Source: a virus
Taxonomy: Duplodnaviria; Caudoviricetes
Reading direction: 5' to 3' (one strand)
Length of the DNA: 64,000 nucleotides
Virus record (IMG/VR): IMGVR_UViG_3300048893_000042
Span: 1 to 64,000 of that record
Shown: one piece after another, positions 1-64,000 of the stretch
Numbering within the stretch: the first letter of the stretch is position 1
Layout of the letters: each line of letters begins with the position of its first letter
Program-made: the position numbers and the translations under genes
The notes under the pieces: model-generated
Databases searched by the model: none
Told to the model about the DNA's origin: nothing
The model's input: only the letters and a program-made list of their open reading frames with translations

Positions 1-359
1 GCCTGGATGCCGATCACCGTGGCGCCCAGGTCCAGGGCTGCCTGCTGCTGCGGCCGCAGTGGGTCCATCCCCTCAGGCACCCGGTCCAGGCACCGCTCGC
101 GCTTCAGCACCGGGTGGTACAGCACACATCGCCGGCCCAGTATCTGGCAGGCCCGGGCCACGGCCCAGCCGCCCTGGCTGTGCGTCGTGTCCAGCACCCC
201 GATGGTGCCTTCGTTCCGCTTCGACACATGACCCCAGACGCCCCGGGTCTTCGAGAAGTTCGGCCCGCTCGGGCACGACATGTCCTCACGCTTCACCCAC
301 AGGCCCAGCTCTGGGTGATGCTCCAGTGGAGTGCCCTGGACACACATGTTCTCGGTCAT
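1..359 (-). CDS. PLP-dependent enzyme, fold type II (PALP/TrpB-like), 3' part beyond the window edge; likely DNA base hypermodification enzyme
   Basis: Not in the ORF track (no stop in window). Manual translation from ATG 359: MTENMCVQGTPLEHHPELGLWVKREDMSCPSGPNFSKTRGVW...DTTHSQGGWAVARAC; WVKRED..G.N.SK.R matches the fold II PLP-lysine region; ATGA overlap with the upstream ORF. Confidence 0.75.
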   Translation of the reverse strand, partial: MTENMCVQGTPLEHHPELGLWVKREDMSCPSGPNFSKTRGVWGHVSKRNEGTIGVLDTTHSQGGWAVARACQILGRRCVLYHPVLKRERCLDRVPEGMDPLRPQQQAALDLGATVIGIQ

Positions 360-670
360 GACCACTCGCCATCAAAAATCGCGTTCAGCAGATTGTTGGT
401 GCCCTGTGGAGCCTGCTGCATCAGTTCCTCCACCTCACTCTCCTCGCCCGCAACTGCTGTGACCAGGTGCTCCTCCGACAGCCCCATGAGCCACAGGCTT
501 ACCGCGTCCAGGTCCATCGGTGGGTGGGGCAAAGCGAGCACGGCATCCAGCTCAGTGATGGTCATGCTCTCGGGTCGGTCGCGGTTGACCCCGCCGTTGT
601 CATAGGCCATCTCCAGGGCTGCCCGGGCAATCCCTGGGTATCGGTGCCGATTGATGTCAGTGCGGTACAC
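356..670 (-). CDS. hypothetical protein
   Basis: GTG at 670 overlaps the kinase stop; stop overlaps the PLP gene start (ATGA); the track start at 823 lies inside the kinase gene. Confidence 0.55.
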   Translation of the reverse strand: MYRTDINRHRYPGIARAALEMAYDNGGVNRDRPESMTITELDAVLALPHPPMDLDAVSLWLMGLSEEHLVTAVAGEESEVEELMQQAPQGTNNLLNAIFDGEWS

Positions 671-1646
671 TGAACTTCCCCCGCGTCTGGCCTGCACCCT
701 CGGTGACCCGGCACCACTTGTCATACTCGCACAGCGTGTGCTCGACCTCACGCATCTCCCACCTGGGCCATGCCACAGGCACTGTGTTGTAGTTCTGGAG
801 TTCCATTCGACCGACGCATCCAAGCGATCCTACACCCTCCATCATGTAGAGGCGGTTGCGCAGCTGGGGCCAGTAGCGTCCGTTGCGCGACTGCTCAAGC
901 AGTTCGGCCATCTCCTCAACCGCCTGCGCAGCCCTCAGGCTCTTGCCAACAGGTCGGTCATGGATGCGATTGAGCCCGCGCACCGCGCCCGGCCCCGGGT
1001 TGGCCCAGCACAGCCGGTCATGGGCGTTCTGTAGGAGGTCAGTGTGCCTCAGGTCGCAGGCCACCTCATACGTCATGAAGCCCGCGAGGCATGGCGAGGT
1101 GCACCAGGCGCAGAAGTCAGCCATGGACCCCTGGCCGTCACCTTCGATCAGCGCCTCCGCAACGTGCCTCCAGTCCTGGTGCCTCTCCATCCACATGTCG
1201 ATCAGCCGCAGCACTCCATCCAGCTTCGTCAGTCCGAGGCCCGCGCTGCGTGTGTTGATGGTGTAGGCCCCGGTGACATATGGGCCCTTCTTTGGCAGGA
1301 AGGTCAGGATCGCCGAGCGAAGGTGACCCACGTCACACGTAGCACGAAAGGTCTCAAATGCCGTCATGCCAGTGGTCAGGTAGGGTTGGAGGAAGATTGC
1401 CTCACCCGTCGTGGTGCGGTTGAACCAGCGGAACACCACAGTGGCCAGCAGCACCTCCGGCTGGCTGCGCAGCGGCTCGCGCACGTTCTCACGGAACCAG
1501 GCCGTGGTGCGGTCTAGCTCACGAAAGACGTTGGTGAACCGCCCGGTCTGCAGAACACGGTCCTTCGTCCAGGGGTAGGGATCGCCGCGCCGTCGCCGCA
1601 GGTAGATTGAGTGGCGCTCGCGCGCAAACTTGAAGAACTCGTCCAT
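657..1646 (-). CDS. 5-hydroxymethyluracil DNA kinase (aGPT-Pplase clade 1, helical family)
   Basis: Motifs F..ERH.IY.RR..G...PWT.D.VL...RFTNVFRELDRTT, GFMTYEVACDL, WANPGPGAVRGL and EHTLCEYDK, typical of this family. Confidence 0.85.
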   Translation of the reverse strand: MDEFFKFARERHSIYLRRRRGDPYPWTKDRVLQTGRFTNVFRELDRTTAWFRENVREPLRSQPEVLLATVVFRWFNRTTTGEAIFLQPYLTTGMTAFETFRATCDVGHLRSAILTFLPKKGPYVTGAYTINTRSAGLGLTKLDGVLRLIDMWMERHQDWRHVAEALIEGDGQGSMADFCAWCTSPCLAGFMTYEVACDLRHTDLLQNAHDRLCWANPGPGAVRGLNRIHDRPVGKSLRAAQAVEEMAELLEQSRNGRYWPQLRNRLYMMEGVGSLGCVGRMELQNYNTVPVAWPRWEMREVEHTLCEYDKWCRVTEGAGQTRGKFSVPH

Positions 1647-1652
1647 CGAAGA

Positions 1653-1681
1653 ATCATCGCTCCGGGCAGTCGCAGAGTAAA
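1653..1681 (-). promoter_or_regulatory. putative sigma70-type promoter TTTACT-17-GATGAT, possibly leaderless
   Basis: AGTAAA at 1676-1681 and ATCATC at 1653-1658 on plus; ATG at 1646; no RBS seen. Confidence 0.4.
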
Positions 1682-1691
1682 GATCGCCAGC

Positions 1692-2000
1692 TTACCACTT
1701 CTTCTGAGCGAGGAAGACTATGAGGGGCTTGTCAGACTTGGAGCTGTTGCAGGAGTAGCATGCCACCGTGAGGTTGCTCCTCTGGTCGGTGCCACCCCTG
1801 GACCTTGGCTCTATGTGCTCAACGGTGGCCTGGGGACGGGCCCACTGGTTGCGCACCACCACCGGGAACGGCTGCACGCAGTATGGGCACAGGCCCAGCG
1901 CCTCCTCCACCAGCTCAGCACGCAGCCGCTCGTACTCGCCCCGGGTCATCCCCTCGATCACCCGGCACGGGAGGCTGTGGTAGCTCACAGCCAGGGACAC
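1692..2000 (-). CDS. HNH endonuclease
   Basis: CPYC...[14 protein letters not shown]...[13 protein letters not shown]. Confidence 0.9.
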
Positions 2001-3592
2001 GCACGGGGGGTCGTGGAATCAACGATGGTGAGCTGCTCCCTCGCCCTGGTCACCGCCACATACCAGACCCGGGCCTCATCCTCTGAGGCCCACCGCATCT
2101 CCTGGAAGGTGCGAGCTGCTATCTCCTTGAGCAGCACCACCCGGTCTGCTTCACCGCCCTTCGACCCGTGTATGGTGGATATGCGCACCCTGGGTTTGGT
2201 GAGGTTTTCCAGTGTGGCCTCGGTCCCTGACCGCTTGATCGTCGCCAGGGCTGTCCTGATGTATTCGCGCTCGCCCGCCGGCACCCGGTCCAGCACATCA
2301 AACCAAAACCCATCCACCAGCAGGCCACCCTCGCTGTGGAGGTCCGCCTTAGTCACAGTGAACGGCTCCTGTTCGGCTCGCGGTCGCTTGTTCTGCTCCT
2401 CGTCCCAGACCCGCTCGCGGTCATCAAACACGTGGAGTTCCTTGAAGCCCCGCCGGACGCCGACCCCACTGCTCATGCGGTCATAGAGCTGCCGGGCAAC
2501 CTGAAGGGTCACGCTCCCACCCTGCCGCAGCCGCTCCCAGGCCTCGATGGACCCGAGCACCCCACTGCTGACCGATGGCTTGTCATTGTGGTGCCAGACG
2601 ATGCCCTGGCGCCGCAGGTGCGGGATGACCTGCTCCCAGAGGATGTAGGTGTTGCGGGCCAGCACCAGCACCTGCACCGGCTCCCCCGATGCGGTGAGGC
2701 GGAACCCGCAGTCAATGTCCCCAAACCTCTGGGCATAGCCCACGGACCCCTCGGTGCCAACCTTCGCAGCCCAGTCCTTCTGCCGGCGGTTCCCCATGTG
2801 AGGAACCATCCGGCCTGCCACATCCTGGACAGCCGGGGGGACGCGGTAGCTCTGCCCCAGCACGCGGGAGTCACCTTCCAGTCTGATCAGGTGGTCTGAG
2901 TCCGCACCGGACCAGCGGTAGATCGCCTGGTCATCGTCGCCCGCGACACAGACCCGCCGGGCCTTGCGCGCCAGCACTGAGACCACATCCCACTGGAGCC
3001 TAGACAGGTCCTGGGCCTCATCAACCACCAGCACCTCCAGGGGCACCTCGATGCCCGACCTCACGAACTCCGACAGCATGTCGGTGTAGTCCATCAGGTT
3101 GTGCTCGCTCTTGTAGGTCGCCAGGGCGCGGCTCACCTGGCTCACGAGGACCCAGGGCAGCTGGTCACTGTCCAGCCTGTACTGCTCCTCCAGGCTCACG
3201 CAGCGCACTCGGGCCAGGTTCTCCATGAAGATGATCCGGTCGCCCATCTCGAACCCGGACATCAGGCCGTCCTCTGAGAACCTGCCCGTGATGCGCACGC
3301 CAGCATACTGGGCGAAGTCGGTCATCAGCTTCTTGCCCTCCAGCACGTCGCCGCCACTGAGGCCCAGCTGCCGGAAGCAGAGCGAGTGGAGGGTGCGGAA
3401 GTAGGGCAGGTCCACGTGGGACAGGCTGAACCTCTGGCAGGCCCGCTCGGCTGCCTCATGGGCTGCCCGCTTGGTGAAGCTGACGTAGCCTATCCGGTCG
3501 GGAGGCACCCCGGCGGCCAGTTCATCCTCCACGATGCCGAGGAGGGTGGTGGTCTTGCCCGTGCCCGGTGGACCCAGGATGATCTCGGTCAG
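1985..3592 (-). CDS. UvrD/Rep superfamily 1 DNA helicase (probable CTG start)
   Basis: Walker [10 protein letters not shown] lies upstream of the track start 3532; [28 protein letters not shown] and YVAVTRARE motifs; AGGAGG 8 nt before CTG 3592. Confidence 0.9.
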
Positions 3593-3822
3593 TGGAGTGT
3601 CCTCCTGTCCACCAGAGGCTCATGACCCTCTGGAACGGTGCCCTCAAAAGGACCCGTGGCGTTCAGTGTCACGTCGGAGTAGTCCTCACGCAGGCAGGCT
3701 GCGCAGAACCCTGAGCCCGTGTAGCGTGGACTGAGGTGGCCTCGCTCGCACGTGTTCCCGCTGTCATACATGCGGGAACCCCGGCGCTGAGCCTCGGTCC
3801 GGTTCTTCGGCAGTGCGCTCAT
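3589..3822 (-). CDS. small Cys/His-rich (zinc-binding-like) hypothetical protein
   Basis: CERGH..RY..SGFCAAC; 4-nt overlaps with both neighbours. Confidence 0.65.
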   Translation of the reverse strand: MSALPKNRTEAQRRGSRMYDSGNTCERGHLSPRYTGSGFCAACLREDYSDVTLNATGPFEGTVPEGHEPLVDRRTLH

Positions 3823-4481
3823 GGGGCACCACTCAGTGCCACCAGCTCAGCCGCCAGCTCCTCATAGATGGTGCGGCCCGTGTTGCTGACCACCTGGATC
3901 GCCCGGTCATCCCACAGCTCGATCATCTCACCGTCCTTCACACAGGTCACGGGCACCATGCAGCCGATGTGCCTGAGGCACCACTGCTGGACCGCAGCCA
4001 CCGCATCCTCTGGGGTGTAGTGCCGGCTGCGGACCGGGCACCAGCGCAGCCCAACGGTGTGGACCCTCGCCGTGAAGATGCGGACGTCGAACCCCTCTGC
4101 GATCATGTCACGCACGCGGTCCACCATGGGTTCGATGGGCTCACCGATGTCATCGAAGGCAACCCACCTGCCCCAGTGGGCCAGGGTGCCGTCCAGGTCC
4201 ACCCCGATCCACCCCTTACCCTTCATGGCCGCCCGTCGCTCCTCCAGGGCGCGGTGGACCTGGTCAAGCCGCCTGGCATGGGCCTGCTCTGGGCTGGACC
4301 CGCATGTCACCCCGATGCCGTGCATGTCGATGGCACTGCCTGGCCCGGTGAAGGCCTGGTCCCATCCGGCTGCACGCATCTTCTGGCTGATCTCATAGTA
4401 TGCCGCTGGGCTCAGCTCCAGCTCTGCGAACGTGTAGGTCACCATGTGGGCCTTTCTGATATGCGGTGCGCGGTCACGCAC
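3819..4481 (-). CDS. HAD-superfamily phosphatase
   Basis: WIGVDLDGTLA (DxDGT), RIFTAR and terminal LWDDRA motifs. Confidence 0.8.
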   Translation of the reverse strand: MRDRAPHIRKAHMVTYTFAELELSPAAYYEISQKMRAAGWDQAFTGPGSAIDMHGIGVTCGSSPEQAHARRLDQVHRALEERRAAMKGKGWIGVDLDGTLAHWGRWVAFDDIGEPIEPMVDRVRDMIAEGFDVRIFTARVHTVGLRWCPVRSRHYTPEDAVAAVQQWCLRHIGCMVPVTCVKDGEMIELWDDRAIQVVSNTGRTIYEELAAELVALSGAP

Positions 4482-4909
4482 CTCGACACGACGAATCTCC
4501 AGTCCATGGCCAGGGGCACCAGCCAGCGGAGGTTCCCCACCACATCCATCCGGGTCCCATCACTCCAGCACAGCTGGTCTGCCAGGAGGGGTTCATGCTC
4601 CACCCACCCCATGATCTCGCCCCGGTCGTTGCCGACCGGTGGGAAGGGTCGTGGGTCGTCATCGGGAACCCGGTGGGTGTAGAAGTCCACCCGGTAGTCT
4701 GGACCCTCCTCAACGGCAAACAGCCTCCACGGGATGCCCGGCAGCCGGGCCTCCTCGGTGAACTCGCGTTCCATGCAGAGGGCACTGGTCTCACCCGGCT
4801 CGATCTTGCCGCCCACAGCGTTGAGCAGGCCCTGCTGCCAGGCAGGGTTGTTCTTCCGGACCAGCATCACGCTCCGCCGGTGGAAGAGAAGTCCCGCCGT
4901 GTAGTTCAT
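4439..4909 (-). CDS. NUDIX hydrolase
   Basis: Nudix box GGKIEPGETSALCMEREFTEEA; start taken at MNYTAG (ATGA overlap). Confidence 0.9.
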   Translation of the reverse strand: MNYTAGLLFHRRSVMLVRKNNPAWQQGLLNAVGGKIEPGETSALCMEREFTEEARLPGIPWRLFAVEEGPDYRVDFYTHRVPDDDPRPFPPVGNDRGEIMGWVEHEPLLADQLCWSDGTRMDVVGNLRWLVPLAMDWRFVVSRCVTAHRISERPTW

Positions 4910-5079
4910 GCACAGTCTCCACACTCGTGCTTCCACTCAGTGCCGACCTGGAAGGCCCGCCACCCCTCGGACCGGGCCTGGACCCAGGCCTCGCTGAAGT
5001 CCGCCTCACCTGTCTCCAGGTTGTCGCCGCAGGTGTCACACTCGAACACCCAGTCCCCACATTCCCGGGTCGCGCTCAT
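4906..5079 (-). CDS. 57-aa putative zinc-binding protein
   Basis: Manual translation MSATRECGDWVFECDTCGD...WKHECGDCA; ATGA overlaps at both ends. Confidence 0.7.
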   Translation of the reverse strand: MSATRECGDWVFECDTCGDNLETGEADFSEAWVQARSEGWRAFQVGTEWKHECGDCA

Positions 5080-6644
5080 ATGACCTGCCCTCGCATTGGT
5101 GGCACCTCCAGCTCAGGGGTCTGCTGCACCACATCCGAGGGCACCCACCAGACGTTCACCCCCTTGCTCGTGCCCCTCATCTTGATGTTGAAGAACCCCG
5201 GGCCACCCCCAAGCTTCTCCAGCCGCCGGGTCACCTCACCACGCTTGACCTCGCGCGCACCCTCGCGCACCAGGAAGGTCACCAGGTCCTTGAGCCGGAA
5301 GTAGTGTCGGTGGTCGTCCTCGTCCTCATAGGGTCGCCCGGCGAACAGGTCCTCCCGCCGGGTGCCCCGCGCTCGCCCCACGAGGAACTCCTCAAGCAGC
5401 TCGCGGAAGGCCTCTGGGGCACCAACATCCGGGGGAGGCTCGATGACTACCACCCTGGCCATTGCCTCAGCCACCAGGGTGATCCAGTCTGACTGCTTGA
5501 TGACCCGGTAGGCGCGGTTCGCCCGCTCCATGCAGAGGCGCTGGAACAAGGGGAAGCTCTGGAGCTGCTCAGTGCTGGCCTCCAGGCGCACCTCGTCTAT
5601 GTCGATGAACCATATGGGAGCTTCAGGGATGTCCAGCTTCGACAGACCACTGATCACGGGGTAGCTGCCGGCCTCACCGACCCCGAAGCGCCGGCCCCGG
5701 CACACCGCCACGTCGCAGTGCGAGCACATGGGTTCGGTCTTGCAGGTGTACTCATATTCCTTCTTCTCCAGGCTCCTCACCGCGATCTGGACCTCATCGG
5801 ATGGCAGCGGTGGGCGCATGAAGTTGCTGTTCATGGCCTCGATGCGGTCCTTCCAGTCCGTGGGGTACTTGCGCTTGAGGTACAGCCCCACCATGAACAG
5901 CGAGGTGTTGCGTGACCCCTCTGGGAAGCCCTCGCGGGCCATGTGCTGGAGGCATCGCGGGCCATCCTCGAACGGGCCTGGCTCATGCTTGGCATTGGGT
6001 GCCCGGCGGTTCCCCAGCTGTTCGAACTGCTGCAGGGTCTGCCGGCACTCGTCTGCCATGGCGATGAACTCGGTGACGGTCATCGAGGCCCCGGTCCTCT
6101 TCAGGCCCACCTGCTCCTTCAGCTTGCCGCCGAAGGTGCCGCCGAAGTAGGGCATGACCATCCAGTTGCCCGCGTCACCCCGGTCCAGCAGCAGCTGGGT
6201 CTGCTTGGGGAATATCTCGCTGCCGGCGAGGCCCAGGCTGGCTGCGATGTCCCTCAGCACCGCCTGCACCATGATGGCAGGTGCCGGCTCACTGAGGAAG
6301 AGGAACAGGTGGAGACCACCCGACTTGGACATGCACGGCACCAGTGGCAGCTTGGCTGCCGCCACCTTCTTGACCAGCTCGACCATGTTGATGTCGTACT
6401 GGTCCACGTCGATGCTACCCCAGTAGCACGAGTGATCTTCACGTATGGGGACCACACCCAGCGGTCGCTCACCCTCCAGGTGCGCAACCCACAGCTCCAC
6501 AGTCACCGGCTCACGCAGTGTCTTGGCTGTTCGCTTGATCCCCCACTTCAGGCCCTCGCGGTCGGGCACGCCATGTGTTCCATGGACCCCGCTGAGCCCA
6601 GTGAACAACTCCATCATCTTCTTGGCAGTGGCTGTCTGTCGCAT
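5076..6644 (-). CDS. archaeo-eukaryotic-type primase(-polymerase) with PriCT-like domain
   Basis: WGSIDVD, SKSGGLHLFLF, EIFPKQ, GN...MPYFG, GPRCL, EGSRN.SLF motifs. Confidence 0.85.
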   Translation of the reverse strand: MRQTATAKKMMELFTGLSGVHGTHGVPDREGLKWGIKRTAKTLREPVTVELWVAHLEGERPLGVVPIREDHSCYWGSIDVDQYDINMVELVKKVAAAKLPLVPCMSKSGGLHLFLFLSEPAPAIMVQAVLRDIAASLGLAGSEIFPKQTQLLLDRGDAGNWMVMPYFGGTFGGKLKEQVGLKRTGASMTVTEFIAMADECRQTLQQFEQLGNRRAPNAKHEPGPFEDGPRCLQHMAREGFPEGSRNTSLFMVGLYLKRKYPTDWKDRIEAMNSNFMRPPLPSDEVQIAVRSLEKKEYEYTCKTEPMCSHCDVAVCRGRRFGVGEAGSYPVISGLSKLDIPEAPIWFIDIDEVRLEASTEQLQSFPLFQRLCMERANRAYRVIKQSDWITLVAEAMARVVVIEPPPDVGAPEAFRELLEEFLVGRARGTRREDLFAGRPYEDEDDHRHYFRLKDLVTFLVREGAREVKRGEVTRRLEKLGGGPGFFNIKMRGTSKGVNVWWVPSDVVQQTPELEVPPMRGQVI

Positions 6645-6756
6645 AGCGGCAGGATCAGAGTGGCCCCATGTGCTCGGACTTGCGCCCGCCCTGGTCCACC
6701 GGAGGATGACTGGCTGTCAGCGCACCTCCAGCCGGCCAGGGCGGGACCACCCCTGA

Positions 6757-7671
6757 TCAGATGGCCTGTTCGGCGGCTGTCGTGTCCGGCGCGCTGCGGC
6801 CCGCCGCCGATTCGTCCGGCGCGGCAGCCTGCTTGGCTCCCGATTCGAAGGCCACGGCCAGGTCCCTGCCGCGCAGCAGGGCCTCCTGGTAGTCGTTCGG
6901 GTCGCTGTAGTGGACCCAGACGGGGGTGCCGTCGTCCACGTCAAACATGTACCACTCGCCGGAGGCGTTGCTCTTGAACACCGTCTTGAGGCGGTACAGG
7001 TATGCGTAGCTCGCGGCGATCTTGCGGCTGGGCGTCAGCTTCTGGTTCATCTTGAACATCCACGTCCGGCTGAACGTGTGCCCGGTGCTGCTGAGCGGTA
7101 TGACGAATGGTGCCGGGTTGTGGCCCTCGCGGATGACGAAGCCGGTGTGGTAGCGGGTTTCGATCAGCTCGCTCTTGCCGTCGATGACCCAGCTGAAGGT
7201 GTTGGGGTTGCGCGGGTCCACCTTCTTCTCGGCACCGAGGCGTTCGGCCAGGGCAGTGATGTCCTCGCCCTCGCGGAAGTCATGGCGACCAATGAAGCCG
7301 CCCTGGCTGCCGACCTCACGCGGCCACTTCCACTCAACCACGTCCTTGCTGAAGTAGCAGGGCTGGAAGAGGATGCCCTCATCCCCGGGCACTACCGGGT
7401 CCGCCGCGTTGCGCAGCCAGATGCCGCCGGCCTCGGCACCGTCAATGTAGGCCGGGTTGCGCTTCAGGGTCTGTGGGCTCTGGGCCTGGAGCACATAGAC
7501 CAGCGGGACGAGGTTGTCTTCCTGGAGGGTGGACACCCCCTGCCCGGCTGTGCTCTCCAGCAGCTCAGCGACATCCGCCGGGGCTGGCACCGCACCCTGC
7601 CTGATCGGAACCACCTCACCACCGCTCGGTGGCACCTGCTCGTCCTTGGTCCTGCTTGCCGTCGCTTTCAT
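6757..7671 (-). CDS. putative single-stranded DNA-binding protein
   Basis: LQAQSPQ....PAYIDGAEAG, conserved aromatics, Ala-rich/acidic tail; upstream of primase; ATG 7671 overlaps the upstream stop. Confidence 0.55.
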   Translation of the reverse strand: MKATASRTKDEQVPPSGGEVVPIRQGAVPAPADVAELLESTAGQGVSTLQEDNLVPLVYVLQAQSPQTLKRNPAYIDGAEAGGIWLRNAADPVVPGDEGILFQPCYFSKDVVEWKWPREVGSQGGFIGRHDFREGEDITALAERLGAEKKVDPRNPNTFSWVIDGKSELIETRYHTGFVIREGHNPAPFVIPLSSTGHTFSRTWMFKMNQKLTPSRKIAASYAYLYRLKTVFKSNASGEWYMFDVDDGTPVWVHYSDPNDYQEALLRGRDLAVAFESGAKQAAAPDESAAGRSAPDTTAAEQAI

Positions 7672-8240
7672 TTCTTCACCTTCTCTTTGAGGTTCACTGT
7701 CATCCCCACCGTCGCGCCAAACAGGTCCAGAGGTGGGGTCTTCTGGTACTTCTCGACCTGCTCCCTGAGCCATGCGGTCAGGGTGTTCCAGGGCACGCTC
7801 AGCCGGCGGAAGCTGGGGTATCCATAGCGTGCCAGGTATCTCTCAACCTGTGCGGCCTTGCGGCGCTGGTCGCGCGGGAGCTGGACCACAATCTCAGTCT
7901 TGATCAAGTCGCCATGGCCGTTGGCGTCCAGCCAGTCGAAGGCCTTCTGGCGCCGCTCGGCTTCCCAGTCCACCGCGATGTTGGCGGCATAGTAGGGCTT
8001 GCTCTCCGCCGTGTAGCCTGGCATGTTGCCCTCCGGCTCGATGTCCAGGCGGCTGATCTTGGCCTCCATGAACATGTCCACCAGCGCCTTGGTGCGCAGA
8101 TGAGTGATCCGCTTGTTCTTCTCGTCGATGCGCTCCTCCAGGCTCTTCACCTCAAAGGTCAGGTCACGCACCTCGCGAACCATCGTGCGGATCACCGTCA
8201 GCTTATCTTCTGATGGGGCAGGCGCAGCTGCCAGGTCCAT
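7668..8240 (-). CDS. conserved phage replication-module protein
   Basis: N-terminal coiled coil, then AFDWLDANGHGDLIKT and LTAWLREQ motifs seen in phage replication clusters. Confidence 0.65.
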   Translation of the reverse strand: MDLAAAPAPSEDKLTVIRTMVREVRDLTFEVKSLEERIDEKNKRITHLRTKALVDMFMEAKISRLDIEPEGNMPGYTAESKPYYAANIAVDWEAERRQKAFDWLDANGHGDLIKTEIVVQLPRDQRRKAAQVERYLARYGYPSFRRLSVPWNTLTAWLREQVEKYQKTPPLDLFGATVGMTVNLKEKVKK

Positions 8241-8276
8241 AACGTCCAACAGTCGTCCCCTCTGCTGTGACCGCTT

Positions 8277-8345
8277 ACCATCGACTGCGCCAGTCGTGAA
8301 GTAAAGTGCAAAGATCGCCACCAAGGATACCTTAGCACTTTACTT
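8277..8345. promoter_or_regulatory. divergent promoter region with an 11-bp inverted repeat (operator-like)
   Basis: AAGTAAAGTGC 8299-8309 / GCACTTTACTT 8335-8345; minus-strand TTTACT-17-GATGGT. Confidence 0.5.
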
Positions 8346-8415
8346 TCTGACTGGGCAACCGAAGTATAGGCGTGCTGGCAAGCCTTCGTCCCCGAATCAG
8401 CTGCTGGCCGCGACA

Positions 8416-8447
8416 GGGCGGAGGGGTCGTCATCAGCCCCTCCGCCC
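8416..8447 (+). terminator. 11-bp GC-rich hairpin in the helicase leader (terminator or attenuator-like, no U-tract)
   Basis: GGGCGGAGGGG-10-CCCCTCCGCCC. Confidence 0.4.
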
Positions 8448-8469
8448 AAGCTCAAGGGGACGAATACTC

Positions 8470-9960
8470 ATGACATACAGACCCAGGACTCAGCCTCGTG
8501 CACACCAGGTTGAGGCTCGCCGCAGGATAGCTGGGAAGCCCACCAGCCCATCTAGCGAGGACGTGTTTGCCCTGCTCATGGACATGGGGACCGGGAAGTC
8601 CAAGGTGATAGTGGATGAGTGGGGCGAACGGGTTGAGGCCCGTGACCTCAGTGACCTGCTGATCTGGGCACCCGCCGGATGCTACCGCAACTGGGACCTC
8701 ACCCGGTCACCTGACGAACCCAGCGAGTTCCTGAAGCACCTGGACCCAGCCATCCATGACCGCATGGTGTGCGTGCCCTGGGTGTCGGGTGGTGGGGTCC
8801 AGTGGAAGCGCCAGATGGATGCCATGCTGGCCTGCCGGGACCGACCCCGCGTGCTGGTCATGAACATCGAGGCCATGAGCTCCGTGAAGAAGGCACGCGA
8901 GGCCTGCGAGGAGTTCCTCCGGTCCAGCGTCCACGGGGCCATGGCTGCGGTAGATGAGTCACCCACAATCCGCAACCCCACCGCTGACAGGACCGTCGCG
9001 GTCCAGAAGCTGGGACACCTCGCCCGGGTGCGCCGGCTCCTCACTGGCCTCGTGGCCCCGCGCTCGCCCATGGACCTGTACAGCCAGTTCGAGTTCCTGG
9101 ACTGGCGCATCCTGGGATTCCGCTCCTTCTATGGGTTCCGCGCCCGCTATGCTGTACTCCAGCGCATGCAGTACGGTGGGCGGTCGTTCCTCGCTGAGGT
9201 GGCATACCGCAACATCCCAGAGCTGAACGAGAAGATCGCCCCATACAGCTACAGGGTGCTCCAGGAGGAGTGCCTGGACCTTGACCCCAAGGTCTACACC
9301 CGCCGCGACATCCCCCTGACCGATGAGCAGGCCCGCATCTACCGCGAGCTCCGTCAATATGCCACCTCCCAGATCAGCGAGTTATCCCACGTCACGGCCA
9401 CCTCGGTCATCACCCAGATGCTGAGGCTCCACCAGGTGCTCTGCGGCCACGTCACAGACGAAGAGGGTGTAGTCAGAGACATCCCCGAACGACGCACCGC
9501 CGGCCTGCTGAACGTGCTGGAGGACTACGCTGGCAAGGCGATCATCTGGGTGACCTATGAGCACACGCTCCTGAAGGTCGCTGCCGAGCTGGAGAAGGTC
9601 TATGGACCCGGCTCTGTCGCCCGGTTCTGGGGTGGAAACCGCAGCACCCGTGGCGAGGATGAGTCACGCTTCAAGACCGACCCCCGGTGCCGCTTCATGG
9701 TGGCCACTGAGGGAGCCGGGGGGCGCGGCAACACGTGGGTGGTGGCGAACCTGGTGGTGTACTACTCGAACACACCCGACTGGGAGCTGAGGGACCAGAG
9801 TGAGGCGAGGCCATACCGTGACGGGCAGACCGGCTCCGTCACATACGTGGACCTGGTGACCGCTGGCACCGTTGACGAGAAGTTCCTGCAGATCATCCGC
9901 AAGAAGATCAACATCAGCACTGCGATCAATGGCGACAACTACCGCGAGTGGCTGATCTAG
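8470..9960 (+). CDS. SNF2-family (SF2) helicase
   Basis: LMDMGTGKSK, VDESPTIRNP, LLTGLVAPRSPMDLYSQF, GGRGNT, QSEARPYRDGQ. Confidence 0.9.
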   Translation: MTYRPRTQPRAHQVEARRRIAGKPTSPSSEDVFALLMDMGTGKSKVIVDEWGERVEARDLSDLLIWAPAGCYRNWDLTRSPDEPSEFLKHLDPAIHDRMVCVPWVSGGGVQWKRQMDAMLACRDRPRVLVMNIEAMSSVKKAREACEEFLRSSVHGAMAAVDESPTIRNPTADRTVAVQKLGHLARVRRLLTGLVAPRSPMDLYSQFEFLDWRILGFRSFYGFRARYAVLQRMQYGGRSFLAEVAYRNIPELNEKIAPYSYRVLQEECLDLDPKVYTRRDIPLTDEQARIYRELRQYATSQISELSHVTATSVITQMLRLHQVLCGHVTDEEGVVRDIPERRTAGLLNVLEDYAGKAIIWVTYEHTLLKVAAELEKVYGPGSVARFWGGNRSTRGEDESRFKTDPRCRFMVATEGAGGRGNTWVVANLVVYYSNTPDWELRDQSEARPYRDGQTGSVTYVDLVTAGTVDEKFLQIIRKKINISTAINGDNYREWLI

Positions 9961-10640
9961 TGGGGTGCGGGTGCTGGCTGGGCATATATGACCTGAGGCG
10001 CTGACGTTCTGGTCAGCACCACCGTTCCAGCGGAGATCACTGAGACCAGCAGGCTGGCCGCCAGCGCGAACACATGCCAGCTGGTCCCGATCCCCTGACC
10101 ATGTCCTGTCGTCTGGCTGCGGGCCTGCTGGAGTGCCTTGACCTCGATCAGCAAGTTCTCCATCATCGGGTCTGCCACGCGCTGCTTCCCAACACCCTCA
10201 TAGCTGGATCGTTCTAGCGCAGCGATGCGCTCCACTATCTGCTTGACCGTGTCCGCCGTCCCCGCTGCTGTTGACAGTGCTGTGGTGTTAACCAGGTTTC
10301 GCAGCGTCTCAGCATCCCTGGCCGACGTGGCTGCCAAGGTCTGGATGGCCTCCAGGGCGCGAGATGCTTCTGTTCGAACCGCCGTGACATCCACCTGCCT
10401 GATAGAATCTAGACGAGCGGATTCCGCCGTCCGCATCTCCAGGGCATGTGCCCCATGCATCCGGGTTATCTCGGTGGCATGCTCCGCACGAATCTGGATG
10501 ATCTGAAGGACATATCCGAGGTTGTTTTCAAAGTATCGCCGGCTCTCATCACGCAGGTCATCCTGTCGCTTCGATGCAGCTTCACTCAGAGCCTTGACGT
10601 TCTCACTCGGGTCCGTCCAGGCTGGGAAAGGGGACGCCAT
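9957..10640 (-). CDS. coiled-coil protein with C-terminal transmembrane helix
   Basis: RBS GAGGAG before ATG 10640; C-terminal WHVFALAASLLVSVISAGTVV. Confidence 0.65.
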   Translation of the reverse strand: MASPFPAWTDPSENVKALSEAASKRQDDLRDESRRYFENNLGYVLQIIQIRAEHATEITRMHGAHALEMRTAESARLDSIRQVDVTAVRTEASRALEAIQTLAATSARDAETLRNLVNTTALSTAAGTADTVKQIVERIAALERSSYEGVGKQRVADPMMENLLIEVKALQQARSQTTGHGQGIGTSWHVFALAASLLVSVISAGTVVLTRTSAPQVIYAQPAPAPH

Positions 10641-10651
10641 AGAACTTCTCC

Positions 10652-11083
10652 TCAACAGCTCTGCCCCTGGATCCACTCTGGAACAACGCCTCCACCTTCC
10701 TTGTAGAAGCGTTCCCACCCCTCGAACGGCGGGACCTCCAGATTGTTCTTGCGCATGATCTCCTTGAGGATGTGTGAATACATGACCAGACCGCTGGTCA
10801 GATGTCTGTAGCGTGACTCCTGGGCATCTGAGTCACTGCGGTAGCGCTCGGCCAGCTCGCGCTCGCGCTGCAGGGCTGCGTCCAGGCGCTGCTCCAGCTC
10901 GGTGATGCGGCGCTGCATCTGTTCAACCAGCTGAGCCCGGGTCATGATCTCCTGGTCTGCCGCCCGAACCGACGCGGTGCGGCCCGCGCTGAGCCGGGTC
11001 GTCACGTATGTGACCAGGCCAGACAGCAGCACAGACAGCACCACCGCGATGATAGTCGGACCATGCTCTCCGGTCATGCCCAT
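10652..11083 (-). CDS. single-TM coiled-coil protein (holin/i-spanin-like candidate)
   Basis: IIAVVLSVLLSGLVTYVTT followed by a heptad-rich segment. Confidence 0.6.
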   Translation of the reverse strand: MGMTGEHGPTIIAVVLSVLLSGLVTYVTTRLSAGRTASVRAADQEIMTRAQLVEQMQRRITELEQRLDAALQRERELAERYRSDSDAQESRYRHLTSGLVMYSHILKEIMRKNNLEVPPFEGWERFYKEGGGVVPEWIQGQSC

Positions 11084-11084
11084 C

Positions 11085-11513
11085 TCAAAATTCTCCGGGT
11101 GCCCCTGGGCGTGGCAGGCCAAGCATCCCCCGGTGGATGATCCAGGCTGACGACAGTATCCCCATGGTGCACCATGGGTTCACTCCCGCAAACCAGTACC
11201 CCACCAGGCAGTTCTTCGTCAGGATGTAGAACCAGACCGTCATGCCCGCCGACGCGCCAACGATCCGAAAGTACCTCGATGCCTCAAAACCCCAGGCGTT
11301 CAGGAACAGGCCCACACTTGACGGAGCCCAGGACACCAGGAATGGCACGGATATGGCCCAGTCAGACAGGGGCACATCCTGGAGGGCAATGATGTGCGGC
11401 CTCCATGGGGAGAAGACCAGGATCACCCAGAACTGGAACGTGACCAGGGTCAGGAACGTCTCAAGGGCGCGGCCATGTCCCAGGAACCGCTCGATCCGAT
11501 GCCAGATAGACAA
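11085..11513 (-). CDS. multi-pass membrane protein (holin candidate)
   Basis: About four hydrophobic segments; TTG start after GGGAGAGG. Confidence 0.55.
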   Translation of the reverse strand: MSIWHRIERFLGHGRALETFLTLVTFQFWVILVFSPWRPHIIALQDVPLSDWAISVPFLVSWAPSSVGLFLNAWGFEASRYFRIVGASAGMTVWFYILTKNCLVGYWFAGVNPWCTMGILSSAWIIHRGMLGLPRPGAPGEF

Positions 11514-11556
11514 GAGCCTCTCCCATGGCCGGAGGAATGCCTGTTCCTCCGACCAC

Positions 11557-11605
11557 ACAACCCTACAGACCAGCCCCAGACCCTTGGCTCCTCCGTGGCC
11601 GGAGC
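11557..11605 (-). repeat. dispersed intergenic motif, copy 1
   Basis: Plus strand ACAACCCTACA-GACCAGC-CCCAGACCCT-TGGCTCC-TCCGTGGCC-GGAGC; matches 51298-51344 and 55965-56013. Confidence 0.7.
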
Positions 11606-11614
11606 CAGTCAGGT

Positions 11615-11953
11615 TCACCGCTTCCCGAGCGCACCCTTCATGATCTGCGCCTGCTGGCCCAGCCAGGCAGCACTTGACGGGTCGGCTCTCAGCCTGGCGA
11701 TGCCCGCTGCGGTGTTGCAACCGACTGTCACCCCCGCAGCGACATAGTTGCCCACCTTCGGGATCAAGCGGGTCATCCCCGCGAGGGGGAGGGCCTCGGC
11801 ACAGCCGGCATTCACCGCCGCGTCGATGCTGCTGATCCTACCCATCACCCCCGCCACCTGGGCATCAGTGGCTGGCGTCACGGGGTCGCTGCCTGTGCAT
11901 GCGGCCAGTGCAAGGGCAGAGGCCAGCGCGAGAGCACTTGAAGTTCGGTTCAT
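11615..11953 (-). CDS. lipoprotein (o-spanin-like candidate)
   Basis: Signal peptide with lipobox LAAC. Confidence 0.7.
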   Translation of the reverse strand: MNRTSSALALASALALAACTGSDPVTPATDAQVAGVMGRISSIDAAVNAGCAEALPLAGMTRLIPKVGNYVAAGVTVGCNTAAGIARLRADPSSAAWLGQQAQIMKGALGKR

Positions 11954-11990
11954 GACTTTTTCTACCTTTCAAGTTGATTACAAAGGTTCT

Positions 11991-12974
11991 TCAGAAGGTG
12001 ACCTTGATGCACCCATTGCCCCCCAGTGCAAAGGGTCCAGCACCACCACCTCCGCCACACTTGCCTCCCGTTCCCGCCCCACCAGCACCGCCGCTACCAT
12101 CAAATGTGGCGAAGCCACCGCCTCCACCGCCCGACCCATTCAGAGCATCAAACTCAGTGCCTGCTGCTCCAGCCCCACCATTGACGTCAGTCACCAGTCC
12201 AGTTTCACAGGCTCCACCGCCACCTGCACCGGGACTGGTTGCGCTGCCCCCATTGTTTAATGTACACCCTCCACCAGCACCACCGCCCGTGCCGCCCGGC
12301 CCATTCCCACCGCTTCCACCCGACACCCCGTCACTGCCGTTGGCACCCACGCTGCCGCCATTAGCACCGCCGCCGCCTCCACCTGTGGTAGTTCCACCGT
12401 TCGTGCCACCAGCCGCACCAACCCCCGATGGACCCCCAGCACCTCCGCCTCCTCCACCTGCACCTGGGGCAGGGCTTCCCGATCCAGCGCCGCCTGCCCC
12501 ACCAGCATTCTTGGTGGTGCCGACACTTGTCGAACCACTGCCGCCACCCTTGGCGCAGACCGAGGCCCCAGCACAGGTTGTGCCGTTGAACCAGGCGTCC
12601 CCTCCTGACCCAGCCGCGCCACTTCCACCCTTGCCATTCCTATATGTGTATGAGGTCCCAGCAACAACCGTGAGGTTGACAATGGCTGAGTAGGACCCAC
12701 CTGCCCCACCTGCACCTGTACCAGGAGCGATGTGGTCCCCGCTCGCGCCCGCGCCAATGGTCTCAACGTTCGTAAGGGTCGTGCACCCGGTGTTGTTCTT
12801 CCAGGTCAGGTTCGTTGAGCCGGTGCCCGTGAAGGGCAGCACCTGGGACCCGTGACCACAGGCCACAGACAGTGTGACCTTGCCTACACCCACAAGGGTG
12901 AGCTGCGCCCGTGCCTCAGCAGTGAGTGAGAAGAGCGCGAGCGCGAGTGCAATGCACCTCAGAACTGGGCCCAT
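11991..12974 (-). CDS. glycine-rich protein with Sec-type signal peptide
   Basis: LRCIALALALFSLTAEARA; GAGG-type repeats throughout. Confidence 0.75.
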   Translation of the reverse strand: MGPVLRCIALALALFSLTAEARAQLTLVGVGKVTLSVACGHGSQVLPFTGTGSTNLTWKNNTGCTTLTNVETIGAGASGDHIAPGTGAGGAGGSYSAIVNLTVVAGTSYTYRNGKGGSGAAGSGGDAWFNGTTCAGASVCAKGGGSGSTSVGTTKNAGGAGGAGSGSPAPGAGGGGGGAGGPSGVGAAGGTNGGTTTGGGGGGANGGSVGANGSDGVSGGSGGNGPGGTGGGAGGGCTLNNGGSATSPGAGGGGACETGLVTDVNGGAGAAGTEFDALNGSGGGGGGFATFDGSGGAGGAGTGGKCGGGGGAGPFALGGNGCIKVTF

Positions 12975-13759
12975 GTGATCACTCCCGACACCTGGACAGC
13001 CGCCGAGTAGAACAGACAGACATGGTTGGCATTCACGGTTGTCTTGGCGATTAGTCCTCGACCGTTCCCGTAAGCCAGACCCCCATTCGTCGGGAGTATC
13101 CAGCCCGTCGCCGCCGTCGCGCCACCAGCCAATCCAAGAGTGGACGTGTCGCAGGGGTTCGTGGTGGTTGTGCCCTCGACCAAGGCAAGGTTTTCACCCC
13201 CACCGACTGGTCCTATGTTGATCGCACATATGTAAATCTTCTGAGCGGTCACGCCAGTGATGATCTTCTGCGCCGTCGCTGACCCGGCATTGTTGATCGG
13301 CGTGGTGAACGTGTTGGCTGCGGTGGCACCGTTACACCCCGTGTCATCAATGATGTGACCAACAACTGCTGACCCAGCCACCAGACCAACCGTGCCACCG
13401 GTCTGCTGCATGGGTGTTCCAAGTGCCGTCAGGATTGACGTGGCCCTTTGGGCTATGCGCTGGAGCAGGGCATTGAGGCTGCAGGACCCGTTGTCAGTCG
13501 CACAAGCAGTCGCACCGGGTGGTCCGATGTCCGTGTTCGTGGTGCCAACCGTCGTGTCCAGGGCCAGCGCCGAGGTGTTCAAGTTGGTGCCAGCGTTGGC
13601 CGTGACACTGCCCCCGCTCGCCTGCATCGGAGTGCCGAGTGCAGCAGCAATGGCATTCAGCGCCGCAAGAACGTTGGTGTACCCCGTAGCACTCCAAGCA
13701 GCACCAGCAACAGACAGTACCAGGGCAGCCGCGAGAAGCAGGCGTCTCATTGTTTTCAT
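12959..13759 (-). CDS. Ala/Thr-rich protein with signal peptide
   Basis: MKTMRRLLLAAALVLSVAGAAWSA; internal repeat ALGTPMQ..GG.V; beta-rich C-terminal domain. Confidence 0.75.
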   Translation of the reverse strand: MKTMRRLLLAAALVLSVAGAAWSATGYTNVLAALNAIAAALGTPMQASGGSVTANAGTNLNTSALALDTTVGTTNTDIGPPGATACATDNGSCSLNALLQRIAQRATSILTALGTPMQQTGGTVGLVAGSAVVGHIIDDTGCNGATAANTFTTPINNAGSATAQKIITGVTAQKIYICAINIGPVGGGENLALVEGTTTTNPCDTSTLGLAGGATAATGWILPTNGGLAYGNGRGLIAKTTVNANHVCLFYSAAVQVSGVITWAQF

Positions 13760-13765
13760 GCCTCC

Positions 13766-14191
13766 TCAGAGCAGGATCAGGGTCAGGGTGCGGTCAGCTA
13801 CTTGGTTGACCGGGACGCTACTGGTGCCCGACCTCACCTTCATCTTGCTCACCCCCAGGAAGGTGGACGGGTCCACCCGGACGTACTGAGATGCTGACAC
13901 CGTCAGCAGAAGCTCATCCCCACCTCCGTCATAGAACTCCAGCCAGGTCACTCCGCCATCGACACTGACCTGAAAGGTGAGACCCGCTGTTGTCCAGGCA
14001 GCCGACATGCCGACGCCCACCAGGCTCTTGCTGCTCCCAAAGTCCACCGAGGCGGACAGCGAAGACCCACTCGCGATCAGCACGCTCTGTGACTGTGCAT
14101 CAGGAGTCATCTTGAGGGTGTGGACCCCCTCCACCTCATCGGTGGCGAGGCGCACACCCGGTGACCCCAGGTGGATGCTCGATGAGGTCAT
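13766..14191 (-). CDS. putative virion structural beta-sandwich protein
   Basis: IASGSSLSASVD..LVGVGMSAAWTTAGLTFQVSVDGG pattern seen in phage late regions. Confidence 0.6.
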   Translation of the reverse strand: MTSSSIHLGSPGVRLATDEVEGVHTLKMTPDAQSQSVLIASGSSLSASVDFGSSKSLVGVGMSAAWTTAGLTFQVSVDGGVTWLEFYDGGGDELLLTVSASQYVRVDPSTFLGVSKMKVRSGTSSVPVNQVADRTLTLILL

Positions 14192-14195
14192 GATT

Positions 14196-15077
14196 CTAAA
14201 CCCCCAGTGCTGCCTTGGTTGCGGGTCCAGCGATGCCATCCACCGTCAGCTGGTGGGCATCCTGGAATGCCTCGACTGCTGCCTCGGTCTGTGCGCCAAA
14301 CACCCCGTCAGCCGAGGTGCCGAGTGCGGCCTGGAGCCTCTTCACGTCATCCCCAGTCATCCCGACCCTCAGCACCCTCCCGGCCGCATGGACAGGCGGC
14401 AGTGGCTCTGCGCCCGGCTGCTCAGTGCTCGCGCTCGCGGCCAGCGGAGACGGTATAGCCCCTTCGCCTGCCGAAGCATAGTGGTAGAACGCCGTCGCCA
14501 GTTTCTGATCATACCCATTCGCCCGCTCGCCGGCCCCGTTGTAGCCCACTGCCAGGTCAACAAACCCCGGCGGGTCGGACCTCAGTGCCCTTAGGAGGCC
14601 TGCCGACCTGATGAAGCTGCCAAACCCCCTGAGGTGCGCGTCCTCACTGTCGGCATAGTCAGCCCACATCTCTGAGGCGCTGGAGTAGCCCAGCATCGCA
14701 AAGTTCATCCCCATCACCTGGTACCTGCCCAGGGAGGAGCTCTGGAGGGCCGCATCCGGGTCCAGGGTGTAGGCCTGGAGGAACCGGTCCCACTGGTGTG
14801 TGCCCCCGGCCCCGTACAGCGAGCGGTCCCAGACCGGCGAGCTGAGGTTGGGGTAGCTCTCATCAAACCGGCCCTGCGTCTTGAGGTGGAAGATGCGGGC
14901 CTCGTGCAGTATCTTCAGGCGTCCATCCCCCGGGATGAAGCCGCCACCCGCACTCTCGATGTCACTGAAGGCGTGTATGATCGCGGTCGTGCACTGGAGC
15001 AGTGCGGCCTCGCGGGTGATGTCTTCCGGCTGGAGCAGACGAGCTGCGCCCCGGAAGTCCTTCGGCAGTGTGGACAT
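14196..15077 (-). CDS. endolysin: N-acetylmuramidase (DUF3380 family) with C-terminal peptidoglycan-binding domain
   Basis: IESAGGGF, KILHEARIF, SLGRYQVMG.N, YNG; C-terminal LRVGMTGDDVKRLQAALG..DGVFGAQTEAAV..FQ. Confidence 0.9.
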   Translation of the reverse strand: MSTLPKDFRGAARLLQPEDITREAALLQCTTAIIHAFSDIESAGGGFIPGDGRLKILHEARIFHLKTQGRFDESYPNLSSPVWDRSLYGAGGTHQWDRFLQAYTLDPDAALQSSSLGRYQVMGMNFAMLGYSSASEMWADYADSEDAHLRGFGSFIRSAGLLRALRSDPPGFVDLAVGYNGAGERANGYDQKLATAFYHYASAGEGAIPSPLAASASTEQPGAEPLPPVHAAGRVLRVGMTGDDVKRLQAALGTSADGVFGAQTEAAVEAFQDAHQLTVDGIAGPATKAALGV

Positions 15078-15088
15078 GACTCAACTCC

Positions 15089-15499
15089 TCACATGATGAA
15101 CCACCCCGTGGGGTCAACGATGACGTTGTAGGCTGCCCCAGCCGGCGTGACCGGGAGGCCAACCACATCAGTGTCCTGGAACATGACCAGTCGCGACGTG
15201 GACGGGGTGCCACTGTCCACGAACAGGGCAAGGGCCTCAGCAGACACGCTGGTGAGCGGGTCGAACCGACCGTTGGCACTGTGGAAGGCCCCGTCGTCAC
15301 CGACTGACTTGCTGGTCAGGGCACCCGAGATTGCCAGCTGGGCTCCACTGGGGATGTCCGACAGGAACTCATGGGCTGCATCGTAGGTGTAGGTGCCTTC
15401 GTCGATCAGCACCACCTTGACGGAACCCGTCAGCAGGTTGACATTCGCCCCGCCACTCATGGAGGCCTTCTTGTACTTCGGATACACATGGTTGGCCAT
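15089..15499 (-). CDS. conserved tail-region structural protein
   Basis: MANHVYPKYK..., YTYDAAHEFLSDI, GLPVTP.G pattern. Confidence 0.7.
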   Translation of the reverse strand: MANHVYPKYKKASMSGGANVNLLTGSVKVVLIDEGTYTYDAAHEFLSDIPSGAQLAISGALTSKSVGDDGAFHSANGRFDPLTSVSAEALALFVDSGTPSTSRLVMFQDTDVVGLPVTPAGAAYNVIVDPTGWFIM

Positions 15500-15505
15500 T
15501 GCGAT

Positions 15506-15649
15506 CTATCCTGTGATGACGAAGACTGAGACGTTCGTCGCTGGGGTTGGGTTGGTTAGGTTGAAGTCCACTGCGTTGCCCGCCGGTGGGGTGTAGGACC
15601 CTGACGCGTTGAAGTCCACTGCGTTGCCCGCCGGTGGGGTGTACGTCAC
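15506..15649 (-). CDS. 47-aa protein with two YTPPAGNAVDFN repeats
   Basis: Manual translation MTYTPPAGNAVDFNASGSYTPPAGNAVDFNLTNPTPATNVSVFVITG; GTGA overlap; DNA direct repeat. Confidence 0.7.
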   Translation of the reverse strand: MTYTPPAGNAVDFNASGSYTPPAGNAVDFNLTNPTPATNVSVFVITG

Positions 15650-16566
15650 AGCGGCACCACGTTGTCAAACACCTGGGCGTTGTATGTGGTTCCATCGAGG
15701 GCCACCACTATGGTCTTCGCCCTGCCCAGGGCAGGCATGGTGAAGTTCCCTGACCCATCAGTCAACACCTCACCCACCTTCTCACCGCTCGCCCGGTCGA
15801 AGAGCAGCACCCGCCGCCCCGACACTGCAACCCCAGCTTCCTTCATGTTGCCTGCGATGTTCAGTGACCCAGACAGCGATCCATAGCCCCCCAACCATGG
15901 CGTCCTCTGGTTGGCAATCGACACAGGGTCCTGGCGAGCTGGGCCGTCATGGGTCGCACCACTGCCCGTTATCTCGGCTGCGATGCTGACCGCTGCGCTC
16001 GTGTCCACTGAGAGGTAGCCCGTGGGTGCCGTGTGCGCGAACCCAGAGGTGAACACTGCGGTGCCCGCACCCGTGGTCGTGGACGCGGCGAAGGCTGGCA
16101 GCAATGTCCCGAACGCCATGCCCGAGAAGTCAATGCCACCCACGTTGCCGACCGGGTTCTGGTTGGCGATCACGTCATTGTTCCAGTTGCCTCCGTTGAC
16201 CCTTCCCCAGAACAGCCGGGCCTGGGGGTTCACTGCCACCTCGACCACATCACCCTGGACATAGGTCGCGATGGTTGCCAGGGTGGCGTTGTTCTGCCTC
16301 ACCGTGCCATTGTTCAGCCATCCCAGGCTATTCGCGTCGTTGCCCACCAACAGGCTGTTCGCGTTGTTCCAGCTGCGGTTGGCGATGCCGATGGACATCG
16401 TTGAGGCAATGGTCGTTGCCGTGACCTGCCAATAGGACGGCCCACTGAGTGCCCGGGTCGCGAACACCCCCGGGTTGGTCCCGCTCGCGGCGGTCGCAAC
16501 CAGGTTGCTGCCTGACAGGGTTATGCCGGCAGCCTTGTTGTTTGGGTCCCAGGTGGTCGCCGCCAT
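15646..16566 (-). CDS. tail-associated protein with SPRY/ConA-like domain and C-terminal beta-sandwich
   Basis: TWDP..K..ITLSGSNL.AT, SYWQVT, IGIA, GDVVEVAV, LFWGRVNG; C-terminal RRVLLFDRASG...TDGSGNF. Confidence 0.7.
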   Translation of the reverse strand: MAATTWDPNNKAAGITLSGSNLVATAASGTNPGVFATRALSGPSYWQVTATTIASTMSIGIANRSWNNANSLLVGNDANSLGWLNNGTVRQNNATLATIATYVQGDVVEVAVNPQARLFWGRVNGGNWNNDVIANQNPVGNVGGIDFSGMAFGTLLPAFAASTTTGAGTAVFTSGFAHTAPTGYLSVDTSAAVSIAAEITGSGATHDGPARQDPVSIANQRTPWLGGYGSLSGSLNIAGNMKEAGVAVSGRRVLLFDRASGEKVGEVLTDGSGNFTMPALGRAKTIVVALDGTTYNAQVFDNVVPL

Positions 16567-16569
16567 GGA

Positions 16570-17649
16570 CTAGCTCCAGGTGTTCGAAGTCTCGATGTGT
16601 ATCTGACCTTGATCCTGGTTGTTCGTTGACGTGGCAACCGGGATGTTCTGGACCAGGAAGCTCTTGCCGCTCATGTTACCCGTTCCACTGTAGGTGTCGT
16701 TGTGGTTCAGCGGCCTGTCATGGAGTGGCGCCCAGAGGCCCTTCAGGTAGCCTCGGATGGCGTTGTTGTGGTGTATCCAGATCGGTGAGAGGTACAGGCC
16801 GCCATCCGGCCCATTGGGGTAGGGGAAGATGTTCGCTGACAGGGTGTTCCTGCCAATGCCGACCTGGTTGCCCGTCATCAGGGTCGTGCCCGACGTGCCC
16901 GTGCCTGCCCCACCTGTTCCGCCACCCATCTTAGCCTGGTCAATGTGCTTGCCCACGATCACAGAACCACCTGTGCCTGTCCAGGAGCGAGCCATGTAGT
17001 GACCGCCAATCGTGTTCGCCAGGAAGGTTGAGTTGCTGAGGGTCAGCAGGCCTCCCAGTGGGTTCGAGAACCCAAAGTTGTTGGTGATGTTCGCCGCGTT
17101 GTTGCCAATGATGATGCACCGGTAGGCGTCACTGGACTTGTACGAGAAGATGTCACCAAAGGCAAAGGCTAGGGCACAGGTCGGCGAGGTGACGTCACCT
17201 GTCTCAATGAACACATAGACCACCGTGTCATCTGCGATGATCGTCCAGGCCCTTGCGGTCGCATCCGCAGTGTTGGACTTGCGACAGACAAGTGCCCCCG
17301 CCGGGGCTGACCCAGTGAGGTTGATCTGACCCGATGTGGGGAACTGCCCGGTGCCAGTGCTGATGGCACTCATGGTCTCAAAGCCCACCACGAAGGCTTC
17401 CTTGGCAGTGTTCCCCGTGCCCGTGTCATCCACGTTGAGGTAGAAGCCCGTTCCATCAGTCGCCGAGTTGCGGTAGGCCTCCTTGTTGGTCGCGGTGAAC
17501 GCACTGGTCCATCCCGCACCTGCCGCCTGGGCACCCGCCCCATACCCCGCGACCAGCACCGCATGGAGCAGCGCAACCAGCGATCCAGCCTGCCCCGTGA
17601 GCACAGGGGCACTGGCGTCAGTCGAGCGGAAGACGATGGGTGCGGTCAT
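16570..17649 (-). CDS. tail/virion structural protein
   Basis: N-terminal VFRSTDASAPVLTGQAGSLVALL.AVLV.GYG typical of siphophage tail proteins. Confidence 0.7.
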   Translation of the reverse strand: MTAPIVFRSTDASAPVLTGQAGSLVALLHAVLVAGYGAGAQAAGAGWTSAFTATNKEAYRNSATDGTGFYLNVDDTGTGNTAKEAFVVGFETMSAISTGTGQFPTSGQINLTGSAPAGALVCRKSNTADATARAWTIIADDTVVYVFIETGDVTSPTCALAFAFGDIFSYKSSDAYRCIIIGNNAANITNNFGFSNPLGGLLTLSNSTFLANTIGGHYMARSWTGTGGSVIVGKHIDQAKMGGGTGGAGTGTSGTTLMTGNQVGIGRNTLSANIFPYPNGPDGGLYLSPIWIHHNNAIRGYLKGLWAPLHDRPLNHNDTYSGTGNMSGKSFLVQNIPVATSTNNQDQGQIHIETSNTWS

Positions 17650-19745
17650 GTTTCATATCCTACCAAGGTTGCATAGAAGCCAGCAAAGGTCGCGTCAGGT
17701 GAAGCTGGCCCCACTATCCTGATGACGTCACCGGCTGCGAAGGTGACGGCTGCCCCGCCACTAGTGGCAAAGGTCGGTGTGACGCCGCCGGCTGCTATGG
17801 TGATCGTGCCCACATTGCTGAATGAGTTCGGCGTGGCAGTCGCTGCCTTGTCCACACTGATGACAGTGCTCGCTGTGGCGTTGGCAGTGCCACCTGCCTG
17901 GCTGCTCAACCCCAGGTATGATCCAAAGTTCGCCGGTATGGTGACTGCCTTGGCGAACCTGTGGTACATGATCTGCTGGCTGGCAGTCAGCACCCCGGAC
18001 ATGGACGGTGACAGCACATACTTGGGTCGCTTGTTGGTCCACTTCGCAGAAGTGTAGACCAGCACATCATCCTCAGCGGGGGAGGTGATCGCTGCGTCGG
18101 TCGCACCCGCCAGGGTTGACGTGCCCGTGCCAGACGGCACCGAGTAGCCCCCAGCAGCATCGAGGTACTTGCCGGCTGCGGCATCTCCAGCGCCGGGAGC
18201 CGGTGCGAGGCCCTTCGTTCCGCCCGACCCGCTGTCTCCAACCATCACATCCAGGAGGGCAGTGGCTGCCATGTGTGTGCGGTTGGTCCACTGGGTGCCG
18301 CTCCAGGCGAGGAAGTCACTGGTGGCTGCCGAGGTGATCGTGACGTCAGACAGGCTGTCCAGGGTGATCGACCCCGTGACAGCCACGGGAACCCCGTCCA
18401 CATAGAAGCCATGGAAGTTCAGGGTGCCCAGTCCCTCTGACGTGAGCCCGCCGACGCTCATGCCGCCATCGGACCACATCTCCAGGATGCCTATGGCGTC
18501 AACGCCACTGTCCCACGCCGACGCCCCTGAGGGCAGGGCTGCCTGGAAGGCGCTCCCACCCGCGTTCATGATCGTTGACTCAGCAATCCCGTTCTGGTTG
18601 CTGCTGAAGGCCATGGCCAGGTCAGCACTGAACGGGGTGAACGGGAACCCGTGGGTGGCTATGCTGGACGGGTCACCCAGGTTGCTGTTGTTCCCGTACC
18701 AGACGGTTGGTGCTGATGTCTTCCTCCAGAGGGCATACCCACTGGTCAGGTCCCACAGCAGACCAATCCACTCGTTGTTGGGACCAGACGTTGCCCCAGA
18801 GTGTGTCATGGTACCATTCAGGTACCAGTCGCCATTGCTTCCCACCCCGCACTTCAGGCCAACACTCTTGGCGCCACCGGACGCCTCGGTGCCGATGCGG
18901 TCTGAGTTCAGGTGGGTCGGTCGCGCTATGCCAAAGCTGAAGTCTGCTCCCGAGGACCCACAGAACATCTCGAAGTACTTCAGGCCACTGCTGTTGAGCG
19001 AGGTCCCGATGATGGCTTCATTCGTGCTGTTGACGTTCGTGGTCGCTGTGTGGCCGCTGTTCGTTATGGTGAAGTGGGTGTTGTAGGTCGCCAGCCACTG
19101 GTCGCCCACTGCCCCAGTGGGGTTAATGCTGAACCTTACGATGGTGCCCCGCGCCGAGTGAGACCAGTTCTCTGCGGCCTCGCAGATCATCGAGCCGCCG
19201 ATCTTCCACCCACTGTCGGTCTCATCCCATCCATAGAACGTCACCCCACCGAGGCGCTGCCCCGTGAGCAGGTAGGTCGGTGACCGGATCGTGCCGTCAG
19301 CACCCTCCAGTGCGATGTCAGCATAGCTTCCCGTGACTCCGTTGATGTAGTTCCTCAGCTCGATCTTGCCTGCACCCTCGTGCTCCACCACCAGGGTTGA
19401 GTAGAAGCCGTCCAGGGCCTCGTGGTAGCACCAGATTCGGCTGGTGCCAGACAGCACGATCCTCGCGTTGCTGTTCGTGGAGAACTCGACTGTGTCACGT
19501 GAGAAGGTGCTCGGTGCCCCCGCCGTCACCCGGCCTCGCCCCTTCTCCCAGCTCGTGCCATCCCCCGAGATGAGGACATAGGAGGTGTCCACCTGGTCAC
19601 CCGGCGAACCCTCTCCAAAGGGGGTCAGGAGCCCAGCCACAAAGCTGCGGCACTGGAGGGTCGCACCGCCCAAGTTCACCACCAGGGCAGAGCCGGTGTC
19701 TGTGACCACCTCCCGAACGCGCTCAGCCTTGCGGAATGGGACCAT
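17646..19745 (-). CDS. tail fibre / receptor-binding protein with SPRY-like domain
   Basis: N-terminal RVRE.T...G, WEKGRG and TFSR anchor; LKYFE..FGIA..WIGLLWDL lectin-like segment; LDSLSDVTITS repeats. Confidence 0.75.
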   Translation of the reverse strand: MVPFRKAERVREVVTDTGSALVVNLGGATLQCRSFVAGLLTPFGEGSPGDQVDTSYVLISGDGTSWEKGRGRVTAGAPSTFSRDTVEFSTNSNARIVLSGTSRIWCYHEALDGFYSTLVVEHEGAGKIELRNYINGVTGSYADIALEGADGTIRSPTYLLTGQRLGGVTFYGWDETDSGWKIGGSMICEAAENWSHSARGTIVRFSINPTGAVGDQWLATYNTHFTITNSGHTATTNVNSTNEAIIGTSLNSSGLKYFEMFCGSSGADFSFGIARPTHLNSDRIGTEASGGAKSVGLKCGVGSNGDWYLNGTMTHSGATSGPNNEWIGLLWDLTSGYALWRKTSAPTVWYGNNSNLGDPSSIATHGFPFTPFSADLAMAFSSNQNGIAESTIMNAGGSAFQAALPSGASAWDSGVDAIGILEMWSDGGMSVGGLTSEGLGTLNFHGFYVDGVPVAVTGSITLDSLSDVTITSAATSDFLAWSGTQWTNRTHMAATALLDVMVGDSGSGGTKGLAPAPGAGDAAAGKYLDAAGGYSVPSGTGTSTLAGATDAAITSPAEDDVLVYTSAKWTNKRPKYVLSPSMSGVLTASQQIMYHRFAKAVTIPANFGSYLGLSSQAGGTANATASTVISVDKAATATPNSFSNVGTITIAAGGVTPTFATSGGAAVTFAAGDVIRIVGPASPDATFAGFYATLVGYET

Positions 19746-19755
19746 GCCTCAGCTC

Positions 19756-20223
19756 CTAGATGGGGTCACTGCCAATTGGGCTGATGCCAATCGGGCCGCC
19801 ATCATCATCCTCAGTCACAACCGTCCCGGTCGGGAAGGTGCTGGTGTTGACCACCCTGGATGGTCTCAAGGCCCCATCCGCAGGAGAAGCAGACACCTCG
19901 GTCCCGGTCGGGAAGGTGCTGGTGTTGACCACCCGTGACGGCTCTATGGCGCCATCGGGCGGTGACTCAGACACCTCGGTCCCGGTCGGGAAGGTGCTGG
20001 TGTTGACCACCCGTGACGGGAGGATGTCGAGGTCCGCGCCCGTCGTTATCCTGTGGTGCCCAAACGTGCTCAGGTTGATCACCCGGGTCAGGGTGATGGT
20101 TCCGTCAGCCTCGATCCTCGTTCCCCTGGGGAACACCGACCTGTTCGCAAACGTTCTCGGCGCCAGGTCAGTGGGGTCCAGTACAGGCTTGACCTGAGGA
20201 ACTATGGTGAAGTGGAGGGGCAA
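19756..20223 (-). CDS. tail-region protein with 26-aa repeats
   Basis: PSRVVNTSTFPTGT three times plus degenerate copies. Confidence 0.7.
   Translation of the reverse strand: MPLHFTIVPQVKPVLDPTDLAPRTFANRSVFPRGTRIEADGTITLTRVINLSTFGHHRITTGADLDILPSRVVNTSTFPTGTEVSESPPDGAIEPSRVVNTSTFPTGTEVSASPADGALRPSRVVNTSTFPTGTVVTEDDDGGPIGISPIGSDPI
19823..20012. repeat. three copies of a 34-bp repeat, period 78 bp (coding)
   Basis: GTCCCGGTCGGGAAGGTGCTGGTGTTGACCACCC at 19823, 19901 and 19979. Confidence 0.9.
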
Positions 20224-20224
20224 C

Positions 20225-21010
20225 TCAAATCACCCTCTTCGCGATGATGCCCACTGAGAGGCCCGCTGCCACCGCGTCTGCCGCTGCCGGCGGTCCCACC
20301 GCAAGGCGCTGCCCAACCGGGATGTCCACCAGGTCGGAACTTATCACAACTGTCCCCAGCGTCTCCCCCGCCAGCACCGTCACCGTGCCCACAGCCCCAT
20401 CATCGAGGTAGATGGTCATGACCTGGTCAACCGACACCGGTGCCTCCTGGAGGTAGGCAATGTGGTGGTCCACCCCTGTCCCATCCACCGTAAGGTGTCT
20501 CAGGGCAGGGTACTGGAAGAGATACGTGGCAGTGACGTCCGACAGCCGCCCGGGATAGTAGAACGCAACGTCATAGCTCAAGTCGCTCGGCGGGTCCACA
20601 CCCAGCATCTTGAGGTATGCTGGGTTGCCCCCGATCATCAAGTCTGGGTTGAATGCCCCGGTCGTGTTGTGGTCCTGGAGCACAAGGAAGAGGCCCTTGC
20701 CCTCCACCGTGATCACATCCAGGGTCGTGTAGAGGGTCGGGAACCCATACTCACCGCGCCAGCGGAACTCCAGGACAGGCAGGGGCAGTGGACCCAGAAC
20801 TGTGCCATCCTGGAGGGTAAACTTGATCTTGGTCTCATCCACCACGTCAATCGCCGAGATGCCATTCGGCTGCGGCCGATCAGACTGCAGCGCCAGGATC
20901 GCCTGAGCGATGTTCCAGAAGTTGGTATCCAGCTGGGCAGCAGTAAGGTTGGTGCCCAGGCCCGTCCCCCACCGAGACGGATCATCAGTGCGGAAGACGA
21001 GGTCAACCAT
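20225..21010 (-). CDS. tail fibre-associated protein
   Basis: FRTDDPSRWGTG.GTNLT.AQLDTNFW and WRGEY..TLY..LDVI motifs. Confidence 0.65.
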   Translation of the reverse strand: MVDLVFRTDDPSRWGTGLGTNLTAAQLDTNFWNIAQAILALQSDRPQPNGISAIDVVDETKIKFTLQDGTVLGPLPLPVLEFRWRGEYGFPTLYTTLDVITVEGKGLFLVLQDHNTTGAFNPDLMIGGNPAYLKMLGVDPPSDLSYDVAFYYPGRLSDVTATYLFQYPALRHLTVDGTGVDHHIAYLQEAPVSVDQVMTIYLDDGAVGTVTVLAGETLGTVVISSDLVDIPVGQRLAVGPPAAADAVAAGLSVGIIAKRVI

Positions 21011-22014
21011 CAGACAAACCCCGAGCGGTCAAACCGGGCAAGCACTGTGCCAACCGGCGCGCGGCCATCCATCTTCCTCGTGGTCTTGATCTCATTCGGA
21101 TCATCCGAGGTCAACACTCTGAGCGCCCCGGCAGTATAGACCCCTCCTCCAGAGAAGTAATCTAGTTCAACTTCTGAGTTAGTTTCTCTGGTAGACTTGT
21201 CCAAAGTGACTATGACCACCTGTTCCTTGAGGTTATTCAGGCTTACCATGTAGGTGTCCCTGTTCCGGCCTTCTAAGGTCTGGGATGAATACTTGATGTA
21301 GGTGATACCGACCTGTATCGGCTGGAGGAAGTATGGCCAGACACCTTCCTGAGTGACCCACAGCTCATAGTCTGGGTGCGTGAATGTCTCGAACGTGCCC
21401 CCACCAATTCCTCCTCCCGTGATCCATTGCCCCGCCGGCAGGTAGGTCACAGAAGTAGTCCCCCACCCACCATGAGGTTCCGGGAGGACCAGACGTAGGT
21501 CCCTGGTGTAGACTATGACCCCATCCGGGTGACGCCTCTTGGCTGCATCCACGATGCCCGGCTGGAGGGCCACCGCCGCATTGAATGCTTCTACCTGCTG
21601 CGAGTTGAAGAGGGCCACCGCCGCGTCCCAGCGGTCCTGGTCCTGCTTCCGAAACCTCTCAATCGGGTCAACCACCACTATCGCCGGGTTCACAAATGCC
21701 ACTGGGTCAGCAAACAGACCATCATAGATGTAAGGCCCCTGCACCGTGTGCTGGTCCACTGGGTTGGGCTGATTGAACTGGACCTCGATCAGCGGAGCAG
21801 TGTCATCCACTCCCTGTCGAGGGTCTATCACCTGGCCAGGGTCATAGTGCCTCTCAGTGACTGTCGTGGTGACTGAGAAGTCAAACTGTATGTCCGCAGG
21901 GTAGTCAACCTCCAGCCTCGCAAACGCCTTCCCCCAGTGGACCTCCACGATGTTCTGGAACGGGTCCAAGCTCACTGGGCGGGCATCACTGCCCTCAACG
22001 GGGGGGTCAGACAC
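21010..22014 (-). CDS. hypothetical tail-region protein
   Basis: Long ORF tiled in the late operon; N-terminal LDPFQNIVEVHWG; C-terminal half visibly lower in GC. Confidence 0.6.
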   Translation of the reverse strand: MSDPPVEGSDARPVSLDPFQNIVEVHWGKAFARLEVDYPADIQFDFSVTTTVTERHYDPGQVIDPRQGVDDTAPLIEVQFNQPNPVDQHTVQGPYIYDGLFADPVAFVNPAIVVVDPIERFRKQDQDRWDAAVALFNSQQVEAFNAAVALQPGIVDAAKRRHPDGVIVYTRDLRLVLPEPHGGWGTTSVTYLPAGQWITGGGIGGGTFETFTHPDYELWVTQEGVWPYFLQPIQVGITYIKYSSQTLEGRNRDTYMVSLNNLKEQVVIVTLDKSTRETNSEVELDYFSGGGVYTAGALRVLTSDDPNEIKTTRKMDGRAPVGTVLARFDRSGFV

Positions 22015-22015
22015 T

Positions 22016-22459
22016 TCAGTGGTTCTTCAGTGTGAAGCTGGCCTTGCACTGCCCCGGCTTCTCGGTGCCGGTAGTGCCCGTGTCGAAGCTGGCGTCGAAC
22101 TCGGCGAGGGCGCGAGCCGTCTCACTCGACTCACCAAAGCAGACGTTGGTGCGGTCCAGGCCGAAGGCGATCTGGGTGACGCGCTCCACGATCACAAACT
22201 GGGTTGGATCATTCGGGTTGGTCACCTTGACCTTCTCGGTCTGCCTGTCCTGCTCGGTGTTGACGTCCTTGCAGCAGGCCAGCGTCTTGATGCCGCCGCC
22301 GGTCTGGACCTCCTCGGCCACAGGCGTGGGCATGCCGCCTGCCTGTCCCCAGATCAGCTCTGCGACCCCGGCGCTGACCTGCCGGTTCGATGACACGATC
22401 CTCTGGGTGGCCAGTGCCCCCGGGTTCTGCCATGGACGGACTATTGCCTCAAGCATCAC
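22016..22459 (-). CDS. minor tail protein
   Basis: Operon position; LEAIVRPWQ, E.DRQTEKVKVTNPNDP.QFV.VER. Confidence 0.6.
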   Translation of the reverse strand: MMLEAIVRPWQNPGALATQRIVSSNRQVSAGVAELIWGQAGGMPTPVAEEVQTGGGIKTLACCKDVNTEQDRQTEKVKVTNPNDPTQFVIVERVTQIAFGLDRTNVCFGESSETARALAEFDASFDTGTTGTEKPGQCKASFTLKNH

Positions 22460-24999
22460 GCCTCCAGGTCTATCGTCTTGGGCACGGCCATGTTGTCCAC
22501 CAGCACATTGAAGAATGACAGGAAGTCACCCCCAGTGACTGGGATCAGGTCCATCACGACGCGGGTGGGGGTGTTCTTCAGTGCGGCCACAGGGTTGGGC
22601 TTGGGCAGCTTCAGGTCTGCATCTATGGCCTGCCGCTGCTCAGTCAGTCCACCCAGCACTGAGATGCCCCTCAGCACCGTGGATGGCTCCATGTTGAAGA
22701 AGTCCACCCCATCATCGTCGATCACATCAAAGTCATCAAACGGCTGGAATGTGATGTCTCCGGTCTGTGAGACCACCTTCCCACCCTTCTCAACCTGGTA
22801 CCCATCCACCACGTACCCCTCGTCAACATAGACGGGAACGCCGGCCTCCTCCACAACGCTTGTGCCATGCCCCACTGTGCACCCAATCGTGACCTCTGAC
22901 CTCATGGTGCCCTGGTCGAGCACCAGCTTGTAGGCCACCACCTTCCCAGTGACTGAGCCCCCCGGGAACCGCCGGTCAGCGAGGGTGACGTTCATGCGGC
23001 AGGAGATGTCCACAGCCACGGCCCAGCTAGTCACGAACCTCACCTGTACCGCTCGCGCTCGCGCCAGCAGCTTCGCCCGGGCCAGCAGCACCAGGAACTC
23101 AAATGACTGCTGCCCCCGGTCGGTCTTGAAGTAGCTGTTGCGGCGAACGTCGCCTATCGGGGTGGCCCCGCCCAGGTCCACTGGCTGTGAGACGAAGCTG
23201 GAGCTGAATGAGAGGTTCTCCTCCTCCATCGCCCCGGGCTCAGTCAGCACGGCCTGGACATCCGCCTCCAGGCTGAACGTGACCACCTCGCTCCTCTTCC
23301 GGCTGGCCGAGTAGTGGGCCTCGAAGAAGATGGAGTAGACCCCCATCTCAAAGTCCACATCCATCAGCTTCCAGCCTGCCGCCACCATGGTTCCCCGCGT
23401 GGGTATCACCGGAGGCTCATAGGTCGTGATGGTGCCCGTGGATGTCTTGTCCTGTGTGGCCTTGGCCTCAACTGACTTGTCGAGGTACTTGACGGCATAC
23501 CTCTTGGAATTCACCCAGTCAGCCGGCACAATGACGGAGTTCAGTCCAACCTCCCACCCACCCCCGATTGAGGTCAGTGGCTGGGGCCAGCTCGTGAACA
23601 GTCCATCCCCCGTGAATGAGGTTATGAGTGGCCAAGGTCCCGCCGACCCGACTGCCTGGAAGGCACCCCAGAGCGCATCCGTCAGGTCAACGTCGCCCTC
23701 AGCAGCCTGGTCCCACTCCACGTTGGCCGTGACGTTCACCCGCCGAAGTGGTGACTGGAGTATGCTGACATGCACCTCGCTGTAGACGCTCTGGGCCTCA
23801 CTCAGCTCCAGGGTTCCATCCTCACCCGAGATGATGTCCGAGGTGGTGACCTCCAGGGTCACCCGGTCTATGTGGAAGTCCTGCGTGCGGGCCTCCAGCA
23901 CCGTGTCGTCATCTGCCACATGTTCGATCAGCCACACCGGGTCCCAGTGCGGAAGGTCCCTCATGCCCCGGGCCAGTGCCGCCTTCTGGGCGAAGTAGTC
24001 CTCAGGCCGCGCGATGAACTCAAGAGTGATCACCTCTGACTGGAAGTTCGCAGGGACACCGACCAGACGCCCGTGGAGAAGTGGGTGTACCACAGAACCA
24101 TCGTCCCACGACAGCCAGCACCACCTCTGCCGAGCTCCGCCAAGAAGGCCCACACGGGGGTTCTGGATCGTGACGGAGAGGGTCGCGAAGTCACCCTCAC
24201 TCTGCATGATCTCCAGGCTCACCAGCTGCTCATCCTTGCGCAGGTGGACCGTGGGGTCAAATGGACCGCCATCAGGGTAGGTGACCCCCTTCCTGATCGA
24301 CAGTGGAACGGCCTGACCCGTCACGGTGGCTTCCGTCAGCATCACGATCTTGTCGGTGCCATCAAACTGGCCGGTGGCACCCGCCGGGATGCCCTGCCCC
24401 AGCACCTCATAGAGGGTGGACGTGTCGAGGCCTGCCGTGCTGGACAAGTTCTTCACCACATTGCGGTCCAGGGTGCTGGCGATCTTCACCGGCACACCCA
24501 CGCCCGTCGTGGTGGCCTGGCTGGTGATCGTCACTGGGGATGACCCGCCAAACGTGAACTGGGTGCCCGACGCCAAGCCGCTTCCGCTGATGTCATAGAC
24601 CTGACCCACAACCAGGCCAGTCAGGCGGTCCAGGAAGACCTCGTCACGTCCCTCGTCAGTGCTGAGGATGAAGGTCTCCGCCGTCGCAGTCTCCGTCGCC
24701 GCGAAGTCCAGCTGACCCGTCCTGCCGCCGTTGTACACCATCCCATTCAGTGACTCAGCACTTCCCAGGCCCTTCCCAGTGATGGAGTAGTGACGCCCTG
24801 CCACCAGACCCGTGGCATCGAGGATGTTCACCACCAGGCCGCTGCCCTGCTGGATGTCACCCGAGGTCCTGAGCTGGCCTCCCCAGGTCTGGGCCGCAGC
24901 GGTGAGCTGGCCGCCCCAGACATCCCCGGTCGCAGCCAGGGTGAAGCCCGGCACCGCCGGTCCGCCGACCCAGGCGAAGTAGAACTGCTGCTGTGCCAC
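22456..24999 (-). CDS. tail tip / baseplate hub-like protein with N-terminal beta-module repeats
   Basis: 847 aa, downstream of tape measure; FYFAWV start; QSEGDFATL.V.I.NPRVGLL; three GL....Y.V.G.G modules. Confidence 0.7.
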   Translation of the reverse strand: MAQQQFYFAWVGGPAVPGFTLAATGDVWGGQLTAAAQTWGGQLRTSGDIQQGSGLVVNILDATGLVAGRHYSITGKGLGSAESLNGMVYNGGRTGQLDFAATETATAETFILSTDEGRDEVFLDRLTGLVVGQVYDISGSGLASGTQFTFGGSSPVTITSQATTTGVGVPVKIASTLDRNVVKNLSSTAGLDTSTLYEVLGQGIPAGATGQFDGTDKIVMLTEATVTGQAVPLSIRKGVTYPDGGPFDPTVHLRKDEQLVSLEIMQSEGDFATLSVTIQNPRVGLLGGARQRWCWLSWDDGSVVHPLLHGRLVGVPANFQSEVITLEFIARPEDYFAQKAALARGMRDLPHWDPVWLIEHVADDDTVLEARTQDFHIDRVTLEVTTSDIISGEDGTLELSEAQSVYSEVHVSILQSPLRRVNVTANVEWDQAAEGDVDLTDALWGAFQAVGSAGPWPLITSFTGDGLFTSWPQPLTSIGGGWEVGLNSVIVPADWVNSKRYAVKYLDKSVEAKATQDKTSTGTITTYEPPVIPTRGTMVAAGWKLMDVDFEMGVYSIFFEAHYSASRKRSEVVTFSLEADVQAVLTEPGAMEEENLSFSSSFVSQPVDLGGATPIGDVRRNSYFKTDRGQQSFEFLVLLARAKLLARARAVQVRFVTSWAVAVDISCRMNVTLADRRFPGGSVTGKVVAYKLVLDQGTMRSEVTIGCTVGHGTSVVEEAGVPVYVDEGYVVDGYQVEKGGKVVSQTGDITFQPFDDFDVIDDDGVDFFNMEPSTVLRGISVLGGLTEQRQAIDADLKLPKPNPVAALKNTPTRVVMDLIPVTGGDFLSFFNVLVDNMAVPKTIDLEA

Positions 25000-25083
25000 T
25001 AGATTCCAGCGTCCTCGTGTACGTCAGAGCCGGCCCTGTACCCTAGTCCACGCCCGCAGAAGAAGTGCTCCTCCGGCATCCTC

Positions 25084-25512
25084 CTACGCCTCTTCCAGGT
25101 CCATGTGCCATGCCGACACCTTCTGGTACTCATCCAGCTCAACCTCGAACCCAACCACCCTCATGGACAGGCGCGGTCGGTAGAAGGTCCAGTCACCCTC
25201 GGTTCGTGAGTCAACAACCGTCCGCTCAGGGGTTCCGCTCGCAGTGAGGTAGGCCAGCTCAGCTATGCAGTCAACCGTGACCGCCGTTCCAGGCCACATC
25301 CCTGTCGTGGCTGGTGGGTCGGTGTCACTGCCCGTGATTGTGGACTTGAACTTCTGAAACTGGGGTGCGGACAGGTCGATCAGGCCACCATCCACCGTGC
25401 GGAAGAGCTGGCTGGCCGCATCTATGGGTGCCAGGGTCTGCTTGAGACCGCGTGCTGAGTAGGGCACCACCCCGATGCCCGTCATCACTAGCAGGGTTGT
25501 CACGTCAGGCAC
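25084..25512 (-). CDS. distal tail-like protein
   Basis: YSARGLKQTL.PI, RTVDG.LIDLS..QF.KFKS.I; directly after tape measure. Confidence 0.65.
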   Translation of the reverse strand: MPDVTTLLVMTGIGVVPYSARGLKQTLAPIDAASQLFRTVDGGLIDLSAPQFQKFKSTITGSDTDPPATTGMWPGTAVTVDCIAELAYLTASGTPERTVVDSRTEGDWTFYRPRLSMRVVGFEVELDEYQKVSAWHMDLEEA

Positions 25513-28120
25513 TCTTCCACCCCGGTCTGCGGCCAGCACTTCGAACCTGCCGGGTCCGAGAGTAGCTGACCAGTCCCTGGGCCACAGATTCCGGGGCAAC
25601 CAGGCCCTCGAACATGTGTCCATCTATGCTGAGGTTCACGATGCTGGTCCGGCTCGCCGTCGCTGCTGCTCCGGCTGAGAAGCCCCTCATCGGGCTCACC
25701 GGAGGGGCAACCGCGCTGATCAGACCGCCAATGTTGAACCTCGGAATCTCCAGGTTGTTGATGCGGTGCATGAACTCCACGCCATAGTGCTGGACAGCAG
25801 CCACCTTGTGGACGAACTCACCCGGGGTCAGCCACCCCAGCACCGTGTCAGTGCCCGGACCTCGCGGCCTGCCGCCGCCCGAGAAGGCCTGGATGGTCCC
25901 GCCGGCCTCGTGCCCCGCTGCTGAGCTGCCAAACAGGCCACCTGGCACCAGCCCACCGAGGGTGTTCAGCTTGTCGATCAGCTTGTCCACCCACGCCATC
26001 ATGTCGCCGATCTTGTCAGCAAACCACCCGGCCATCTTGCCGAACAGTCCCATGACGTAGTTCACCGCTTCAGCGATCACCTCCTGGATGTAGGCTGCGA
26101 ACTTGTCGAAGGCATCTGCCGCATCGTCGCCGATGTACTTCCGGATCAGGTCGGAGACGCGCTGTGCGTTTGCCGCCAGGGTCACCAGGGCAGCAACCAC
26201 CAGCCCAATGACCAGCACCACCGCGAGGATCGGTGCAGCCACCAGCTCAAAGGTCAGCATGGCGGTGCGAGCCACACCCACCGCAGTGGTCAGTGCGGTA
26301 AAGGCGGTTGACAGGGTGCCCACGCTTGAGCTGAGGAAGACCACAAAGGTGATCACCCGAGCTATGGCGAGCATCGCAGTGAACGCGGTGTTCAGCAGCC
26401 TGACCGCCGAACCGAGGCCCAAGAACCCGGTCGCGAGGGACACGAGCACCGGCGCGAACCTGAGCAGCAGCAGCACCGCGAGGGTGCCGCCCGTCGTGAA
26501 CTCGGTTCCGAAGACCGCATTGATGGTCTTGCGCAGGACCTCTGCGGCCAGAATCACCGAACCGATCAGTGGAGCAAACCGCGCCAGCAGCAGCATCACA
26601 GCCACTGCCCCGTTCGTGAACTCACTACCAAAGGTCGCGTTGATGACCCGTCGCAGTCCATCCACGATCAGGCCCAGTGCGTGGAATGCCACCCCAACCG
26701 CCGTTATGGCCGCAGTGACCGCCGGCCTGACCCCCTGGCTGAACGCCTCGGCAAAGTCACGGATGTTCTGTGAGTTGTGGGATAGACCCTCGGATATGGC
26801 ATCAAACAGCGGGGTGAACACCTGACCAACAAGGTTGCCCACTGCCCGCTGGAGGCCTTCGACCACAGCATCCAGCTTGGCGAATGCGGCATTGAACGTG
26901 ACCGCCAGCTCAGTCTCAGCTGCGGTGGAGCTGACCCCGAGCTCCCGGAACGTCTTGGACAGCTCCTCCAGGCGGTCCCTGCCCAGGTTGAGACCAGGCA
27001 GCAGGTCACGGAACTGCCGCCCGAACAGTCGCATCGCCACCTCAGCCTGCTCGGCGGGTGCCTTGATCTCCTTGAACTTGTCCACAAACTCCAGGAACGC
27101 CGGCCCCACGTCGCGCGCCGCGCCCGTGGTCGGGTCCAGGGCATCAATCTTCAGGCGGAGGAAGACATTCTTTGTGTCATCAACCACCTTCGCCACAGCA
27201 CCCTGCTTGATCCTCAGTTCTTCCTGGGCGAGGGTGTACCGCCGGTGTGCGTCTGTCACCTCATTCAGCGACTGAGCCAGCTTGTCCTGCAGGTCCTTCT
27301 GATGGGACACTGAGTTGCTCGCCGCGACGGAGGCCTCACTGAGCCTGAGGTGCTGCTCCTTGCTCAGCGCCATTGACTCACCGAGCGGGTCTATGGCACC
27401 CTTCAGCCGATCATAGGACAGCTTGGCCTTGTCAATGTTGTTCTGGCTTGCCGCCAGGGCCTCACTCGCCTCACGAGTGGCAGTCTCTGACTTCCCGATG
27501 GCCTGAGCAGCCGTGTCCACACCCAGTCGCAACCGGTCAATCTCAAGTCTAGTCTGGTCTGCCTTCTGCTGGCTCTCATGGAAGCTGTCGTTGAGCTTCT
27601 TCTGGGCATCCGCCGCCTCGCCCAGTCGCGCTGCGAAGCGGTCGATCCCCCTGACAAATGACTCACTGCTCACCCCCGCCTGCGTGAACGCGAACCGCAG
27701 GCCCTCGAACTGCTCCACCTCCATCCCAACTGCGTGGGCCTGGTTCTCAATGGACCGGGTTGCCTCAGCAGCATTCTTGCTCAGCAGGAGGAACGCACCG
27801 GCTGCCCCGCTGATGGCTGCTGCCAGGCCACCGATGCCGCTGACCAGCTCCAGGACTGCAGCACCATTTGACTCAAACCCAGACCCCATGCGGGTCAGGT
27901 TCTGGATGAGCGGTCCCAGCTCTGTGGTGAGACCTGCTGCCGACCCCCTCAGTGACCCAAACTTGTCACCCAGGTCACCGACATGCCCGCCGGTCGAGCG
28001 GGCTGCGTCACCGATGCGGCGGACCGATGCCTCACCCGTGGCCCCCAGCTCAGACAGCCGGGCCTTTATCTCCTGGTCACCCTCAAGGGCTATCCTCTGG
28101 GAGATGGTCCCCTGGGCCAT
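25505..28120 (-). CDS. tape measure protein
   Basis: 871 aa, Ala-rich and helical; LFGRQFRDLLP.L motif; hydrophobic repeats; follows the chaperone genes. Confidence 0.9.
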   Translation of the reverse strand: MAQGTISQRIALEGDQEIKARLSELGATGEASVRRIGDAARSTGGHVGDLGDKFGSLRGSAAGLTTELGPLIQNLTRMGSGFESNGAAVLELVSGIGGLAAAISGAAGAFLLLSKNAAEATRSIENQAHAVGMEVEQFEGLRFAFTQAGVSSESFVRGIDRFAARLGEAADAQKKLNDSFHESQQKADQTRLEIDRLRLGVDTAAQAIGKSETATREASEALAASQNNIDKAKLSYDRLKGAIDPLGESMALSKEQHLRLSEASVAASNSVSHQKDLQDKLAQSLNEVTDAHRRYTLAQEELRIKQGAVAKVVDDTKNVFLRLKIDALDPTTGAARDVGPAFLEFVDKFKEIKAPAEQAEVAMRLFGRQFRDLLPGLNLGRDRLEELSKTFRELGVSSTAAETELAVTFNAAFAKLDAVVEGLQRAVGNLVGQVFTPLFDAISEGLSHNSQNIRDFAEAFSQGVRPAVTAAITAVGVAFHALGLIVDGLRRVINATFGSEFTNGAVAVMLLLARFAPLIGSVILAAEVLRKTINAVFGTEFTTGGTLAVLLLLRFAPVLVSLATGFLGLGSAVRLLNTAFTAMLAIARVITFVVFLSSSVGTLSTAFTALTTAVGVARTAMLTFELVAAPILAVVLVIGLVVAALVTLAANAQRVSDLIRKYIGDDAADAFDKFAAYIQEVIAEAVNYVMGLFGKMAGWFADKIGDMMAWVDKLIDKLNTLGGLVPGGLFGSSAAGHEAGGTIQAFSGGGRPRGPGTDTVLGWLTPGEFVHKVAAVQHYGVEFMHRINNLEIPRFNIGGLISAVAPPVSPMRGFSAGAAATASRTSIVNLSIDGHMFEGLVAPESVAQGLVSYSRTRQVRSAGRRPGWKSA

Positions 28121-28121
28121 G

Positions 28122-28802
28122 CTACCTCACCCAGCTCGGCAGGTTCTTGCGATAGGCTGGCTCAAGCGCCGCCTGCGCACTCTGGAAGACCTGCTCTAGT
28201 CCAAAGACTGCCTGCAGACGCACCTGTGTGAGGCCCACGAATATGGGCACAGAGATGACCCCTGCCCGACCCGTGTCGCTGCGTCGTGCCCTCACCCCCA
28301 GGCGAGCCAGTGCCGCCCCTGCCCGCAGCTTCGTGATGCTGATCTTCCTTCCTGCTGTGAACCGGCCTGCCTGGGCATAGGCCGCAAGCATCGGTGGCTT
28401 CCCAGGAACGTTGATGCTGTGGAGGGGACCAACCTGCTGGACGTAGTTCCTTGGGGTCAGCCGCCTTCCACCCACCCGGTTGGGTGCGTTGCCCAGGGGC
28501 ACCCACATCAGGGGCTTCCCCGACAGCACCGCACCCGTCTCAAACACCCCCGCATAGGGTATCTTGTGGCGGAACACTGCCGCCGCATGAGCACTCACCC
28601 CCGTCATGGGGTACACCGTGACCCGCAGGGCATCCGTCCAGCGCTTGCTGAACCCTGCCGCCGCGATCCTGCCCCTGCCCGCCGTGAGACCCTGTGCCGC
28701 AACCTCCCTGACCGCCCCGGTCGCCGCCACCGCGATGGGGTTGTACATCATCTTGAAGGCTGTGTCCAGCTCACTCGGCTTGGCACTGTAGCTCAGCTTC
28801 AC
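28122..28802 (-). CDS. conserved tail-region protein (DUF6441-like)
   Basis: Basic protein with IPYAGVFE.G..GKPLMW.PL; position before tape measure. Confidence 0.55.
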   Translation of the reverse strand: MKLSYSAKPSELDTAFKMMYNPIAVAATGAVREVAAQGLTAGRGRIAAAGFSKRWTDALRVTVYPMTGVSAHAAAVFRHKIPYAGVFETGAVLSGKPLMWVPLGNAPNRVGGRRLTPRNYVQQVGPLHSINVPGKPPMLAAYAQAGRFTAGRKISITKLRAGAALARLGVRARRSDTGRAGVISVPIFVGLTQVRLQAVFGLEQVFQSAQAALEPAYRKNLPSWVR

Positions 28803-29412
28803 TTCTCCAGGTCCCTGAGCTTCTTGTTGATGGCGTTGGTGTCACCGCTCGCGGCCAGGGCCTGGATCGACAGGCGCTCGGCCATGCTGCGCTTCTGGCG
28901 CCGCCTCGTGATGAACAGGAACGCAGCCAGCTGCCTCGGTGTGTACCTCCATACCACCTCAGGCGGGTGGTTCGCAGCAATCAGCTCGTCAATGGCTGCG
29001 GCGAACTCGTATCCTGGACCCTGCCAAATAAGCCGCCTGGCCCTGCGCCCCCGGGTCCGAGCATCCCCGTGAGGCGTTCTATCAAAGGGTTTATGCCACC
29101 CGGGAAGCTCATGCGGAAGATGGCCTCCACCAGCTTCAGCTGATCCTCAAAGACCAGGCCCCGGGCGGCAGCCTCCTCCTCCGCGTCACCCCCCTTCCCC
29201 AGGGCTTCCGCCATCAGGGCAAAGGCCACATCGGGGGCAGCCGTCAGCAGCATCATGGGGTCCACTGACTTACCCACCATCATGCGGCGCAGGTCCTCTG
29301 ACTTGGCGAGGACCCGCGCTATGGCATCGACACCGATGCCCCGCACCGTCAGTTTGGTTCCCCTGATGTCAACCTCTTCGGTCAGGGGTGCAATGTCAAC
29401 AAGGCTTGGCAT
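28799..29412 (-). CDS. tail assembly chaperone GT, -1 programmed frameshift product
   Basis: Slippery AAACCCTTTG at 29092-29083; -1 frame open to TGA 28799-28801 (...EFAAAIDELIAANHPPEVVWRYTPRQLAAFL...). Confidence 0.8.
28981..29412 (-). CDS. tail assembly chaperone G
   Basis: SLVDIAPLTEEV.IRG..L.VRGI; lies between tail tube and tape measure. Confidence 0.8.
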   Translation of the reverse strand: MPSLVDIAPLTEEVDIRGTKLTVRGIGVDAIARVLAKSEDLRRMMVGKSVDPMMLLTAAPDVAFALMAEALGKGGDAEEEAAARGLVFEDQLKLVEAIFRMSFPGGINPLIERLTGMLGPGGAGPGGLFGRVQDTSSPQPLTS

Positions 29413-29418
29413 GGGTTG

Positions 29419-29946
29419 TTATGTGACCTCCGCTGTGATCCCAGTGTGGACCGTTCCAAAGCTGCCCGTGGTCGGGTCGGCGGTCACCTCACCGGTGACC
29501 TCCAGCACCCCCCAGGTCTCACCAATGAGCTGGAGCGCTGCCGAGGGTGCGATGTTGACGAAGGGAAGATCCACCTGCTCCTTATCACCGACCTCATTGG
29601 TGCCAATGAAGCGCAGCGCGCACGTCACCTCATCCTGGTCCATGATGGACACCGTGGTCGGTGAGCTGCTGCCCGCCGCCGCGCCCATGAGACAGACGGC
29701 CAGGTTCTGCGGGGTCCACTCCTCCATGTGGAACTTCACCGTCAGCTGCTTCTGGATGACGATGGACTTGTCCTTGAAGCGGATGCCCCGGCGCGAGCTG
29801 TAGTGCTCCAGTCGGGTGACGTTCGGGGTCACCTCGAACAAGGGCACGTTGCCCACATCCCTGTAGTCACTGTCCACACCGTCAACCTTGATCTTGACGA
29901 TGCCCTTCCCCAGGTAATAGTTCAGTGTCGAAGGCGAATCCGGCAT
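29419..29946 (-). CDS. major tail tube protein
   Basis: YYLGKG, RDVGNVP.FE.TP....LEHYSSR.G.R.KD, EEWT.QNLA. Confidence 0.8.
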   Translation of the reverse strand: MPDSPSTLNYYLGKGIVKIKVDGVDSDYRDVGNVPLFEVTPNVTRLEHYSSRRGIRFKDKSIVIQKQLTVKFHMEEWTPQNLAVCLMGAAAGSSSPTTVSIMDQDEVTCALRFIGTNEVGDKEQVDLPFVNIAPSAALQLIGETWGVLEVTGEVTADPTTGSFGTVHTGITAEVT

Positions 29947-29990
29947 GTTGCAGCCCTCCAGATGTTCAGTTCAGGACGCCAGCGGGTCGC

Positions 29991-30353
29991 TCAGGGCAGC
30001 GTGATGACGGCCAGTCGAACCAGCGGGTCGGACACATCGATGTCCAGGTTGCCCGCGTCCGCCCACCCTGCCGACTGGAACGGGCCAAACCGCGCGATCT
30101 TCCCCGCCGCAATGGAGTAGGCTGTGATGTCCCCCTTGCGGTGGAAGCTGTCCTCCACCGAGGTGAACGTGATCGTGTGCGGGTTGGTGTCCGTGTTGTG
30201 GGCCAGCACCACCGTCTTGCCGTTCACCAGTGCGGTGTAGCGGTCCGTCGGGTCATCAACTGCCGTCTCCGTCAGGTCAGCAGAGCCGCCGGCCAGGGGA
30301 AGGCTGGGGTAGGACCCAACGAGGGTCTGGGCTGTGATCACCGTGCGCGACAT
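29991..30353 (-). CDS. putative virion structural protein
   Basis: Beta-rich 120-aa ORF in the head-tail gene block. Confidence 0.6.
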   Translation of the reverse strand: MSRTVITAQTLVGSYPSLPLAGGSADLTETAVDDPTDRYTALVNGKTVVLAHNTDTNPHTITFTSVEDSFHRKGDITAYSIAAGKIARFGPFQSAGWADAGNLDIDVSDPLVRLAVITLP

Positions 30354-30366
30354 GTAGGTATCCTCC

Positions 30367-30831
30367 TCAGGTGTAGTCGGTTGGGCTCAGGACATAGCGG
30401 AAGGAGAAGTTCATGATGAGCTCCCCTTCCATGCTCCGGCCACGTGCAAAGTCCGTCACACAGCCGTCATACCGCACTTCTCCGTTCCGGCCCACCAGCT
30501 CAGGGAACACAGTGTCCGCCAGCACTGCCCTCAGCAGTGCCATCCGGAAGCTGTTGAGCATTGGTCCCAGAACATCCTCATCCGCCGCCGTGGATGCCAG
30601 CTTCTCCACTGAGACATAGACCTCAGGGGACAGCATCACGATCAGGGGTGCCGCCGCTGGCCGGCCCCGGTCATACGAGTGAGGGTCAACAACCTCATCC
30701 GCATCGAGCACAATCACCGCCGGTCGATCACGCCCACTCACATCCGTCTTGTTCCTGGCCACCTTCTTGATGCCGGGAACCCGCACCACCTCAAGCAGGC
30801 GCGACATCAGGGCCTCGCGGCGATCCATCAC
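30367..30831 (-). CDS. tail terminator-like protein
   Basis: DRREALMSRLL, RPAVIVLDADE, F.F.Y near the C-terminus; position before tail tube. Confidence 0.65.
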   Translation of the reverse strand: MMDRREALMSRLLEVVRVPGIKKVARNKTDVSGRDRPAVIVLDADEVVDPHSYDRGRPAAAPLIVMLSPEVYVSVEKLASTAADEDVLGPMLNSFRMALLRAVLADTVFPELVGRNGEVRYDGCVTDFARGRSMEGELIMNFSFRYVLSPTDYT

Positions 30832-31160
30832 CAGCCGCCCTCCAGGATCAGCAGCAGCTCGCCATCGGCCTCACCATTGGGGCTGGGCCTCGCCCTGGTG
30901 CTGGATATGACCCACACCTTCCCATTCATGGTGAGCTGCTGGCCATCCAGCTGCTCAGGTGTGAGGCCCTGTGACGCCAGCTCGCTGACCAGCACCACTG
31001 CAGCGGGGAGCACGCTCTGTATCTCTAGGCCGCTCCCCACCACCATGCCCGCCGTCTTGTCCAGAGCGGTCAGGCTGTAGTCGGTGTTGCCCAGGCGCAC
31101 AGATGCTGGGACACCCAGCAGGCTGTGCGTCGGGCCATAGAGGAGGGCCTGGTAGTCCAC
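30828..31160 (-). CDS. head-tail joining (head closure, lambda FII-like) protein
   Basis: Size, position and LYGP...LGVPA..G..W.I pattern. Confidence 0.6.
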   Translation of the reverse strand: MDYQALLYGPTHSLLGVPASVRLGNTDYSLTALDKTAGMVVGSGLEIQSVLPAAVVLVSELASQGLTPEQLDGQQLTMNGKVWVISSTRARPSPNGEADGELLLILEGGW

Positions 31161-31166
31161 GGGTGG

Positions 31167-32360
31167 TTACGAATCCGTACCGATGCCCACCGCCGTGATC
31201 GTGGCAGTGGTGGCGCTGTCGATGGACGCCACGAAGTCGCGCCAGGTGTTCTGGGCCACGGTCATGGTCCCCGCGAGGGTCACGGTGGCGCCGCTGTCAG
31301 CGGTCAGGGTCAGGGTGCCAGCCCCATTGTTGATGATGCGGAACTCCCAGGTGAAGCCCACGTGGGCACCCGGGATGTCGGCGAGCATCTGGGCTGCGGT
31401 CCTGACCAGCTGGGCACCAGGCACCGCGTTGGTGCTTCTCCAGTGGACCTTCCTGGCGCCGGTGATCGTGCCGGCGGCCAGCGAACCGGTCGTGACGCTG
31501 GAGGTGCTGTACTTCGTGTTGGGCAGTGGGGTGAGCTCCCCGGCCGCAACCGACTGGACCGACGCTGTGGTGGCCGACAGGATCGTGCCGATGAAGTCGC
31601 GCCAGGTGTTCTGTGGAACCGTCATGTCGCCAGACATGGTCACGGTCGCGCCCGCATCGGTCGTCAGCGTCAGGGTGCCCGCACCGGTGTTGGCAATGCG
31701 GAACCTCCAGCTCGTGCCCACCCTGCCATTGGGGATGTCGGCGAGCATCTGGGCTGCCGTCCTGACCAGCTGGGCACCGGGGGTTGCCCCGGTCTGCTGC
31801 CATACGCACATGCGAGCTCCGGTGATCAGGCCGGCGGCCAGCGAGCCGGTCGTGACGCTGGAGGTGCTGTACTTGGCATTCGGGAGCGGGGTGTACTCGC
31901 CGCCAGCAATCCAGTAGATGGTGGCCGTGTTGGTCCCGGTCCAGACCACCAGGAACCTCGCCCAGCTGTTGGCCGGAACGATGGTGTTGCCCGACATCGT
32001 GACCCCCGAGCCGGCGGCCAGCGTGGCGTCGAAGTTCGTGGTGTTCTTGTAGGTGAACTGGAACGAATCACTCGCCGCACCCTTCCAGGCTGCCTGGAGC
32101 AGCGCCGCCGTGGATGTGGTGTCAGTGAAGGCCCCGGTGGGCCCACTGCGCAGCACGTCGCCACTGAGCAGCATGGCCGCCGTGATCGTGCCCGCACCCA
32201 CCGTGGTGAGGGTTGCTTCCGACTGGTCGCCGACCAGCAGGTCCTTGATCATGTCCATGGTGGCACGCTTGTTGGTGCCACCCTGCAGCACCTCGAACTC
32301 ATCCGCAAGGGCCACCGCCGTCGCGGCATCCTCTTCGCTCAGCTTCTTGAACTCAGCCAT
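31167..32360 (-). CDS. putative capsid accessory/fibre protein with 120-aa repeats
   Basis: Two near-identical units at 360-nt period (31441-31500 vs 31801-31860) plus a diverged first unit. Confidence 0.7.
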   Translation of the reverse strand: MAEFKKLSEEDAATAVALADEFEVLQGGTNKRATMDMIKDLLVGDQSEATLTTVGAGTITAAMLLSGDVLRSGPTGAFTDTTSTAALLQAAWKGAASDSFQFTYKNTTNFDATLAAGSGVTMSGNTIVPANSWARFLVVWTGTNTATIYWIAGGEYTPLPNAKYSTSSVTTGSLAAGLITGARMCVWQQTGATPGAQLVRTAAQMLADIPNGRVGTSWRFRIANTGAGTLTLTTDAGATVTMSGDMTVPQNTWRDFIGTILSATTASVQSVAAGELTPLPNTKYSTSSVTTGSLAAGTITGARKVHWRSTNAVPGAQLVRTAAQMLADIPGAHVGFTWEFRIINNGAGTLTLTADSGATVTLAGTMTVAQNTWRDFVASIDSATTATITAVGIGTDS

Positions 32361-32389
32361 TTCCCGCTCCTCGTGTCAGTTGTGCTGCC

Positions 32390-32551
32390 CTACTCGTTGA
32401 TGCGGAGCAGGCCGTCCTCGGTGGTGCGCAGCGCACCCGCCTCGGTGGTGCGCACCACCACGTCACCCAGCCCCGGCCTCTGGCGCCGGGGTGAGTTGAA
32501 CGGAGGCTTCGGGATGTGCGCCGTGTCCCGGGTGTGCGGCACAGTCGTCAT
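32390..32551 (-). CDS. 53-aa protein with RTTE.G repeats
   Basis: Manual translation ...VVVRTTEAGALRTTEDGLLRINE; RBS GGAGGA upstream. Confidence 0.65.
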   Translation of the reverse strand: MTTVPHTRDTAHIPKPPFNSPRRQRPGLGDVVVRTTEAGALRTTEDGLLRINE

Positions 32552-32587
32552 GGTTTCCTCCAGCAGCCAGAGTTCAGGAGAAGCCGC

Positions 32588-33613
32588 CTATGAGGCGAGG
32601 CGGCTGACCTTCACCAGGGCATTCGGTCGGGTGCAGATGTCCAGCGCATTCATCTGGGCATCCAGGTTGACCCCCTTGCCGTTGTCCATGGGGTACTGCT
32701 TGGAGTAGAGGCGCTGGCCGATGGTGTTGACCGTTTCGATGTAGTCCGCCGGCGCATAGTAGGTGCGGAAGAACCCAGGGACACCGACCGGGAAGACGTG
32801 GGCAAGGTCCGGGTCGATGAATGGGGTGATGTCCACCGCCCCACGGTAGTTCTCCCACACGATGCCGCCGAAGGGGAACGCACCCCAGCTCAGGCCGCTG
32901 CCGCTGACGAACCCGGTGCGCAGCTCCTGGGCCGCCAGCCAGCCCAGGTAGGTCTCACGCACCTCCGGGTGGCTGACCAGGTCATCGAAGAAGTCATCGC
33001 CGCAGAAGGCGTACAGCGACTGGAGCGGGATGCCCCCGAGCTGAGACGCCACGGTGCGCGCGATGCCGGCGCACGCCCGGCGCAGCACGCCCGGCGTGGG
33101 GTCCACGTTCGCCAGGTCCAGGAAGACCTCGCTCGGTGCCGACACCTTGAACTCATCGATCAGGTCCAGCGTGGAGCCGTCCGCGTAGGTCACGAGGCCC
33201 TTGATGGCGCCAATTCGGGAGAACTCCTGCGTCATGCCCATGGACTGGGAATGGATCGCCAGGCGGTCCGCCACCAGGGTCTGGACGGTCTGCACCGCCG
33301 TCTCCTGACCCCAGGCACGCACCCCCTGGACCTCCTCCGCCATGATGGCGTCGTTGATCTCGAAGTGGGGAACGCGGATGCTGCGGGCTGCCCTCAGGGG
33401 CTTCAGGATCGTCTGGCCCGGCCCACCGCGCGGTGACGGACTGACCAGGGTCAGGACGCCGTTGCGCTCTTCGATGACCACCGAGGTTGTGGCAACCCCG
33501 GTCGCGGTGAACAGGTTCAGCTCACCGATCCTGCCGGGCACGAACTTGATCTTGTTGATCGTGTCGGTGAGGGTCGTGACGCTGAATGCGTCATTGTTGA
33601 AGATGTCGAGCAT
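32588..33613 (-). CDS. major capsid protein (lambda gpE family)
   Basis: MLDIFNNDAFSV..LT..IN, LVSPSPRGGPG, QEFSRIGAIKG, CTRPNAL. Confidence 0.9.
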   Translation of the reverse strand: MLDIFNNDAFSVTTLTDTINKIKFVPGRIGELNLFTATGVATTSVVIEERNGVLTLVSPSPRGGPGQTILKPLRAARSIRVPHFEINDAIMAEEVQGVRAWGQETAVQTVQTLVADRLAIHSQSMGMTQEFSRIGAIKGLVTYADGSTLDLIDEFKVSAPSEVFLDLANVDPTPGVLRRACAGIARTVASQLGGIPLQSLYAFCGDDFFDDLVSHPEVRETYLGWLAAQELRTGFVSGSGLSWGAFPFGGIVWENYRGAVDITPFIDPDLAHVFPVGVPGFFRTYYAPADYIETVNTIGQRLYSKQYPMDNGKGVNLDAQMNALDICTRPNALVKVSRLAS

Positions 33614-33654
33614 GGTCTGGTGTCCCCTTCAGGGTTGACGGGTTGGCGGTCGTC

Positions 33655-34233
33655 CTAGCGGACGATGATATTGAGGTCGGCCAGGCCGGACGCCACCTCC
33701 GCGTCGGTGCCGCTGGGGAAGATCAGGGCGTTCTTGTTGACCGTCGCCAGGCGAGCGATGTACATGGCCGGCACATCGGCATCCTGTCCGCCCTGCCCGC
33801 TGCTGCTGTCACAGCGGTAGCCCAGGATGCCCAGGACCGTCTGACCCGTCACCCAGGCCTCGATCTGCCCGATGTCCTGGGTGATGGTGATCGCAGTGCC
33901 GGTCTCATCCGCCGTGGACGCCCGGTCCATGATCACCTCGTCCGCACCGCTCTCCCCCATGACAAAGGTCGCGCCCGCCGGGATGCCGGTGCCCGCCACC
34001 TCATAGGTGCGGCCCGGCAGCAGCCCTGTCGAGGACGCCAGGTTGGACAGCGTGCGGTCGCCGGCCTGCAGGTCGCCGGTGGTGACCAGGGAGAACGCCG
34101 GGGTGAGCTGGATGACCGTGCCGGCCTCCAGCACCTGACCCGCCGCAACCACGCCATTCTCGCGGCTGATGTTGCCGTCCCCCTCCGACAGGAGGAACTG
34201 GAGCGGCGAACGGAACTCGGTGAAAGACGTCAT
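33655..34233 (-). CDS. head decoration protein (lambda gpD-like) with inserted beta-module
   Basis: FLLSEGDGNISRE..VAAGQVLEAGTV start; ARLATVN...L.FP end; directly upstream of MCP. Confidence 0.75.
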   Translation of the reverse strand: MTSFTEFRSPLQFLLSEGDGNISRENGVVAAGQVLEAGTVIQLTPAFSLVTTGDLQAGDRTLSNLASSTGLLPGRTYEVAGTGIPAGATFVMGESGADEVIMDRASTADETGTAITITQDIGQIEAWVTGQTVLGILGYRCDSSSGQGGQDADVPAMYIARLATVNKNALIFPSGTDAEVASGLADLNIIVR

Positions 34234-35921
34234 GGTGCCTTACCTCCTGTGACCCTCTGATTCACGCGATCAATGACTGGACCCCAGGAGGCCTCAGTCT
34301 CGGTCAGCCCAGTGTGCCTGGCACTGACATCATCGGCACCTCGGTCCGTCCGGGTGCCCCGGGGCATGCCCCTCAGCTCCGACTTGACCTGTGACGGTGT
34401 CTTGTCCGAGTTGATGAAGCCTGCGGCCTTCCCTGGGTGGCCTGCCAGCTCACAGGCCGCCACGATCTCAGCACAGCGGTCGCGCTCGGCCTTGGCGTGG
34501 TCCACCGGCGGGGCTTCCTCCTCCACCGGCTTCCTCTTCGCCTTGTTCTGGGTGTCAGTGACGATCTGGGTAAGCAGCAGCTGGGCCTGGTCCGCCGCCT
34601 CATCCGGCTCCGTTCCATCCAGTGCCGCCGCCGCATCATCGAGCAGGGCACGTGCAGACTGGAACAGGGCCTGGGCCTCTGCAGCATCATCCGGGTCATA
34701 CGGGGGAAGCACCGCCGCACGTGCCTCAAGCTCCTGGGCAGCCGCGAGGATCGCAGCACCCGGCTTCTCCGCCTCCGCCTTGGACTTCTTGGCCCTGGCG
34801 TTCGCCGGGTGGTCTTCCTTGGCCTGGTAGTGGTCGATCACCCCCCGGGCCTCGGTGCGGACGTTGTCCGGTATGTCGGTCTGGGGCAGGCGCGAGGCGG
34901 CTGCCCGCAGCCCACCGGCGCTCGCCTTCAGCTCACCACCGATGATGTCGGCGAAGGGGAGCTTGTAGCTCCCCTTCAGCCTTGGCGCCGCCGCGTCGTG
35001 GACCAGGAAGCCGCGCTGCGCTGCCGCCGTGTCCGGGTTGTCACCGTTGAACCCCGCCTTGTCGAGCATGCGCTCCGCCGCCGCCGGTCCATCCCACGTG
35101 TAGCTCGGGTCGATTGCCAGGTCCCTGGCCGCACCGACCTTCCAATCCGGCGACACCATCTTGGGTGGGTCCTTGTACATCGACAGGTCGAACAGGTTGG
35201 TGAAGCTGCGGCGCGATGTCACCTTGTCGGCGAACCCCATGTCCACGGCTTCCTTGGCCGTCATCCACGTGGTGGCGTCCATCAGCGCGATGATCTCATC
35301 CGGGGTCTTGCCGGTCTTGCTGACGTAGCTCGTGACCACGGAGTCCCTGATCTTGTCGAGGGCATCCGCCAGCTCGCGCATGACGCTCGCGTCCCCCATC
35401 GCCATGCCGGCGGGGTTGTGGATCATCATCATGGCGTTCTCGGGCATCTCCACCGTGTCGCCGCACATGGCGATCAGGCTGGCGATGGACGCCGCGAGGC
35501 CATCAACCGTGACGTTCACCGTCGCCGGGTGGCGCGCCAGCATGTTGTAGATGGCGATGCCGTCGAAGACCTCTCCACCCGGCGAGTTGATCCGCAGGTT
35601 GATGGTCTTGGGGTCACCCAGGGCCGCCAGGCCATCACGGAAGTCCTGCGACGTGATCCCCCAGAAGCCGATCTGGTCATAGATCGCGATGTCCGACACC
35701 GCCGGGTCCGCTGCCGACGCCGCCATGGTGAACCACGTCTTGCCCTGGGCCTTCTTCTTCAGCATGTCGGCGCAGTTCGGGTTCTCAGGGTCCGGGTTGT
35801 CCGGGTCACAGGCAGGGTAGTTGGGGTCATCCGCCATCATGCGGATGTCCCACCGCTGGAAGAAGGGGTCGAGCGCTTCAAGCGTGATGGTTGGGCGGGT
35901 CCTCATGTCTCTGCTCCTCAT
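34230..35921 (-). CDS. ClpP-family head maturation protease with extra domain and scaffold-like C-terminus
   Basis: INSPGGEVFDG, DGLAASIASLIA, MMIHNP, TWMTAKEAV..GFAD. Confidence 0.9.
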   Translation of the reverse strand: MRSRDMRTRPTITLEALDPFFQRWDIRMMADDPNYPACDPDNPDPENPNCADMLKKKAQGKTWFTMAASAADPAVSDIAIYDQIGFWGITSQDFRDGLAALGDPKTINLRINSPGGEVFDGIAIYNMLARHPATVNVTVDGLAASIASLIAMCGDTVEMPENAMMMIHNPAGMAMGDASVMRELADALDKIRDSVVTSYVSKTGKTPDEIIALMDATTWMTAKEAVDMGFADKVTSRRSFTNLFDLSMYKDPPKMVSPDWKVGAARDLAIDPSYTWDGPAAAERMLDKAGFNGDNPDTAAAQRGFLVHDAAAPRLKGSYKLPFADIIGGELKASAGGLRAAASRLPQTDIPDNVRTEARGVIDHYQAKEDHPANARAKKSKAEAEKPGAAILAAAQELEARAAVLPPYDPDDAAEAQALFQSARALLDDAAAALDGTEPDEAADQAQLLLTQIVTDTQNKAKRKPVEEEAPPVDHAKAERDRCAEIVAACELAGHPGKAAGFINSDKTPSQVKSELRGMPRGTRTDRGADDVSARHTGLTETEASWGPVIDRVNQRVTGGKAP

Positions 35922-37462
35922 GGTGTGAGCGCCGGCTTGGGTGCCCCGGCCTGGGCAGGGGTCAGAACGGCCTGCCCTGGCTCCGGCGGACCACGGGTGA
36001 TCCCCAGCTGCTTCTCGCGGGTCTCATCCTCCAGGATGCGCTGGTCCACCTCCTCCGGATCGTAGCCACCCTCCTCGATGGTCTGGCTGCGTGGCTTGAA
36101 GTGGTTGTCCACGGCCAGCACCTCGGCACCGATGTCCTTCAGCGGGTCTATCCACTCCCAGGCTGGTGGGACCCACTTCACCTTCTGCAGTTCACGCTGC
36201 CGCTTGAGGTACTCGGCGGCTGACAGGCTGAGCTGCTCGGCCAGCACTGCCTCATCCAGCCAGCGGTTCCAGACCGGGCGGCACAGCTGGTAGACCATGA
36301 CCCCGTGCTGCATAGCGGTGATCTTGCGGCGGAAGGTGATCAGTCCCGCCCGTATGGACCCATAGTTGGCCCGGTGGAGGTCACCAGTCACCTCGGCATA
36401 GGGCACTCCGAACCCCACCGCCACCCTCAGCAGGTTGCGGTACTGGAAGGGCTCATAGGTCATACCCACGTCAGCCGGCTCAGAGAACTTCACATCCTCA
36501 CCCGGCTGGAGGTCAATGGTCGCGCCCGGCTCCATAGTGGGCGAGGAGTTCGTGATGCGTGGGTTGCCCCAGGCGTCCCAGTCCATGGTGGACGGGCTCA
36601 CGGTCTCACTGCCGAGCGGGTGGTCATCCTCGTCCGTGGGGTTGCGCGTGACGAAGGCTGCGAACAGGGCTGCGATGCGCTTGCGCTCCAGCTCGGCGTC
36701 ATCGTACAGGTCCAGCAGGGCCAGGGTGGTGATTGCCGACAGGGTGTGCGGTATGCCCCTGATCTGACCTGCCCTCACCGGCCTGTAGAGGTGGAGCACC
36801 TCATCCGCTGGCACCGGCACCGTGGTGTTCACCATGTCCCCATAGTAGAAGCCACTGCCCGGGTGGACCTTGTAGAAGTGGTAGGCGGTCCTGCGCCCGA
36901 TGGGGTCGAACTCAATGCCACACTCCACCCGTCGCCCGTTCCCCAGGTCCTCGTTCTTCTGGATGGGGCACATCTCCGAGGGCAGCACCTGGAGCTGGAA
37001 GGGCACGGCCAGACCGTCCTCAGGCCGGCGTGTGCGGAAGCGCACAAAGCACTCGCCCGCATCGAACATCTCACCCGCGATCATGGTCTGCTGGCCATAG
37101 AAGTCGGTCAACCAGTCCGCATCCGCCTGGTCGGTCCAGTCGTCAAAGGCCTCCCTGAGCTCCTTCTTGACTGCAGCATCCGTGGTCTTGGGCGAAGGCC
37201 TGATGCCCGTACCCACCAGCGAGGACACGAAGGCATCCTTCGCTGCGGCCGCATAGGAGTTGTTGGCCGCGAGGTAGCGCGAGCGGGCCAGCACCGTGGC
37301 CCCGTACTGCCTGATCTGCTGGTTGATCGCCTGTGTGGAGGATGGAATGGCCCGCAGCCGTCGCCCGAGCAGGTTGCCCGCGTCGAACATGGCACGGGCC
37401 TTCGGTGCCACGCTCGGCTGCACCCTCTGCATGGGACGCCCCATGACATCAACCAAGGACAT
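35918..37462 (-). CDS. portal protein, lambda family
   Basis: RSRYLAANN.YA, GECFVR, VLHLYRPVRAGQIRGIP, YGSIRAGL, WIDPLKDI.A. Confidence 0.92.
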   Translation of the reverse strand: MSLVDVMGRPMQRVQPSVAPKARAMFDAGNLLGRRLRAIPSSTQAINQQIRQYGATVLARSRYLAANNSYAAAAKDAFVSSLVGTGIRPSPKTTDAAVKKELREAFDDWTDQADADWLTDFYGQQTMIAGEMFDAGECFVRFRTRRPEDGLAVPFQLQVLPSEMCPIQKNEDLGNGRRVECGIEFDPIGRRTAYHFYKVHPGSGFYYGDMVNTTVPVPADEVLHLYRPVRAGQIRGIPHTLSAITTLALLDLYDDAELERKRIAALFAAFVTRNPTDEDDHPLGSETVSPSTMDWDAWGNPRITNSSPTMEPGATIDLQPGEDVKFSEPADVGMTYEPFQYRNLLRVAVGFGVPYAEVTGDLHRANYGSIRAGLITFRRKITAMQHGVMVYQLCRPVWNRWLDEAVLAEQLSLSAAEYLKRQRELQKVKWVPPAWEWIDPLKDIGAEVLAVDNHFKPRSQTIEEGGYDPEEVDQRILEDETREKQLGITRGPPEPGQAVLTPAQAGAPKPALTP

Positions 37463-37668
37463 CAGAGGCCCTTCCTCGGCTGCATGATGTAGCGCAACCT
37501 CTTGTGCCCTGTGGTCACCCCGGTGCGGCGCTCCAGGTCTGCGATGATCTGTTCCATCTCGGCGAGCGAGCGGAAGGTGGTGCTCGTGTCCCCATGGCGC
37601 ACCATGAGCACCCCGGCATCACGCGCTGCCCTCAGGTCTGCGAGCCTCTGTGCTTCCGATGCGGCCAT
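37462..37668 (-). CDS. head-to-tail joining protein (gpW-like)
   Basis: 68 aa between TerL and portal; L.AAR..GV..V......FRSLAEM. Confidence 0.8.
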   Translation of the reverse strand: MAASEAQRLADLRAARDAGVLMVRHGDTSTTFRSLAEMEQIIADLERRTGVTTGHKRLRYIMQPRKGL

Positions 37669-37669
37669 C

Positions 37670-39691
37670 TCAGTGAGCCCTCGTGATCCAGCTGCTGGTG
37701 CGGATCGACTGCTGCTGGCGCTGGACCACTGCAGCGGGGGGAACGCGTGCCGGCGCTGGGGGTGGTGGTACCTCATGGATCGCATGGTGGAGGCGGTCCA
37801 GGCGGAGGCGGCGCACGTGGTACAGGCCCCACAGTGCCGTGTAGGCGTACACCCGGGTGTCCAGGGCCTCGTTCGACTTGTGGTTGGAGATGGTCCAGCG
37901 GCGCACCATGGCACCGCCCCGGCGCTCCACCACCAGGCGCTCGGACGTCAGCTGGTCAAAATAGGCACTTGGCCGCCCGGTCGGGAAGTGGCAGAACCCT
38001 GGCCCGGGTTCCTTGATCAGCAGGCGCTGGCGCACCGCCTCCTTGGCGGCGCTCACCCCGATGATGATTGGTCGGTAGCCCGCCCTGTACCTCTTGTTCT
38101 TCTGGAGGGCAGGCCATATGGGAGACCACTGCTCGCGGTCACTGGACCCCTTGATTGCCCACACATTCCGGCCCGTGCGCTGGCGTGCGAAGTTGTACGC
38201 CTCCTGGGTGTTGTGCCCGCCGCTGTCCACGCACACCGCTCGGATGGACATCGGTCGTCCGTCCTGGCGGGTCATGGGCGTCAGCAGGTACTCATCCAGC
38301 TCATCCCACACCTTCGACTGGGCTGGGTCCCCCGTGAACACCTGGTAATCCAGTGACCAGCTCTCCTCCCCCAGGCCCCATCCAACGGCCTCCAGCTCGA
38401 TCCGGCCCTCCTGGCCGCCGGTCGTGCTCGGGTGGATGTCCACACCCACAGTGATGACCAGCACCTCATCGGGCACCTGCTCCCATGTCTCACGGCGCGC
38501 CATGAGGGTCGTGGGGTCTGCCTCCTTGGTGGCCTCCACCCGGTAGGGCAGTGCGAGCTGGGTGTTGTAGAAGGTCTGGGTCGATTCGATGTCCTTCTTG
38601 GCCTCCAGCCACGCCGCCGCCAGCTCACCCATGGTCAGGAGGGGACTGTACAGCTTGGACGCGGTGAAGCCTGCGTGCTGGTTGCTCACCGTCCTGGACC
38701 CACAGTGGACACAGGTGGCCCAGCCAACCTGGTTCTCAGTGTCCCACTCCCATGAGCGGGTCTGCCTGGGGTCCTGGCCCTCGCCGCAGCACACGAAGGT
38801 GCGGGTCTGGTGCCAGCGGATCGTGTGCAGGGCCTGGATGCGCTGCTGCTCGCTCCAGCCGGCCCCACAGTGCTCACAGAAGACCTGGGCCTGCTGGGAG
38901 TAGTGGATGCCACCCTTCTTGGGCCACTGAACATGGCGGAAGAACTCCAGGGTCTGTGACTCACCGCAGTGGGGGCACGTGACATAGGCCCGGCGCTGGT
39001 CACTTTCCTGATATGAGCGGTAGATGCGGCTTGTCTCTTCCCACGTGGGTGAGCAGGACCGTATGGACAGGCGGTTGCGGAAGGTGGATGACCGCTCCTC
39101 AGCCAGCTTGATCGGGTCGCCTTCCTTCGTCACCTCATACTTGTCCACCTCGTCCAGCAGCGTGATCCTGATCGCCCGCATGGCCAGGTTGGTCGGCGAG
39201 CCGGCGCTGGCTATGGCGAGGAAGCCGCCTGGGAAGGCCTTGAACCTGAGGGTGTCGTCGGTCCTGCGCGTCCTGCGGTCTCCCATCACCTCCCGCAGCA
39301 CAGGAGTGGCGGTGATCATCGGGGCCAGCCTCTCCTTGGAGAAGGCGTCCACCGCCTCGTCCTTGGGCAGGACCATCAGCATGGGGCAGGGGTCCAGGTG
39401 GGCCTGCCGCCCAATCACGTTGAGCAGCAGCTCTGTCTTCAGCAGCTGGGTGGCCACCATGACCGTGATGATCTGGACACCCGGCTCGGTCGTGGACATC
39501 ATCGGCCCACGGGCCACCTCATGCCGGCTGGTGCGCCACGCACCCCCGACAGCACCCGAGGACATCGACAGCCGGCGGTTGGTGTCAGCCCACTCAGGCA
39601 GCCGCATCTTGACCGGGGGTCGCAGGCTCCGCTGCACCGCCAGCGCGACCATGGCCCGCATCTCGGCCTGGGCCTCACGCGGCGTCCGCAT
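37670..39691 (-). CDS. terminase large subunit (lambda GpA family)
   Basis: VATQLLKTE, LDEVDKY, CSPT, CPHCG zinc motif, TVGVD, DSGG, NEALDTRVYA. Confidence 0.95.
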   Translation of the reverse strand: MRTPREAQAEMRAMVALAVQRSLRPPVKMRLPEWADTNRRLSMSSGAVGGAWRTSRHEVARGPMMSTTEPGVQIITVMVATQLLKTELLLNVIGRQAHLDPCPMLMVLPKDEAVDAFSKERLAPMITATPVLREVMGDRRTRRTDDTLRFKAFPGGFLAIASAGSPTNLAMRAIRITLLDEVDKYEVTKEGDPIKLAEERSSTFRNRLSIRSCSPTWEETSRIYRSYQESDQRRAYVTCPHCGESQTLEFFRHVQWPKKGGIHYSQQAQVFCEHCGAGWSEQQRIQALHTIRWHQTRTFVCCGEGQDPRQTRSWEWDTENQVGWATCVHCGSRTVSNQHAGFTASKLYSPLLTMGELAAAWLEAKKDIESTQTFYNTQLALPYRVEATKEADPTTLMARRETWEQVPDEVLVITVGVDIHPSTTGGQEGRIELEAVGWGLGEESWSLDYQVFTGDPAQSKVWDELDEYLLTPMTRQDGRPMSIRAVCVDSGGHNTQEAYNFARQRTGRNVWAIKGSSDREQWSPIWPALQKNKRYRAGYRPIIIGVSAAKEAVRQRLLIKEPGPGFCHFPTGRPSAYFDQLTSERLVVERRGGAMVRRWTISNHKSNEALDTRVYAYTALWGLYHVRRLRLDRLHHAIHEVPPPPAPARVPPAAVVQRQQQSIRTSSWITRAH

Positions 39692-40187
39692 AGTCCACCT
39701 GGTCGAGGGTGAGTTCGGTCAGGGCCTCACGGACCTCATCGGCGATCAGGCGCTCAACGGCACCCTCGTCCTGCAGGGCTGCGACCTCTGCGGCGATCCT
39801 GCCCGGCATGGCCAGCAGGCGCTGGCGAACATGGGCGAGCTGGTCTTCGAGGAGCACCTTGACCTCATCGACATAGACCGTCTGCCCCAGCTTCTGGGCC
39901 AGCTCGAACTCCTTGAGCTGCGCCGTGGCCAGGGATGAGCGCCGCCGGCCCTCTTCGGCCTCAGTCTTGGCAGGGTCTGCAGTGGCCCGGCCACGGCCCA
40001 GGGCCTCGCGCTCACGGACCCAGGCGAAGACCTGAGAGGTGTCGAGCTGGTACGAGATGCCCGGGCCACCCTTCCTCACGACAGGGCAGCCGGCGCGGAT
40101 GTAGTTCATCACAACGGTGTCGCTGACACCCAGGAGCTGGGCCAGCTCATCCTTCGTGACGATCTGACCTCCGTCAATCCTGGCCAT
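39675..40187 (-). CDS. terminase small subunit (Nu1-like)
   Basis: N-terminal wHTH VTKDELAQLLGVS......GCP; KLGQ.V.VDE; RLLAMPGR. Confidence 0.85.
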   Translation of the reverse strand: MARIDGGQIVTKDELAQLLGVSDTVVMNYIRAGCPVVRKGGPGISYQLDTSQVFAWVREREALGRGRATADPAKTEAEEGRRRSSLATAQLKEFELAQKLGQTVYVDEVKVLLEDQLAHVRQRLLAMPGRIAAEVAALQDEGAVERLIADEVREALTELTLDQVDYADAA

Positions 40188-40189
40188 CA

Positions 40190-41188
40190 GGGAGCCTTTT
40201 GACCACTTTTGAAATTTGGTTGCTGGTGTGGAGATGTGCTTCGCCTGACCCACATAGCGCCGCACCTGCAACAGGGACCCGCAGGTGGTGGGTGTCTCCC
40301 TGGGGGTGCGCAGGTCCGGGTCTACTCCAGCCCAACAGAATCACTCCTCAAGACTCAGCACAGGGGTGACAAGCACGCTACCCTATAGCAAACAACTACC
40401 CAAAGTAAAGCCCCCATTTTAGTTGATGATAAATATATCTCTCCCAACAACACCAGGTGTCTCTTGAGTATTGACCCGAGACATTACTTCACCTCATCAA
40501 CATACAGTCCTCAACTCATGTATCCGATCCCTCATCTTACCCTGTCAATCAAGCACTCGGCATACACCAGTCACCTGCTCAATACCCTTGTGACCTAGTT
40601 CTCCAACAACAACGGGGGAGGTCAGTCGCCTCTCCCTCAAACAACAACCGTGAGCATCACCAGCACGACACTCGTCATATACTCAACCTATCCAAGATGA
40701 GTATTGTTCTTGGGTGGAGGAAGACCTGACGAATACTCAACACTCAACACCGCACATCCAGGTGAGGTTATTGGTTATTGAAACGCTGCGCGCGATCGGG
40801 AAGCGCGCGCGCCGCGACCCGTAAGGAACCAATAACTAATAGCGCGGGCAATTTCCCCCGTCTCTTCAGTGGCTTAGTGGGTATTAGAAAGTTATTGCCC
40901 GCAGGCCCCACAATAACCACTTTACCTTTCCGCACATGGACTTACGCACCTGAAGTTTATAGCACCCCACTCGTGCTCTACCTCCGATAACCCAGTTATC
41001 ACGCCTTCCACGCTACATACAGGCCACAGTCCGCTACCTACACGATATTTTCGCAACCGGCAGTAGAACGTCCGCAGGACTCATCTCTACCTCCGCGCGA
41101 CGCAGCGAGGCCCTTGCCTTCCCGAGCAGTCGGCGCTAGGCTGCGTAGTGCGAGAACTACCCGTAGCGATGCTCATGGAGGGGACGCC
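40190..41188. other. 1-kb non-coding region, candidate cos site and divergent late/early control region
   Basis: No credible ORF; lower GC; C/A-skewed plus strand; several inverted repeats; minus-strand GGGTCCC near 40275-40281; minus-strand TTTACT-16-TATAGG at 40409-40382. Confidence 0.55.
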
Positions 41189-41710
41189 ATGATTTCAAGC
41201 ACTTACGACAGGCTCAGTGCACCAGCGAGGCTCTACCTCACCTCAAGCCTGGGTATTAGAAAGACGGCACGCAATATCGAATTCAATAACCTCAAGCCGG
41301 TGTCGGCGATGGTGGAGGAGGCGCACCTCGACCAGGTGGACATCGCCCTCATGCTCCTTCGCGCGAACTACCTCAGCGATGTCGAGCTGCTGGTGGGGCA
41401 CGCGGTCACGGTGTGCCCGCCCGGCGAGGCCAGGGGCCTCAGGGCTGAGACCCTCCAGGACCGTGCCGACTGGCTCGATGACTGGCTGCGCCGGCACCCT
41501 GACCCCTGGGAGATCGACAACTGGAGGGTCGTCCACCGTGCTCCCGACCCGCCGCCCAACGCCAACTCTGAGCAGGCCGCAGCCCACCGCCTGGTGCGCA
41601 TCGGCTACACCGTGCGGCAGCTGATCGTGCGTGGCTTCACCTATGAGGACATCGAGGTGTCGCAGCGCCACAGCTGGATGCGCCTCGCCCCGCAGCAGGT
41701 GCCGGCATGA
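41189..41710 (+). CDS. hypothetical protein
   Basis: RBS GGAGGG before ATG 41189; C-terminal G.TVRQL..RG.T..DI...W pattern. Confidence 0.65.
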   Translation: MISSTYDRLSAPARLYLTSSLGIRKTARNIEFNNLKPVSAMVEEAHLDQVDIALMLLRANYLSDVELLVGHAVTVCPPGEARGLRAETLQDRADWLDDWLRRHPDPWEIDNWRVVHRAPDPPPNANSEQAAAHRLVRIGYTVRQLIVRGFTYEDIEVSQRHSWMRLAPQQVPA

Positions 41711-42120
41711 TCACCCTCATTCCCGGACACATGTACAAGGTCCGCAGCTACCCCGCCCGCGAGGTGGATGGTCCTTTCCGCTTCCACGCCACCAATCCCA
41801 TCATCTTCCGCCACCGGGTCGGTGACGAGTACCCTGGCAACAGGGGTGACCCGTTCGACGGCACCACGACGCAGGAGCTGCTGCGTGTGATCATCGCCCG
41901 CACGAAGTACGTGGACCAGCAGCAGCCGGACCCGGCGAACGGCACCGTTCTGGGATGTGCCCGCGCAGCCATCGCTGCCCTGGAGACACGCGCTGCGCAG
42001 CGCCGGGGTCCAGGCTACCTCGCACTGTTCCGGCAGGAGCTCGCCCTCTGGGAGCTGGACATCGAGGACGCCGCACCGTGCACCACCTGCGGGCACATCT
42101 TCTGCGGGAGGCACAAGTGA
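41707..42120 (+). CDS. Tad1/Acb2-like helical-hairpin protein (candidate immune-signal sponge)
   Basis: G-x5-LL-x5-R-x12-N-x3-L-x5-A-x6-R-x3-R pattern (DGTTTQELLRVIIARTK...ANGTVL.....AIAALETRAAQR). Confidence 0.55.
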   Translation: MITLIPGHMYKVRSYPAREVDGPFRFHATNPIIFRHRVGDEYPGNRGDPFDGTTTQELLRVIIARTKYVDQQQPDPANGTVLGCARAAIAALETRAAQRRGPGYLALFRQELALWELDIEDAAPCTTCGHIFCGRHK

Positions 42121-43166
42121 GCGGCAGGGCGCACCCCCTCAAGCACCACCGTGAGACGATGCAGTGGCTCAAGGACTACGGTGCGACGGACGTCAGGTTC
42201 GACCCGACGCATGACCACCCGCGCCTCACGTACCACTTCCGGGGCACCTCGCGCACCCTGTCGCTCGCGCGCACCCCATCAGACGTCAACCACATGCGGG
42301 TGCTGAAGCGCCGGCTGCGTGCCGAGCTGGGTGACCCCGTCACCCGGCACCCCAGGGACAGGAGGAAGCTGGCCGACATGGATCCACAGGTCACCCCAGG
42401 CATCACTCATGACCACAACGGGTCGGTCGCCTACTACAACAACGGCAGCCTGCGGTTCTTCCCACCGGATGACTTCTTCGAGGTGGGCACGTCGGTGAGC
42501 ATCGAGCACCTGGGTCGTGACGCCCGGGGCATCGTCTGGGCTGTGCGGTCCGTCAAGACCCCAGCACCCGGCGAGAAGGCACCCACGGTGCGGCCTGATG
42601 GCTCAGCCAAGACGTTCGAGAAGCACCTGTCGGCCATGCACTCTGGCCTCGCGCTCGGTCTGGAGAAGCCCACGGGTCGCTCCCCGGCTGTGTGGGTGCA
42701 GGCAGACCCCACCACGTGGATGGTGCACTTCGACCCGGCCAACCGGCAGGTCGGCCCAAACATGGGTTCATCCGTCGCCCGCCGCAAGCCACCGCCACCA
42801 CAGCCGGCCCACCAGCCGGCACCAGCACCTGCCAACTGGGCTCATGGACCGGTCCACATCCCAAATGTCGGACCGTACCATCCAGGCAACCCCAGGCACT
42901 GCGTGAAGTGCGGGAAGGTCGGGAACTGGCATATGACGGAACTGTGCCCGGGGGAACCACCACCCCAGCACCCGGTATTCGGTGATCACTACGTCGCCAG
43001 CGAGGTCATCTCACGCCTGGGTGCCGAGGACGCGATGGAGTTCTGCCTGGACCTCATCGCCGACCTGGAGGCCCTGGGCACCCACCACCTGATCCTCGAC
43101 AAGGCCACCCGCGAGCGGGCCTTCAGCCCGGTCGGGAAGGTCATCCGCCGGAGGCCACGGGCATGA
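42117..43166 (+). CDS. multidomain protein with N-terminal HicA-like domain
   Basis: GTG start overlapping the upstream stop; HPRLTYHF...LSLARTPSD....LKRRL; Pro-rich linker; CVKC..H..C. Confidence 0.55.
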   Translation: MSGRAHPLKHHRETMQWLKDYGATDVRFDPTHDHPRLTYHFRGTSRTLSLARTPSDVNHMRVLKRRLRAELGDPVTRHPRDRRKLADMDPQVTPGITHDHNGSVAYYNNGSLRFFPPDDFFEVGTSVSIEHLGRDARGIVWAVRSVKTPAPGEKAPTVRPDGSAKTFEKHLSAMHSGLALGLEKPTGRSPAVWVQADPTTWMVHFDPANRQVGPNMGSSVARRKPPPPQPAHQPAPAPANWAHGPVHIPNVGPYHPGNPRHCVKCGKVGNWHMTELCPGEPPPQHPVFGDHYVASEVISRLGAEDAMEFCLDLIADLEALGTHHLILDKATRERAFSPVGKVIRRRPRA

Positions 43167-43333
43167 CACTGGAGCAGGTGCGCTGTGCCATGGCCAAGAC
43201 CGCCCGCGACCCCAGCCGGCCGCAGCTGGCTCAGGGGCTGGACCTGCGCACCGACCGCTGCCAGGCCTACCTCAGCGTCCTCAGGCACAGCACACGCTGC
43301 TGGGACGAGTTCCACATCGACAGGTGGAAGTGA
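43163..43333 (+). CDS. 56-aa hypothetical protein
   Basis: Manual translation; ATGA and TGATG overlaps. Confidence 0.5.
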   Translation: MTLEQVRCAMAKTARDPSRPQLAQGLDLRTDRCQAYLSVLRHSTRCWDEFHIDRWK

Positions 43334-43698
43334 TGAGGCGCTGCTGGGAGGTGGTGCGGGCGCTGCTGCTCGCCCACGAGCACCCACCCTTCAGGCCGGC
43401 GGACGTGGCCCGCAGCCTTGAGCTGCCGGAGCAGCTGGTCAAGGAGAACATGCTCATGCTCGATGGCTCCGGCCTCGTGGAGCCCAACCTGCTGCTAACC
43501 ACGTCTGAGGGTGGAAGCCGCGAGCCGGTGGAGGCCTTCGGCACCCTGACGTGGCGAGGCATGGAGCTGCTGGACATAATCCGCCATCCCACCCACTGGG
43601 AGCGCGTCGTCCAGGCCTCACTCCACCACGGGGTGCCCCTCACCGAGGAGACCATCAGGCTGATCGCCCACAGCTCATTCATGAGGAGGCTCGATTGA
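43333..43698 (+). CDS. DUF2513-like winged-helix protein
   Basis: MRRCWEVVRALLL...LTWRGMELLDIIR....W. Confidence 0.7.
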   Translation: MRRCWEVVRALLLAHEHPPFRPADVARSLELPEQLVKENMLMLDGSGLVEPNLLLTTSEGGSREPVEAFGTLTWRGMELLDIIRHPTHWERVVQASLHHGVPLTEETIRLIAHSSFMRRLD

Positions 43699-43934
43699 GA
43701 GGTGCCCCACCCGGTCGCCCACGCGGTGGCGCAGCGTTCCTGTGCCCCGCCTGCCTCACCACGTCGCAGGTCGCTGAGACGCGCCGCATGGAGGGTGGTG
43801 TGACGGTCCGCCGCCGCCGCGTGTGCATCAACGGTCACTCGTTCTGGACCCAGGAGGACTGCCTGGAACCCCAGGTCGGCATCACAGCCCCGTGGCTCCA
43901 GGCCGCGCGCTCGGGCAGCAGGTCACCACCATGA
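43695..43934 (+). CDS. NrdR-like zinc-ribbon protein
   Basis: CPAC...SQVAETR...GVTVRRRRVCINGHSFWTQE; TTG after GAGGAGG. Confidence 0.7.
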   Translation: MRGAPPGRPRGGAAFLCPACLTTSQVAETRRMEGGVTVRRRRVCINGHSFWTQEDCLEPQVGITAPWLQAARSGSRSPP

Positions 43935-44107
43935 GCCGCTTCATGGCCTGGTACATCTTCTGGTCCATCGCCTTTGGTGTGATGGCCGAGTACAAGCTGC
44001 TCCACCCCGACAGCACCCCACTGCGGAGCATCGCTGCCGGGGTCGTCTGGCCCGTGGGCGCAGGCTTCCTCCTGGAGCACCACATCTACCACACACTCAG
44101 CAAGTAG
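43931..44107 (+). CDS. small membrane protein
   Basis: Two hydrophobic segments. Confidence 0.6.
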   Translation: MSRFMAWYIFWSIAFGVMAEYKLLHPDSTPLRSIAAGVVWPVGAGFLLEHHIYHTLSK

Positions 44108-44121
44108 GGAGAGCTGTCGAG

Positions 44122-44361
44122 ATGTCACCCAAGGTCGCAGCCGGTGCCGGTGCAGCCGGCGCATCGTCACCCCTGTCCATCATCGTCATCTGGCTGATTG
44201 GCCTGACCCACGTCACCCTGCCGCCAGAGGTGGCCGTGGCCATCGGGTCGCTGGTGGCCGCCGGGGCCTCGCTGCTGGCAGGCTACCTGGTGCCCCATGA
44301 CCCAACCACCGCTCGCCTGATCGCTGAGGATGCAGCCAAGAATGGCCAGGGCAATGTTTGA
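44122..44361 (+). CDS. two-TM holin-like membrane protein
   Basis: KVAAG..AG....IIVIWL....LPPEVAVAI..L......GYLVP. Confidence 0.55.
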   Translation: MSPKVAAGAGAAGASSPLSIIVIWLIGLTHVTLPPEVAVAIGSLVAAGASLLAGYLVPHDPTTARLIAEDAAKNGQGNV

Positions 44362-45307
44362 GACCACAACCATCGACACTGAGACCACGGGCATGGAGCC
44401 TCATGACGTGGTCATCGAGATGGCCGCAGTCCGCCGTGACTGGCACTACCACTTCATGGTCAACCCGGGTGACGTGCCCGTGGTCCCTGAGGCCCGGGCG
44501 GCACACCACATCACCGATGCTGAGCTGGCCGTCTGTGCCACCGCAGAGGTGTGGCTGCCGACCGTCATGGAGCTGACCGGCAGGCCAGACCATGTGCTAG
44601 TGTTCCACAACGCGGAGTTCGACACCCGCATGATCCAGCAGACCTGGCCGCAGATCGGTGGCGCACCACACATCTGCACCTACCGCTGCTCGCTCCAGCT
44701 CTGGCCCGACGCACCCAGCCACTCGAACCAGGTGCTGCGCTACTGGCTGAGCCTCCACGTGGAGAAGACCCGCCTCCACCCACACCGCGCCCTGCCCGAC
44801 GCCCTGGTGACTCACGCCCTCGTGATGCGCATGATCGAGGACCTAGTGTATGGGCGGAACGAGCACGTCCGGCTGCCCGATCTCCCAGCGGAGGAGCTGC
44901 GGGACGCGGCCATAGAACGCCTCGTGCACCTTACCACAGCCCCGGTCGTCCTCCACCGCGTCCGCTTCGGGAAGCACCAGGGTCTGCTCTGGAAGGATGT
45001 GCCCCGCGACTACCTCCAGTGGATCATCCGCCAGGCGGACTTCGACCGTGACGTGCTCCACACAGCCCGCACCCTGATTGGCAGCCCCCCGGCCACGCCA
45101 GCGGGGGAGCACGCATGGCTGGGTCAGCGGTTCTGCCTGGTCATGAACCTGGAACAGGATGGGTTCGGGTCCGAGCTGGGTGACTACACCGCCCACCAGG
45201 GTCAGGTCGTCACCGTCACCCGCGAGCTGCCCGACAGCATGGTGGCTGTGCAGGCCTCAGACGGCTGGGTGGGCAACGTGTTCAAGAATGAGCTGAGGGC
45301 GCCATGA
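44354..45307 (+). CDS. DEDDh 3'-5' exonuclease (ExoX-like) with DUF3820-like domain
   Basis: IDTETTG, HNAEFD, HRALPDA; FGKHQG..WKDVPRDYLQW. Confidence 0.85.
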   Translation: MFETTTIDTETTGMEPHDVVIEMAAVRRDWHYHFMVNPGDVPVVPEARAAHHITDAELAVCATAEVWLPTVMELTGRPDHVLVFHNAEFDTRMIQQTWPQIGGAPHICTYRCSLQLWPDAPSHSNQVLRYWLSLHVEKTRLHPHRALPDALVTHALVMRMIEDLVYGRNEHVRLPDLPAEELRDAAIERLVHLTTAPVVLHRVRFGKHQGLLWKDVPRDYLQWIIRQADFDRDVLHTARTLIGSPPATPAGEHAWLGQRFCLVMNLEQDGFGSELGDYTAHQGQVVTVTRELPDSMVAVQASDGWVGNVFKNELRAP

Positions 45308-45561
45308 AGATGACCCCCTGGTGGCATGCCCTGCGGCCCTCGGTCACGCCCAATCAGAAGCGCAGCCGTATGCTCAAGATCGTGCTGGACAACGTCGCGC
45401 GAGGTCACCCATCAGGTCGCCACAGCGCCCTCGGTCACACCCTGCCGTACCTCATCTGCGGCCTGGAGGAGCGGAAGGTGCCGTACCAGATCAATGCGAT
45501 GCCTGGCGTGGGGTACACGATCCAGGGCATGCCGCCGCTTGTTCCTCAGGAAGATGAGTGA
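45304..45561 (+). CDS. hypothetical protein
   Basis: ATGA overlap with the exonuclease. Confidence 0.55.
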   Translation: MKMTPWWHALRPSVTPNQKRSRMLKIVLDNVARGHPSGRHSALGHTLPYLICGLEERKVPYQINAMPGVGYTIQGMPPLVPQEDE

Positions 45562-45661
45562 TCTACTTTGTCCATGAGAACTCGTCAGGTATATCCTCAA
45601 GTAATTCCACGCACCGGGGTGCACGGCATGCCCATCACTTGGGGATATTCTGGTCCAAGAC

Positions 45662-45781
45662 ACCCAGTTCTTCCCATTACTTGACCATGAATACTGAATA
45701 ACCCCAAGTTTCACTAGGAACCAAGGTCACCTGCACTACCCTGCATGAGTTTGTGCCACCGTGCTCCTCCGCCAGCGGAGG
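45662..45781 (+). repeat. 120-bp element A (inverted partner of 63281-63400)
   Basis: 90/120 ungapped identities to the reverse complement of 63281-63400 (hand count). Confidence 0.85.
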
Positions 45782-45803
45782 GGACGTATGATGGAGATCA
45801 CCC

Positions 45804-45965
45804 TTGAAGCGATTGCCTGAGGCAGTGTTCATCATCTGTGCCTTCGTCTACCTGGTGCTGACCGATGACGGCAGCAGCTGGTCGAGAGGCTACCTGTGGG
45901 GCAGCGCCCAGCCAACGCACAGGCCCCTGATCGTTGTCATTGCTGAACGTCTGGAGAGGAAGTGA
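45804..45965 (+). CDS. 53-aa membrane protein
   Basis: Manual translation MKRLPEAVFIICAFVYLVLT...; TTG start. Confidence 0.5.
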   Translation: MKRLPEAVFIICAFVYLVLTDDGSSWSRGYLWGSAQPTHRPLIVVIAERLERK

Positions 45966-46126
45966 TGCTGCGTGTCATTGTCCTGATCCTGCTGCTGCTC
46001 GTGCTGGCCGCACTCATCAATGAGGAGGGGCAGGTTGAGCTGTGTGCGAAGGCCACACTCATGACCTGGCGGCAGTGCTTCAATGATCGCCACCCGGCGC
46101 TCCGTGTCACCACACCAGAGGACTGA
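45965..46126 (+). CDS. 53-aa membrane/secreted protein
   Basis: MLRVIVLILLLLVLAALIN...; TGATG overlap. Confidence 0.55.
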   Translation: MLRVIVLILLLLVLAALINEEGQVELCAKATLMTWRQCFNDRHPALRVTTPED

Positions 46127-46132
46127 GACATC

Positions 46133-46378
46133 ATGAGGAAGGTCACACGATACCCCCTGCCGGCCACGGCGGGTCGCTTCACCATCGTCACGCCCGGGGG
46201 TGCCCAGTTCATCGGCATCACCGCCCAGAGCATCCACGCGCTCGCCGACACCAGCCGGCCTGAGGTACCACGCACCCTGCTGCTCGTGGACACGGAGCAG
46301 AACATCCCAGGCCGCAGCCGGCTGGCCCACATCGGCACCTCTGGAAATCGCCACCTGTTCGAGGAGAACCCAAGGTGA
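46133..46378 (+). CDS. hypothetical protein
   Basis: Tiled plus-strand ORF. Confidence 0.55.
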   Translation: MRKVTRYPLPATAGRFTIVTPGGAQFIGITAQSIHALADTSRPEVPRTLLLVDTEQNIPGRSRLAHIGTSGNRHLFEENPR

Positions 46379-46722
46379 GCATGCGCCCGATCAGCCCGCT
46401 GGACATCTCAGGGGACCAGCGCAGCACCGACCTGCCCGACCGGGTGATTGAGGTGTGGAACCGCCTGATCGCACAGAACCACAACGGCACCATGTCCACC
46501 GTGCTCCAGGTGGACGCGGTGGCCGCGATGCGTGACCTGGTGCCTCCTGACTTCCCGCGCTCGGCGGCAGCCTTCATGATCGAGCAGGGCTGGCTGGACA
46601 TCGAGCCGGTCTACCGCGCCCAGGGGTGGGAGGTCACCTACCACAAGCCTGCTGCCGAGGAGCACCCGGCGCGCTTCACGTTCTATGGCTCAGCGAGGAA
46701 GAAGCATGAAGAAGGCAGATGA
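46375..46722 (+). CDS. conserved phage hypothetical protein
   Basis: PDRVIEVWNRLI...GWLDIEPVYRAQGWEV.Y.KP. Confidence 0.7.
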   Translation: MSMRPISPLDISGDQRSTDLPDRVIEVWNRLIAQNHNGTMSTVLQVDAVAAMRDLVPPDFPRSAAAFMIEQGWLDIEPVYRAQGWEVTYHKPAAEEHPARFTFYGSARKKHEEGR

Positions 46723-47137
46723 TGACCTGAGGGCCATCTTCCACGAGCACCTGCACCAGGTCCACTGGCAGGCCATCGAGAGTGGCCTGACCGGCCTCGG
46801 AATCCCCGACAGCAACGGGTGCCTCCACCGTGAGTTCTGGGTGGAGCACAAGTGGACCCCCGAGTGGTGGGTGTCCCTGACCCCTGAGCAGGTGGGCTGG
46901 CACCTTCGCCGCTACCGGGCAGGTGGCCACACGTTCATCGCGGTGCGGCGCCACTGTGATGCGGGTCCACGCCGGCCCGCTGCCGATGACCTGTACCTCT
47001 TCCCCGGGCGGCTCGCCCGCGAGCTGAAGGACGTGGGCCTGCGGTTGGACGCACCTCCCCTGGTGATGTCCACCGGTGGGCCTGCGGCCTGGGACTGGTC
47101 TGCGGTGCTCGGTGTGCTGACCGGCAGGCCGGCATGA
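46706..47137 (+). CDS. PD-(D/E)XK nuclease, Holliday-junction resolvase/VRR-NUC-like
   Basis: GIPD...C...FWVEHK...LTPEQVGW..R..AGG..FIAV. Confidence 0.75.
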   Translation: MKKADDDLRAIFHEHLHQVHWQAIESGLTGLGIPDSNGCLHREFWVEHKWTPEWWVSLTPEQVGWHLRRYRAGGHTFIAVRRHCDAGPRRPAADDLYLFPGRLARELKDVGLRLDAPPLVMSTGGPAAWDWSAVLGVLTGRPA

Positions 47138-47358
47138 TTGACCTGCGGTCATCCCAGGTCGTGGTCCGCAGCCGCCAGACCATGGAGCCGGCCTTCGTGC
47201 TGCAGTTCTATGGCGTGCCATCGCTGGCCTTCATCGAGGTGCCGGACCGACGCGGCCATCGTCCGCCACAGACCGGCGGCAGGCTCATCCAGCAGGCCCT
47301 CCGTGAGCACGGCCTGCACCCGGATGACTGGATCGCCAGCATCTTTGAGTGCTATTGA
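47134..47358 (+). CDS. hypothetical protein
   Basis: ATGA overlap with the nuclease. Confidence 0.5.
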   Translation: MIDLRSSQVVVRSRQTMEPAFVLQFYGVPSLAFIEVPDRRGHRPPQTGGRLIQQALREHGLHPDDWIASIFECY

Positions 47359-47412
47359 CTTTGCCTCTGGCCGGGCACATGCTCGCCAGCACAGGAGCAG
47401 GGAGTGCATGTC

Positions 47413-47787
47413 ATGATGTTGCGAGCTAGCTGGCGCCATGCGGCCCCCTGCCTCCTCCTGCTGACCGCGAGCTGCGGCCCAGCCGGCCCACTGATCATCG
47501 CCGGCATCTCAGCCGCCAAGTCTGGGTATGACCTCGCGAAGGAGGTCAGCCAGGTCGTGGACCCGGTGATCGAGAAGGCCTGTGCGGTGTATGAGTCACG
47601 CAAGGCCACGGCGCTCGCCCGCATCGCGCTCGGTGCGGCCAGACCGGCGGCAGGCCCCCGCGTCATGGCCATGGTCCGCATGGCAGACGCCGCATGCGTG
47701 GCACCACCCCAGGGTGGTAGCCCACTGGAGACAGCCATGTGGGTGGTCGGGGTCGCCGGCCAGGTGGAGGCGGAGGCGCGGCCATGA
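47413..47787 (+). CDS. putative lipoprotein
   Basis: LLLLTASC lipobox-like motif. Confidence 0.6.
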   Translation: MMLRASWRHAAPCLLLLTASCGPAGPLIIAGISAAKSGYDLAKEVSQVVDPVIEKACAVYESRKATALARIALGAARPAAGPRVMAMVRMADAACVAPPQGGSPLETAMWVVGVAGQVEAEARP

Positions 47788-47984
47788 GGGTGCCCCTGAT
47801 CTGCCTCGTCTGGACCCTCTGGCTCATCGTGTGCATCTGGGGGTTCGAGGACATCGTCAAAGGTGACCCGAGCTATGACACCGCTGTCAAGAACGTCAAG
47901 TTCTGGGGTGGCCTGCTCGTGTTCACCTGCCCGATCTACATGGCCTGGTTCCTCACTGCCGCCATACTGAGGTGGGTGCCATGA
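47784..47984 (+). CDS. small two-TM membrane protein
   Basis: Hydrophobic segments; ATGA overlaps. Confidence 0.6.
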   Translation: MRVPLICLVWTLWLIVCIWGFEDIVKGDPSYDTAVKNVKFWGGLLVFTCPIYMAWFLTAAILRWVP

Positions 47985-48388
47985 CCTGGCAGGACATCAC
48001 TCTGATGGTTCTGAACGGGGTGTTCTGCGTGTCGCTGATGCCGACCATCTGGGGTGGCAGCAAGCCTCCACTCAGCACCAGCCTCACCACAGGCCCAGCC
48101 CTCATCACAGTGGCCGCCGTCTACACTACCCTGGGCCTGTGGGGTGCGGCAGCGGTCCAGCTCGCGGTCGGTGTGCAGTGGCTCATCCTCGCGTGGCAGC
48201 GCCACCAGATGCAGGATGAGCTGCAGCGCGCCCAGGTCTTCCTCGACATGTTCCCATGCTACCACTCGGTCCGCCGGGCCTCGTGCTGGTACTTCCAGCG
48301 TGGCAGGTGCCGCTGCCAGGACATCGTGGAGCACAACGCGCGCCAGGCCATAGACCGGGCACTGGTGTGGGATGAGAGCGATGCCTGA
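47981..48388 (+). CDS. membrane protein (three TM segments plus Cys-containing tail)
   Basis: WQD....N.VF.VSL.PTI...KPPL.TS pattern. Confidence 0.6.
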   Translation: MTWQDITLMVLNGVFCVSLMPTIWGGSKPPLSTSLTTGPALITVAAVYTTLGLWGAAAVQLAVGVQWLILAWQRHQMQDELQRAQVFLDMFPCYHSVRRASCWYFQRGRCRCQDIVEHNARQAIDRALVWDESDA

Positions 48389-48593
48389 GCGCTGTGAAGG
48401 CTGCCCAGACCCCATCCTGCCAGGCCAGGCCCGCTACACCGGTGGTGAGGGTGCTGACCCACCGAAGTACTGGCACTGGGAGTGCCATGAGCGCTTCCTC
48501 GCCGACTGCCGCAAGGCACTGCACGACATCCCGGGCCTCGCGGAAAGGGCCCAGCAGATCATCAGGAGGCTGCAGCATGGCAAGCGTGACTGA
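48372..48593 (+). CDS. small zinc-binding-like protein
   Basis: CEGC...HWEC. Confidence 0.55.
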   Translation: MRAMPERCEGCPDPILPGQARYTGGEGADPPKYWHWECHERFLADCRKALHDIPGLAERAQQIIRRLQHGKRD

Positions 48594-48837
48594 GGATGTG
48601 GCCAAGACCCGCTGGTGCCCATTCACCCGGGTCATCGCCGGCACACTGGATGGGAAGGGCGGCATGGACTGCAAGCCCCACCAGGCACCCTGGAACCGCA
48701 TCCAGACCGGTGGGGAGAACTTCAACCTGCCGACCGGCACCCAGTGCGTCGGCAGCCTCTGCATGGCCTGGAAGTGGATCAGCGACGGCGCGGACCCCAG
48801 CACCAAGCATGGTGACTGCCGGCTGATGACCAGATGA
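48577..48837 (+). CDS. conserved Cys-containing phage protein
   Basis: TEDVAKTRWCPF...CVGSLCMAW.W...G.C. Confidence 0.7.
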   Translation: MASVTEDVAKTRWCPFTRVIAGTLDGKGGMDCKPHQAPWNRIQTGGENFNLPTGTQCVGSLCMAWKWISDGADPSTKHGDCRLMTR

Positions 48838-49091
48838 GCCGCCCGCAGATCACGAAGGCCATGCGGTCTGCCCTGCTGTGGCTGCGACGCCGCAACGGTG
48901 ACGGTGGGTTCGACACCAATGGGGTGCTCGTGGCCGCCGGTGAGAAGGCTCCAGTGATGCGGGCCACCTGGAACCACCTGGTGGGAGCCGGCCTGGTGCG
49001 TGAGTACCAGGGCAGGAAGCGCCTGGGCGTCACCGAGGCTGGGTCCAGGTTTGACCTCACAGGGGTCACTGAGTCAGGAGACGAGTGTTGA
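48834..49091 (+). CDS. hypothetical protein (possible winged helix)
   Basis: ATGA overlap; TW..LV.AGLV....RL.VTEAG. Confidence 0.55.
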   Translation: MSRPQITKAMRSALLWLRRRNGDGGFDTNGVLVAAGEKAPVMRATWNHLVGAGLVREYQGRKRLGVTEAGSRFDLTGVTESGDEC

Positions 49092-50152
49092 CCCAGTCCG
49101 TCGTCTTCGTCACCCCAGGCCTGATCGACATCCGGGCCTTCACCACCTTCGGGGTCAACGCCAAGCCGCTCACCTCCAGCCCCATTGGCTTCTTCGGCAC
49201 CGGCCTGAAGTACGCCATCGCGGTGTTGGTGCGGGCGGGTGCCTCCCCGGTGCTGTGGATCGGTCGCGACAGGTACGAGTTCTCACAGCATGCCACCCAG
49301 TTCCGTGACCGCGAGTTCTCCATGGTGAGGATGCGGCGCCAGAGGTGGAACCTGCTGCGGGCCTCGAACCATGACCTGCCCTTCACCACCGAGCTGGGGA
49401 AGAACTGGAAGATGTGGATGGCCTACCGCGAGCTGGAGGCCAACACCCGGGACGAGGGTGGCGAGACACACGTGGTGGAGGGCACCTGGATGGACGTGGA
49501 CGGGGGGCACACGGTCCTCCAGGTCGCGAACGATGAGTTCGTCCAGGCACACCTCGACAGGGACCAGACGTTCCTGCCCGGAGGCCTCACTCTCCGTGAG
49601 GAGGACGCGAGGCTCCAGGTTCTGGACCGTCCTGCCAAGCACCTGTACTACCGTGGCCTCCGCGTGGCGGACCTGGAGAAGCCCACGCTCCACAGCTACA
49701 ACTTCCTGGGCGCGCTGGAGCTGACCGAGGACCGCACCCTCAAGTACGAGTTCCTGGCGCGCTCGGAGGTGGCCCGGCACATCGCGACGTGCCATGATGA
49801 GGCCCTGATCGAGGAGGTGCTGACCGCGCCCGACAGCCGGTGGGAGCATGGCCTGGACTTTGACTTCCAGCACGAGGCCCCGAGTGACGAGTTCTCGGCA
49901 GTCATCGAGCGGCGCAGGGGCATGGTGTCGAGGTCCGCCCTGAGGTACTACAGCGGCTGGGCCATGTCCACGGGTCGCGCACCCCCGGCGGGCACGTTCA
50001 CCCTCCACCCCAGGCCCTGGCGTGCGTCCGGCTCCTATGCCTTTGACGCCTCTGACCAGATGGTGCTGTCGGCCAGCGGCACGGCACCCCGGCCTGACCA
50101 GCTGATGACAGACGTTGTTGACGCGGTGAATGGAGCGGGTGATGGATCGTGA
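49085..50152 (+). CDS. GHKL-type ATPase, apparently circularly permuted
   Basis: IGFFGTGLKYA at aa 34-44 precedes the N-box-like RELEANTRDE at aa 115-124. Confidence 0.65.
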   Translation: MLTQSVVFVTPGLIDIRAFTTFGVNAKPLTSSPIGFFGTGLKYAIAVLVRAGASPVLWIGRDRYEFSQHATQFRDREFSMVRMRRQRWNLLRASNHDLPFTTELGKNWKMWMAYRELEANTRDEGGETHVVEGTWMDVDGGHTVLQVANDEFVQAHLDRDQTFLPGGLTLREEDARLQVLDRPAKHLYYRGLRVADLEKPTLHSYNFLGALELTEDRTLKYEFLARSEVARHIATCHDEALIEEVLTAPDSRWEHGLDFDFQHEAPSDEFSAVIERRRGMVSRSALRYYSGWAMSTGRAPPAGTFTLHPRPWRASGSYAFDASDQMVLSASGTAPRPDQLMTDVVDAVNGAGDGS

Positions 50153-50504
50153 GATGACTGAGTTCCTGGACGGCGTGGTGGGTGTCGTGGAGGCCAACTC
50201 GTTCGAGCAGCACATGCTCTGGAGTGAGAACCGGCAGCGCACCCACCCACGGACGTGGGAGCAGCTGAACCCGGGCCTCCTGGAGACGGTTGGCGTGCTT
50301 GACGGCAGGCCCGTGTGCGTCAGCCTCCACAAGGTCAGGGTTGGCGGTCACCTGATCCTGTTCGTGGATGCCACCAGTCAGGTCGTGGACCACGAGATGA
50401 TCGCGAGGTGGATGGCGGACACCATGCCAAGGTCGGCACTTCGAGAAAATGGCATCGTCAACCGCACCGACGCTATGAACTTCCACAACGTCTTTCCTCG
50501 TTGA
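50130..50504 (+). CDS. hypothetical protein
   Basis: Tiled ORF; exact start uncertain. Confidence 0.6.
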   Translation: MERVMDREMTEFLDGVVGVVEANSFEQHMLWSENRQRTHPRTWEQLNPGLLETVGVLDGRPVCVSLHKVRVGGHLILFVDATSQVVDHEMIARWMADTMPRSALRENGIVNRTDAMNFHNVFPR

Positions 50505-50529
50505 CCTTCGTCACCAGGCAGGGTAGAAG
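50501..50529 (+). promoter_or_regulatory. putative sigma70 promoter TTGACC-17-TAGAAG
   Basis: Exact 17-nt spacing; upstream of GGAGGA and ATG 50556. Confidence 0.5.
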
Positions 50530-50555
50530 GTGGGTGTCACCAACTGGAGGACACC

Positions 50556-50801
50556 ATGAGGGCCACCATCACCAGCAAGAACGACGAACTCCACCCCGAC
50601 ACCGCCGAGCAGATCGAACCCGGCGAGGAGGTGCTGTACTACAAGGACTACAAGAAGTCAGGCGAGGATGACATACTGCTCACCCGCAAGGCGAACGGGG
50701 CCATCGAACTCTGGGTCAACGGGTGCGTCGTCTACAGCGAGGCGGGTGACGCAGAACTCACCGAGGCGGAGCGCCAGAGGAACGGCGCGGCCCACCACTA
50801 G
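50556..50801 (+). CDS. hypothetical protein
   Basis: RBS GGAGG; last plus-strand gene before the convergence point. Confidence 0.6.
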   Translation: MRATITSKNDELHPDTAEQIEPGEEVLYYKDYKKSGEDDILLTRKANGAIELWVNGCVVYSEAGDAELTEAERQRNGAAHH

Positions 50802-50916
50802 GTCGCCGCGCCAGCTGCCGCCTCAGGGCCTCTACCCTCGCCCGGTTGCGGTCCAGGATCGCCCGGGCCAGCGCCCTGACGGCAGCTCGCCGCTCGGCAC
50901 AGCCGGCACAGCTCAC
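50758..50916 (-). CDS. small hypothetical protein
   Basis: MSCAGCAERR...; GTGA overlap. Confidence 0.45.
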   Translation of the reverse strand: MSCAGCAERRAAVRALARAILDRNRARVEALRRQLARRPSGGPRRSSGAPPR

Positions 50917-51068
50917 CGGCTGCCCAGCAGCAGGAGGATGAGCAGGATCACAACCACCAGGCCCACCCCGCCGCCACCCCAGTGGCGGTAGGGCACCCCC
51001 GTGTAGTAGCCCCCACCGACCCCACCAAGCAGCACCACTATCAGAATCACAATCAGAACTGTCGTCAC
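50913..51068 (-). CDS. DUF3309-like small membrane protein
   Basis: VLIVILIVVLLGG....Y..W.GGGVGLVVVILLILLLLG. Confidence 0.6.
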   Translation of the reverse strand: MTTVLIVILIVVLLGGVGGGYYTGVPYRHWGGGGVGLVVVILLILLLLGSR

Positions 51069-51253
51069 CACGTCCTCCTCTGGTACTCGCGGTTGTCTCG
51101 CAGGGCAGCCTCGATCTGCTCCACCGTGCCGAGGCTCCATGGGCTGTCAGGATGGGGTGCGGCCTGGAGGCCCTGTCTGACATTCTCCAGTTCCTGAGCA
51201 GTCAGGTGGACCACAAACCCACACACGTTGTCACGATCTGGGTATATCTTCAA
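51065..51253 (-). CDS. hypothetical protein
   Basis: Tiled ORF. Confidence 0.5.
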   Translation of the reverse strand: MKIYPDRDNVCGFVVHLTAQELENVRQGLQAAPHPDSPWSLGTVEQIEAALRDNREYQRRTW

Positions 51254-51297
51254 AGGCCTGCTCCCGTGCCGCTCCGCATGGCGGTCCTCCGTCGTGC

Positions 51298-51344
51298 ACT
51301 ACCCTGCATCACACCCCTGAACTCGTGGCTCCTCCGTGGGGAGC
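51298..51344 (-). repeat. dispersed intergenic motif, copy 2
   Basis: Plus strand ACTACCCTGCA-TCACACC-CCTGAACTCG-TGGCTCC-TCCGTGG-GGAGC. Confidence 0.75.
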
Positions 51345-51355
51345 GCTGCACACTA

Positions 51356-51388
51356 CTCAGCCCCTCCCGCTGGGCGGAAGGGGCTGAG
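51356..51388 (-). terminator. 10-bp hairpin downstream of the 51409 stop
   Basis: CTCAGCCCCT-13-AGGGGCTGAG; no clear U-tract. Confidence 0.4.
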
Positions 51389-51408
51389 GGGTCGTGGCGC
51401 CGATCCTT

Positions 51409-51951
51409 TTACGCGGCGGGTTCGGGCTGTGCCGTGGTCTCCGGGTTCTGCAGGTCCAGGCCGATGGCGCGTGCCGTGTGGTCGGTGGAGATGTCCACCA
51501 GCCCGTCGAAGACCGTCAGCCCGGCGCTGTCCTTGACCTCGAACGCGAGGCCCGTGGCCTCGCGGACCAGGGGCTGCATCTCCACCGCCGGCGAACCATC
51601 GGCCATCGTGCTGACGGAGACGGTCCAGCTGGTGGTGTCGGGGCTGCTGACGGTGAACGTGTCGCCGGTCGGTGCCGACACGACGTTGCCGTCCGCGTCC
51701 TTTGCCAGGATGCGGTACTTGGTGACCTCGGTGTTTTTGAGTGCGATGTTGGTCAAGAGTGTTCCTCCTTCGGTGCAGCGCTCGGGCACCTCCAGCCAGA
51801 GGCTGGTGGGCTCCGAGCACCCGGGCTCAATGTTCGTGAGGTAATCCTCGATGCGCTGCAGCTCCACCAGTATGGACTGGAGCATGCGGCGGCGGACCCA
51901 GCGGCTCATCCGCTCCCAGCTGGGCCGAAGCGGGTGCGTCTCAGGCAGCAT
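51409..51951 (-). CDS. protein with C-terminal Ig-like beta domain; nested in-frame TTG start at 51756
   Basis: Two RBS-preceded starts (GGGAGG-ATG 51951; GGAGGA-TTG 51756); alternating hydrophobic beta pattern. Confidence 0.6.
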   Translation of the reverse strand: MLPETHPLRPSWERMSRWVRRRMLQSILVELQRIEDYLTNIEPGCSEPTSLWLEVPERCTEGGTLLTNIALKNTEVTKYRILAKDADGNVVSAPTGDTFTVSSPDTTSWTVSVSTMADGSPAVEMQPLVREATGLAFEVKDSAGLTVFDGLVDISTDHTARAIGLDLQNPETTAQPEPAA

Positions 51952-52198
51952 GGCTCGCCCTCCCAAACCCAATGACGTCATCCAGGGTCAGTTCGGGTCC
52001 CTGGTCCTCAGGCCGCACCTTCCAGCCCTCGACTACAATGACATCGGGTGCGAACGGGGTGACCCGGAAGAATGTGGCACCCAGGCGTTCCAGCTCGTGC
52101 GACATGTCGCGCACTGCTGCCGTGCAGCTCTGGGCGTCCACACCTAGGACGCGGTGGGACACCCAGTCAGCTGGCTGGGGCACCGGGCGGACGCCCAT
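51941..52198 (-). CDS. hypothetical protein
   Basis: Tiled ORF; EGWKVRP.DQG motif. Confidence 0.5.
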   Translation of the reverse strand: MGVRPVPQPADWVSHRVLGVDAQSCTAAVRDMSHELERLGATFFRVTPFAPDVIVVEGWKVRPEDQGPELTLDDVIGFGRASHAA

Positions 52199-52352
52199 TG
52201 GGGAAGCTCACCGGTGGCCCACCCTGCGGCTGCATTGGGGTGGTGGACTGGGAGGGCGTTCCCACGGCATAGGACCGTGGTGCCGGCTGCAGAGTGTCCG
52301 CACGCTTGGATGGCGCCGCTGGCTGGTGGGTGATCGTGCTCATGGAACTCAT
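52167..52352 (-). CDS. Pro-rich small hypothetical protein
   Basis: RBS GAGGAG before ATG 52352. Confidence 0.45.
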   Translation of the reverse strand: MSSMSTITHQPAAPSKRADTLQPAPRSYAVGTPSQSTTPMQPQGGPPVSFPNGRPPGAPAS

Positions 52353-52375
52353 GTTGATCTCCTCTGGTAAAAAGG

Positions 52376-52906
52376 TCAGGGCCAGTGGCGGGCCATCCAC
52401 TCGTCCACTGACCCCGGCGACAGGTCATACCACTGGAAGTTGCCACCGTACTGGTCGGTGCAGGCCAGCTCATAGACCCCGGCTGCGGCATTCCACCCGC
52501 CGGCCATGACCCACGTCCCGAAGCAGGCGAACACCGCCTCCGAGGTGGCATGTGACATGAGGTGGATGATACCGGTGTTGGGTGGTCCCTGCGAGGCAAC
52601 AGGCCAGGTGTAGATGTCGAAGGTGCCGTTGCCGTCGTCCGACGCAACCACCACGTTGCCATTCGAGTTGTCGAGCTGTGGCCGGTGGAGGCCATAGGTG
52701 GCCTGGACGTTGCACGGCGTGATGAAGCCGGTGTTGAAGTCATAAATCCAAAGCCAGATGCGGTTGGCATCGACCCAGATGAGCTTTGTGCCATCGGGTG
52801 ACAGTGACGGGTCATAGCCATCCATTGGGAAGCGGTGGTAGGGCTGCCAGTCCCCATCCGAGATGAAGATGCGACCGTGGCCGTCGCCTGCTGCCTTTCG
52901 GGTCAT
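52376..52906 (-). CDS. TolB/PD40-like beta-propeller fragment
   Basis: YDPSLSPDGTKLIW; SDDGNGTFDIY. Confidence 0.55.
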   Translation of the reverse strand: MTRKAAGDGHGRIFISDGDWQPYHRFPMDGYDPSLSPDGTKLIWVDANRIWLWIYDFNTGFITPCNVQATYGLHRPQLDNSNGNVVVASDDGNGTFDIYTWPVASQGPPNTGIIHLMSHATSEAVFACFGTWVMAGGWNAAAGVYELACTDQYGGNFQWYDLSPGSVDEWMARHWP

Positions 52907-53067
52907 TGAGCTGTCTCTCCTGTGATGGCGCGCAGCCTGTCGATCTCCTCCAGCAGCGCGTCGATGTGGGCCTCGGTCCACCCATCTCCATAGGTGGCCT
53001 CACCCCGCTGCTGGCGATCCTTCGCCTCCCTGCGCCTCTGGCGAACCTCTTCCACCATGTCGGTCAC
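52903..53067 (-). CDS. hypothetical protein
   Basis: IDALLEEIDRLR; GTGA overlap. Confidence 0.5.
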   Translation of the reverse strand: MTDMVEEVRQRRREAKDRQQRGEATYGDGWTEAHIDALLEEIDRLRAITGETAQ

Positions 53068-53708
53068 TGCTTGACCTCCATCGGTTTGAACATCGTGGGC
53101 ACCACCGCCTCGCGGAACCGCGACACGTCGTTGCTGCACTCGTTGGTGTTGCCTGGGAAGGCGCGGCTGACCACCTGCTCCTCGTGCCCGCCACTCAGCA
53201 CAGCCGTGCCCTTGGCATGGTGGAGCACGATGTCCTTCCCCGGTCCCGTGATGCGTGTCACCTGGCAGAGCTGTCGTGCGTGGGGCTTGTCGTGCTCCCA
53301 GGCGAAGATCATGCCCGGCTCGATGGGCCCAGTGTAGGGTCGCGGCACGTCCAGGCACAGCACAGCCGGGGGGATCGGCGGCAGCTCAGGCAGGCCACTG
53401 CGCGCCGGCTCCAGGCGCTCGCCCGCGATCCAGGCCGTGTCCACCACGTCCCCGTCGCTTAGTGAGTCCCAGAGCTGAGTGATGTACTGGTGGGCCAGGC
53501 AGAGGGTCTGGTTGCCCCAGGCCCGGGGGTCGAACTCAGCCACGTCACCACCCACCAGCGGAGTCATGAGCACCCGGGTCCTGCGGCCCTGGTGACCGGC
53601 ACAGCACAGCAGGTGCTCCTGCGCCGGGTCGCTGGGCGACAGACGCACGGCCAGCACCGGGATGAACGCACCCGCGTCCCTGACCTCAAGCAGCTTGCAC
53701 TGTGTCAC
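53064..53708 (-). CDS. two-domain conserved phage hypothetical protein
   Basis: EVRDAGAFIPVLAV...DP..WG..T...AH.YI...WD.L.DGDVVD. Confidence 0.65.
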   Translation of the reverse strand: MTQCKLLEVRDAGAFIPVLAVRLSPSDPAQEHLLCCAGHQGRRTRVLMTPLVGGDVAEFDPRAWGNQTLCLAHQYITQLWDSLSDGDVVDTAWIAGERLEPARSGLPELPPIPPAVLCLDVPRPYTGPIEPGMIFAWEHDKPHARQLCQVTRITGPGKDIVLHHAKGTAVLSGGHEEQVVSRAFPGNTNECSNDVSRFREAVVPTMFKPMEVKQ

Positions 53709-53732
53709 TGATCACCTCGGATGACAGTATAA

Positions 53733-54029
53733 TCACGGCACCCCACTGAGGGCCATGGACCCCGGCACCTGGGCCAGGAAGCGCTCGCGCTGTAGGTGTG
53801 TCTGGAAGCACCACACGCGGGTGCCGGTCTGGATGACAGCTGAGCAGTGCCCCAGGCCTCCTTCCCACTGGTGGGGCTGGAGGCCCTTTGGTCCAGGAGA
53901 GGGTGCCTGGGCGAGGTATGGGTGGGTCGGCAGCCAGGCCCTCAGGAGGGCACGGCTGACCTCAGGGTGTGTGCGCAGGCCCTGGACGAAGTCCGGGTGG
54001 GCCTGCCGCAGGGCTGACTGGAGGCTCAC
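53733..54029 (-). CDS. hypothetical protein
   Basis: Tiled minus-strand ORF. Confidence 0.45.
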   Translation of the reverse strand: MSLQSALRQAHPDFVQGLRTHPEVSRALLRAWLPTHPYLAQAPSPGPKGLQPHQWEGGLGHCSAVIQTGTRVWCFQTHLQRERFLAQVPGSMALSGVP

Positions 54030-54302
54030 CGCCGGCTCCTACAGCTTCGGCTGGGATGACGCCTGCGGCTGTGCTTGAGCAGCCGTCGCCACAGCTCACA
54101 GGCACCCATCGAGGGTGCTGCTGCGGTGGTCTTCCTCTTGAACAACTGGCACATGTGACTCACCACCTTGGTGGGGACTCAGCTGGGTCAGTCTGGACAA
54201 CCCCCACCCCTGCGTCTTAGGGTGGGGGTGCCGTCCCATCTGTCTCTCATCTCGCGTAGCTGGCATGGGCCGGACCCATGGGCCAGGGTCGATGATGGCG
54301 CA

Positions 54303-54812
54303 TCAGTCGGCTGCGGCCTTCTTGGCGTCCGCCGCCGGCTTGGGCTTCTTGGCCTCGGCGATGGCCTCCTTGAGCTTGTCGGTCATCTTCAGCGCGCCGT
54401 CGCGGCTGGCGAAGTCCGAGGTGTGGTGCTTGACCCAGGCACCGGTCACGCCGGCCTTGATCGCTTCGGGCACCAGCTCATTGAACGCCTCGGTCAGGGC
54501 ATGGATCGTCGGCGGCTTGTTCGGGTCCGCCGCTTTCGGTGCTGCCGCCGTCTTGTCCTTCGGCGCTGCCGCCGCCTTCTTGTCGTCCGCCGGCTTCGCA
54601 CCCGCCGGGTGGGTCGCAGGCTCGGTGTTCGGTTCCACTTGTTCCTCCAGCTTGTTTGCGAGGTTCCGGCAGCGGCGCAGAGCCGTCTCCCGGTCCTTGA
54701 AGCGCTTGACGGGGGTGAACCCCTCCAGACCCATCTGGCCTGCCAGGCCAACCATGCGGTTGTACTCGCTCACCAACTGGGGTGCCCCAAGGGTCGTCAG
54801 GTCGGTCGTCAT
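54303..54812 (-). CDS. Ala/Lys-rich protein with two copies of a ~50-aa helical domain
   Basis: RBS AAGGAGG and its own promoter; LVSEYNRM...KRFKDRETAL and LTEAFNEL...HHTSDFASRDGAL units. Confidence 0.7.
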   Translation of the reverse strand: MTTDLTTLGAPQLVSEYNRMVGLAGQMGLEGFTPVKRFKDRETALRRCRNLANKLEEQVEPNTEPATHPAGAKPADDKKAAAAPKDKTAAAPKAADPNKPPTIHALTEAFNELVPEAIKAGVTGAWVKHHTSDFASRDGALKMTDKLKEAIAEAKKPKPAADAKKAAAD

Positions 54813-54831
54813 GTAGTCATCCTCCTTGCTG

Positions 54832-54860
54832 ATAATAGGGTCGGCCAGAAGCATAGTAAA
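54832..54860 (-). promoter_or_regulatory. sigma70 promoter TTTACT-17-TATTAT
   Basis: AGTAAA 54855-54860 and ATAATA 54832-54837 on plus; RBS and ATG 54812 follow. Confidence 0.65.
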
Positions 54861-54895
54861 GCCCCTGGTCCATGGGAAGTTAGGCATGCGTCGTC

Positions 54896-55261
54896 TCACT
54901 CTTCCGTCACAACAACCTTGGCCGGCAGCTTCCCCAATTCTTCGGGGTGGTCCGACCTCATGCTCCACATGGCCAGTTCTACTGCCCTGACCCAGTCCCT
55001 GGCCATGCTCAGGTGCCGGATCACCTCTCCGCTCTGGGTCGTGGTCCTTGTGGTGAAGTTCCTTGACCGTCCCACCGGCTCGTGGCGGTGGACCGGTGTG
55101 GCACCACTCAGTTCCTTCCTCAGCTTCTCCAGCTGGGCATCCGCCACCGCTCGGCTGGAGAAGTCCGACCGGTGGTGGCGGGCCCAGGCAGCCACGCCCT
55201 TGTCATGGGCCTCAGCCGCCAGCTGGTTGAACAGTTCGGTCAGCTCATGGACCGTCGCCAT
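54896..55261 (-). CDS. protein with the same ~50-aa helical domain at its N-terminus
   Basis: TVHELTELFNQL..EA...GV.AW.RHH.SDFSSR. Confidence 0.7.
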   Translation of the reverse strand: MATVHELTELFNQLAAEAHDKGVAAWARHHRSDFSSRAVADAQLEKLRKELSGATPVHRHEPVGRSRNFTTRTTTQSGEVIRHLSMARDWVRAVELAMWSMRSDHPEELGKLPAKVVVTEE

Positions 55262-55487
55262 GGATGGCCTCCTTGGCCTCGCGCTTGCCCCGGCGGACCA
55301 CCTGGGCCACGATGGTGCCGAAGAGGACCAGGGGCCAGAACGGCACCGCCGACCCGCACATGACGCGGTCCCAGAAGTGGTCCGCGTTGGGGCACCGGGG
55401 CTGGTAGTCGCGCAGGCCCCGGTAGGTGCCGAGGGCACCCGCGAGGTAGAACGAATCCAGGATGATGTGCAGGGCAGTCTGGTTCAT
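55245..55487 (-). CDS. small membrane protein
   Basis: Two hydrophobic segments; CGSAVPFWPL. Confidence 0.6.
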   Translation of the reverse strand: MNQTALHIILDSFYLAGALGTYRGLRDYQPRCPNADHFWDRVMCGSAVPFWPLVLFGTIVAQVVRRGKREAKEAIHGDGP

Positions 55488-55735
55488 CTCATCAACTCCG
55501 CCTTGTGGTGGCCCCGCAGGACCAGGAGCACGGCCCAGCTGTCCGTCGTGAGGCCCCTGCGGTGCTCGTTGGGCTGTGCCATGGTTGCTTCCCGCCGTGC
55601 GGCAGCTATGGCTGACCTCATGTCAGGAGCCTCTATGCAGTTGGCCCAGTAGCACTGACCCGCCGCATCGAGGTCAAGTTCCATCTGCTCGGTCAACCAG
55701 GTGGGGTATCGCAGGAGCACCGACCACTCACTCAT
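55484..55735 (-). CDS. hypothetical protein
   Basis: WSVLLRYP...EAPD..SAI.AA...VLLVL.GHH. Confidence 0.6.
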   Translation of the reverse strand: MSEWSVLLRYPTWLTEQMELDLDAAGQCYWANCIEAPDMRSAIAAARREATMAQPNEHRRGLTTDSWAVLLVLRGHHKAELMR

Positions 55736-55907
55736 GATGCCGCACCGGTGCCATGGAGATGAGTGTGTGGTCATCCTTGGCCAGCCTCACCTCGCAGTCC
55801 TCGTACTGGGTCATGACGCGGTCAAGACCCCTGGCAGCGTCGTCAGTGCTGTGGAACTCGGCCACGTACTTCACCACGCCGTCCTTCTGTGCTGTGATCG
55901 TCACCAT
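55728..55907 (-). CDS. 59-aa hypothetical protein
   Basis: Manual translation MVTITAQKDGVVKYVAEF...; RBS GGAG. Confidence 0.5.
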   Translation of the reverse strand: MVTITAQKDGVVKYVAEFHSTDDAARGLDRVMTQYEDCEVRLAKDDHTLISMAPVRHHE

Positions 55908-55951
55908 GTTGGCTCACTCCTCCAGGTCCGGTGCCGCCGTCCGCGCTCGGG

Positions 55952-56013
55952 AGGGTCCAGCTGTACTACCCTACAGCTGGACCCTGAACCCGTGGCTCCT
56001 GCGACACCGGAGC
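55952..56013 (-). repeat. dispersed intergenic motif, copy 3, with a perfect 14-bp stem
   Basis: AGGGTCCAGCTGTA-CTACCC-TACAGCTGGACCCT (55952-55985), then GCTCC-9-GGAGC (55995-56013). Confidence 0.8.
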
Positions 56014-56031
56014 AGGTCAGTTTTCTGAGGC

Positions 56032-57120
56032 TCAGGCTGCCTTGGCCAGGACCTCCCACTCGGTCTTCGGGAGCTCGATCAACCGGCCACCGAACTGCTC
56101 GAACTGCGAGGCCCGGTCATAGTTGTCGAGGTCTTCCGCCGTCCGGGTGATCGCGTTCATCAGACCGTACTGGGTCAGGTCGCCCCCACGCACCAGGTGG
56201 TGCAGGATGCTGCCGCGCTCAGTGTCGGTCATGTCGAACTTCTTGGCCGTGACCTCCACCACCTGCACCGGGTCGCCAGTGATCTGGTTCTTCGCGGTCG
56301 CGGCGATCTTGTCCACCGTGGCCTCGAACTGGGCCTCCTGGAAGGCACCCTGAACCACGTCACCGATCTGGGCCCACAGGGCCGCATCGGTCAGCCTGCG
56401 GGTGTTGTCAGTCAGCAGCCGATAGGTGTCCTCACCGACCTGCTCGCGCCCGCCCAGGTGCATGGTGCGCTTCGAACGCTCGCTGATCACGAGCAGGTTG
56501 GTGCACCCCCCGGTGTAGATGCTTGTGTGGACCGCCAGGGCGCCATAGCCCACCTCGCTGTTTGACAGCACCAGGGCGGGGGACACGGTGTCGAAGCGGT
56601 GGTGGCCCTCACCCAGGCTGACCCCGGTGGGAAGGTCGCGCTTGATGCGGCTGTCCACCACCTTGAGGTACAGCTTGGTCTCCGTCACCTCGCAGCTCAG
56701 CACCTCCACGCCCAGCCGCAGCAGCGGTGGGAGCGCCGCCTCCATGAGCTGGTCGTTGTCCAGTGCCCGGAAGGCGTTGGACAGGAAGGCCCGTGCGGTG
56801 CCGGCAGTGCCGTCGTTGAAGGTCCGGATCATCCTGGTGTCCGCCTTCTTGTGGAGCCAGGTGTTGATGTTGGAGGCCAGCAGGTCGGGTGCTTCGGCGG
56901 CCATCCGATCATAGTAGGCCTTCGGCACCTTGGTGTACTCGCTGAGCTGCCCGTGGATCACGCCGGTGGTCTGCAGGTCCACGGGCAGGCCGCGCACGGT
57001 GAGGTGCCGCCCGTCCTGCTCCATGACGATGTTCCGGGTGTCGGCGAGGTAGTCATGCTTGAGGTCACGCTGGCGCTCAATCTCCTTGGCCAGGTCGGTC
57101 AGTGTGCGTCCGATCTTCAT
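56032..57120 (-). CDS. DUF932-family protein
   Basis: TLTDLAKEIERQ..KHDY, ARAFLSNAFR.LDN, NSEVGYG.L, CTNL, LMNAIT..A. Confidence 0.75.
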   Translation of the reverse strand: MKIGRTLTDLAKEIERQRDLKHDYLADTRNIVMEQDGRHLTVRGLPVDLQTTGVIHGQLSEYTKVPKAYYDRMAAEAPDLLASNINTWLHKKADTRMIRTFNDGTAGTARAFLSNAFRALDNDQLMEAALPPLLRLGVEVLSCEVTETKLYLKVVDSRIKRDLPTGVSLGEGHHRFDTVSPALVLSNSEVGYGALAVHTSIYTGGCTNLLVISERSKRTMHLGGREQVGEDTYRLLTDNTRRLTDAALWAQIGDVVQGAFQEAQFEATVDKIAATAKNQITGDPVQVVEVTAKKFDMTDTERGSILHHLVRGGDLTQYGLMNAITRTAEDLDNYDRASQFEQFGGRLIELPKTEWEVLAKAA

Positions 57121-57154
57121 CTCAGTTCCTCCAATGCAGCGGGTGTGCTGCCAC

Positions 57155-57181
57155 CTGCCCTCGCTGTGCGCGCGAGGGCAG
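57155..57181 (-). terminator. 10-bp hairpin between genes
   Basis: CTGCCCTCGC-7-GCGAGGGCAG. Confidence 0.4.
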
Positions 57182-57193
57182 AGGGCAGGGCAC

Positions 57194-57532
57194 TCAGCCT
57201 TGCTTCTTCGCTTCGATCCACCACCCCAGCAGGGGCAAGGGCTTGTTGTCAGGGTCGGTCAGGTCGTCCTCCAGGTGGACTTTGTCACCAGCTAGGGCAC
57301 GCATGACGGCCATGGACAGGCGGCTGGACCGTTCGAGCAGGGCCAGCTCAACCGGGTCCGTGGTCTCCGCCCTCGCGGCCTCAACCGCCGCGAGGTAGCG
57401 CGTGTTCTCGTCGCCCGTCGCCCAGAGGGTCTGGACGTGGGTGAAGGCCTTCTTGACCCGCTCTTCGAGGGTTGTCGCACCGGCGCAGGCCGGGCGGGTG
57501 TCCACCACCGCGATGCTCATGATGTTGCTCAC
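57194..57532 (-). CDS. hypothetical protein
   Basis: GTGA overlap; the track ORF over-extends upstream. Confidence 0.55.
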   Translation of the reverse strand: MSNIMSIAVVDTRPACAGATTLEERVKKAFTHVQTLWATGDENTRYLAAVEAARAETTDPVELALLERSSRLSMAVMRALAGDKVHLEDDLTDPDNKPLPLLGWWIEAKKQG

Positions 57533-57783
57533 TGTCCTATCCTCCGTTGCCCCAGTTGGGAAGGCAAGCGCCCAAGGCCCACTGCCCTCGCGGCGTCCTC
57601 GATGGTGGAGGTCACGGGTGGGTTGCCCGGGGTCGGTGCGACCACCGCACCTGTGCCCCAACGGTTGTAGCTCTGGACGCAGCCAGCGGGCACCACCTCC
57701 CCCACTGGATAGTAGCTCTTGCATGGTGCCTGTGCCAGGGCTGGCAGTGCCAGCAAGCACAGGGCCGCAGCGATCCTCATCAT
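57529..57783 (-). CDS. small secreted protein
   Basis: Signal peptide MMRIAAALCLLALPALAQA. Confidence 0.6.
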   Translation of the reverse strand: MMRIAAALCLLALPALAQAPCKSYYPVGEVVPAGCVQSYNRWGTGAVVAPTPGNPPVTSTIEDAARAVGLGRLPSQLGQRRIGQ

Positions 57784-57786
57784 GAC

Positions 57787-58680
57787 TCACATCCCCATCT
57801 CTTCAAGCATGTTGTCGAAGGTATCGAGGTCCTCAGCCTCGCGGGCCAGGGCCTTGTTCCAGGCGTCTGGGTCCCGCAGCCGACCCACTGCTGTGCTGAT
57901 CAGCTCGCGGATGGTGCGCGGGTCCAGGGCATCGAGCTCCCACGATTCGTCGCCGAACTCCTCCTGGTAGGCCTGGAACCGGCTGTCGCTGTGCTTGGCC
58001 GGGTCGGGCGGCAGGTTGTGCTGTTCCACCTGGTCCTTGTTGAGGGCCAGCCGCTGGACGGCCACGGGCACGCCGCAGAAGACCTGCAGCCGCTCGCGGT
58101 TGTCGCGGGTCATGTCCAGGCCGCTCGGGTCGTGGTCACCGAGGTGGAGCACAATGGGCCGCTGGCCCCGCTGGTAGTACCCAGCGAAGCGCTGGCCGGC
58201 TCGCCACTGCTCGCTCTGTGAGTTGTAGCCCCGGCACGAGAAGAAGTCCACCCTCAGCTCGTTGCAGATGCCGGCGATCACACCCGACAGGGCCTCCTTC
58301 TCGATCCAGACCTCAGGCCGCATCGGCTGACCCTCCCACAGGTCGCGACGGTATCCCGCCTTGGCCTCGCGGATGGCCTCCCCCGGGTGACGGTAGGTCC
58401 GCAGGCCCATCAGGTTGCGGGTGCGGTCCTCGATGCCGTCCCAGGGCAGCAGGCCCGCCATGCGGCCGTCGCTCACCGCGTTGCCGATGCGGTTGTAGCT
58501 GCTCATCGTGTTCGGTAGCACCTTGCGCTGCACGAACTGGTAGTACAGCTGGCGCAGCGTGAGCACCAGGTTCTGCTGCCGGTACTCGGCCATGATGGAG
58601 CCGGCGACACGCACCAGCTCCAGGGTTCCCGCCGACAGCTTCTTGTCGCTGTAGCGGATCAGTGTGCCTTCGTTGCTCAC
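57787..58680 (-). CDS. Topoisomerase VI subunit A/Spo11-like (5Y-CAP plus TOPRIM) protein
   Basis: LTLRQLYYQ (catalytic Tyr-like), EVWIEKEAL, RGY.S, LGDHDPSGLDM, WELDAL. Confidence 0.75.
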   Translation of the reverse strand: MSNEGTLIRYSDKKLSAGTLELVRVAGSIMAEYRQQNLVLTLRQLYYQFVQRKVLPNTMSSYNRIGNAVSDGRMAGLLPWDGIEDRTRNLMGLRTYRHPGEAIREAKAGYRRDLWEGQPMRPEVWIEKEALSGVIAGICNELRVDFFSCRGYNSQSEQWRAGQRFAGYYQRGQRPIVLHLGDHDPSGLDMTRDNRERLQVFCGVPVAVQRLALNKDQVEQHNLPPDPAKHSDSRFQAYQEEFGDESWELDALDPRTIRELISTAVGRLRDPDAWNKALAREAEDLDTFDNMLEEMGM

Positions 58681-58925
58681 CTGACCTGACTCCTCTTCCT
58701 GAGCACCGGCGGCAGCACCACCGCCCGTGCGGCGATCTGCCGCCGGGGTTCGGTGCTGCACCGGTCTGGAAACTTCTTCACCCTGACGGGCAGTGGGAAC
58801 TTGTAGCGTGCGATCTTGACGGGGGGCAGGTCGCGCGCCACCTCCAGGGCACGCTGCCTGGTTGGCCACTCAGACACCGTCTCCCAGTCCCCCGGTGCGA
58901 AGCCGAGCTGGATGCGATATGTCAC
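58677..58925 (-). CDS. hypothetical protein
   Basis: GTGA overlaps. Confidence 0.5.
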   Translation of the reverse strand: MTYRIQLGFAPGDWETVSEWPTRQRALEVARDLPPVKIARYKFPLPVRVKKFPDRCSTEPRRQIAARAVVLPPVLRKRSQVR

Positions 58926-59893
58926 CGTCCAATCCTCCTCACTGCCTGGCCGCCGCCGACCTGGCCATCCAGGCTGATGCGGCTGCCCACGTCGCTGCCC
59001 GCCCGGTAGGCGGAGCGGTCGATGCTGTCGTCACTGCGGCGGCCACCGCCACGGTTGTAGCGCCAGCCGTTCGTCTTCCACCACCGCTCGTCCGCCTCCT
59101 TGCGCTGACGCTCCTGCTCGGCAGCCTCCTCAGGGTGCTCGGAAGCCCAGCGTGTGTGGGCCTCGCGCTCCAGCCGGCGTTGCTCAGCGAACCTGGCTCT
59201 CTGGGCACGCTGCTCGGCACTCCATCCCTCGCCATAGAGGAAGTCGTTGTTGGCATCCTCCTCCAGCTGCTGGACATCGGCGATGGTCAGGGCGCGCGAC
59301 GTGGATGCGCCGGTCGTGTCCACCTGCCGGGCCTCGGCAAGCTTCTGCTGCCGGCGCTCGGCCAGGCGTTCGACCAGCCTGTCGGCCATGCCAGCCCGGA
59401 AGGACATCGCCCAGTTCGAGTACCGCAGGTTGTTGTTCCACTCCTGGAGGCCTGAGATGGCCTCAACCATCGCCCGCTCGACAGCCTCCTCCAGGTAGAA
59501 GGCCATGTGCTGGGTGGCGGTCGTGTTGACCACCCTGCCGACCAGCCGGTGTCGCTTCTGCTTGAGGCGCTTCTCACGGGTGCCACCCCAGTCGCGGTCT
59601 GCGACCGTCTTCCACTCGGTGACGTCCTGGGTCCAGTACATGCAGAAGTGCAGCTCGGCCACTGAGCGCCAGAGCTGGCGCTGCCACTTGTAGAAGCCGC
59701 CACGCACCCGCGCATCCTCGCGCTTGCCGTCCTGGCCGCTGTTCCGTTCGACCTCAGCCGTGGTCAGGTTCCACTCGTCCATCAGCTCCTGGGCCTTGGC
59801 CGCTGCCACTGATGCTTCGTTCTCGTTCGGGCTGTCCGCCAGGTTCAGCAGCTTCTGTATCCTCGCCAGTATCGTGTCAGGTGCGTCAGCCAT
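58922..59893 (-). CDS. DUF2786-domain protein
   Basis: ILARIQKLLNLADSPNENEASVAAAKAQELM..WNL. Confidence 0.8.
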   Translation of the reverse strand: MADAPDTILARIQKLLNLADSPNENEASVAAAKAQELMDEWNLTTAEVERNSGQDGKREDARVRGGFYKWQRQLWRSVAELHFCMYWTQDVTEWKTVADRDWGGTREKRLKQKRHRLVGRVVNTTATQHMAFYLEEAVERAMVEAISGLQEWNNNLRYSNWAMSFRAGMADRLVERLAERRQQKLAEARQVDTTGASTSRALTIADVQQLEEDANNDFLYGEGWSAEQRAQRARFAEQRRLEREAHTRWASEHPEEAAEQERQRKEADERWWKTNGWRYNRGGGRRSDDSIDRSAYRAGSDVGSRISLDGQVGGGQAVRRIGR

Positions 59894-59953
59894 GGTTCAC
59901 TCCTCCAAGCAAAGTGGACGGCGGCACAGGCCACCGTCCACGGGGCAGGTCAG

Positions 59954-60364
59954 TCAGGCAGCAGCATCGTCCATGGCGCTGTCCGCCTCGTCAATGGCGT
60001 CCAGCACCTCGCCGATGGTGTCCTCGAAGCCATCGGCCAGGGGGTCGATGTCGTTGAGGGCATCGCGGGCCTCGCCGATCTTCTCGGCAGCCGTTTCCAG
60101 GTTGTCCGCAGCCTGCTGAGCGTTCTCGCCGCGTTCGCTGCCCTGGAGCGCTTCGGGCATGTTGTCGTAGTATTCCTGCTCCTCGTCCTTGAGGCTGTCC
60201 ACCTCGCTGGCGATGTTGTCGAGGCCCGCGTCACCGAGTTCGTCCACGGCAGCCTTCAGGGCCTCGCCCTCCAGCTCACCGTCCCGGATGGCCTCGATGG
60301 CGGCCTTGGCCTCGCCCAGCGCCTTCTGCTGGGCCGCGATGTCCTTCCTGCGCTTCTGGTTCAT
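59954..60364 (-). CDS. acidic helical conserved phage protein
   Basis: MNQKRRK...DEEQEYYDNMPE.LQGSERGE. Confidence 0.75.
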   Translation of the reverse strand: MNQKRRKDIAAQQKALGEAKAAIEAIRDGELEGEALKAAVDELGDAGLDNIASEVDSLKDEEQEYYDNMPEALQGSERGENAQQAADNLETAAEKIGEARDALNDIDPLADGFEDTIGEVLDAIDEADSAMDDAAA

Positions 60365-60431
60365 GTCACTCTCCTGCAGCGTGAGTGCTGCCCACTGCCC
60401 ACCTCACGGATGGGCAGACGGCACCGCTCAC

Positions 60432-60683
60432 CTAGTCGTTGATGATCAGCAGGCCTGCGATGATGTTGCGGGCCTCGCTCCTGTAACGCCAGCCAGCCAC
60501 ATCCTCGCCACTGGCGTCCATCTCCACGTGGCTGTAGGTGAAGTGGTGCTCAGCGCCGCTGGCGGCACGCACCACCACCTCATCCGGCGGGAACTCCACG
60601 GCACAGATGCCCAGGTCACTGGCCTCGGCAACGTACCATCCCTCAGAGGTGAGGGTGAACTGGTCTGCGCGGTACTCAGCCAT
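60432..60683 (-). CDS. hypothetical protein
   Basis: EASDLG...EDVAGWRY...LLIIND. Confidence 0.65.
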   Translation of the reverse strand: MAEYRADQFTLTSEGWYVAEASDLGICAVEFPPDEVVVRAASGAEHHFTYSHVEMDASGEDVAGWRYRSEARNIIAGLLIIND

Positions 60684-61146
60684 GCATCATCTCCCAGCAG
60701 TCGGGTCCGATCCCCCGGTCAATGCTCTCCGGGTGGGTCAGCTCGCGGCCACATCGGCCGCAGTGGTTGTGGTGCCTGACCTCCAGGCAAGGGGCCAGCT
60801 CACCGCCCTCCAGGTGTTCCCAGAAGTAGGTCCAGGCCCGCACCGCGAAGCTGGAGGCGGTCAGCCGGCTGGACTTCGTGAGGCGGAATCGGGGGAACAG
60901 GTCACCATCCATCACACCCATGTAGGTGTACTGGTCTCCATCGGTCAGCACCTTGACGAACCAGCGGTCCTGCGGCTCACCCGCGTCGTCGGTGGCCCGG
61001 TCCACCCGGTAGGTGTAGTGTGAGCCGGTGCGCTGGCTGCGCAGCGTCAGGGTGGCGTGCCCGGCGAGGGCATACTGCCGCACCTCGCCGGGGTCGGTCA
61101 TGAGGTGGCCGTCGATCCGCTCGGCCAGTTCCGTCAGTGCTCCCAT
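60676..61146 (-). CDS. DUF6011-like protein (OB-like fold plus zinc ribbon)
   Basis: TLTLRSQRTG.HYTYRV; CGRCGRELTHPESIDRGIGPDC. Confidence 0.75.
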   Translation of the reverse strand: MGALTELAERIDGHLMTDPGEVRQYALAGHATLTLRSQRTGSHYTYRVDRATDDAGEPQDRWFVKVLTDGDQYTYMGVMDGDLFPRFRLTKSSRLTASSFAVRAWTYFWEHLEGGELAPCLEVRHHNHCGRCGRELTHPESIDRGIGPDCWEMMHG

Positions 61147-61156
61147 CTGGGCCTCC

Positions 61157-61381
61157 TCAGCTCAGCACAACGGCGGTCTGCCGTTCGTCGCGGTCACCAT
61201 CCTCAGGGTCCGTGACCTTGGGCATGCGGTGGTACGCACTCCAGACCACCTGCTGCACCTCAACCTGCTCTACCTTGGGGGCCACGGTCGTGTGCCAGTG
61301 GTCACCGTAGTTGTAGCTGAAGTGGACCTCAGCATCCGGGTCCATCAGGCCCAGCTCTTCGATCAGCTCACTTACCTTCAT
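61157..61381 (-). CDS. hypothetical protein
   Basis: MKVSELIEEL...DPDAEV. Confidence 0.65.
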   Translation of the reverse strand: MKVSELIEELGLMDPDAEVHFSYNYGDHWHTTVAPKVEQVEVQQVVWSAYHRMPKVTDPEDGDRDERQTAVVLS

Positions 61382-61449
61382 GTCATCCTCCGTTCTCAGC
61401 TCAGTGCTGACCGCTGGACCGGCGTGCCGGCCCAGACGTCAGAACTCAG

Positions 61450-61578
61450 TCAGTCGTCATCGTGCTCTCTGTTCGACAGTGTGCGAACGAACACGCTGAC
61501 GAACCCACAGCTGGTGGAGTAGCACCGGAAGAGGAACCGATGCCCCCACTCATTCTCGGTGGTGAGGTAGTAGCTCAT
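61450..61578 (-). CDS. 42-aa hypothetical protein
   Basis: Manual translation; ATGA overlap. Confidence 0.4.
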   Translation of the reverse strand: MSYYLTTENEWGHRFLFRCYSTSCGFVSVFVRTLSNREHDDD

Positions 61579-61790
61579 GCCGCATCCTCCTGGTGGCAGT
61601 CCACGAACACGTCCACCCAGTCGCGGGCTTCGAGGATGTTGTCACCCTGCCAGCCCATGCTCATGTCGTGGAGGTGGACGAAGACCGCCAGCCCACCGAA
61701 GCGGGTCAGGGTCGCAATGATCAGGAAGCCTGACCGCTCCTCGCGGTGGACCTGCCGGACCAGCTTCACGTCGTGGGTCATCGTCAGCAC
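61575..61790 (-). CDS. hypothetical protein
   Basis: Tiled ORF. Confidence 0.55.
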   Translation of the reverse strand: MLTMTHDVKLVRQVHREERSGFLIIATLTRFGGLAVFVHLHDMSMGWQGDNILEARDWVDVFVDCHQEDAA

Positions 61791-61993
61791 TCCTCAATGA
61801 TGTCGTGGACCGCATCGAGTGCGGTGTGGAAGGGCAGTTCCATCAGGGTGGATCGCACCCACTGCCATGCGCTGCTGAGCGGGTCGTGCCCGTTCACCAG
61901 CCGGCTCCTGAAGTAGTCCACCTGGACCCCGTGTCGGTCTTCGGTGACCACCGCGCGGCGCTTGCCGTCACTCGACAGGATCGTGATGCTCAT
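61784..61993 (-). CDS. hypothetical protein
   Basis: ATG 61993 after GGAG. Confidence 0.55.
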   Translation of the reverse strand: MSITILSSDGKRRAVVTEDRHGVQVDYFRSRLVNGHDPLSSAWQWVRSTLMELPFHTALDAVHDIIEEC

Positions 61994-62105
61994 TGTTCCG
62001 CTCCTGCAGTCGGGTGAAGAAGCCTGGGTGCTCAACCGCAGCCAGGTCGGCATCCGTGCGCTCGCGCACCCGGTCCGCCTCGATCAGCTTGTCAATTGGG
62101 TTCAT
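61968..62105 (-). CDS. 45-aa hypothetical protein
   Basis: RBS AAGGAGG before ATG 62105. Confidence 0.5.
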   Translation of the reverse strand: MNPIDKLIEADRVRERTDADLAAVEHPGFFTRLQERNNEHHDPVE

Positions 62106-62343
62106 CGCTCGCCTCCTTGTAGTCGGGTTCGATGTTGACCTCCTCGCGGGCCCAGGTCCACTCGGCCATGTGACCCTCGGCATCGAACCGCATCTCGTGG
62201 AGCTGGTGGCTGCTTGGGTCGAAGAGCAGCACCGTCACACCGTCGTCCAGGTGGCAGATCAGGGTGCCCGGCTCTGCGCCCGCGAAGGCGTACCAGTCCT
62301 GCCGGGTCATCTCGTGGAACTCGTGTCCAAGAACCTTCATCAC
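62092..62343 (-). CDS. hypothetical protein
   Basis: MTRQDWYAFAGAEPG. Confidence 0.6.
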   Translation of the reverse strand: MMKVLGHEFHEMTRQDWYAFAGAEPGTLICHLDDGVTVLLFDPSSHQLHEMRFDAEGHMAEWTWAREEVNIEPDYKEASDEPN

Positions 62344-62522
62344 TTCCTCCACGCTGGGTGCGCTTCGCTGAGGCACCAGGTCGGCACCCCGGGTCTCATA
62401 TCAACCAGGGCCCAGAAGGCCTTCGCCGCTTCGGCCTGGTCGTCATAGTCGCGGCTGACCTTGGTCAGCGTCTGGGTGAGCGCTGACTGCTGTCCGCGCT
62501 GACCTTCGATTGCCCACTTCAT
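62340..62522 (-). CDS. hypothetical protein
   Basis: ATGA overlap. Confidence 0.5.
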   Translation of the reverse strand: MKWAIEGQRGQQSALTQTLTKVSRDYDDQAEAAKAFWALVDMRPGVPTWCLSEAHPAWRK

Positions 62523-62677
62523 TGCTTCACCTCGATCACGGTGATGTTCGGCTTGTTCTGGTCCCGATGGGTGTACATCCGGCTGCGTCCATCATAGAAG
62601 GACACAACGTAGCCCTCAGACCGCAGTTCCTGGTCTGTCTTGACCAGGTCGGTGGTTTCGATCCGCTTGGTTCTCAC
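62519..62677 (-). CDS. hypothetical protein, first gene after the structured leader
   Basis: RBS AAGGAG before GTG 62677. Confidence 0.55.
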   Translation of the reverse strand: MRTKRIETTDLVKTDQELRSEGYVVSFYDGRSRMYTHRDQNKPNITVIEVKQ

Positions 62678-62703
62678 GGTGCTCTCCTTGGTTGGCTTGC
62701 CGC

Positions 62704-62990
62704 AGCGCCGGTGGCCGGCGCTCGGGCAAGACAACGAGGCCCGCCGGGTGGCGGGCCTGTCGTCTTATATCTCAGTTGTCATCCCCGGCTGGGCCGGGCT
62801 GCGCCGGGATCGACCCGGTTGCGCGGTAGACGGGGTGTGACCCGTGGCCCCACTTTTGGAGGGTGGCGGCCTGGCGCTCGCATAACCCGTTATCCGCAGC
62901 CCGTTAGTACGGGGGGCCACTTCGTGGCGGGTGGGGGTTTTAGCTTTGCGGTGAATTCCGCCAGCGCTCCGGTTCCAGGCCGGTTCAACG
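62704..62990 (-). ncRNA. candidate structured RNA leader / small RNA
   Basis: About nine adjacent hairpins between a promoter-like sequence and the first RBS. Confidence 0.45.
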
Positions 62991-62996
62991 AAGCGG

Positions 62997-63025
62997 ACCA
63001 TACCCGGGTGGTTGATGAAGGTCAA
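62997..63025 (-). promoter_or_regulatory. sigma70 promoter TTGACC-17-TATGGT
   Basis: GGTCAA 63020-63025 and ACCATA 62997-63002 on plus; shares TTGACCTTCRTCA with the 50501 promoter. Confidence 0.6.
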
Positions 63026-63064
63026 CCTCGAAGTTGAGGTTTCCTCACCCAATCAGTTTGATTT

Positions 63065-63301
63065 TTATCCATCACCAGCGTCGTCCTCCCGCGAGCTATC
63101 TCCCGCGAAGGAGGCCCGCTCCAGCTGCTCGGCGACACGCCGGAGCTCGGCGGACCACTCCACCAGATGGCGCCGGGTGACGTGCCGCTTGACGATGGCG
63201 AGGCTCATGGCACCCACGACACGGGCCACCCTGCGGTGCCACCCTTCGACCTGCGATCCGAGGCCTTGGCTCAAAGAGTGCCTCCGGTGCCGGAGGAGCA
63301 A
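63065..63301 (-). CDS. possible hypothetical protein
   Basis: TTG start lies inside element B; weak support. Confidence 0.3.
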   Translation of the reverse strand: MLLRHRRHSLSQGLGSQVEGWHRRVARVVGAMSLAIVKRHVTRRHLVEWSAELRRVAEQLERASFAGDSSREDDAGDG

Positions 63302-63400
63302 AGTTCCATCAGATGATGCACTATCCTGCAGGTGAAGTTGGTTCCCTGTAATACTTGGGGTTATTCAGTAATGACCCTCAAGTAATGGGAAGCACTGGTG
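63281..63400 (-). repeat. 120-bp element B (inverted partner of 45662-45781)
   Basis: Conserved blocks TCCCATTACTTGA, TACTGAATAACCCCAAGT, GGAACCAA, CACCTGCA, TGCAT and TGCTCCTCCG-4-CGGAGG. Confidence 0.85.
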
Positions 63401-63495
63401 AGAGGAGTGGCCCAATCCTCAAGTGCTCGATGCCCATCACTTGAGGCCCTCGGTCCCCCGCACCCAGTCTACTTGAGCGAGCACTTGATGAATAC

Positions 63496-64000
63496 TCAGG
63501 CCGGTGACTTCTTCTTCCGGTCACGCATCGTCTTGTTGAACCCACGTGCATCCGCCCGGCGCTTCTCCTCAGGCATGGCCGCCGGCTCGGACACTCGGAC
63601 CTCGGTCACCGCGAGGCCCGCCCTGATCTCCTCGAACTGTGCGTCCGTCACCGGCCCATACGGCACCTTGGCCGTCTTGTCACCGTCGATCTTGCGGGTG
63701 GCCACACCCCAGGTTGACCCCAACTCACAGTCCACCTTCATCGGCACAGACAGCTGGACCACATCACGCATCAGCTCAGAGGCTCGCCGGGCCTCGCCCA
63801 GGCTCTGGAAGCTGAACCCCAGCTCATCGTGCATCTGGATGCGGGGCACCAGACCCTCGCGCCAGCAGGCCCGCATTGCCAGCTTGGTCTGCCGGGCGGC
63901 GGACCCCTGGATCAGCCGGTTCATCGCCTTGTGCCCCCAGGCCCGCTTCAGCCGGCGCTCCTTGCCCCAGTGTTCCTGAGCGCTCGCCAGGGGTCGTGGT
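63496..64000 (-). CDS. DNA polymerase family A, C-terminal part (5' end beyond the window)
   Basis: HKAMNRLIQGSAA, motif C IQMHDEL, VPMKVD.E.G.TWG. Confidence 0.92.
   Translation of the reverse strand, partial: PRPLASAQEHWGKERRLKRAWGHKAMNRLIQGSAARQTKLAMRACWREGLVPRIQMHDELGFSFQSLGEARRASELMRDVVQLSVPMKVDCELGSTWGVATRKIDGDKTAKVPYGPVTDAQFEEIRAGLAVTEVRVSEPAAMPEEKRRADARGFNKTMRDRKKKSPA

Follow-up and report, generated by a model that had tools for sequence, protein, structure and literature searches.

Genomic setting and the type-A copies

The repeat lies in the genome of an uncultured 77-kb soil phage, of which the window spans 64,000 nt. The phage is a siphovirus with thymidine-hypermodification genes. 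Three intergenic copies of ~50 bases are present, and the 14-base core of the repeat has two further copies. The intergenic copies (type A) were grouped by the repeat search as family D5 (42 nt, 69-79% identity); all are on the minus strand, at 11554-11605, 51295-51344 and 55962-56013, and each is preceded by a stop codon (11615, 51409 and 56032, respectively), as the sequence-only reading had described. A GCTCC..GGAGCCA hairpin is common to all three; the core, a 14-bp box with the consensus TGYA-GGGTWG-TRYR, begins exactly 24 nt downstream of the first base of GGAGCCA in 3/3 copies, and a GGAGG ribosome-binding site (RBS) is located 4 to 38 nt beyond the box end (n=3). With leave-one-out profiles the third copy was the top non-training match in ~260 kb (E 1.2e-4, 7.8e-4 and 0.43); these were sequence profiles (nhmmer) rather than a covariance model, chosen because MAFFT left hairpin 1 out of register.

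Copy 1 (11554..11605, minus strand) has hairpin arms GCTCC at 11605-11601 and GGAGC at 11591-11587, with GGAGCCA at 11591-11585 and the box TGTAGGGTTGTGTG at 11567-11554. Upstream is the stop codon of a lipoprotein-like gene (11615-11953); downstream come a second hairpin, GGAGGAA..TTCCTCC, and the start, near 11513, of an ORF for a membrane protein. Copy 3 (51295..51344, minus strand) has GCTCC at 51344-51340, GGAGCCA at 51332-51326 and the box TGCAGGGTAGTGCA at 51308-51295; a distinct, strong GC hairpin and the stop of a gene at 51409-51981 are upstream, the box is followed after 4 nt by GGAGGA, and the copy is positioned near the end of a minus-strand operon. The box of copy 4 (55953..56013, minus strand; GCTCC 56013-56009, GGAGCCA 55999-55993, box TGTAGGGTAGTACA 55975-55962) lies inside a palindrome (55984-55953) whose 13-bp arms match perfectly; the copy is flanked upstream by the stop of a 362-aa gene (56032-57120) and downstream by an RBS and an ATG at 55907. 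A small ORF, ATG-CAG-GGT-AGT-GCA, is possible at two copies, and was ruled out by the stop (CTG-TAG) in copy 4.

Twin inverted elements

The twin elements form an inverted repeat (I1, 118 nt, 76% complementary) and head convergent accessory operons, with the box in their proposed promoter and leader region. Shorter-spaced versions of the repeat had been said to lie inside both elements, and the box is indeed found in each, at 45732-45745 and 63317-63330. The site in element 1 (45732..45781) reads on the minus strand as a CCTCCG..CGGAGG hairpin (45781-45766), a 20-nt spacer and the box TGCAGGGTAGTGCA (45745-45732), which is the type-A layout; this box runs antisense to the operon on the plus strand that the element heads (45804 onward). 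A minus-strand ORF downstream of it (45412-45714) has no coding signature (GC3 0.58) and was rejected. The site in element 2 (63281..63330, minus strand) consists of the box TGCAGGATAGTGCA (63330-63317) followed by an RBS-containing hairpin (63296-63281), and the centre of this box is flipped relative to element 1. A CAGGAT hexamer overlaps the element 2 box, 18 nt after a -35-like ATTACA (ATTACA-N18-CAGGAT); the nearest relative, L011 (21 kb; its flanking protein is 75% identical), displays ATTACA-N18-TACACT at the aligned position along with a different palindrome, CACTAGTG. An ECF or HrpL-type promoter was also rejected for the twin elements, which contain GGAACC-N16 without a consistent -10.

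RNA folding and covariation

All five boxes are intergenic in a genome with an intergenic share of 8.6%. The 77 kb contain four instances of the frame TGYA-N6-TRCA, with 3.5 expected by chance, and 4/4 are boxes and intergenic. The placement of the unit between cistrons of long minus-strand operons, its hairpin potential, and the recurrence of a hairpin followed by an RBS in neighbouring intergenic regions are features to be expected of an RNA element on minus-strand transcripts, namely a two-hairpin processing or stabilising site, or a nut/put-like antitermination signal; copy 4 adds a CG-to-UA compensatory change and a 13-bp stem, and the copy 1 box pairs only via G-U wobbles on the minus-strand RNA. 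Against this, fold z-scores relative to shuffles were -1.03, +0.66, -3.98, +0.42 and +0.29 for the five sites; only the 55.96-kb copy (z -3.98, 13-bp arms) folds better than its shuffles, the box stem is limited to 4 bp at the other sites, and the conserved two-hairpin fold of the sequence-only reading is not borne out, with z between -1.0 and +0.7 at 4/5 sites. The claimed covariation of the stems is likewise unsupported: across five aligned boxes the covariation score was 0.292 compared to 0.293 for shuffles, and the observed values for percent paired and covariation were reached by 254/500 and 251/500 shuffles, respectively, which places both at the shuffled mean. A single double-sided change is seen among the boxes, the CG to UA of copy 4; hairpin 1 yields no covariation because its stems (GCTCC/GGAGC) are identical in 3/3 copies.

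Hairpin 1 differs between copies in loop length and in the register of its stem; since the spacing from GGAGCCA to the box is constant, it is sequence blocks and not pairings that are conserved. The strong hairpin of each type-A copy is also differently placed (upstream in copy 3, at the box in copy 4 and downstream in copy 1), which again indicates conservation of sequence rather than structure. Comparison with Rfam gave no match to any RNA family at gathering thresholds over the whole window, and, around the copies (five 3-kb loci), nothing relevant when the cutoff was relaxed to E<=5. The box of twin element 1 is, furthermore, antisense to local genes. RNA-level mechanisms (processing, stabilising or antitermination) lose support because the fold is neither conserved nor stable and covariation is not above chance; an RNA element is considered distinctly unlikely.

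Occurrence in relatives and possible recombination

Conservation in relatives was not found: neither profile nor box is present in two IMG/VR fragments, L011, four further relatives or 80 genome loci, the closest of which is only 75% identical in the flanking protein, and the repeat is missing from the syntenic site after the orthologous gene of L011. The pattern GGAGCCA-N3-GT-N3-GG-N9-GYAGGGTWGT has no match in the metagenome contigs, a near-identical pattern has none in IMG/VR, and megablast with 7 kb gave no match in the phage collection, where the best large-terminase match is 39% identical. Homologues of the flanking protein are scattered over many phyla and are therefore uninformative for host inference. 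The repeat is non-random, with all five boxes intergenic, and is without counterpart in Rfam or any examined relative; the proposal of a phage-specific cis element fits these properties. It would be a regulatory repeat specific to this lineage, represented by five sites.

The absence of the motif from all relatives, together with the location of every copy within variable regions, is also what would be expected of a repeat that mosaic recombination left behind as a relic or at junctions. The copies would then be paralogous remnants of one promoter-leader segment (the 3' half of the twin element), copied along with accessory cassettes, and may provide short stretches of homology for module shuffling, while having no regulatory role of their own. 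Read on the plus strand, the type-A copies resemble twin element 1, with the box, ~18 nt and a GCTCCTCCG hairpin; the 21 kb of L011 contain no homologue of the genes that follow copies 3 and 4, and around copy 4 the genes are in a different order from that in this nearest relative. However, with identity down to 69-79%, the copies still have exact spacing and share their blocks, the box frame occurs nowhere else in the genome, and the centre of element 2 has been re-oriented rather than lost (5/6 flipped match, with an estimated chance of ~0.005); a relic of this kind is considered unlikely. A second form of recombination is suggested by the inverted arms and asymmetric 6-bp spacer of the box, which recall a lox/dif-like site-specific core at which direct sites could excise gene blocks. 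The perfect 13-bp arms around GGGTAG in copy 4 fit this proposal, as do the identical or near-identical centres, all in direct orientation; but arms beyond 4 bp are not common to the other sites, no tyrosine or serine recombinase (Phage_integrase, Resolvase) was found when the whole genome was searched in six frames, and at the boxes the contigs from the probable source run show neither joints, box-to-box joints included, nor variants (weak evidence, as contigs drop rare forms). Such a core is considered highly improbable.

Strand orientation

All five intergenic sites, both inverted twins included, have their centre GG(G/A)T(A/T)G on the minus strand. A minus-strand core as proposed earlier stands for the intergenic sites and fails as an exclusive rule, as an exact 12-mer, GCAGGGTAGTGC, is located on the plus strand at 77263, within a coding region (chance expectation ~0.02, a hand estimate from base composition); 5/6 exact or near-exact copies share one strand. 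The strand-kept 6-bp centre in the inverted twins is the one unusual feature, which would carry more weight if a strand-specific DNA process were involved. Known nick motifs are confined to one strand (PMC3517423, PMC11780129). Those of tf-like and phiKMV-like Pseudomonas phages (PMC3517423, PMC11780129) are similar to the box in being short one-strand motifs with few to ~14 copies per genome, clustered in one part of the genome as seen here, and differ in being unrelated in sequence and mostly intragenic, whereas the box has one exact opposite-strand copy.

By this analogy the box might be a nick site as in T5, phiKMV-like and tf-like phages, or a priming, replication or packaging signal, on one physical strand of a phage with hypermodified thymidine, independent of transcription direction; all five intergenic centres are on the same absolute strand, and selection would have flipped only the 6-bp centre in one of the inverted twins, so that its absolute orientation was kept. 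The exact 12-mer on the opposite strand at 77263 argues against this, as do the dissimilarity of the box to the nick consensuses TACTRTGMC and CGAC-N5-CCTACTCCGG, and the 88% intragenic location of tf-like nick motifs compared to the intergenic location of all boxes; no nickase was recognised, and five sites carry little statistical weight. A strand-specific signal is considered improbable.

Proposed transcription control

The repeat is most likely a phage-specific transcription-control site acting on DNA rather than a folded RNA. A promoter, one of the options of the sequence-only reading, fits better than the RNA options when considered as a -35-less promoter or an operator; in twin element 2 alone, the box hexamer takes a -10 position after the -35-like ATTACA that L011 shares. 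The consensus promoter scan called no sigma-70-type promoter (TTGACA-like -35 and TATAAT-like -10 hexamers, 16-18 nt apart) at any copy, and the copies have no -35 element; by inspection the -35 position of the copies reads GCCA(C/A)G, and the box hexamer [T/C]AGG[G/A]T keeps only A2 and T6 of a -10. This hexamer, as TAGGGT, resembles the TATGGT of a canonical sigma-70-like promoter called by the scan at 63025-62997 (a TAnGGT-type -10) and a TAAGGT seen by eye near 8336. The terminator scan, which covers terminators with a U-tract, called none at any copy; a stem-loop is present, but no T-run follows hairpin 1 or the box hairpin, so that neither qualifies as an intrinsic terminator.

Sigma-54 promoters, which are used by YuA-like phages, are marked by a GG and a GC doublet with a spacing of exactly 10 nt (TGGCAC-N5-TTGC). 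This promoter type was rejected on inspection: the type-A copies have no GG-N10-GC in register, and TGGCAC..TGCA in element 1 exceeds the required length by one nt. A six-frame search of the genome turned up neither a sigma factor nor an RNA polymerase nor a Mor-like activator, so transcription must depend on the host RNA polymerase. The Pfam search for a regulator returned only a DUF2513 winged-helix-like protein and a Nu1-type terminase HTH.

The preferred reading, held at a probability of roughly 40%, is that a terminator-like hairpin is followed by an operator or -10-like box controlling accessory gene blocks; protein binding, promoter activity and termination at the unit are inferred. The unit is hypothesized to act on DNA and transcription. 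The GC-rich hairpin GCTCC-N7-9-GGAGC, just past the upstream stop codon, would act as a terminator or attenuator lacking a U-tract, or as a 3' stabiliser; the 14-bp box TGYA-GGGTAG-TRCA, 19 nt past the hairpin and also present in the promoter/leader region of the twins, would be the binding site of a putative phage-specific regulator. The box would overlap the weak -10-like hexamer [T/C]AGG[G/A]T of a promoter without a -35, and its occupancy would decide between a restart of transcription and read-on into the downstream accessory genes. The 4-bp dyad arms are one helical turn apart, a geometry that would suit a dimeric DNA-binding protein.

Several observations count against transcription control: the conserved asymmetric centre is not explained by a symmetric dimer, the -10-like hexamer of twin element 1 points away from the operon it heads, and the nearest relative has no unit after the orthologous gene, with just five sites in all. 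Should the box prove to be an operator or promoter element, it would mark out a small regulon of accessory gene blocks in this siphovirus, and would be a handle for finding the regulator among its many unannotated small proteins.

Comparison with described phage repeats

PeSL (promoter-early stem-loop) cassettes of T4-type phages were reportedly described by Arbiol et al. in 2010. They are similar to the repeat in being dispersed intergenic stem-loops with a promoter-type sequence within one phage genome, placed between accessory genes in variable regions and tied to module shuffling; they differ in their canonical sigma-70 early promoter, whereas the present repeat has no -35, a weak -10-like hexamer and far fewer copies. 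The stoperators of cluster A mycobacteriophages such as L5, which has some 24-30 sites bound by the repressor gp71, are likewise short asymmetric sites in short intergenic gaps; they are oriented one way and are also present at a promoter, as the true operator. Stoperators are oriented relative to transcription on both arms; the sites described here are intergenic and asymmetric, 4/5 being sense to local transcription and one antisense to its operon, with only five copies and no repressor recognised.

The operators of phage 434 are 14 bp (ACAA-N6-TTGT), and share with the box its length, conserved 4-bp dyad arms, a 6-bp centre and a location at promoters; they are clustered in threes, whereas the boxes are dispersed with a conserved, asymmetric centre, and no protein of the cI/Cro type was found. 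In cluster K mycobacteriophages, the start-associated sequences (SAS/ESAS; consensus GGGATAGGAGCCC) are likewise phage-specific intergenic motifs just upstream of genes with an adjacent imperfect inverted repeat, and their GGAGCC and GGATAG-like words recall those of the repeat. SAS/ESAS are positioned 3-8 bp before start codons and include the RBS; here no start codon follows GGAGCCA, and 20 nt separate GGAGCCA from GGGTAG, the order of the two words being reversed.

Possible core-only sites

Two weak matches to the core may be further sites. The first, TAGGGTAG (40378..40385, minus strand), precedes the small terminase gene (39675-40271) by ~110 nt and has a second GGGTAG starting 18 nt upstream; its chance expectation is roughly 8% by hand estimate. 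The second, CAGGGTAG (50519..50526, plus strand), is 30 nt upstream of an ATG at 50556 and sense to plus-strand genes.

Repeat units and their shared box

Three minus-strand intergenic copies of the type-A unit, a repeat that opens with hairpin 1 (GCTCC..GGAGC), lie where the sequence-only reading had placed them, and a repeat search recovers them as direct-repeat family D5. Copy 1 has GCTCC at 11605-11601, GGAGCCA at 11591-11585 and the 14-bp box TGTAGGGTTGTGTG at 11567-11554; the same blocks occupy 51344-51340, 51332-51326 and 51308-51295 (box TGCAGGGTAGTGCA) in copy 3, and 56013-56009, 55999-55993 and 55975-55962 (box TGTAGGGTAGTACA) in copy 4. The box starts 24 nt after the start of GGAGCCA in all three. 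When nhmmer profiles built from two copies were used to search for the omitted third, the omitted copy was the best non-training match each time (E-values of 1.2e-4, 7.8e-4 and 0.43); a profile scan of the genome yielded no further full type-A copies.

Versions of the motif had also been proposed inside the twin elements, 118-bp inverted repeats heading two convergent accessory operons, and the box is present in both, at 45745-45732 and 63330-63317. Across the 77 kb there are four instances of the frame TGYA-N6-TRCA, every one of them a box and every one between genes. From one twin to the other the C-box-T flanks are kept and the central 6-mer is flipped (CTACCC versus GGATAG), so all five intergenic sites carry the centre in minus-strand orientation. 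The earlier description of a minus-strand core stands for these five; the sixth exact 12-mer, at 77263 within the gene for a PLP enzyme, is on the plus strand. A signal specific to one DNA strand, like the nick motifs that tf- and phiKMV-like phages carry on a single strand (PMC3517423, PMC11780129), is quite an improbable account of the repeat. Two core-only sites are suggestive but fall short of significance: TAGGGTAG, some 110 nt ahead of the small terminase gene, and CAGGGTAG, 30 nt before the plus-strand gene at 50556.

Sequence blocks rather than a fold

The repeat had been described as a two-hairpin element with covarying stems. This fold beats shuffled sequences at copy 4 alone (z -3.98; arms of 13 bp), the other four sites giving z from -1.0 to +0.7, and covariation is likewise not supported: across the five aligned boxes the percentage paired and the covariation score equal the shuffled mean, one change is double-sided, and only the inner 4 bp are always paired. 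The hairpin-1 stem is identical in sequence in all three copies, with varying loop length and register. One strong hairpin stands near each copy, at a differing place: it precedes copy 3, coincides with the box in copy 4 and follows copy 1. Comparison with Rfam, permissive searches included, found nothing. The repeat conserves sequence blocks and the distance between them rather than a fold; an RNA element is an unlikely explanation. The best-supported reading, at a probability of roughly 0.4, is a DNA-level control cassette, in which a terminator-like hairpin would precede, at a constant spacing, a box serving as operator or -10-like element; the type-A copies share this box with the putative twin-element promoters.

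Distribution among relatives

Many homologues exist of the 362-aa protein whose gene immediately precedes copy 4; the closest is 75% identical and is found on 78.7-kb contigs (relative L011). Neither the type-A unit nor the box occurs in 21 kb of L011, where the orthologue of the 362-aa gene is followed by a different hairpin and an RBS only; these 21 kb also lack homologues of the genes that follow copies 3 and 4, and gene order near copy 4 differs between the phage and L011. Four relatives at a greater distance lack the motif too, as do 80 genome loci, and pattern scans of IMG/VR and metagenome contigs gave zero matches to the repeat. A relic or junction repeat from mosaic recombination is a fairly unlikely explanation of the repeat.

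The hairpin GGCAGCAC-N4-GCTGCA immediately precedes the RBS of two genes, one of them the 362-aa gene (57130-57160 and 60375-60400, minus strand); it is kept upstream of the orthologous gene in L011 (9975-10000) and in a second relative, L099 (9959-9972), and may be a translational operator. L100, a more distant relative whose counterpart of the 362-aa protein is 62% identical, has a gene for a GcrA-family protein at 2230-2793, a hint that the L100 lineage infects Alphaproteobacteria.

Putative promoters and candidate factors

Past its polymerase genes, L011 carries a leader homologous to twin element 2; the two have CCCATTACTTG, GTATTACAGGGAA and TGCTCCTCCG in common and are equal in total length. 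Twin element 2 reads ATTACA-N18-CAGGAT, with the CAGGAT hexamer within the box, and the L011 leader reads ATTACA-N18-TACACT with the palindrome CACTAGTG; judged from these layouts, the box covers -10 to +1 of a probable promoter in twin element 2. The palindrome at the box position is a different one in L011, as would be expected if operator and regulator change together. The repeated word CCYCAAGTRATGGG(C/A)A and its complement CCCATYACTTGRGG are found two to three times upstream of each twin element (45595-45690 and 63375-63450) and are all but absent from the rest of the genome; the matching place in L011 has ATTACTT-N9-AAGTAAT, and the words look like candidate operators of the twin-element promoters.

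Two canonical sigma-70-like promoters were called by scan, at 63025-62997 and 54860-54832, and read by eye they look positionally conserved with L011. They are unlike the type-A unit, which, if a promoter, would belong to a different, factor-dependent class. With A2 and T6 retained, the box hexamer [T/C]AGG[G/A]T is similar to a -10 of the TAnGGT type, which the scan gives at 63003 and which can be read by eye near 8336. Within the minus-strand stretch 62735-63030, about 260 nt without an ORF separate the first promoter (TTGACC-17-TATGGT, 63025-62997) from the next gene; the equivalent place in L011 (6330-6757) has TTGACG-17-TAGTAT and then about 400 nt of non-coding sequence. The ORF-free stretch may be a leader or non-coding RNA; 62735-63030 has no Rfam match.

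Six-frame searches of the whole genome found no sigma-70 region 2 or 4, single-subunit RNA polymerase or Mor, and Pfam searches of about 65 proteins returned just a DUF2513 winged-helix-like protein, a Nu1-type terminase HTH and unrelated domains. The leading candidates for a box-binding protein are this DUF2513 protein (43324-43698), an 85-aa protein (48834-49091) and the product of a small ORF that follows twin element 2 (63065-63207). The same six-frame searches found no tyrosine integrase or resolvase. That the box is a recombination core site is highly improbable. The assembled contigs of the source run show no joints at the boxes.

Genome context

The full record is 77,381 bp, the window covering its first 64 kb, and the one sequencing run found to contain it is a soil metagenome. 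One minus-strand ORF for a PLP-type (fold-II) enzyme spans the record join, from 77381 into window positions 1-359 without overlap; the 'linear' record is therefore circular and the genome complete. G+C content is 64%, and gene content is siphovirus-like (lambda-type large terminase, portal, protease and tape-measure genes), with an endolysin gene and a DNA polymerase A gene at 63496-65679. Apart from a plus-strand block at 41114-50801, almost every gene is on the minus strand. Neither tRNAs nor Rfam families were found in the phage, and there is no close cultured phage, the best large-terminase match being 39% identical.

Three sets of tandem repeats lie within structural genes (15560-15643, 19812-20045 and 31189-32203); they include a perfect 36-nt duplication, 48 nt apart, and three 78-nt units, and three units of roughly 360 nt in the gene at 31167-32360 suggest repeated domains. 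Past the lysis region, three successive minus-strand genes (11615-13759), none with a PHROG match, encode products with signal-peptide or lipoprotein-like N-termini, that of 11991-12974 being very glycine-rich; type-A copy 1 follows directly after this stretch.

Follow-up and report, generated by a model that had tools for sequence, protein, structure and literature searches.

Phage sponge proteins, which bind up bacterial alarm molecules, have made clear how signaling-based immunity is overcome. They have also served to identify the signals chemically: Tad1 (Thoeris anti-defense 1) reportedly revealed gcADPR, and a Tad2 is said to have revealed His-ADPR. For Tad1, the references used here are the structures of CbTad1 (PDB 7UAV, 7UAW, 8SMD, and 8KBE) and CmTad1 (8KBB), together with PHROG 2428 and the NCBI name DUF7681. 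When cbTad1 binds 1''-2' gcADPR, residues F82 and R109 stack on the adenine and N92 reads its Hoogsteen edge; the diphosphate is contacted by R57, R109, and R113 and the ribose hydroxyls by H29, G55, R78, and N122, while F87 and G120 also touch the ligand (10.1101/2022.05.03.490397). Binding is lost in the Tad1 mutants R109A/R113A and F82A/N92A (10.1101/2023.11.15.567273). Sponges joined to other domains have been described (10.1101/2025.07.12.664507), signal-degrading phage enzymes are also known, and a 2025 survey gathered 1,587 Tad1 homologs from IMG/VR with HHpred (PMC12393519). The other described system to be considered, Acb2 (anti-CBASS 2), is by published description shorter and all-helical, without a beta-sheet domain. 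Here, a small phage protein that an earlier note, made from the DNA letters, had proposed as a Tad1/Acb2-family immune-signal sponge is compared with these systems.

Gene and Genomic Setting

The window, that is, the whole 64,000-nucleotide stretch of DNA that was analyzed, comes from a 77,381-base IMG/VR virus genome from a soil metagenome that is rated 100% complete. A complete ATG-initiated open reading frame at 41707-42120 on the + strand encodes 137 amino acids, and the peptide quoted in the earlier note corresponds to residues 51-99 of its translation. The reading frame, the family to which it belongs, and an AF2 model together define its product as a Tad1-like protein with a putative C-terminal zinc knuckle. 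The gene is the second in a rightward string that diverges from the terminase genes on the - strand (small subunit, 39675-40271; large subunit, 37670-39691), the two being separated by an intergenic gap of ~850 bp (40272-41113) with a G+C of 0.59 versus ~0.65. Upstream, a gene at 41114-41710 (+) encodes a protein of up to 198 aa, and downstream, a gene at 42117-43166 (+) encodes one of ~349 aa from a GTG at 42117; neither product has a Pfam or PHROG match. The start of the Tad1-like gene overlaps the stop of the upstream gene in an ATGA (41707-41710), and the GTG of the downstream gene overlaps the TGA of the Tad1-like gene in a GTGA (42117-42120). These overlaps of starts and stops suggest that the three successive genes are translationally coupled. 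The gene had previously been assigned to the first early operon of the phage; what can be retained of this is its place as the second gene of a rightward, apparently coupled string, whereas no sigma-70 consensus promoter was found in the gap at 40272-41113 and a search for sigma-70 promoters and terminators belonging to the string likewise found none.

Several other members of this string can be described. In the ~349-aa downstream protein (42117-43166, +), a CxxC...H....C motif comes after a proline-rich stretch (HCVKCGKVGNWHMTELC), giving the string another small element of zinc-binding-like character. Three genes 3' of the Tad1-like gene, positions 43324-43698 (+) of the window encode a DUF2513 protein (PF10711, E 2e-7; phrog_585). 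A 79-aa membrane-like reading frame at 44122-44361 (+) matches a holin PHROG (phrog_9284, E 6e-8); it has no recognizable lysis genes beside it and adjoins an RNase_T/DnaQ-type exonuclease (44330-45307, +; phrog_192, DNA polymerase exonuclease subunit), in which residues 208-235 form a weak QSregVF_b segment. Additionally, Tad2 (PF11195) is absent from this phage.

Domain Layout and Conserved Residues

The protein begins with a beta-sheet domain (residues 1-53; 41707-41865, +) that was delimited by DSSP assignment on the model, conservation, and profile alignment with hhalign. This domain contains a conserved PGH-x-Y turn that includes H8, the segment F34-x-K36-R37-x-G39, and the loop Y42-P43-G44-N45, and its motifs line up in hhalign with the 'APHxF' and 'FQEGP' motifs of Tad1. 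It is followed by a helical hairpin (residues 54-99; 41866-42003, +), equivalent by sequence and structure matches to alpha1-alpha2 of Tad1, which bears R65, Y68, N78, R95, and R99. A third helix (residues 102-114; 42010-42048, +), identified from the AF2 model and the alignment, varies in length across the family, with alignment columns 108-116 gapped in most members. The C-terminal tail carries C125-x2-C128-G-H130-x2-C133 (42079-42105, +), defined by conservation and motif counts.

In an alignment of 126 family members, the near-invariant positions of the N-terminal half are P6, G7, H8, Y10, F34, K36, R37, G39, Y42, P43, G44, and N45, those of the hairpin are G52, T53, Q56, E57, R60, I63, R65, Y68, Q72, N78, R86, E93, R95, A96, and A97, and those of the tail are E120, C125, C128, G129, H130, and C133. 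The hairpin spacing that had been put forward as characteristic of Tad1 (G-x5-LL-x5-R-x12/13-N-x3-L-x5-A-x6-R-x3-R) is present on the translation as G52-x5-L58L59-x5-R65-x12-N78-x3-L82-x5-A88-x6-R95-x3-R99, i.e., with the shorter of the two central intervals, and it matches real Tad1 sequences. Because its positions are among the most conserved in the 126-member alignment (G52, 100%; R65, 99%; N78, 90%; R95, 98%), the motif goes beyond chance. The CxxC-x-H-x2-C tail reported alongside it is equally real, and its residues are retained in nearly all members (C125, 98%; C128, 97%; H130, 100%; C133, 89%). Moreover, the exact Cys2-His-Cys motif occurs in 103 of the 126 family members versus 0 of 51 Tad1 homologs. 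With these four conserved putative metal ligands, the tail is a candidate zinc knuckle. Zinc-finger Pfam matches on the tail are weak and below threshold, and it should be noted that Pfam and PDB sequence searches with the single sequence returned only noise (zinc-finger tails, ArtA, and hantavirus nucleocapsid).

Homology to Tad1

When used alone, the window protein matched phrog_2428 weakly (E 0.0097) over residues 50-100. This profile is the Tad1 PHROG, and the CmTad1 hairpin matches it at 2e-23 over the same profile positions (70-121). A total of 82 of the 126 family members matched phrog_2428 at E<=0.01 (best E 1.9e-8) with no competing PHROG, and this profile, run over all six frames of the entire 77-kb phage, gave a sole match at 41854-42006 (+), inside the reading frame at 41707-42120. 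Similarly, a search of the family profile against PDB sequences returned CmTad1 (8KBB) as the best match (E 0.033), with the hairpin aligned to CmTad1 residues 71-123. In a comparison of profiles by hhalign, the family aligned with 51 Tad1 homologs at a probability of 88% (E 3e-6, score 40.5, 89 columns), and this alignment spans residues 2-102 against residues 23-114 of CmTad1 (P0156). Reversed alignments, by comparison, scored 14-15, and 20 column shuffles scored at most 25.6 over 16 columns only. Reciprocal HMM searches (E<=0.01) detected 50 of the 51 Tad1 homologs and 55 of the 126 family members. The Pfam model for this hairpin (PF24729, Acb2_Tad1_hairpin) behaved otherwise: it matches the CmTad1 hairpin, but none of the 126 members was listed even at E<=10, and a six-frame scan of the whole phage with it gave no match.

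A structural model generated with AF2 from 126 sequences has a pLDDT of 95 and a pTM of 0.86; it supersedes a poor first model that was built from 6 sequences (pLDDT 64). [quoted passage not shown] Comparison with the PDB by Foldseek, which the earlier note had put forward for both Tad1 and Acb2, gave Tad1 chains as all of the best 10 matches (probability 0.93-0.99, TM 0.45-0.56, E 0.04-0.35), with the hairpin present in the model, while no Acb2 chain was among the PDB matches listed. Superposition on Tad1 with VIA-align gave Z of 6.2-6.9 and an rmsd of 3.5-4.1 A over 91-95 residues, pairing residues 1-104 of the model with residues 15-118 of the chain; these Z scores are all below 8 and are not decisive alone. 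When the model was compared exhaustively with 48,161 chains, the first ranks again went to CbTad1 (Z 6.5) and CmTad1 (Z 6.3), which alone among the top matches covered both sheet and hairpin; the matches that followed closely, at Z up to 6.2, involved helices only, within residues 54-137.

Taken together, sequence and structure comparisons give good support to remote homology between this protein and Tad1, which we consider very probable. Like Tad1, the protein is of similar size, places a long two-helix hairpin after an antiparallel sheet, and is encoded by a single small phage-borne gene. Its helical hairpin is also similar to that of Acb2, and its model matches BFVD proteins named 'Acb2/Tad1 hairpin domain-containing' (e.g., rmsd 1.1 A over 51 residues, probability 0.97) as well as an ESM Atlas cluster with PF24729 in 30% of its members. 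The window protein nevertheless differs from the all-helical Acb2 in having a sheet domain, which aligns with that of Tad1. The family assignment proposed earlier is thus borne out in part: fold, profile-profile homology, PHROG matches, and conserved pocket residues support a relationship to Tad1, which the protein resembles more than it does Acb2.

Putative Ligand Pocket and C-Terminal Tail

By alignment, 7 of the 11 cbTad1 residues that contact gcADPR and make up its gcADPR/cyclic-dinucleotide pocket have equivalents in the window protein. H29 corresponds to H8 (99% of the family), G55 to G39 (97%), R78 to R65 (99%), F82 to Y68 (96%), N92 to N78 (90%), and R109 to R95 (98%); R113 corresponds to R99, which is arginine in the window protein and is so in 54% of the family. 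Of the remainder, R57 falls on N45 and thus has no like-for-like match, F87 has no clear partner, and the lid residues G120 and N122 have no counterpart. Tad1 has four pocket-forming loops. Three of these (beta4-alpha1, alpha1-alpha2, and the C-terminal tail) coincide with the most conserved parts of the family, while the fourth, beta2-beta3, is variable in the family and conserved in Tad1.

The protein also departs from Tad1. The flexible C-terminal lid that covers the ligand in Tad1 (residues 116-122, 'RGVEGT') is absent, the hhalign alignment stops before the tail, and in place of the lid the protein has the helix at 102-114 and the candidate knuckle, both of which are additions relative to Tad1. 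The cyclic-trinucleotide residues of CmTad1, R88 and T95, fall on P76 and G83, and both of these columns are unconserved in the family. Further, the conserved basic and polar residues K36, R37, N45, Q56, R60, Q72, and R86 are specific to the family and lack a Tad1 counterpart. The CmTad1 interface residues Q98, E99, M102, W103, and K106 align with R86, A87, A90, A91, and T94, and the window protein does not preserve the residues of the CmTad1 hexamer interface (A90, A91). Given the failure to reach the PF24729 threshold, the missing lid, the missing cyclic-trinucleotide site, and the added knuckle, the family is a divergent sister group of Tad1 and not a canonical member of it; the membership claimed at the outset is therefore to be read as remote homology.

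Family Distribution and Genomic Neighbors

A profile seeded by five homologs at 40-51% identity retrieved 971 representative proteins (50%-identity clusters; E<=1e-3) from 1.84 billion, with 80 of them below 1e-30, and most of these representatives are 120-150 aa in length and match end to end. The ESM Atlas clusters nearest to the family are 88-96% viral, and the family is almost wholly viral. No match was obtained when four different family members were compared by tblastn with 50,697 GenBank phage genomes. A search of IMG/VR for loci with the window protein alone found nothing, while the same search with a relative (P0035) recovered 13 IMG/VR loci and, among species genomes, one match only, on a 4.5-kb contig of a Saccharibacteria MAG. 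Thus, with no match among GenBank phages and a single contig among species genomes, the family appears to reside in uncultured phages. The G+C content of the IMG/VR loci that carry relatives ranges from 34% to 59%, indicating diverse hosts. One of these relatives (locus L011, IMGVR_UViG_3300038463_000730) is located on a viral contig of 434,688 bases, a length that points either to a jumbo phage or to faulty binning of the record.

A neighbor gene conserved across 17 loci (12 non-duplicate) was sought and none was found; as a result, the Tad1-like gene behaves as a free-standing accessory gene. Among 77 neighboring reading frames at the 12 loci, Pfam matches included thymidylate synthase (2), DNA polymerase A (2), 5-hmdU DNA kinase, DHFR, NUDIX, a MazG-like PRA-PH, nucleoside deoxyribosyltransferase, and UDG; RecA was also recorded next to family members. 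The recognizable neighbors in other phages are therefore chiefly genes of nucleotide metabolism and replication, which fits placement in an early or middle region.

Some relatives carry additional domains. In two of them (P0120 and P0153), the Tad1-like domain with its knuckle precedes a C-terminally fused NUDIX hydrolase that has a MutT-like NUDIX box; NUDIX is found in 2 of the 24 extended forms (at least 165 aa) among the 155 members retrieved, and a further search for longer variants yielded nothing of use. The fusion might serve to capture and cleave a ligand, or it might tie the domain to nucleotide metabolism. In being joined to a second nucleotide-directed domain, these relatives resemble the sponge fusions already described (10.1101/2025.07.12.664507); the window protein is unfused. 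In two other relatives (P0126 and P0152), the Tad1-like domain has CxxC...CxxC zinc-ribbon-like segments inserted in its variable beta2-beta3 loop, and several further relatives have Cys-rich C-terminal extensions; an ESM Atlas look-up of one C-terminal extension (that of P0100) gave a chance-level score. A description of a Tad1-like protein fused to NUDIX, or of a Tad1 branch with a zinc knuckle, was not found in the literature searched. The branch may, however, already lie inside the 2025 survey's set of 1,587 homologs (PMC12393519).

Proposed Function and Alternative Explanations

An immune-signal sponge with altered specificity is considered the most likely function of the protein, a reading that we hold with somewhat better than even confidence because the contacts to adenine and diphosphate are retained, the protein is small, the family is viral, and the gene behaves as an accessory gene. 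By analogy with Tad1, whose homo-oligomers range from dimer to hexamer, we infer that the window protein would form homo-oligomers and that the interfaces between subunits would hold pockets able to trap a nucleotide immune signal containing adenine, in the simplest case an ADP-ribose derivative made by a TIR protein, such that the host effector would never be switched on. In such a pocket, Y68 and R95 would be the equivalents of the adenine-stacking residues of Tad1 and N78 the reader of the Hoogsteen edge, while H8, G39, and R65, by their match to Tad1, would hold the ribose hydroxyls and R95 and R99 the diphosphate. The cyclic-trinucleotide site of Tad1 is absent. The putative knuckle might give the pocket a rigid lid or wall and thereby change its specificity. 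Because the protein has substitutes for the lid and for one arginine, as well as additional basic residues, it may well bind a different ligand from canonical Tad1. The NUDIX fusion in two members fits a nucleotide ligand, and the lack of a conserved neighbor is as expected of an accessory gene.

The genes that surround the family keep a metabolic role in play, in which the protein would be a nucleotide-binding accessory to phage nucleotide metabolism that has the Tad1 fold and no part in anti-defense, for example by sensing a nucleotide or presenting it to pyrophosphohydrolases of the NUDIX or MazG type in phages whose dNTP pools are remodeled. The MutT-like NUDIX domain at the C-terminus of two members and the nucleotide-metabolism genes among the neighboring reading frames fit this role as well as they fit anti-defense. 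Small phage anti-defense genes, however, commonly sit among replication and nucleotide genes, no neighbor is conserved across loci such that a fixed enzymatic partner is lacking, NUDIX is limited to those 2 of the 24 extended forms, and the conserved residues coincide with the signal-binding pocket of Tad1, all of which makes a purely metabolic role unlikely. That last coincidence also bears on the many conserved arginines and lysines (K36, R37, R60, R65, R86, and R95), which, along with the conserved Cys2-His-Cys tail and the additional zinc ribbons inserted in or appended to some relatives, would suit a zinc-knuckle binder of nucleic acid or protein, such as a small early regulator or a host-protein inhibitor, that uses the Tad1-like scaffold for interaction instead of small-molecule capture. 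We regard such a binder as quite improbable, as conserved basic residues match ligand contacts of Tad1, no DNA-binding family or fold outscores Tad1, and the tail yields zinc-finger matches below threshold only.

It is very improbable that the likeness to Tad1 is itself convergent or due to chance, i.e., the product of a common sheet-plus-hairpin arrangement in a protein of unrelated function. Tad1 was ranked first by independent sequence and structure methods, controls scored far lower, the HMMs of each family detect members of the other, and the columns that match are functional residues of Tad1; set against this are structural Z scores below 8, a sequence identity of 13-17%, an unmatched Pfam model, and an hhalign probability of 88% and not above 95%. 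The sponge with altered specificity is the preferred reading.

Possible Implications for Phage Anti-Defense

A more far-reaching version of the sponge reading can be formulated, in which the window protein would found a large branch within the Tad1 superfamily that has a zinc lid and is known so far from uncultured phages only, with a rebuilt pocket that traps an immune signal bound by no known sponge and with NUDIX-fused relatives that couple capture to hydrolysis. We advance this version tentatively and think it rather doubtful as a whole; if true, the protein could be used as a molecular trap for a new bacterial signaling molecule. Should the protein be a plain gcADPR sponge, it would represent a modest extension of the Tad1 family. 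The Tad1-like branch comprises about a thousand sequence clusters, differs in its lid, lacks the trinucleotide site, and occasionally carries a NUDIX fusion. It thereby broadens the range known for the Tad1 fold and supplies candidates whose ligand specificity may be new, in a branch that standard Pfam annotation leaves unnamed.

Follow-up and report, generated by a model that had tools for sequence, protein, structure and literature searches.

What are the two similar DNA segments that face each other across 17.5 kb in this phage genome? The genome belongs to an uncultured soil phage (a 77,381-bp virus record, 64% GC), and its first 64,000 nucleotides form the window, the whole stretch of DNA presented for analysis. 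On balance, we favour the reading that the twins are duplicated, paralogous promoter-operator-leader cassettes of about 225 bp. The following features define the pair and its surroundings.

45562 to 45803, plus strand: left cassette, the whole spacer from an 85-aa ORF (45304-45561) to the first small ORF; GC 0.52 versus 0.64 for the genome
63275 to 63495, minus strand: right cassette, the whole spacer from the PolA stop (63496) to TTG 63274; GC 0.52; aligns with the left cassette
44330 to 45307, plus strand: gene for an RNase T-type 3'-5' exonuclease, upstream of the left cassette (PHROG 192, E 1.8e-40; PF00929)
63496 to 64000, minus strand: 3' part of the family A DNA polymerase (PolA) gene upstream of the right cassette (PHROG 17, E 5e-87; PF00476); 63496-65679 in the full record
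45788 to 45965, plus strand: the first frames past the left cassette, namely an ORF of 10 codons (45788-45820) and, overlapping with it, a membrane-like ORF of 53 aa (TTG 45804-45965)
63065 to 63274, minus strand: 69-aa ORF starting at TTG 63274, the first one past the right cassette; a homologue adjoins the exonuclease gene in the relative L018

The left copy (45662-45781) and the reverse complement of 63281-63400 align without gaps at 90 of 120 positions, as a preliminary description had stated. All other 120-nt windows of the genome gave 30.5 ± 4.7 identities and the next best gave 53, which places the twins about 12 standard deviations above background. Repeat detection on the genome returned an inverted repeat of 118 nt with 76% identity, BLAST of the copies gave an E value of 4.6e-20, and the longest identical runs were 18, 15, 10, 9 and 8 nt. 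Between the conserved blocks lie spacers that vary in sequence but not in length, also as described. The match therefore stands, but not the length of 120 bp, since the homology covers both entire intergenic spacers (45556-45830 aligns with 63502-63240) and decays gradually outward, with no sharp ends. At 52% GC, the two cassettes and a control region at 40.3-41.1 kb are the most AT-rich spacers of the genome and the only ones of this composition. Moreover, the cassettes and the control region have rare 8-mers in common (GGAACCAA, CATTACTT and TCACCTGC).

The gene arrays converge at about 50.8-50.9 kb, in agreement with the meeting point near 50.8 kb proposed earlier. The plus array begins at about 41.1 kb, upstream of the left copy, and the minus array starts at 77.3 kb and runs on beyond the right copy. 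Both copies are thus internal, so the earlier view of master early promoters at the array heads is wrong; its core, duplicated promoter-type elements, fits the context. The left copy comes after the exonuclease gene and the 85-aa ORF and the right copy after PolA, each is followed by a run of small ORFs, and the AT-rich spacers therefore lie between replication genes and small-ORF runs. Nor is the enclosed block purely accessory, as had been supposed, since several of its genes have homologues beside PolA in relatives.

The internal parts of the cassettes are listed below.

45595 to 45605, minus strand: YACTTGR box m2, ATTACTTGAGG on this strand, forming an inverted repeat with box m3
45636 to 45646, plus strand: YACTTGR box m3, CACTTGGGGAT; right-copy counterpart 63415-63425 (minus)
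45670 to 45684, plus strand: box A, CTTCCCATTACTTGA, invariant, including the -35-like CTTGA; right copy 63378-63392 (minus)
45692 to 45709, plus strand: box B, TACTGAATAACCCCAAGT, 18 nt, invariant, including the sigma32-like CCCCAAGT; right copy 63353-63370 (minus)
45717 to 45735, plus strand: box C, GGAACCAA-N2-TCACCTGCA; right copy 63327-63345 (minus)
45732 to 45745, plus strand: left core palindrome TGCA-CTACCC-TGCA ("hairpin 1"), with a -10-like TACCCT at 45737-45742
63317 to 63330, minus strand: right core palindrome TGCA-GGATAG-TGCA, TGCACTATCCTGCA on the plus strand, with a -10-like GATAGT at 63320-63325 (minus)
45766 to 45781, plus strand: left hairpin 2, CCTCCG-CCAG-CGGAGG, -15.8 kcal/mol, z -3.2; its 3' arm GGAGG is 6 nt upstream of ATG 45788
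63281 to 63296, minus strand: right hairpin 2, CCTCCG-GCAC-CGGAGG, -9.9 kcal/mol, z -2.3; GGAGG is 6 nt upstream of TTG 63274

In the proposed arrangement, each cassette would restart transcription, after a replication gene, into its run of small ORFs. An inverted pair of YACTTGR boxes comes first, right behind the upstream stop codon; nine of the ten intergenic YACTTGR boxes are inside the two cassettes. Box A and the invariant box B follow and together resemble a -35/-10 pair with a protein site in its spacer, and the CTTGA-N17-CCCCAAGT spacing noticed earlier is present in both copies. Box C (GGAACCAA..TCACC) is next, and behind it lie the 14-bp palindrome TGCA-N6-TGCA with a second -10-like hexamer (TACCCT left, GATAGT right), about 20 nt of variable sequence and the GC hairpin. 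Hairpin 2 is stable in both copies and in the predicted fold sequesters the Shine-Dalgarno GGAGG of the next ORF, which lies in its 3' arm; translation of this ORF should therefore need hairpin opening. Initiation would require an alternative sigma or a factor of the phage, because the conserved boxes exceed the needs of RNA polymerase and a canonical sigma70 pair is lacking. In fact, neither cassette has a sigma70-type hexamer pair that passes the scan, which counts against a promoter, as do the two competing -10 candidates and the failure to identify a regulator or sigma gene. The record yielded no recombinase, sigma factor or phage RNA polymerase.

The nearest relatives, with PolA identities of 47-63%, carry sigma70-type promoters directly after PolA. 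We found TTGACY-N17-TAnnnY within about 250 nt past the PolA stop in at least eight distinct relatives; a CTAC..TAG-type palindrome accompanies it in most of these and a leader hairpin in several. G005 and G004 have promoters of this kind at many intergenic sites, some of them as paralogous pairs with conserved blocks. No relative above 66% PolA identity was present in the collections searched, so the cassette itself is without comparative support.

Gene order bears on the orientation of the twins. In L022, L023, L026, L033 and YuA, the homologues of g41114, the exonuclease, g46685 and g49085 point the same way as PolA. Compared with the unidirectional relatives, the whole plus array (41.1-50.8 kb) is inverted together with its left cassette; therefore the twins were probably direct repeats before this array was inverted. 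The inverted arrangement would then be secondary, a by-product of the larger inversion of 41.1-50.8 kb.

The cassette pair is ordinary except for a small core motif, which lies on one and the same DNA strand in all copies. The palindrome of hairpin 1, TGCA-CTAYCC-TGCA, is part of a dispersed module of five copies, three of them outside the cassettes.

51293 to 51348, plus strand: module copy M51, core TGCACTACCCTGCA, spacer and GCTCC/GGAGC hairpin, between minus-strand genes; nhmmer E 3e-12
55959 to 56015, plus strand: module copy M55, core in the loop of a 14-bp stem (55952-55985); nhmmer E 4e-13, fold z about -4
11553 to 11606, plus strand: module copy M11, core CACAACCCTACA and GGCTCC/GGAGCC hairpin; nhmmer E 7e-11

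The core is on the plus strand in 5/5 copies, irrespective of local gene direction. The flipped loop reported earlier (CTACCC left, GGATAG right) is real: the reverse complement of GGATAG, CTATCC, matches the left loop on the plus strand at 5/6 bases. Only this 6-nt centre is re-oriented within the otherwise inverted right cassette, which nhmmer breaks into a minus-strand and a plus-strand piece. A pure promoter reading leaves unexplained that the three other copies and the right-copy core oppose local transcription. The core may be a strand-specific DNA signal for nicking (of the T5, phiKMV and tf kind), priming or an origin, placed in the cassettes and three other spacers and perhaps coexisting with promoter function. 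A random loop would match within one mismatch with a chance of about 0.005, and TGCA-N6-TGCA occurs just three times in 77 kb, always with a CTAYCC-type centre. Phage tf and its relatives offer a parallel, their nicks being defined by one-strand consensus sites (PMC3517423), as in T5 and phiKMV; our core differs from the consensuses TACTRTGMC and CGAC-N5-CCTACTCCGG, and nicks are invisible in an assembly. However, p is about 0.06 for five same-strand sites by themselves, the exact 11-mer CACTACCCTGC occurs once on the minus strand too, within a gene (77273), and intergenic CTAYCC is skewed 11 to 2 on a C-rich plus strand. A nickase was not identified, and the related palindromes of relatives track promoter direction, not a single strand. 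We regard such a signal as unlikely.

Two further explanations are quite improbable. First, the hairpins could act in RNA: they might be antiterminators of the put/nut kind, or leader signals for processing or stability. Both palindromes described earlier, TGCA-N6-TGCA and CCTCCG-N4-CGGAGG, are indeed present at fixed spacing in both copies, and hairpin 2 is kept in 5/5 module copies, with differing pairing registers (CCTCCG/CGGAGG or GCTCC/GGAGC). Lambda nutL/nutR and HK022 putL/putR are likewise paired copies past oppositely oriented promoters, with leader stem-loops. Yet hairpin 1 is marginal (-3.4 and -3.6, about -3.5 kcal/mol; z -0.3 and -0.4), no better than shuffles, and the right leader lacks it in its minimum-energy fold. 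For the leaders as wholes z was -0.7 and +1.0, the loops differ in the RNA sense (CUACCC versus GGAUAG), the twins show no covariation, and Rfam gave no match even at E 1. Terminator-like sites number just two in 39.5-59 kb (plus strand, about 54.5 kb), fewer than in shuffles, and the sense strand beyond each cassette has none. A put-like leader with two stems is thus not supported.

Second, the twins could be recombination substrates that invert the 17.5-kb block, by a site-specific switch or homologous flip-flop. The block is bracketed by an inverted repeat, every gene would still be co-directional with its flank after inversion, and a flip would bring g46685 and g49085 immediately downstream of PolA, where L033, L022, L026 and L023 have them. 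In Mu (G/Gin), P1 (C/Cin) and Salmonella (H/Hin), inverted repeats also surround a gene block, but there the crossover sites are 26-34 bp, whereas our repeats are whole regulatory spacers, the boundary splits no gene and an invertase is lacking. No resolvase, integrase or tyrosine recombinase was found anywhere in the record, identity is 76% with no identical run above 18 bp, and the homology fades outward. The sole asymmetric core is direct in the two copies, so that a site-specific enzyme would delete and not invert. Moreover, the present order of PolA, then g62092 and g60676, is found also in L034, L031 and L027, and a single inversion of 41.1-50.8 kb accounts better for the synteny. The earlier proposal of inverting sites thus finds no positive support.

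It is very improbable that the cassettes are replication origins or iteron arrays: they are AT-rich, adjoin the exonuclease and PolA genes and hold 4-6 repeated YACTTGR boxes in both orientations, but no initiator gene was identified, the layout of Shine-Dalgarno, hairpin and start is typical of a gene leader, and at this position the relatives show plain promoters. A mobile 17.7-kb insertion with the twins as its terminal inverted repeats is extremely improbable in spite of the 118-bp inverted repeat around the block, as sharp ends, a target duplication and a transposase or recombinase are absent, the block genes are syntenic with PolA in relatives, and no relative was found with an empty site joining 45.66 kb directly to 63.40 kb.

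Returning to the promoter-operator-leader cassettes, three comparisons are informative. The sigma32 (RpoH) consensus is CTTGAA-N13-17-CCCCATNT, as quoted in PMC4263515, and both copies have CTTGAC/G-N16-CCCCAAGT, with 5/6 and 7/8 matches and a spacing in range. The resemblance pointed out earlier is real. The two copies amount to one independent occurrence, against 0.2 expected by chance, and another ten bases of the spacer are invariant, a constraint that sigma32 does not impose. A sigma32-type promoter is possible as judged from these motifs.

Phage YuA provides, by analogy, a precedent for repeated phage-specific promoters. In its record, four 28-bp repeats bear the annotation "putative sigma70 promoter requiring phage-encoded cofactor", and these are inactive without the phage factor. 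Nine YuA transcription starts (ONT-cappable-seq) share the -10 motif CACTATACT (PMC10914365), which is similar to our CACTAYCCT. Both phages have conserved repeats in intergenic spacers and an M6-type replication and thymidine-hypermodification gene set; the likeness shown is one of motif, not of alignment-level homology. The YuA block CTTTACTTCTTCGGA lies 17 nt upstream of the YuA -10, whereas ours has TTACTT only, 55 nt off, and the YuA repeats all point along genes, unlike our twins, of which only the left copy does.

In the CTACSSGTAG cassettes of the nearest relatives the TTGACY-N17-TAnnnY hexamers are clear and the 10-bp palindrome is a true one, whereas ours are without canonical hexamers and have TGCA arms in place of GTAG. 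One site of the relatives' type, a promoter with a CTACSSGTAG palindrome, is also present in our genome at 41103-41166. The relatives' cassettes (L031, L034, L016/G004, L017/G005, L047) lie, like ours, directly after PolA, recur at several spacers, some as paralogous pairs, and share with ours a leader hairpin, a CACTTGA-type upstream box and, at the -10 or past it, ACTACCC.

The record comprises 77,381 bp, is classed as linear and is estimated by CheckV to be 100% complete; the window covers its first 64 kb. The GC content is about 64%, and the gene map was drawn from codon-position GC.

Main features of the record (genome coordinates)
657-40271, mostly - strand: structural genes
37670-39691: large terminase
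39675-40271: small terminase
41114-50801, + strand: + array
44330-45307: RNase T-type exonuclease
51409-77335, - strand: - array
63496-65679: family A DNA polymerase (PolA)

Proofreading exonuclease and polymerase (PolA) are encoded separately, by genes that lie 18 kb from each other on opposite strands. The nearest PolA in any collection shows 66% identity, and one distant match is named Mesyanzhinovviridae. An M6/YuA-type gene set, consisting of ribonucleotide reductase, a thymidylate-synthase-like enzyme, an amino acid:DNA transferase, a radical-SAM enzyme and kinases, occupies the right end and the first 1.6 kb. Because this thymidine hypermodification set (8022-17335 of L013, the later part of the same record, plus window 1-1646) is cut in two by the record ends, the record appears to be circularly permuted. 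A 75-aa ORF with a long hydrophobic stretch (50913-51140, - strand) puts the convergence point of the two arrays at about 50.8-50.9 kb, and a strong 15-bp imperfect palindrome (CTCAGCCCCTCCCGC...GCGGAAGGGGCTGAG, 51356-51388) directly after the stop codon of g51409 is probably a terminator near that point. In the structural module, two long stretches of poor coding signal (11085-11990 and 25000-25504) may be further control regions, and an ACTTGAA-N26-TTCAAGT inverted repeat starts at 11936.

The twin repeat reported in the preliminary description was borne out. Positions 45662-45781 and the reverse complement of 63281-63400 share 90 of 120 ungapped identities, with longest identical runs of 18, 15, 10, 9 and 8 nt, against 30.5 ± 4.7 identities (best 53) for other 120-nt windows. 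The homology exceeds the 120 bp first noted, as both entire intergenic spacers (45562-45803 and 63275-63495) align. Spacers with 52% GC are restricted to these two cassettes and the 842-bp divergent region 40272-41113, with which the cassettes share several rare 8-mers. The twins had been described as heading gene arrays, but both are internal to them: the RNase T-type exonuclease gene and then an 85-aa ORF lie upstream of the left cassette, and the PolA stop lies upstream of the right one.

Order of elements in the cassettes, in the direction of transcription (left, + strand; right, - strand)
1: inverted pair of YACTTGR boxes
2: box A, CTTCCCATTACTTGA, followed by 7 variable nt
3: box B, TACTGAATAACCCCAAGT
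4: box C, GGAACCAA-N2-TCACC
5: palindrome TGCA-N6-TGCA (hairpin 1, the core), followed by about 20 variable nt
6: CCTCCG-N4-CGGAGG (hairpin 2), with the start codon 6 nt on (ATG 45788 left, TTG 63274 right)

Nine of the ten intergenic YACTTGR boxes in the genome lie within the two cassettes. We consider it somewhat probable that the twins are duplicated internal promoter-operator-leader cassettes. The leader part is represented by hairpin 2, which is stable in both copies (-15.8 kcal/mol, z -3.2, left; -9.9 kcal/mol, z -2.3, right). Its 3' arm contains the GGAGG of the next ORF in both twins, so that the SD sequence is paired in a stable stem right before the start codon and this arrangement is kept in both copies, as in a translational operator. 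These features support hairpin 2 as an SD-masking leader hairpin with a predicted regulatory effect.

For the promoter part, a scan for sigma70-type hexamer pairs (TTGACA-like and TATAAT-like, 16-18 nt apart) returned zero sites at the thresholds used in 45300-46000 and 63000-63700, and the nearest such pair found by eye in the cassettes is TTGACC-N17-CCAAGT. A sigma32-like pattern is present once per twin, as CTTGAC-N16-CCCCAAGT and CTTGAG-N16-CCCCAAGT, compared with the sigma32 (RpoH) consensus CTTGAA-N13-17-CCCCATNT, and its use as a promoter would require a host that encodes RpoH. Three instances are present genome-wide where chance predicts 0.2, with the twins counting as one independent case. 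On sequence grounds CCCCAAGT is an open candidate for the -10 element, beside the core hexamer. The core with its next T reads TACCCT (left) and GATAGT (right) at the same position, and both hold the A and T needed by a -10 hexamer. Searches for a phage sigma factor gave no match; neither did one for a single-subunit RNA polymerase, which was run without a positive control and therefore does not show absence. No regulator was found among the small ORFs next to the cassettes with Pfam or PHROG.

Promoters are found at comparable places in relatives. At least eight distinct contigs (PolA identity 43-63%) carry a TTGACY-N17-TAnnnY promoter no more than about 250 nt downstream of the PolA stop. 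In most of them a CTAC..TAG-type palindrome lies on or next to the -10, and in several a leader hairpin comes next. In two related records, G005 and G004, promoters with an extended CCACTTGACY -35 stand in many spacers and are directed with the genes, some as paralogous pairs with conserved blocks. Loci L060-L064 from these records show a dispersed promoter family, CCACTTGACY-N17-TAnnnY plus CTACSSGTAG, and the pattern CTACSSSTAG has 11 (G005) and 9 (G004) matches versus 1 and 3 for a control pattern. The CTACSSGTAG palindrome looks like an operator for a dimeric regulator. The only canonical copy of the relatives' palindrome in the present genome is at 41103-41166, where ACTACCCGTAG lies 13 nt beyond a good sigma70-type promoter, TTGCCT-17-TAGGCT. 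The 842 bp at 40272-41113, non-coding between the small terminase and the + array, are rich in short repeats (TGAGTATT, CAATAACC, CTACCC); they are probably the chief control region and may also contain the genome ends.

Direct counterparts of the cassettes were sought widely. PolA-based locus searches of viral and metagenome contigs, and of a further 5.8 billion proteins, reached 66% identity at best and provided no orthologous cassette for comparison. An nhmmer profile of the twin alignment had no match in 17 PolA relatives, and BLAST of the cassettes against cultured phages gave none. In IMG/VR, the exact 17-mer of box B had seven matches, all in unrelated low-GC DNA and about the number expected by chance, and the gapped module pattern had six, all chance or coding.

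The core itself raises another reading. The whole 77 kb has just three instances of TGCA-N6-TGCA, all centred on CTAYCC, and CACTACCCTGC occurs three times versus 0.03 expected; the third exact copy of the latter lies at L013:17263-17273 (genome 77263-77273, - strand), within a coding region on the sense strand. A module profile was built from the left copy and three further copies, M51 (51293-51348), M55 (55959-56015) and M11 (11553-11606). It matches these four source copies on the + strand and splits the right copy, placing the spacer and hairpin 2 on the - strand and the core on the + strand. The final 55 nt of each twin are therefore part of a five-copy module, and within the right copy the re-orientation is limited to the 6-nt centre. 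All five copies retain hairpin 2, in differing pairing registers. When the consensus was tested for confinement to one strand, the pattern of the nick sites of phages T5, phiKMV and tf, all five module cores were on the + strand, and one exact 11-mer was on the - strand inside a gene. This re-oriented core is the one unexplained and unusual detail, and is a hint that the core acts through the DNA strand and not through the RNA. The 14-bp core TGCA-CTAYCC-TGCA might then be a strand-specific signal, selected to stay on one strand of the virion genome even in an oppositely oriented cassette, a proposal that we regard as unlikely. Such a core could mark site-specific nicks or priming/origin points and, if real, would connect one-strand marks of the T5/tf style with promoter spacers, in a phage whose thymidine is hypermodified. 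M11, M51 and M55 carry the core-plus-hairpin module on the + strand inside - strand territory, where they may serve as antisense promoters, as small RNA genes or as signals at the DNA level; in M55 a 14-bp stem is present, with a fold z of about -4. The module was also considered as a tRNA or attP, and no tRNA was found.

The two hairpins had further been likened to a put-type two-stem leader RNA, which the folding results leave unsupported, because hairpin 1 folds like shuffled sequence (-3.4 and -3.6 kcal/mol; z -0.3 and -0.4) and does not appear when the right leader is folded at minimum energy, the entire leaders are unremarkable (z -0.7 and +1.0), and no Rfam match to the cassettes passed the gathering threshold or was meaningful at E 1. 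Moreover, the loops of hairpin 1 differ in the RNA sense (CUACCC and GGAUAG).

The inverted orientation of the twins had also suggested that the accessory 17.5-kb block between them could invert. The convergence of the arrays within the block stands, but the block is not purely accessory, as several of its genes have counterparts next to PolA in relatives. In L022, L023, L026 and L033 (PolA-bearing loci of uncultured relatives) and in the Pseudomonas phage YuA, g41114, the exonuclease, g46685 and g49085 have homologues downstream of PolA and in its direction; the same holds for g62092 and g60676 in L034, L031 and L027. The entire + array (41114-50801) is thus inverted relative to the relatives and YuA. 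A single inversion of the whole array (41.1-50.8 kb) would turn a unidirectional layout into the present one and, in the same step, two direct repeats into an inverted pair; no inverted repeats were found at the proposed ends (41.1 and 50.8 kb). Switching of the 17.5-kb block itself is not supported: resolvase and integrase profiles (PF00239, PF00589) had no match in the whole record while controls matched, the asymmetric core points the same way at both 45732 and 63317, and the homology spans about 225 bp without sharp ends and with no more than 18 identical bases in a row. Plasmids gave no match to the bracketed block, and contig and protein searches in viral and metagenome data found no contigs near-identical to the phage. 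A reading of the twins as transposon terminal inverted repeats was rejected too, as they have no sharp ends, target-site duplication or transposase, and the block is syntenic in relatives.

If the reading as promoter-operator-leader cassettes is right, it outlines how transcription is organised inside the genome of an uncultured 77-kb phage, a distant relative of Mesyanzhinovviridae, with three AT-rich control regions, two of them paralogous and each masking translation of the first ORF downstream. It would also help to annotate and time the phage's small-ORF blocks, a usual location of anti-defence genes.

Among known systems, one of the closest comparisons is YuA, whose record has four 28-bp repeats annotated as promoters needing a phage cofactor, with the sequence CTTTACTTCTTCGGA-N6-CACTATA. 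Nine transcription starts of YuA have this motif in common, and it is unlike bacterial promoters (PMC10914365). The YuA upstream block CTTTACTTCTTCGGA, located 17 nt before the -10, is absent from the cassettes, which share with it only TTACTT, about 55 nt from the core. The YuA -10 block CAC-TA-NN-CT, with versions CACTATACT and CACTAGACT, does recur here as CACTACCCT (left copy and M51), TACTACCCT (M55) and CACTATCCT (right copy, + strand), and M11 is one base off (CACAACCCT). The YuA copies all point with their downstream genes, whereas here only the left copy is in the sense direction and M11, M51, M55 and the right-copy core are antisense to local genes. The promoters of YuA and of the relatives resemble the cassettes in kind and in the -10 region, a likeness of type rather than demonstrated homology. 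The promoter-operator-leader cassette is of a kind already known and, as a mechanism, is ordinary.
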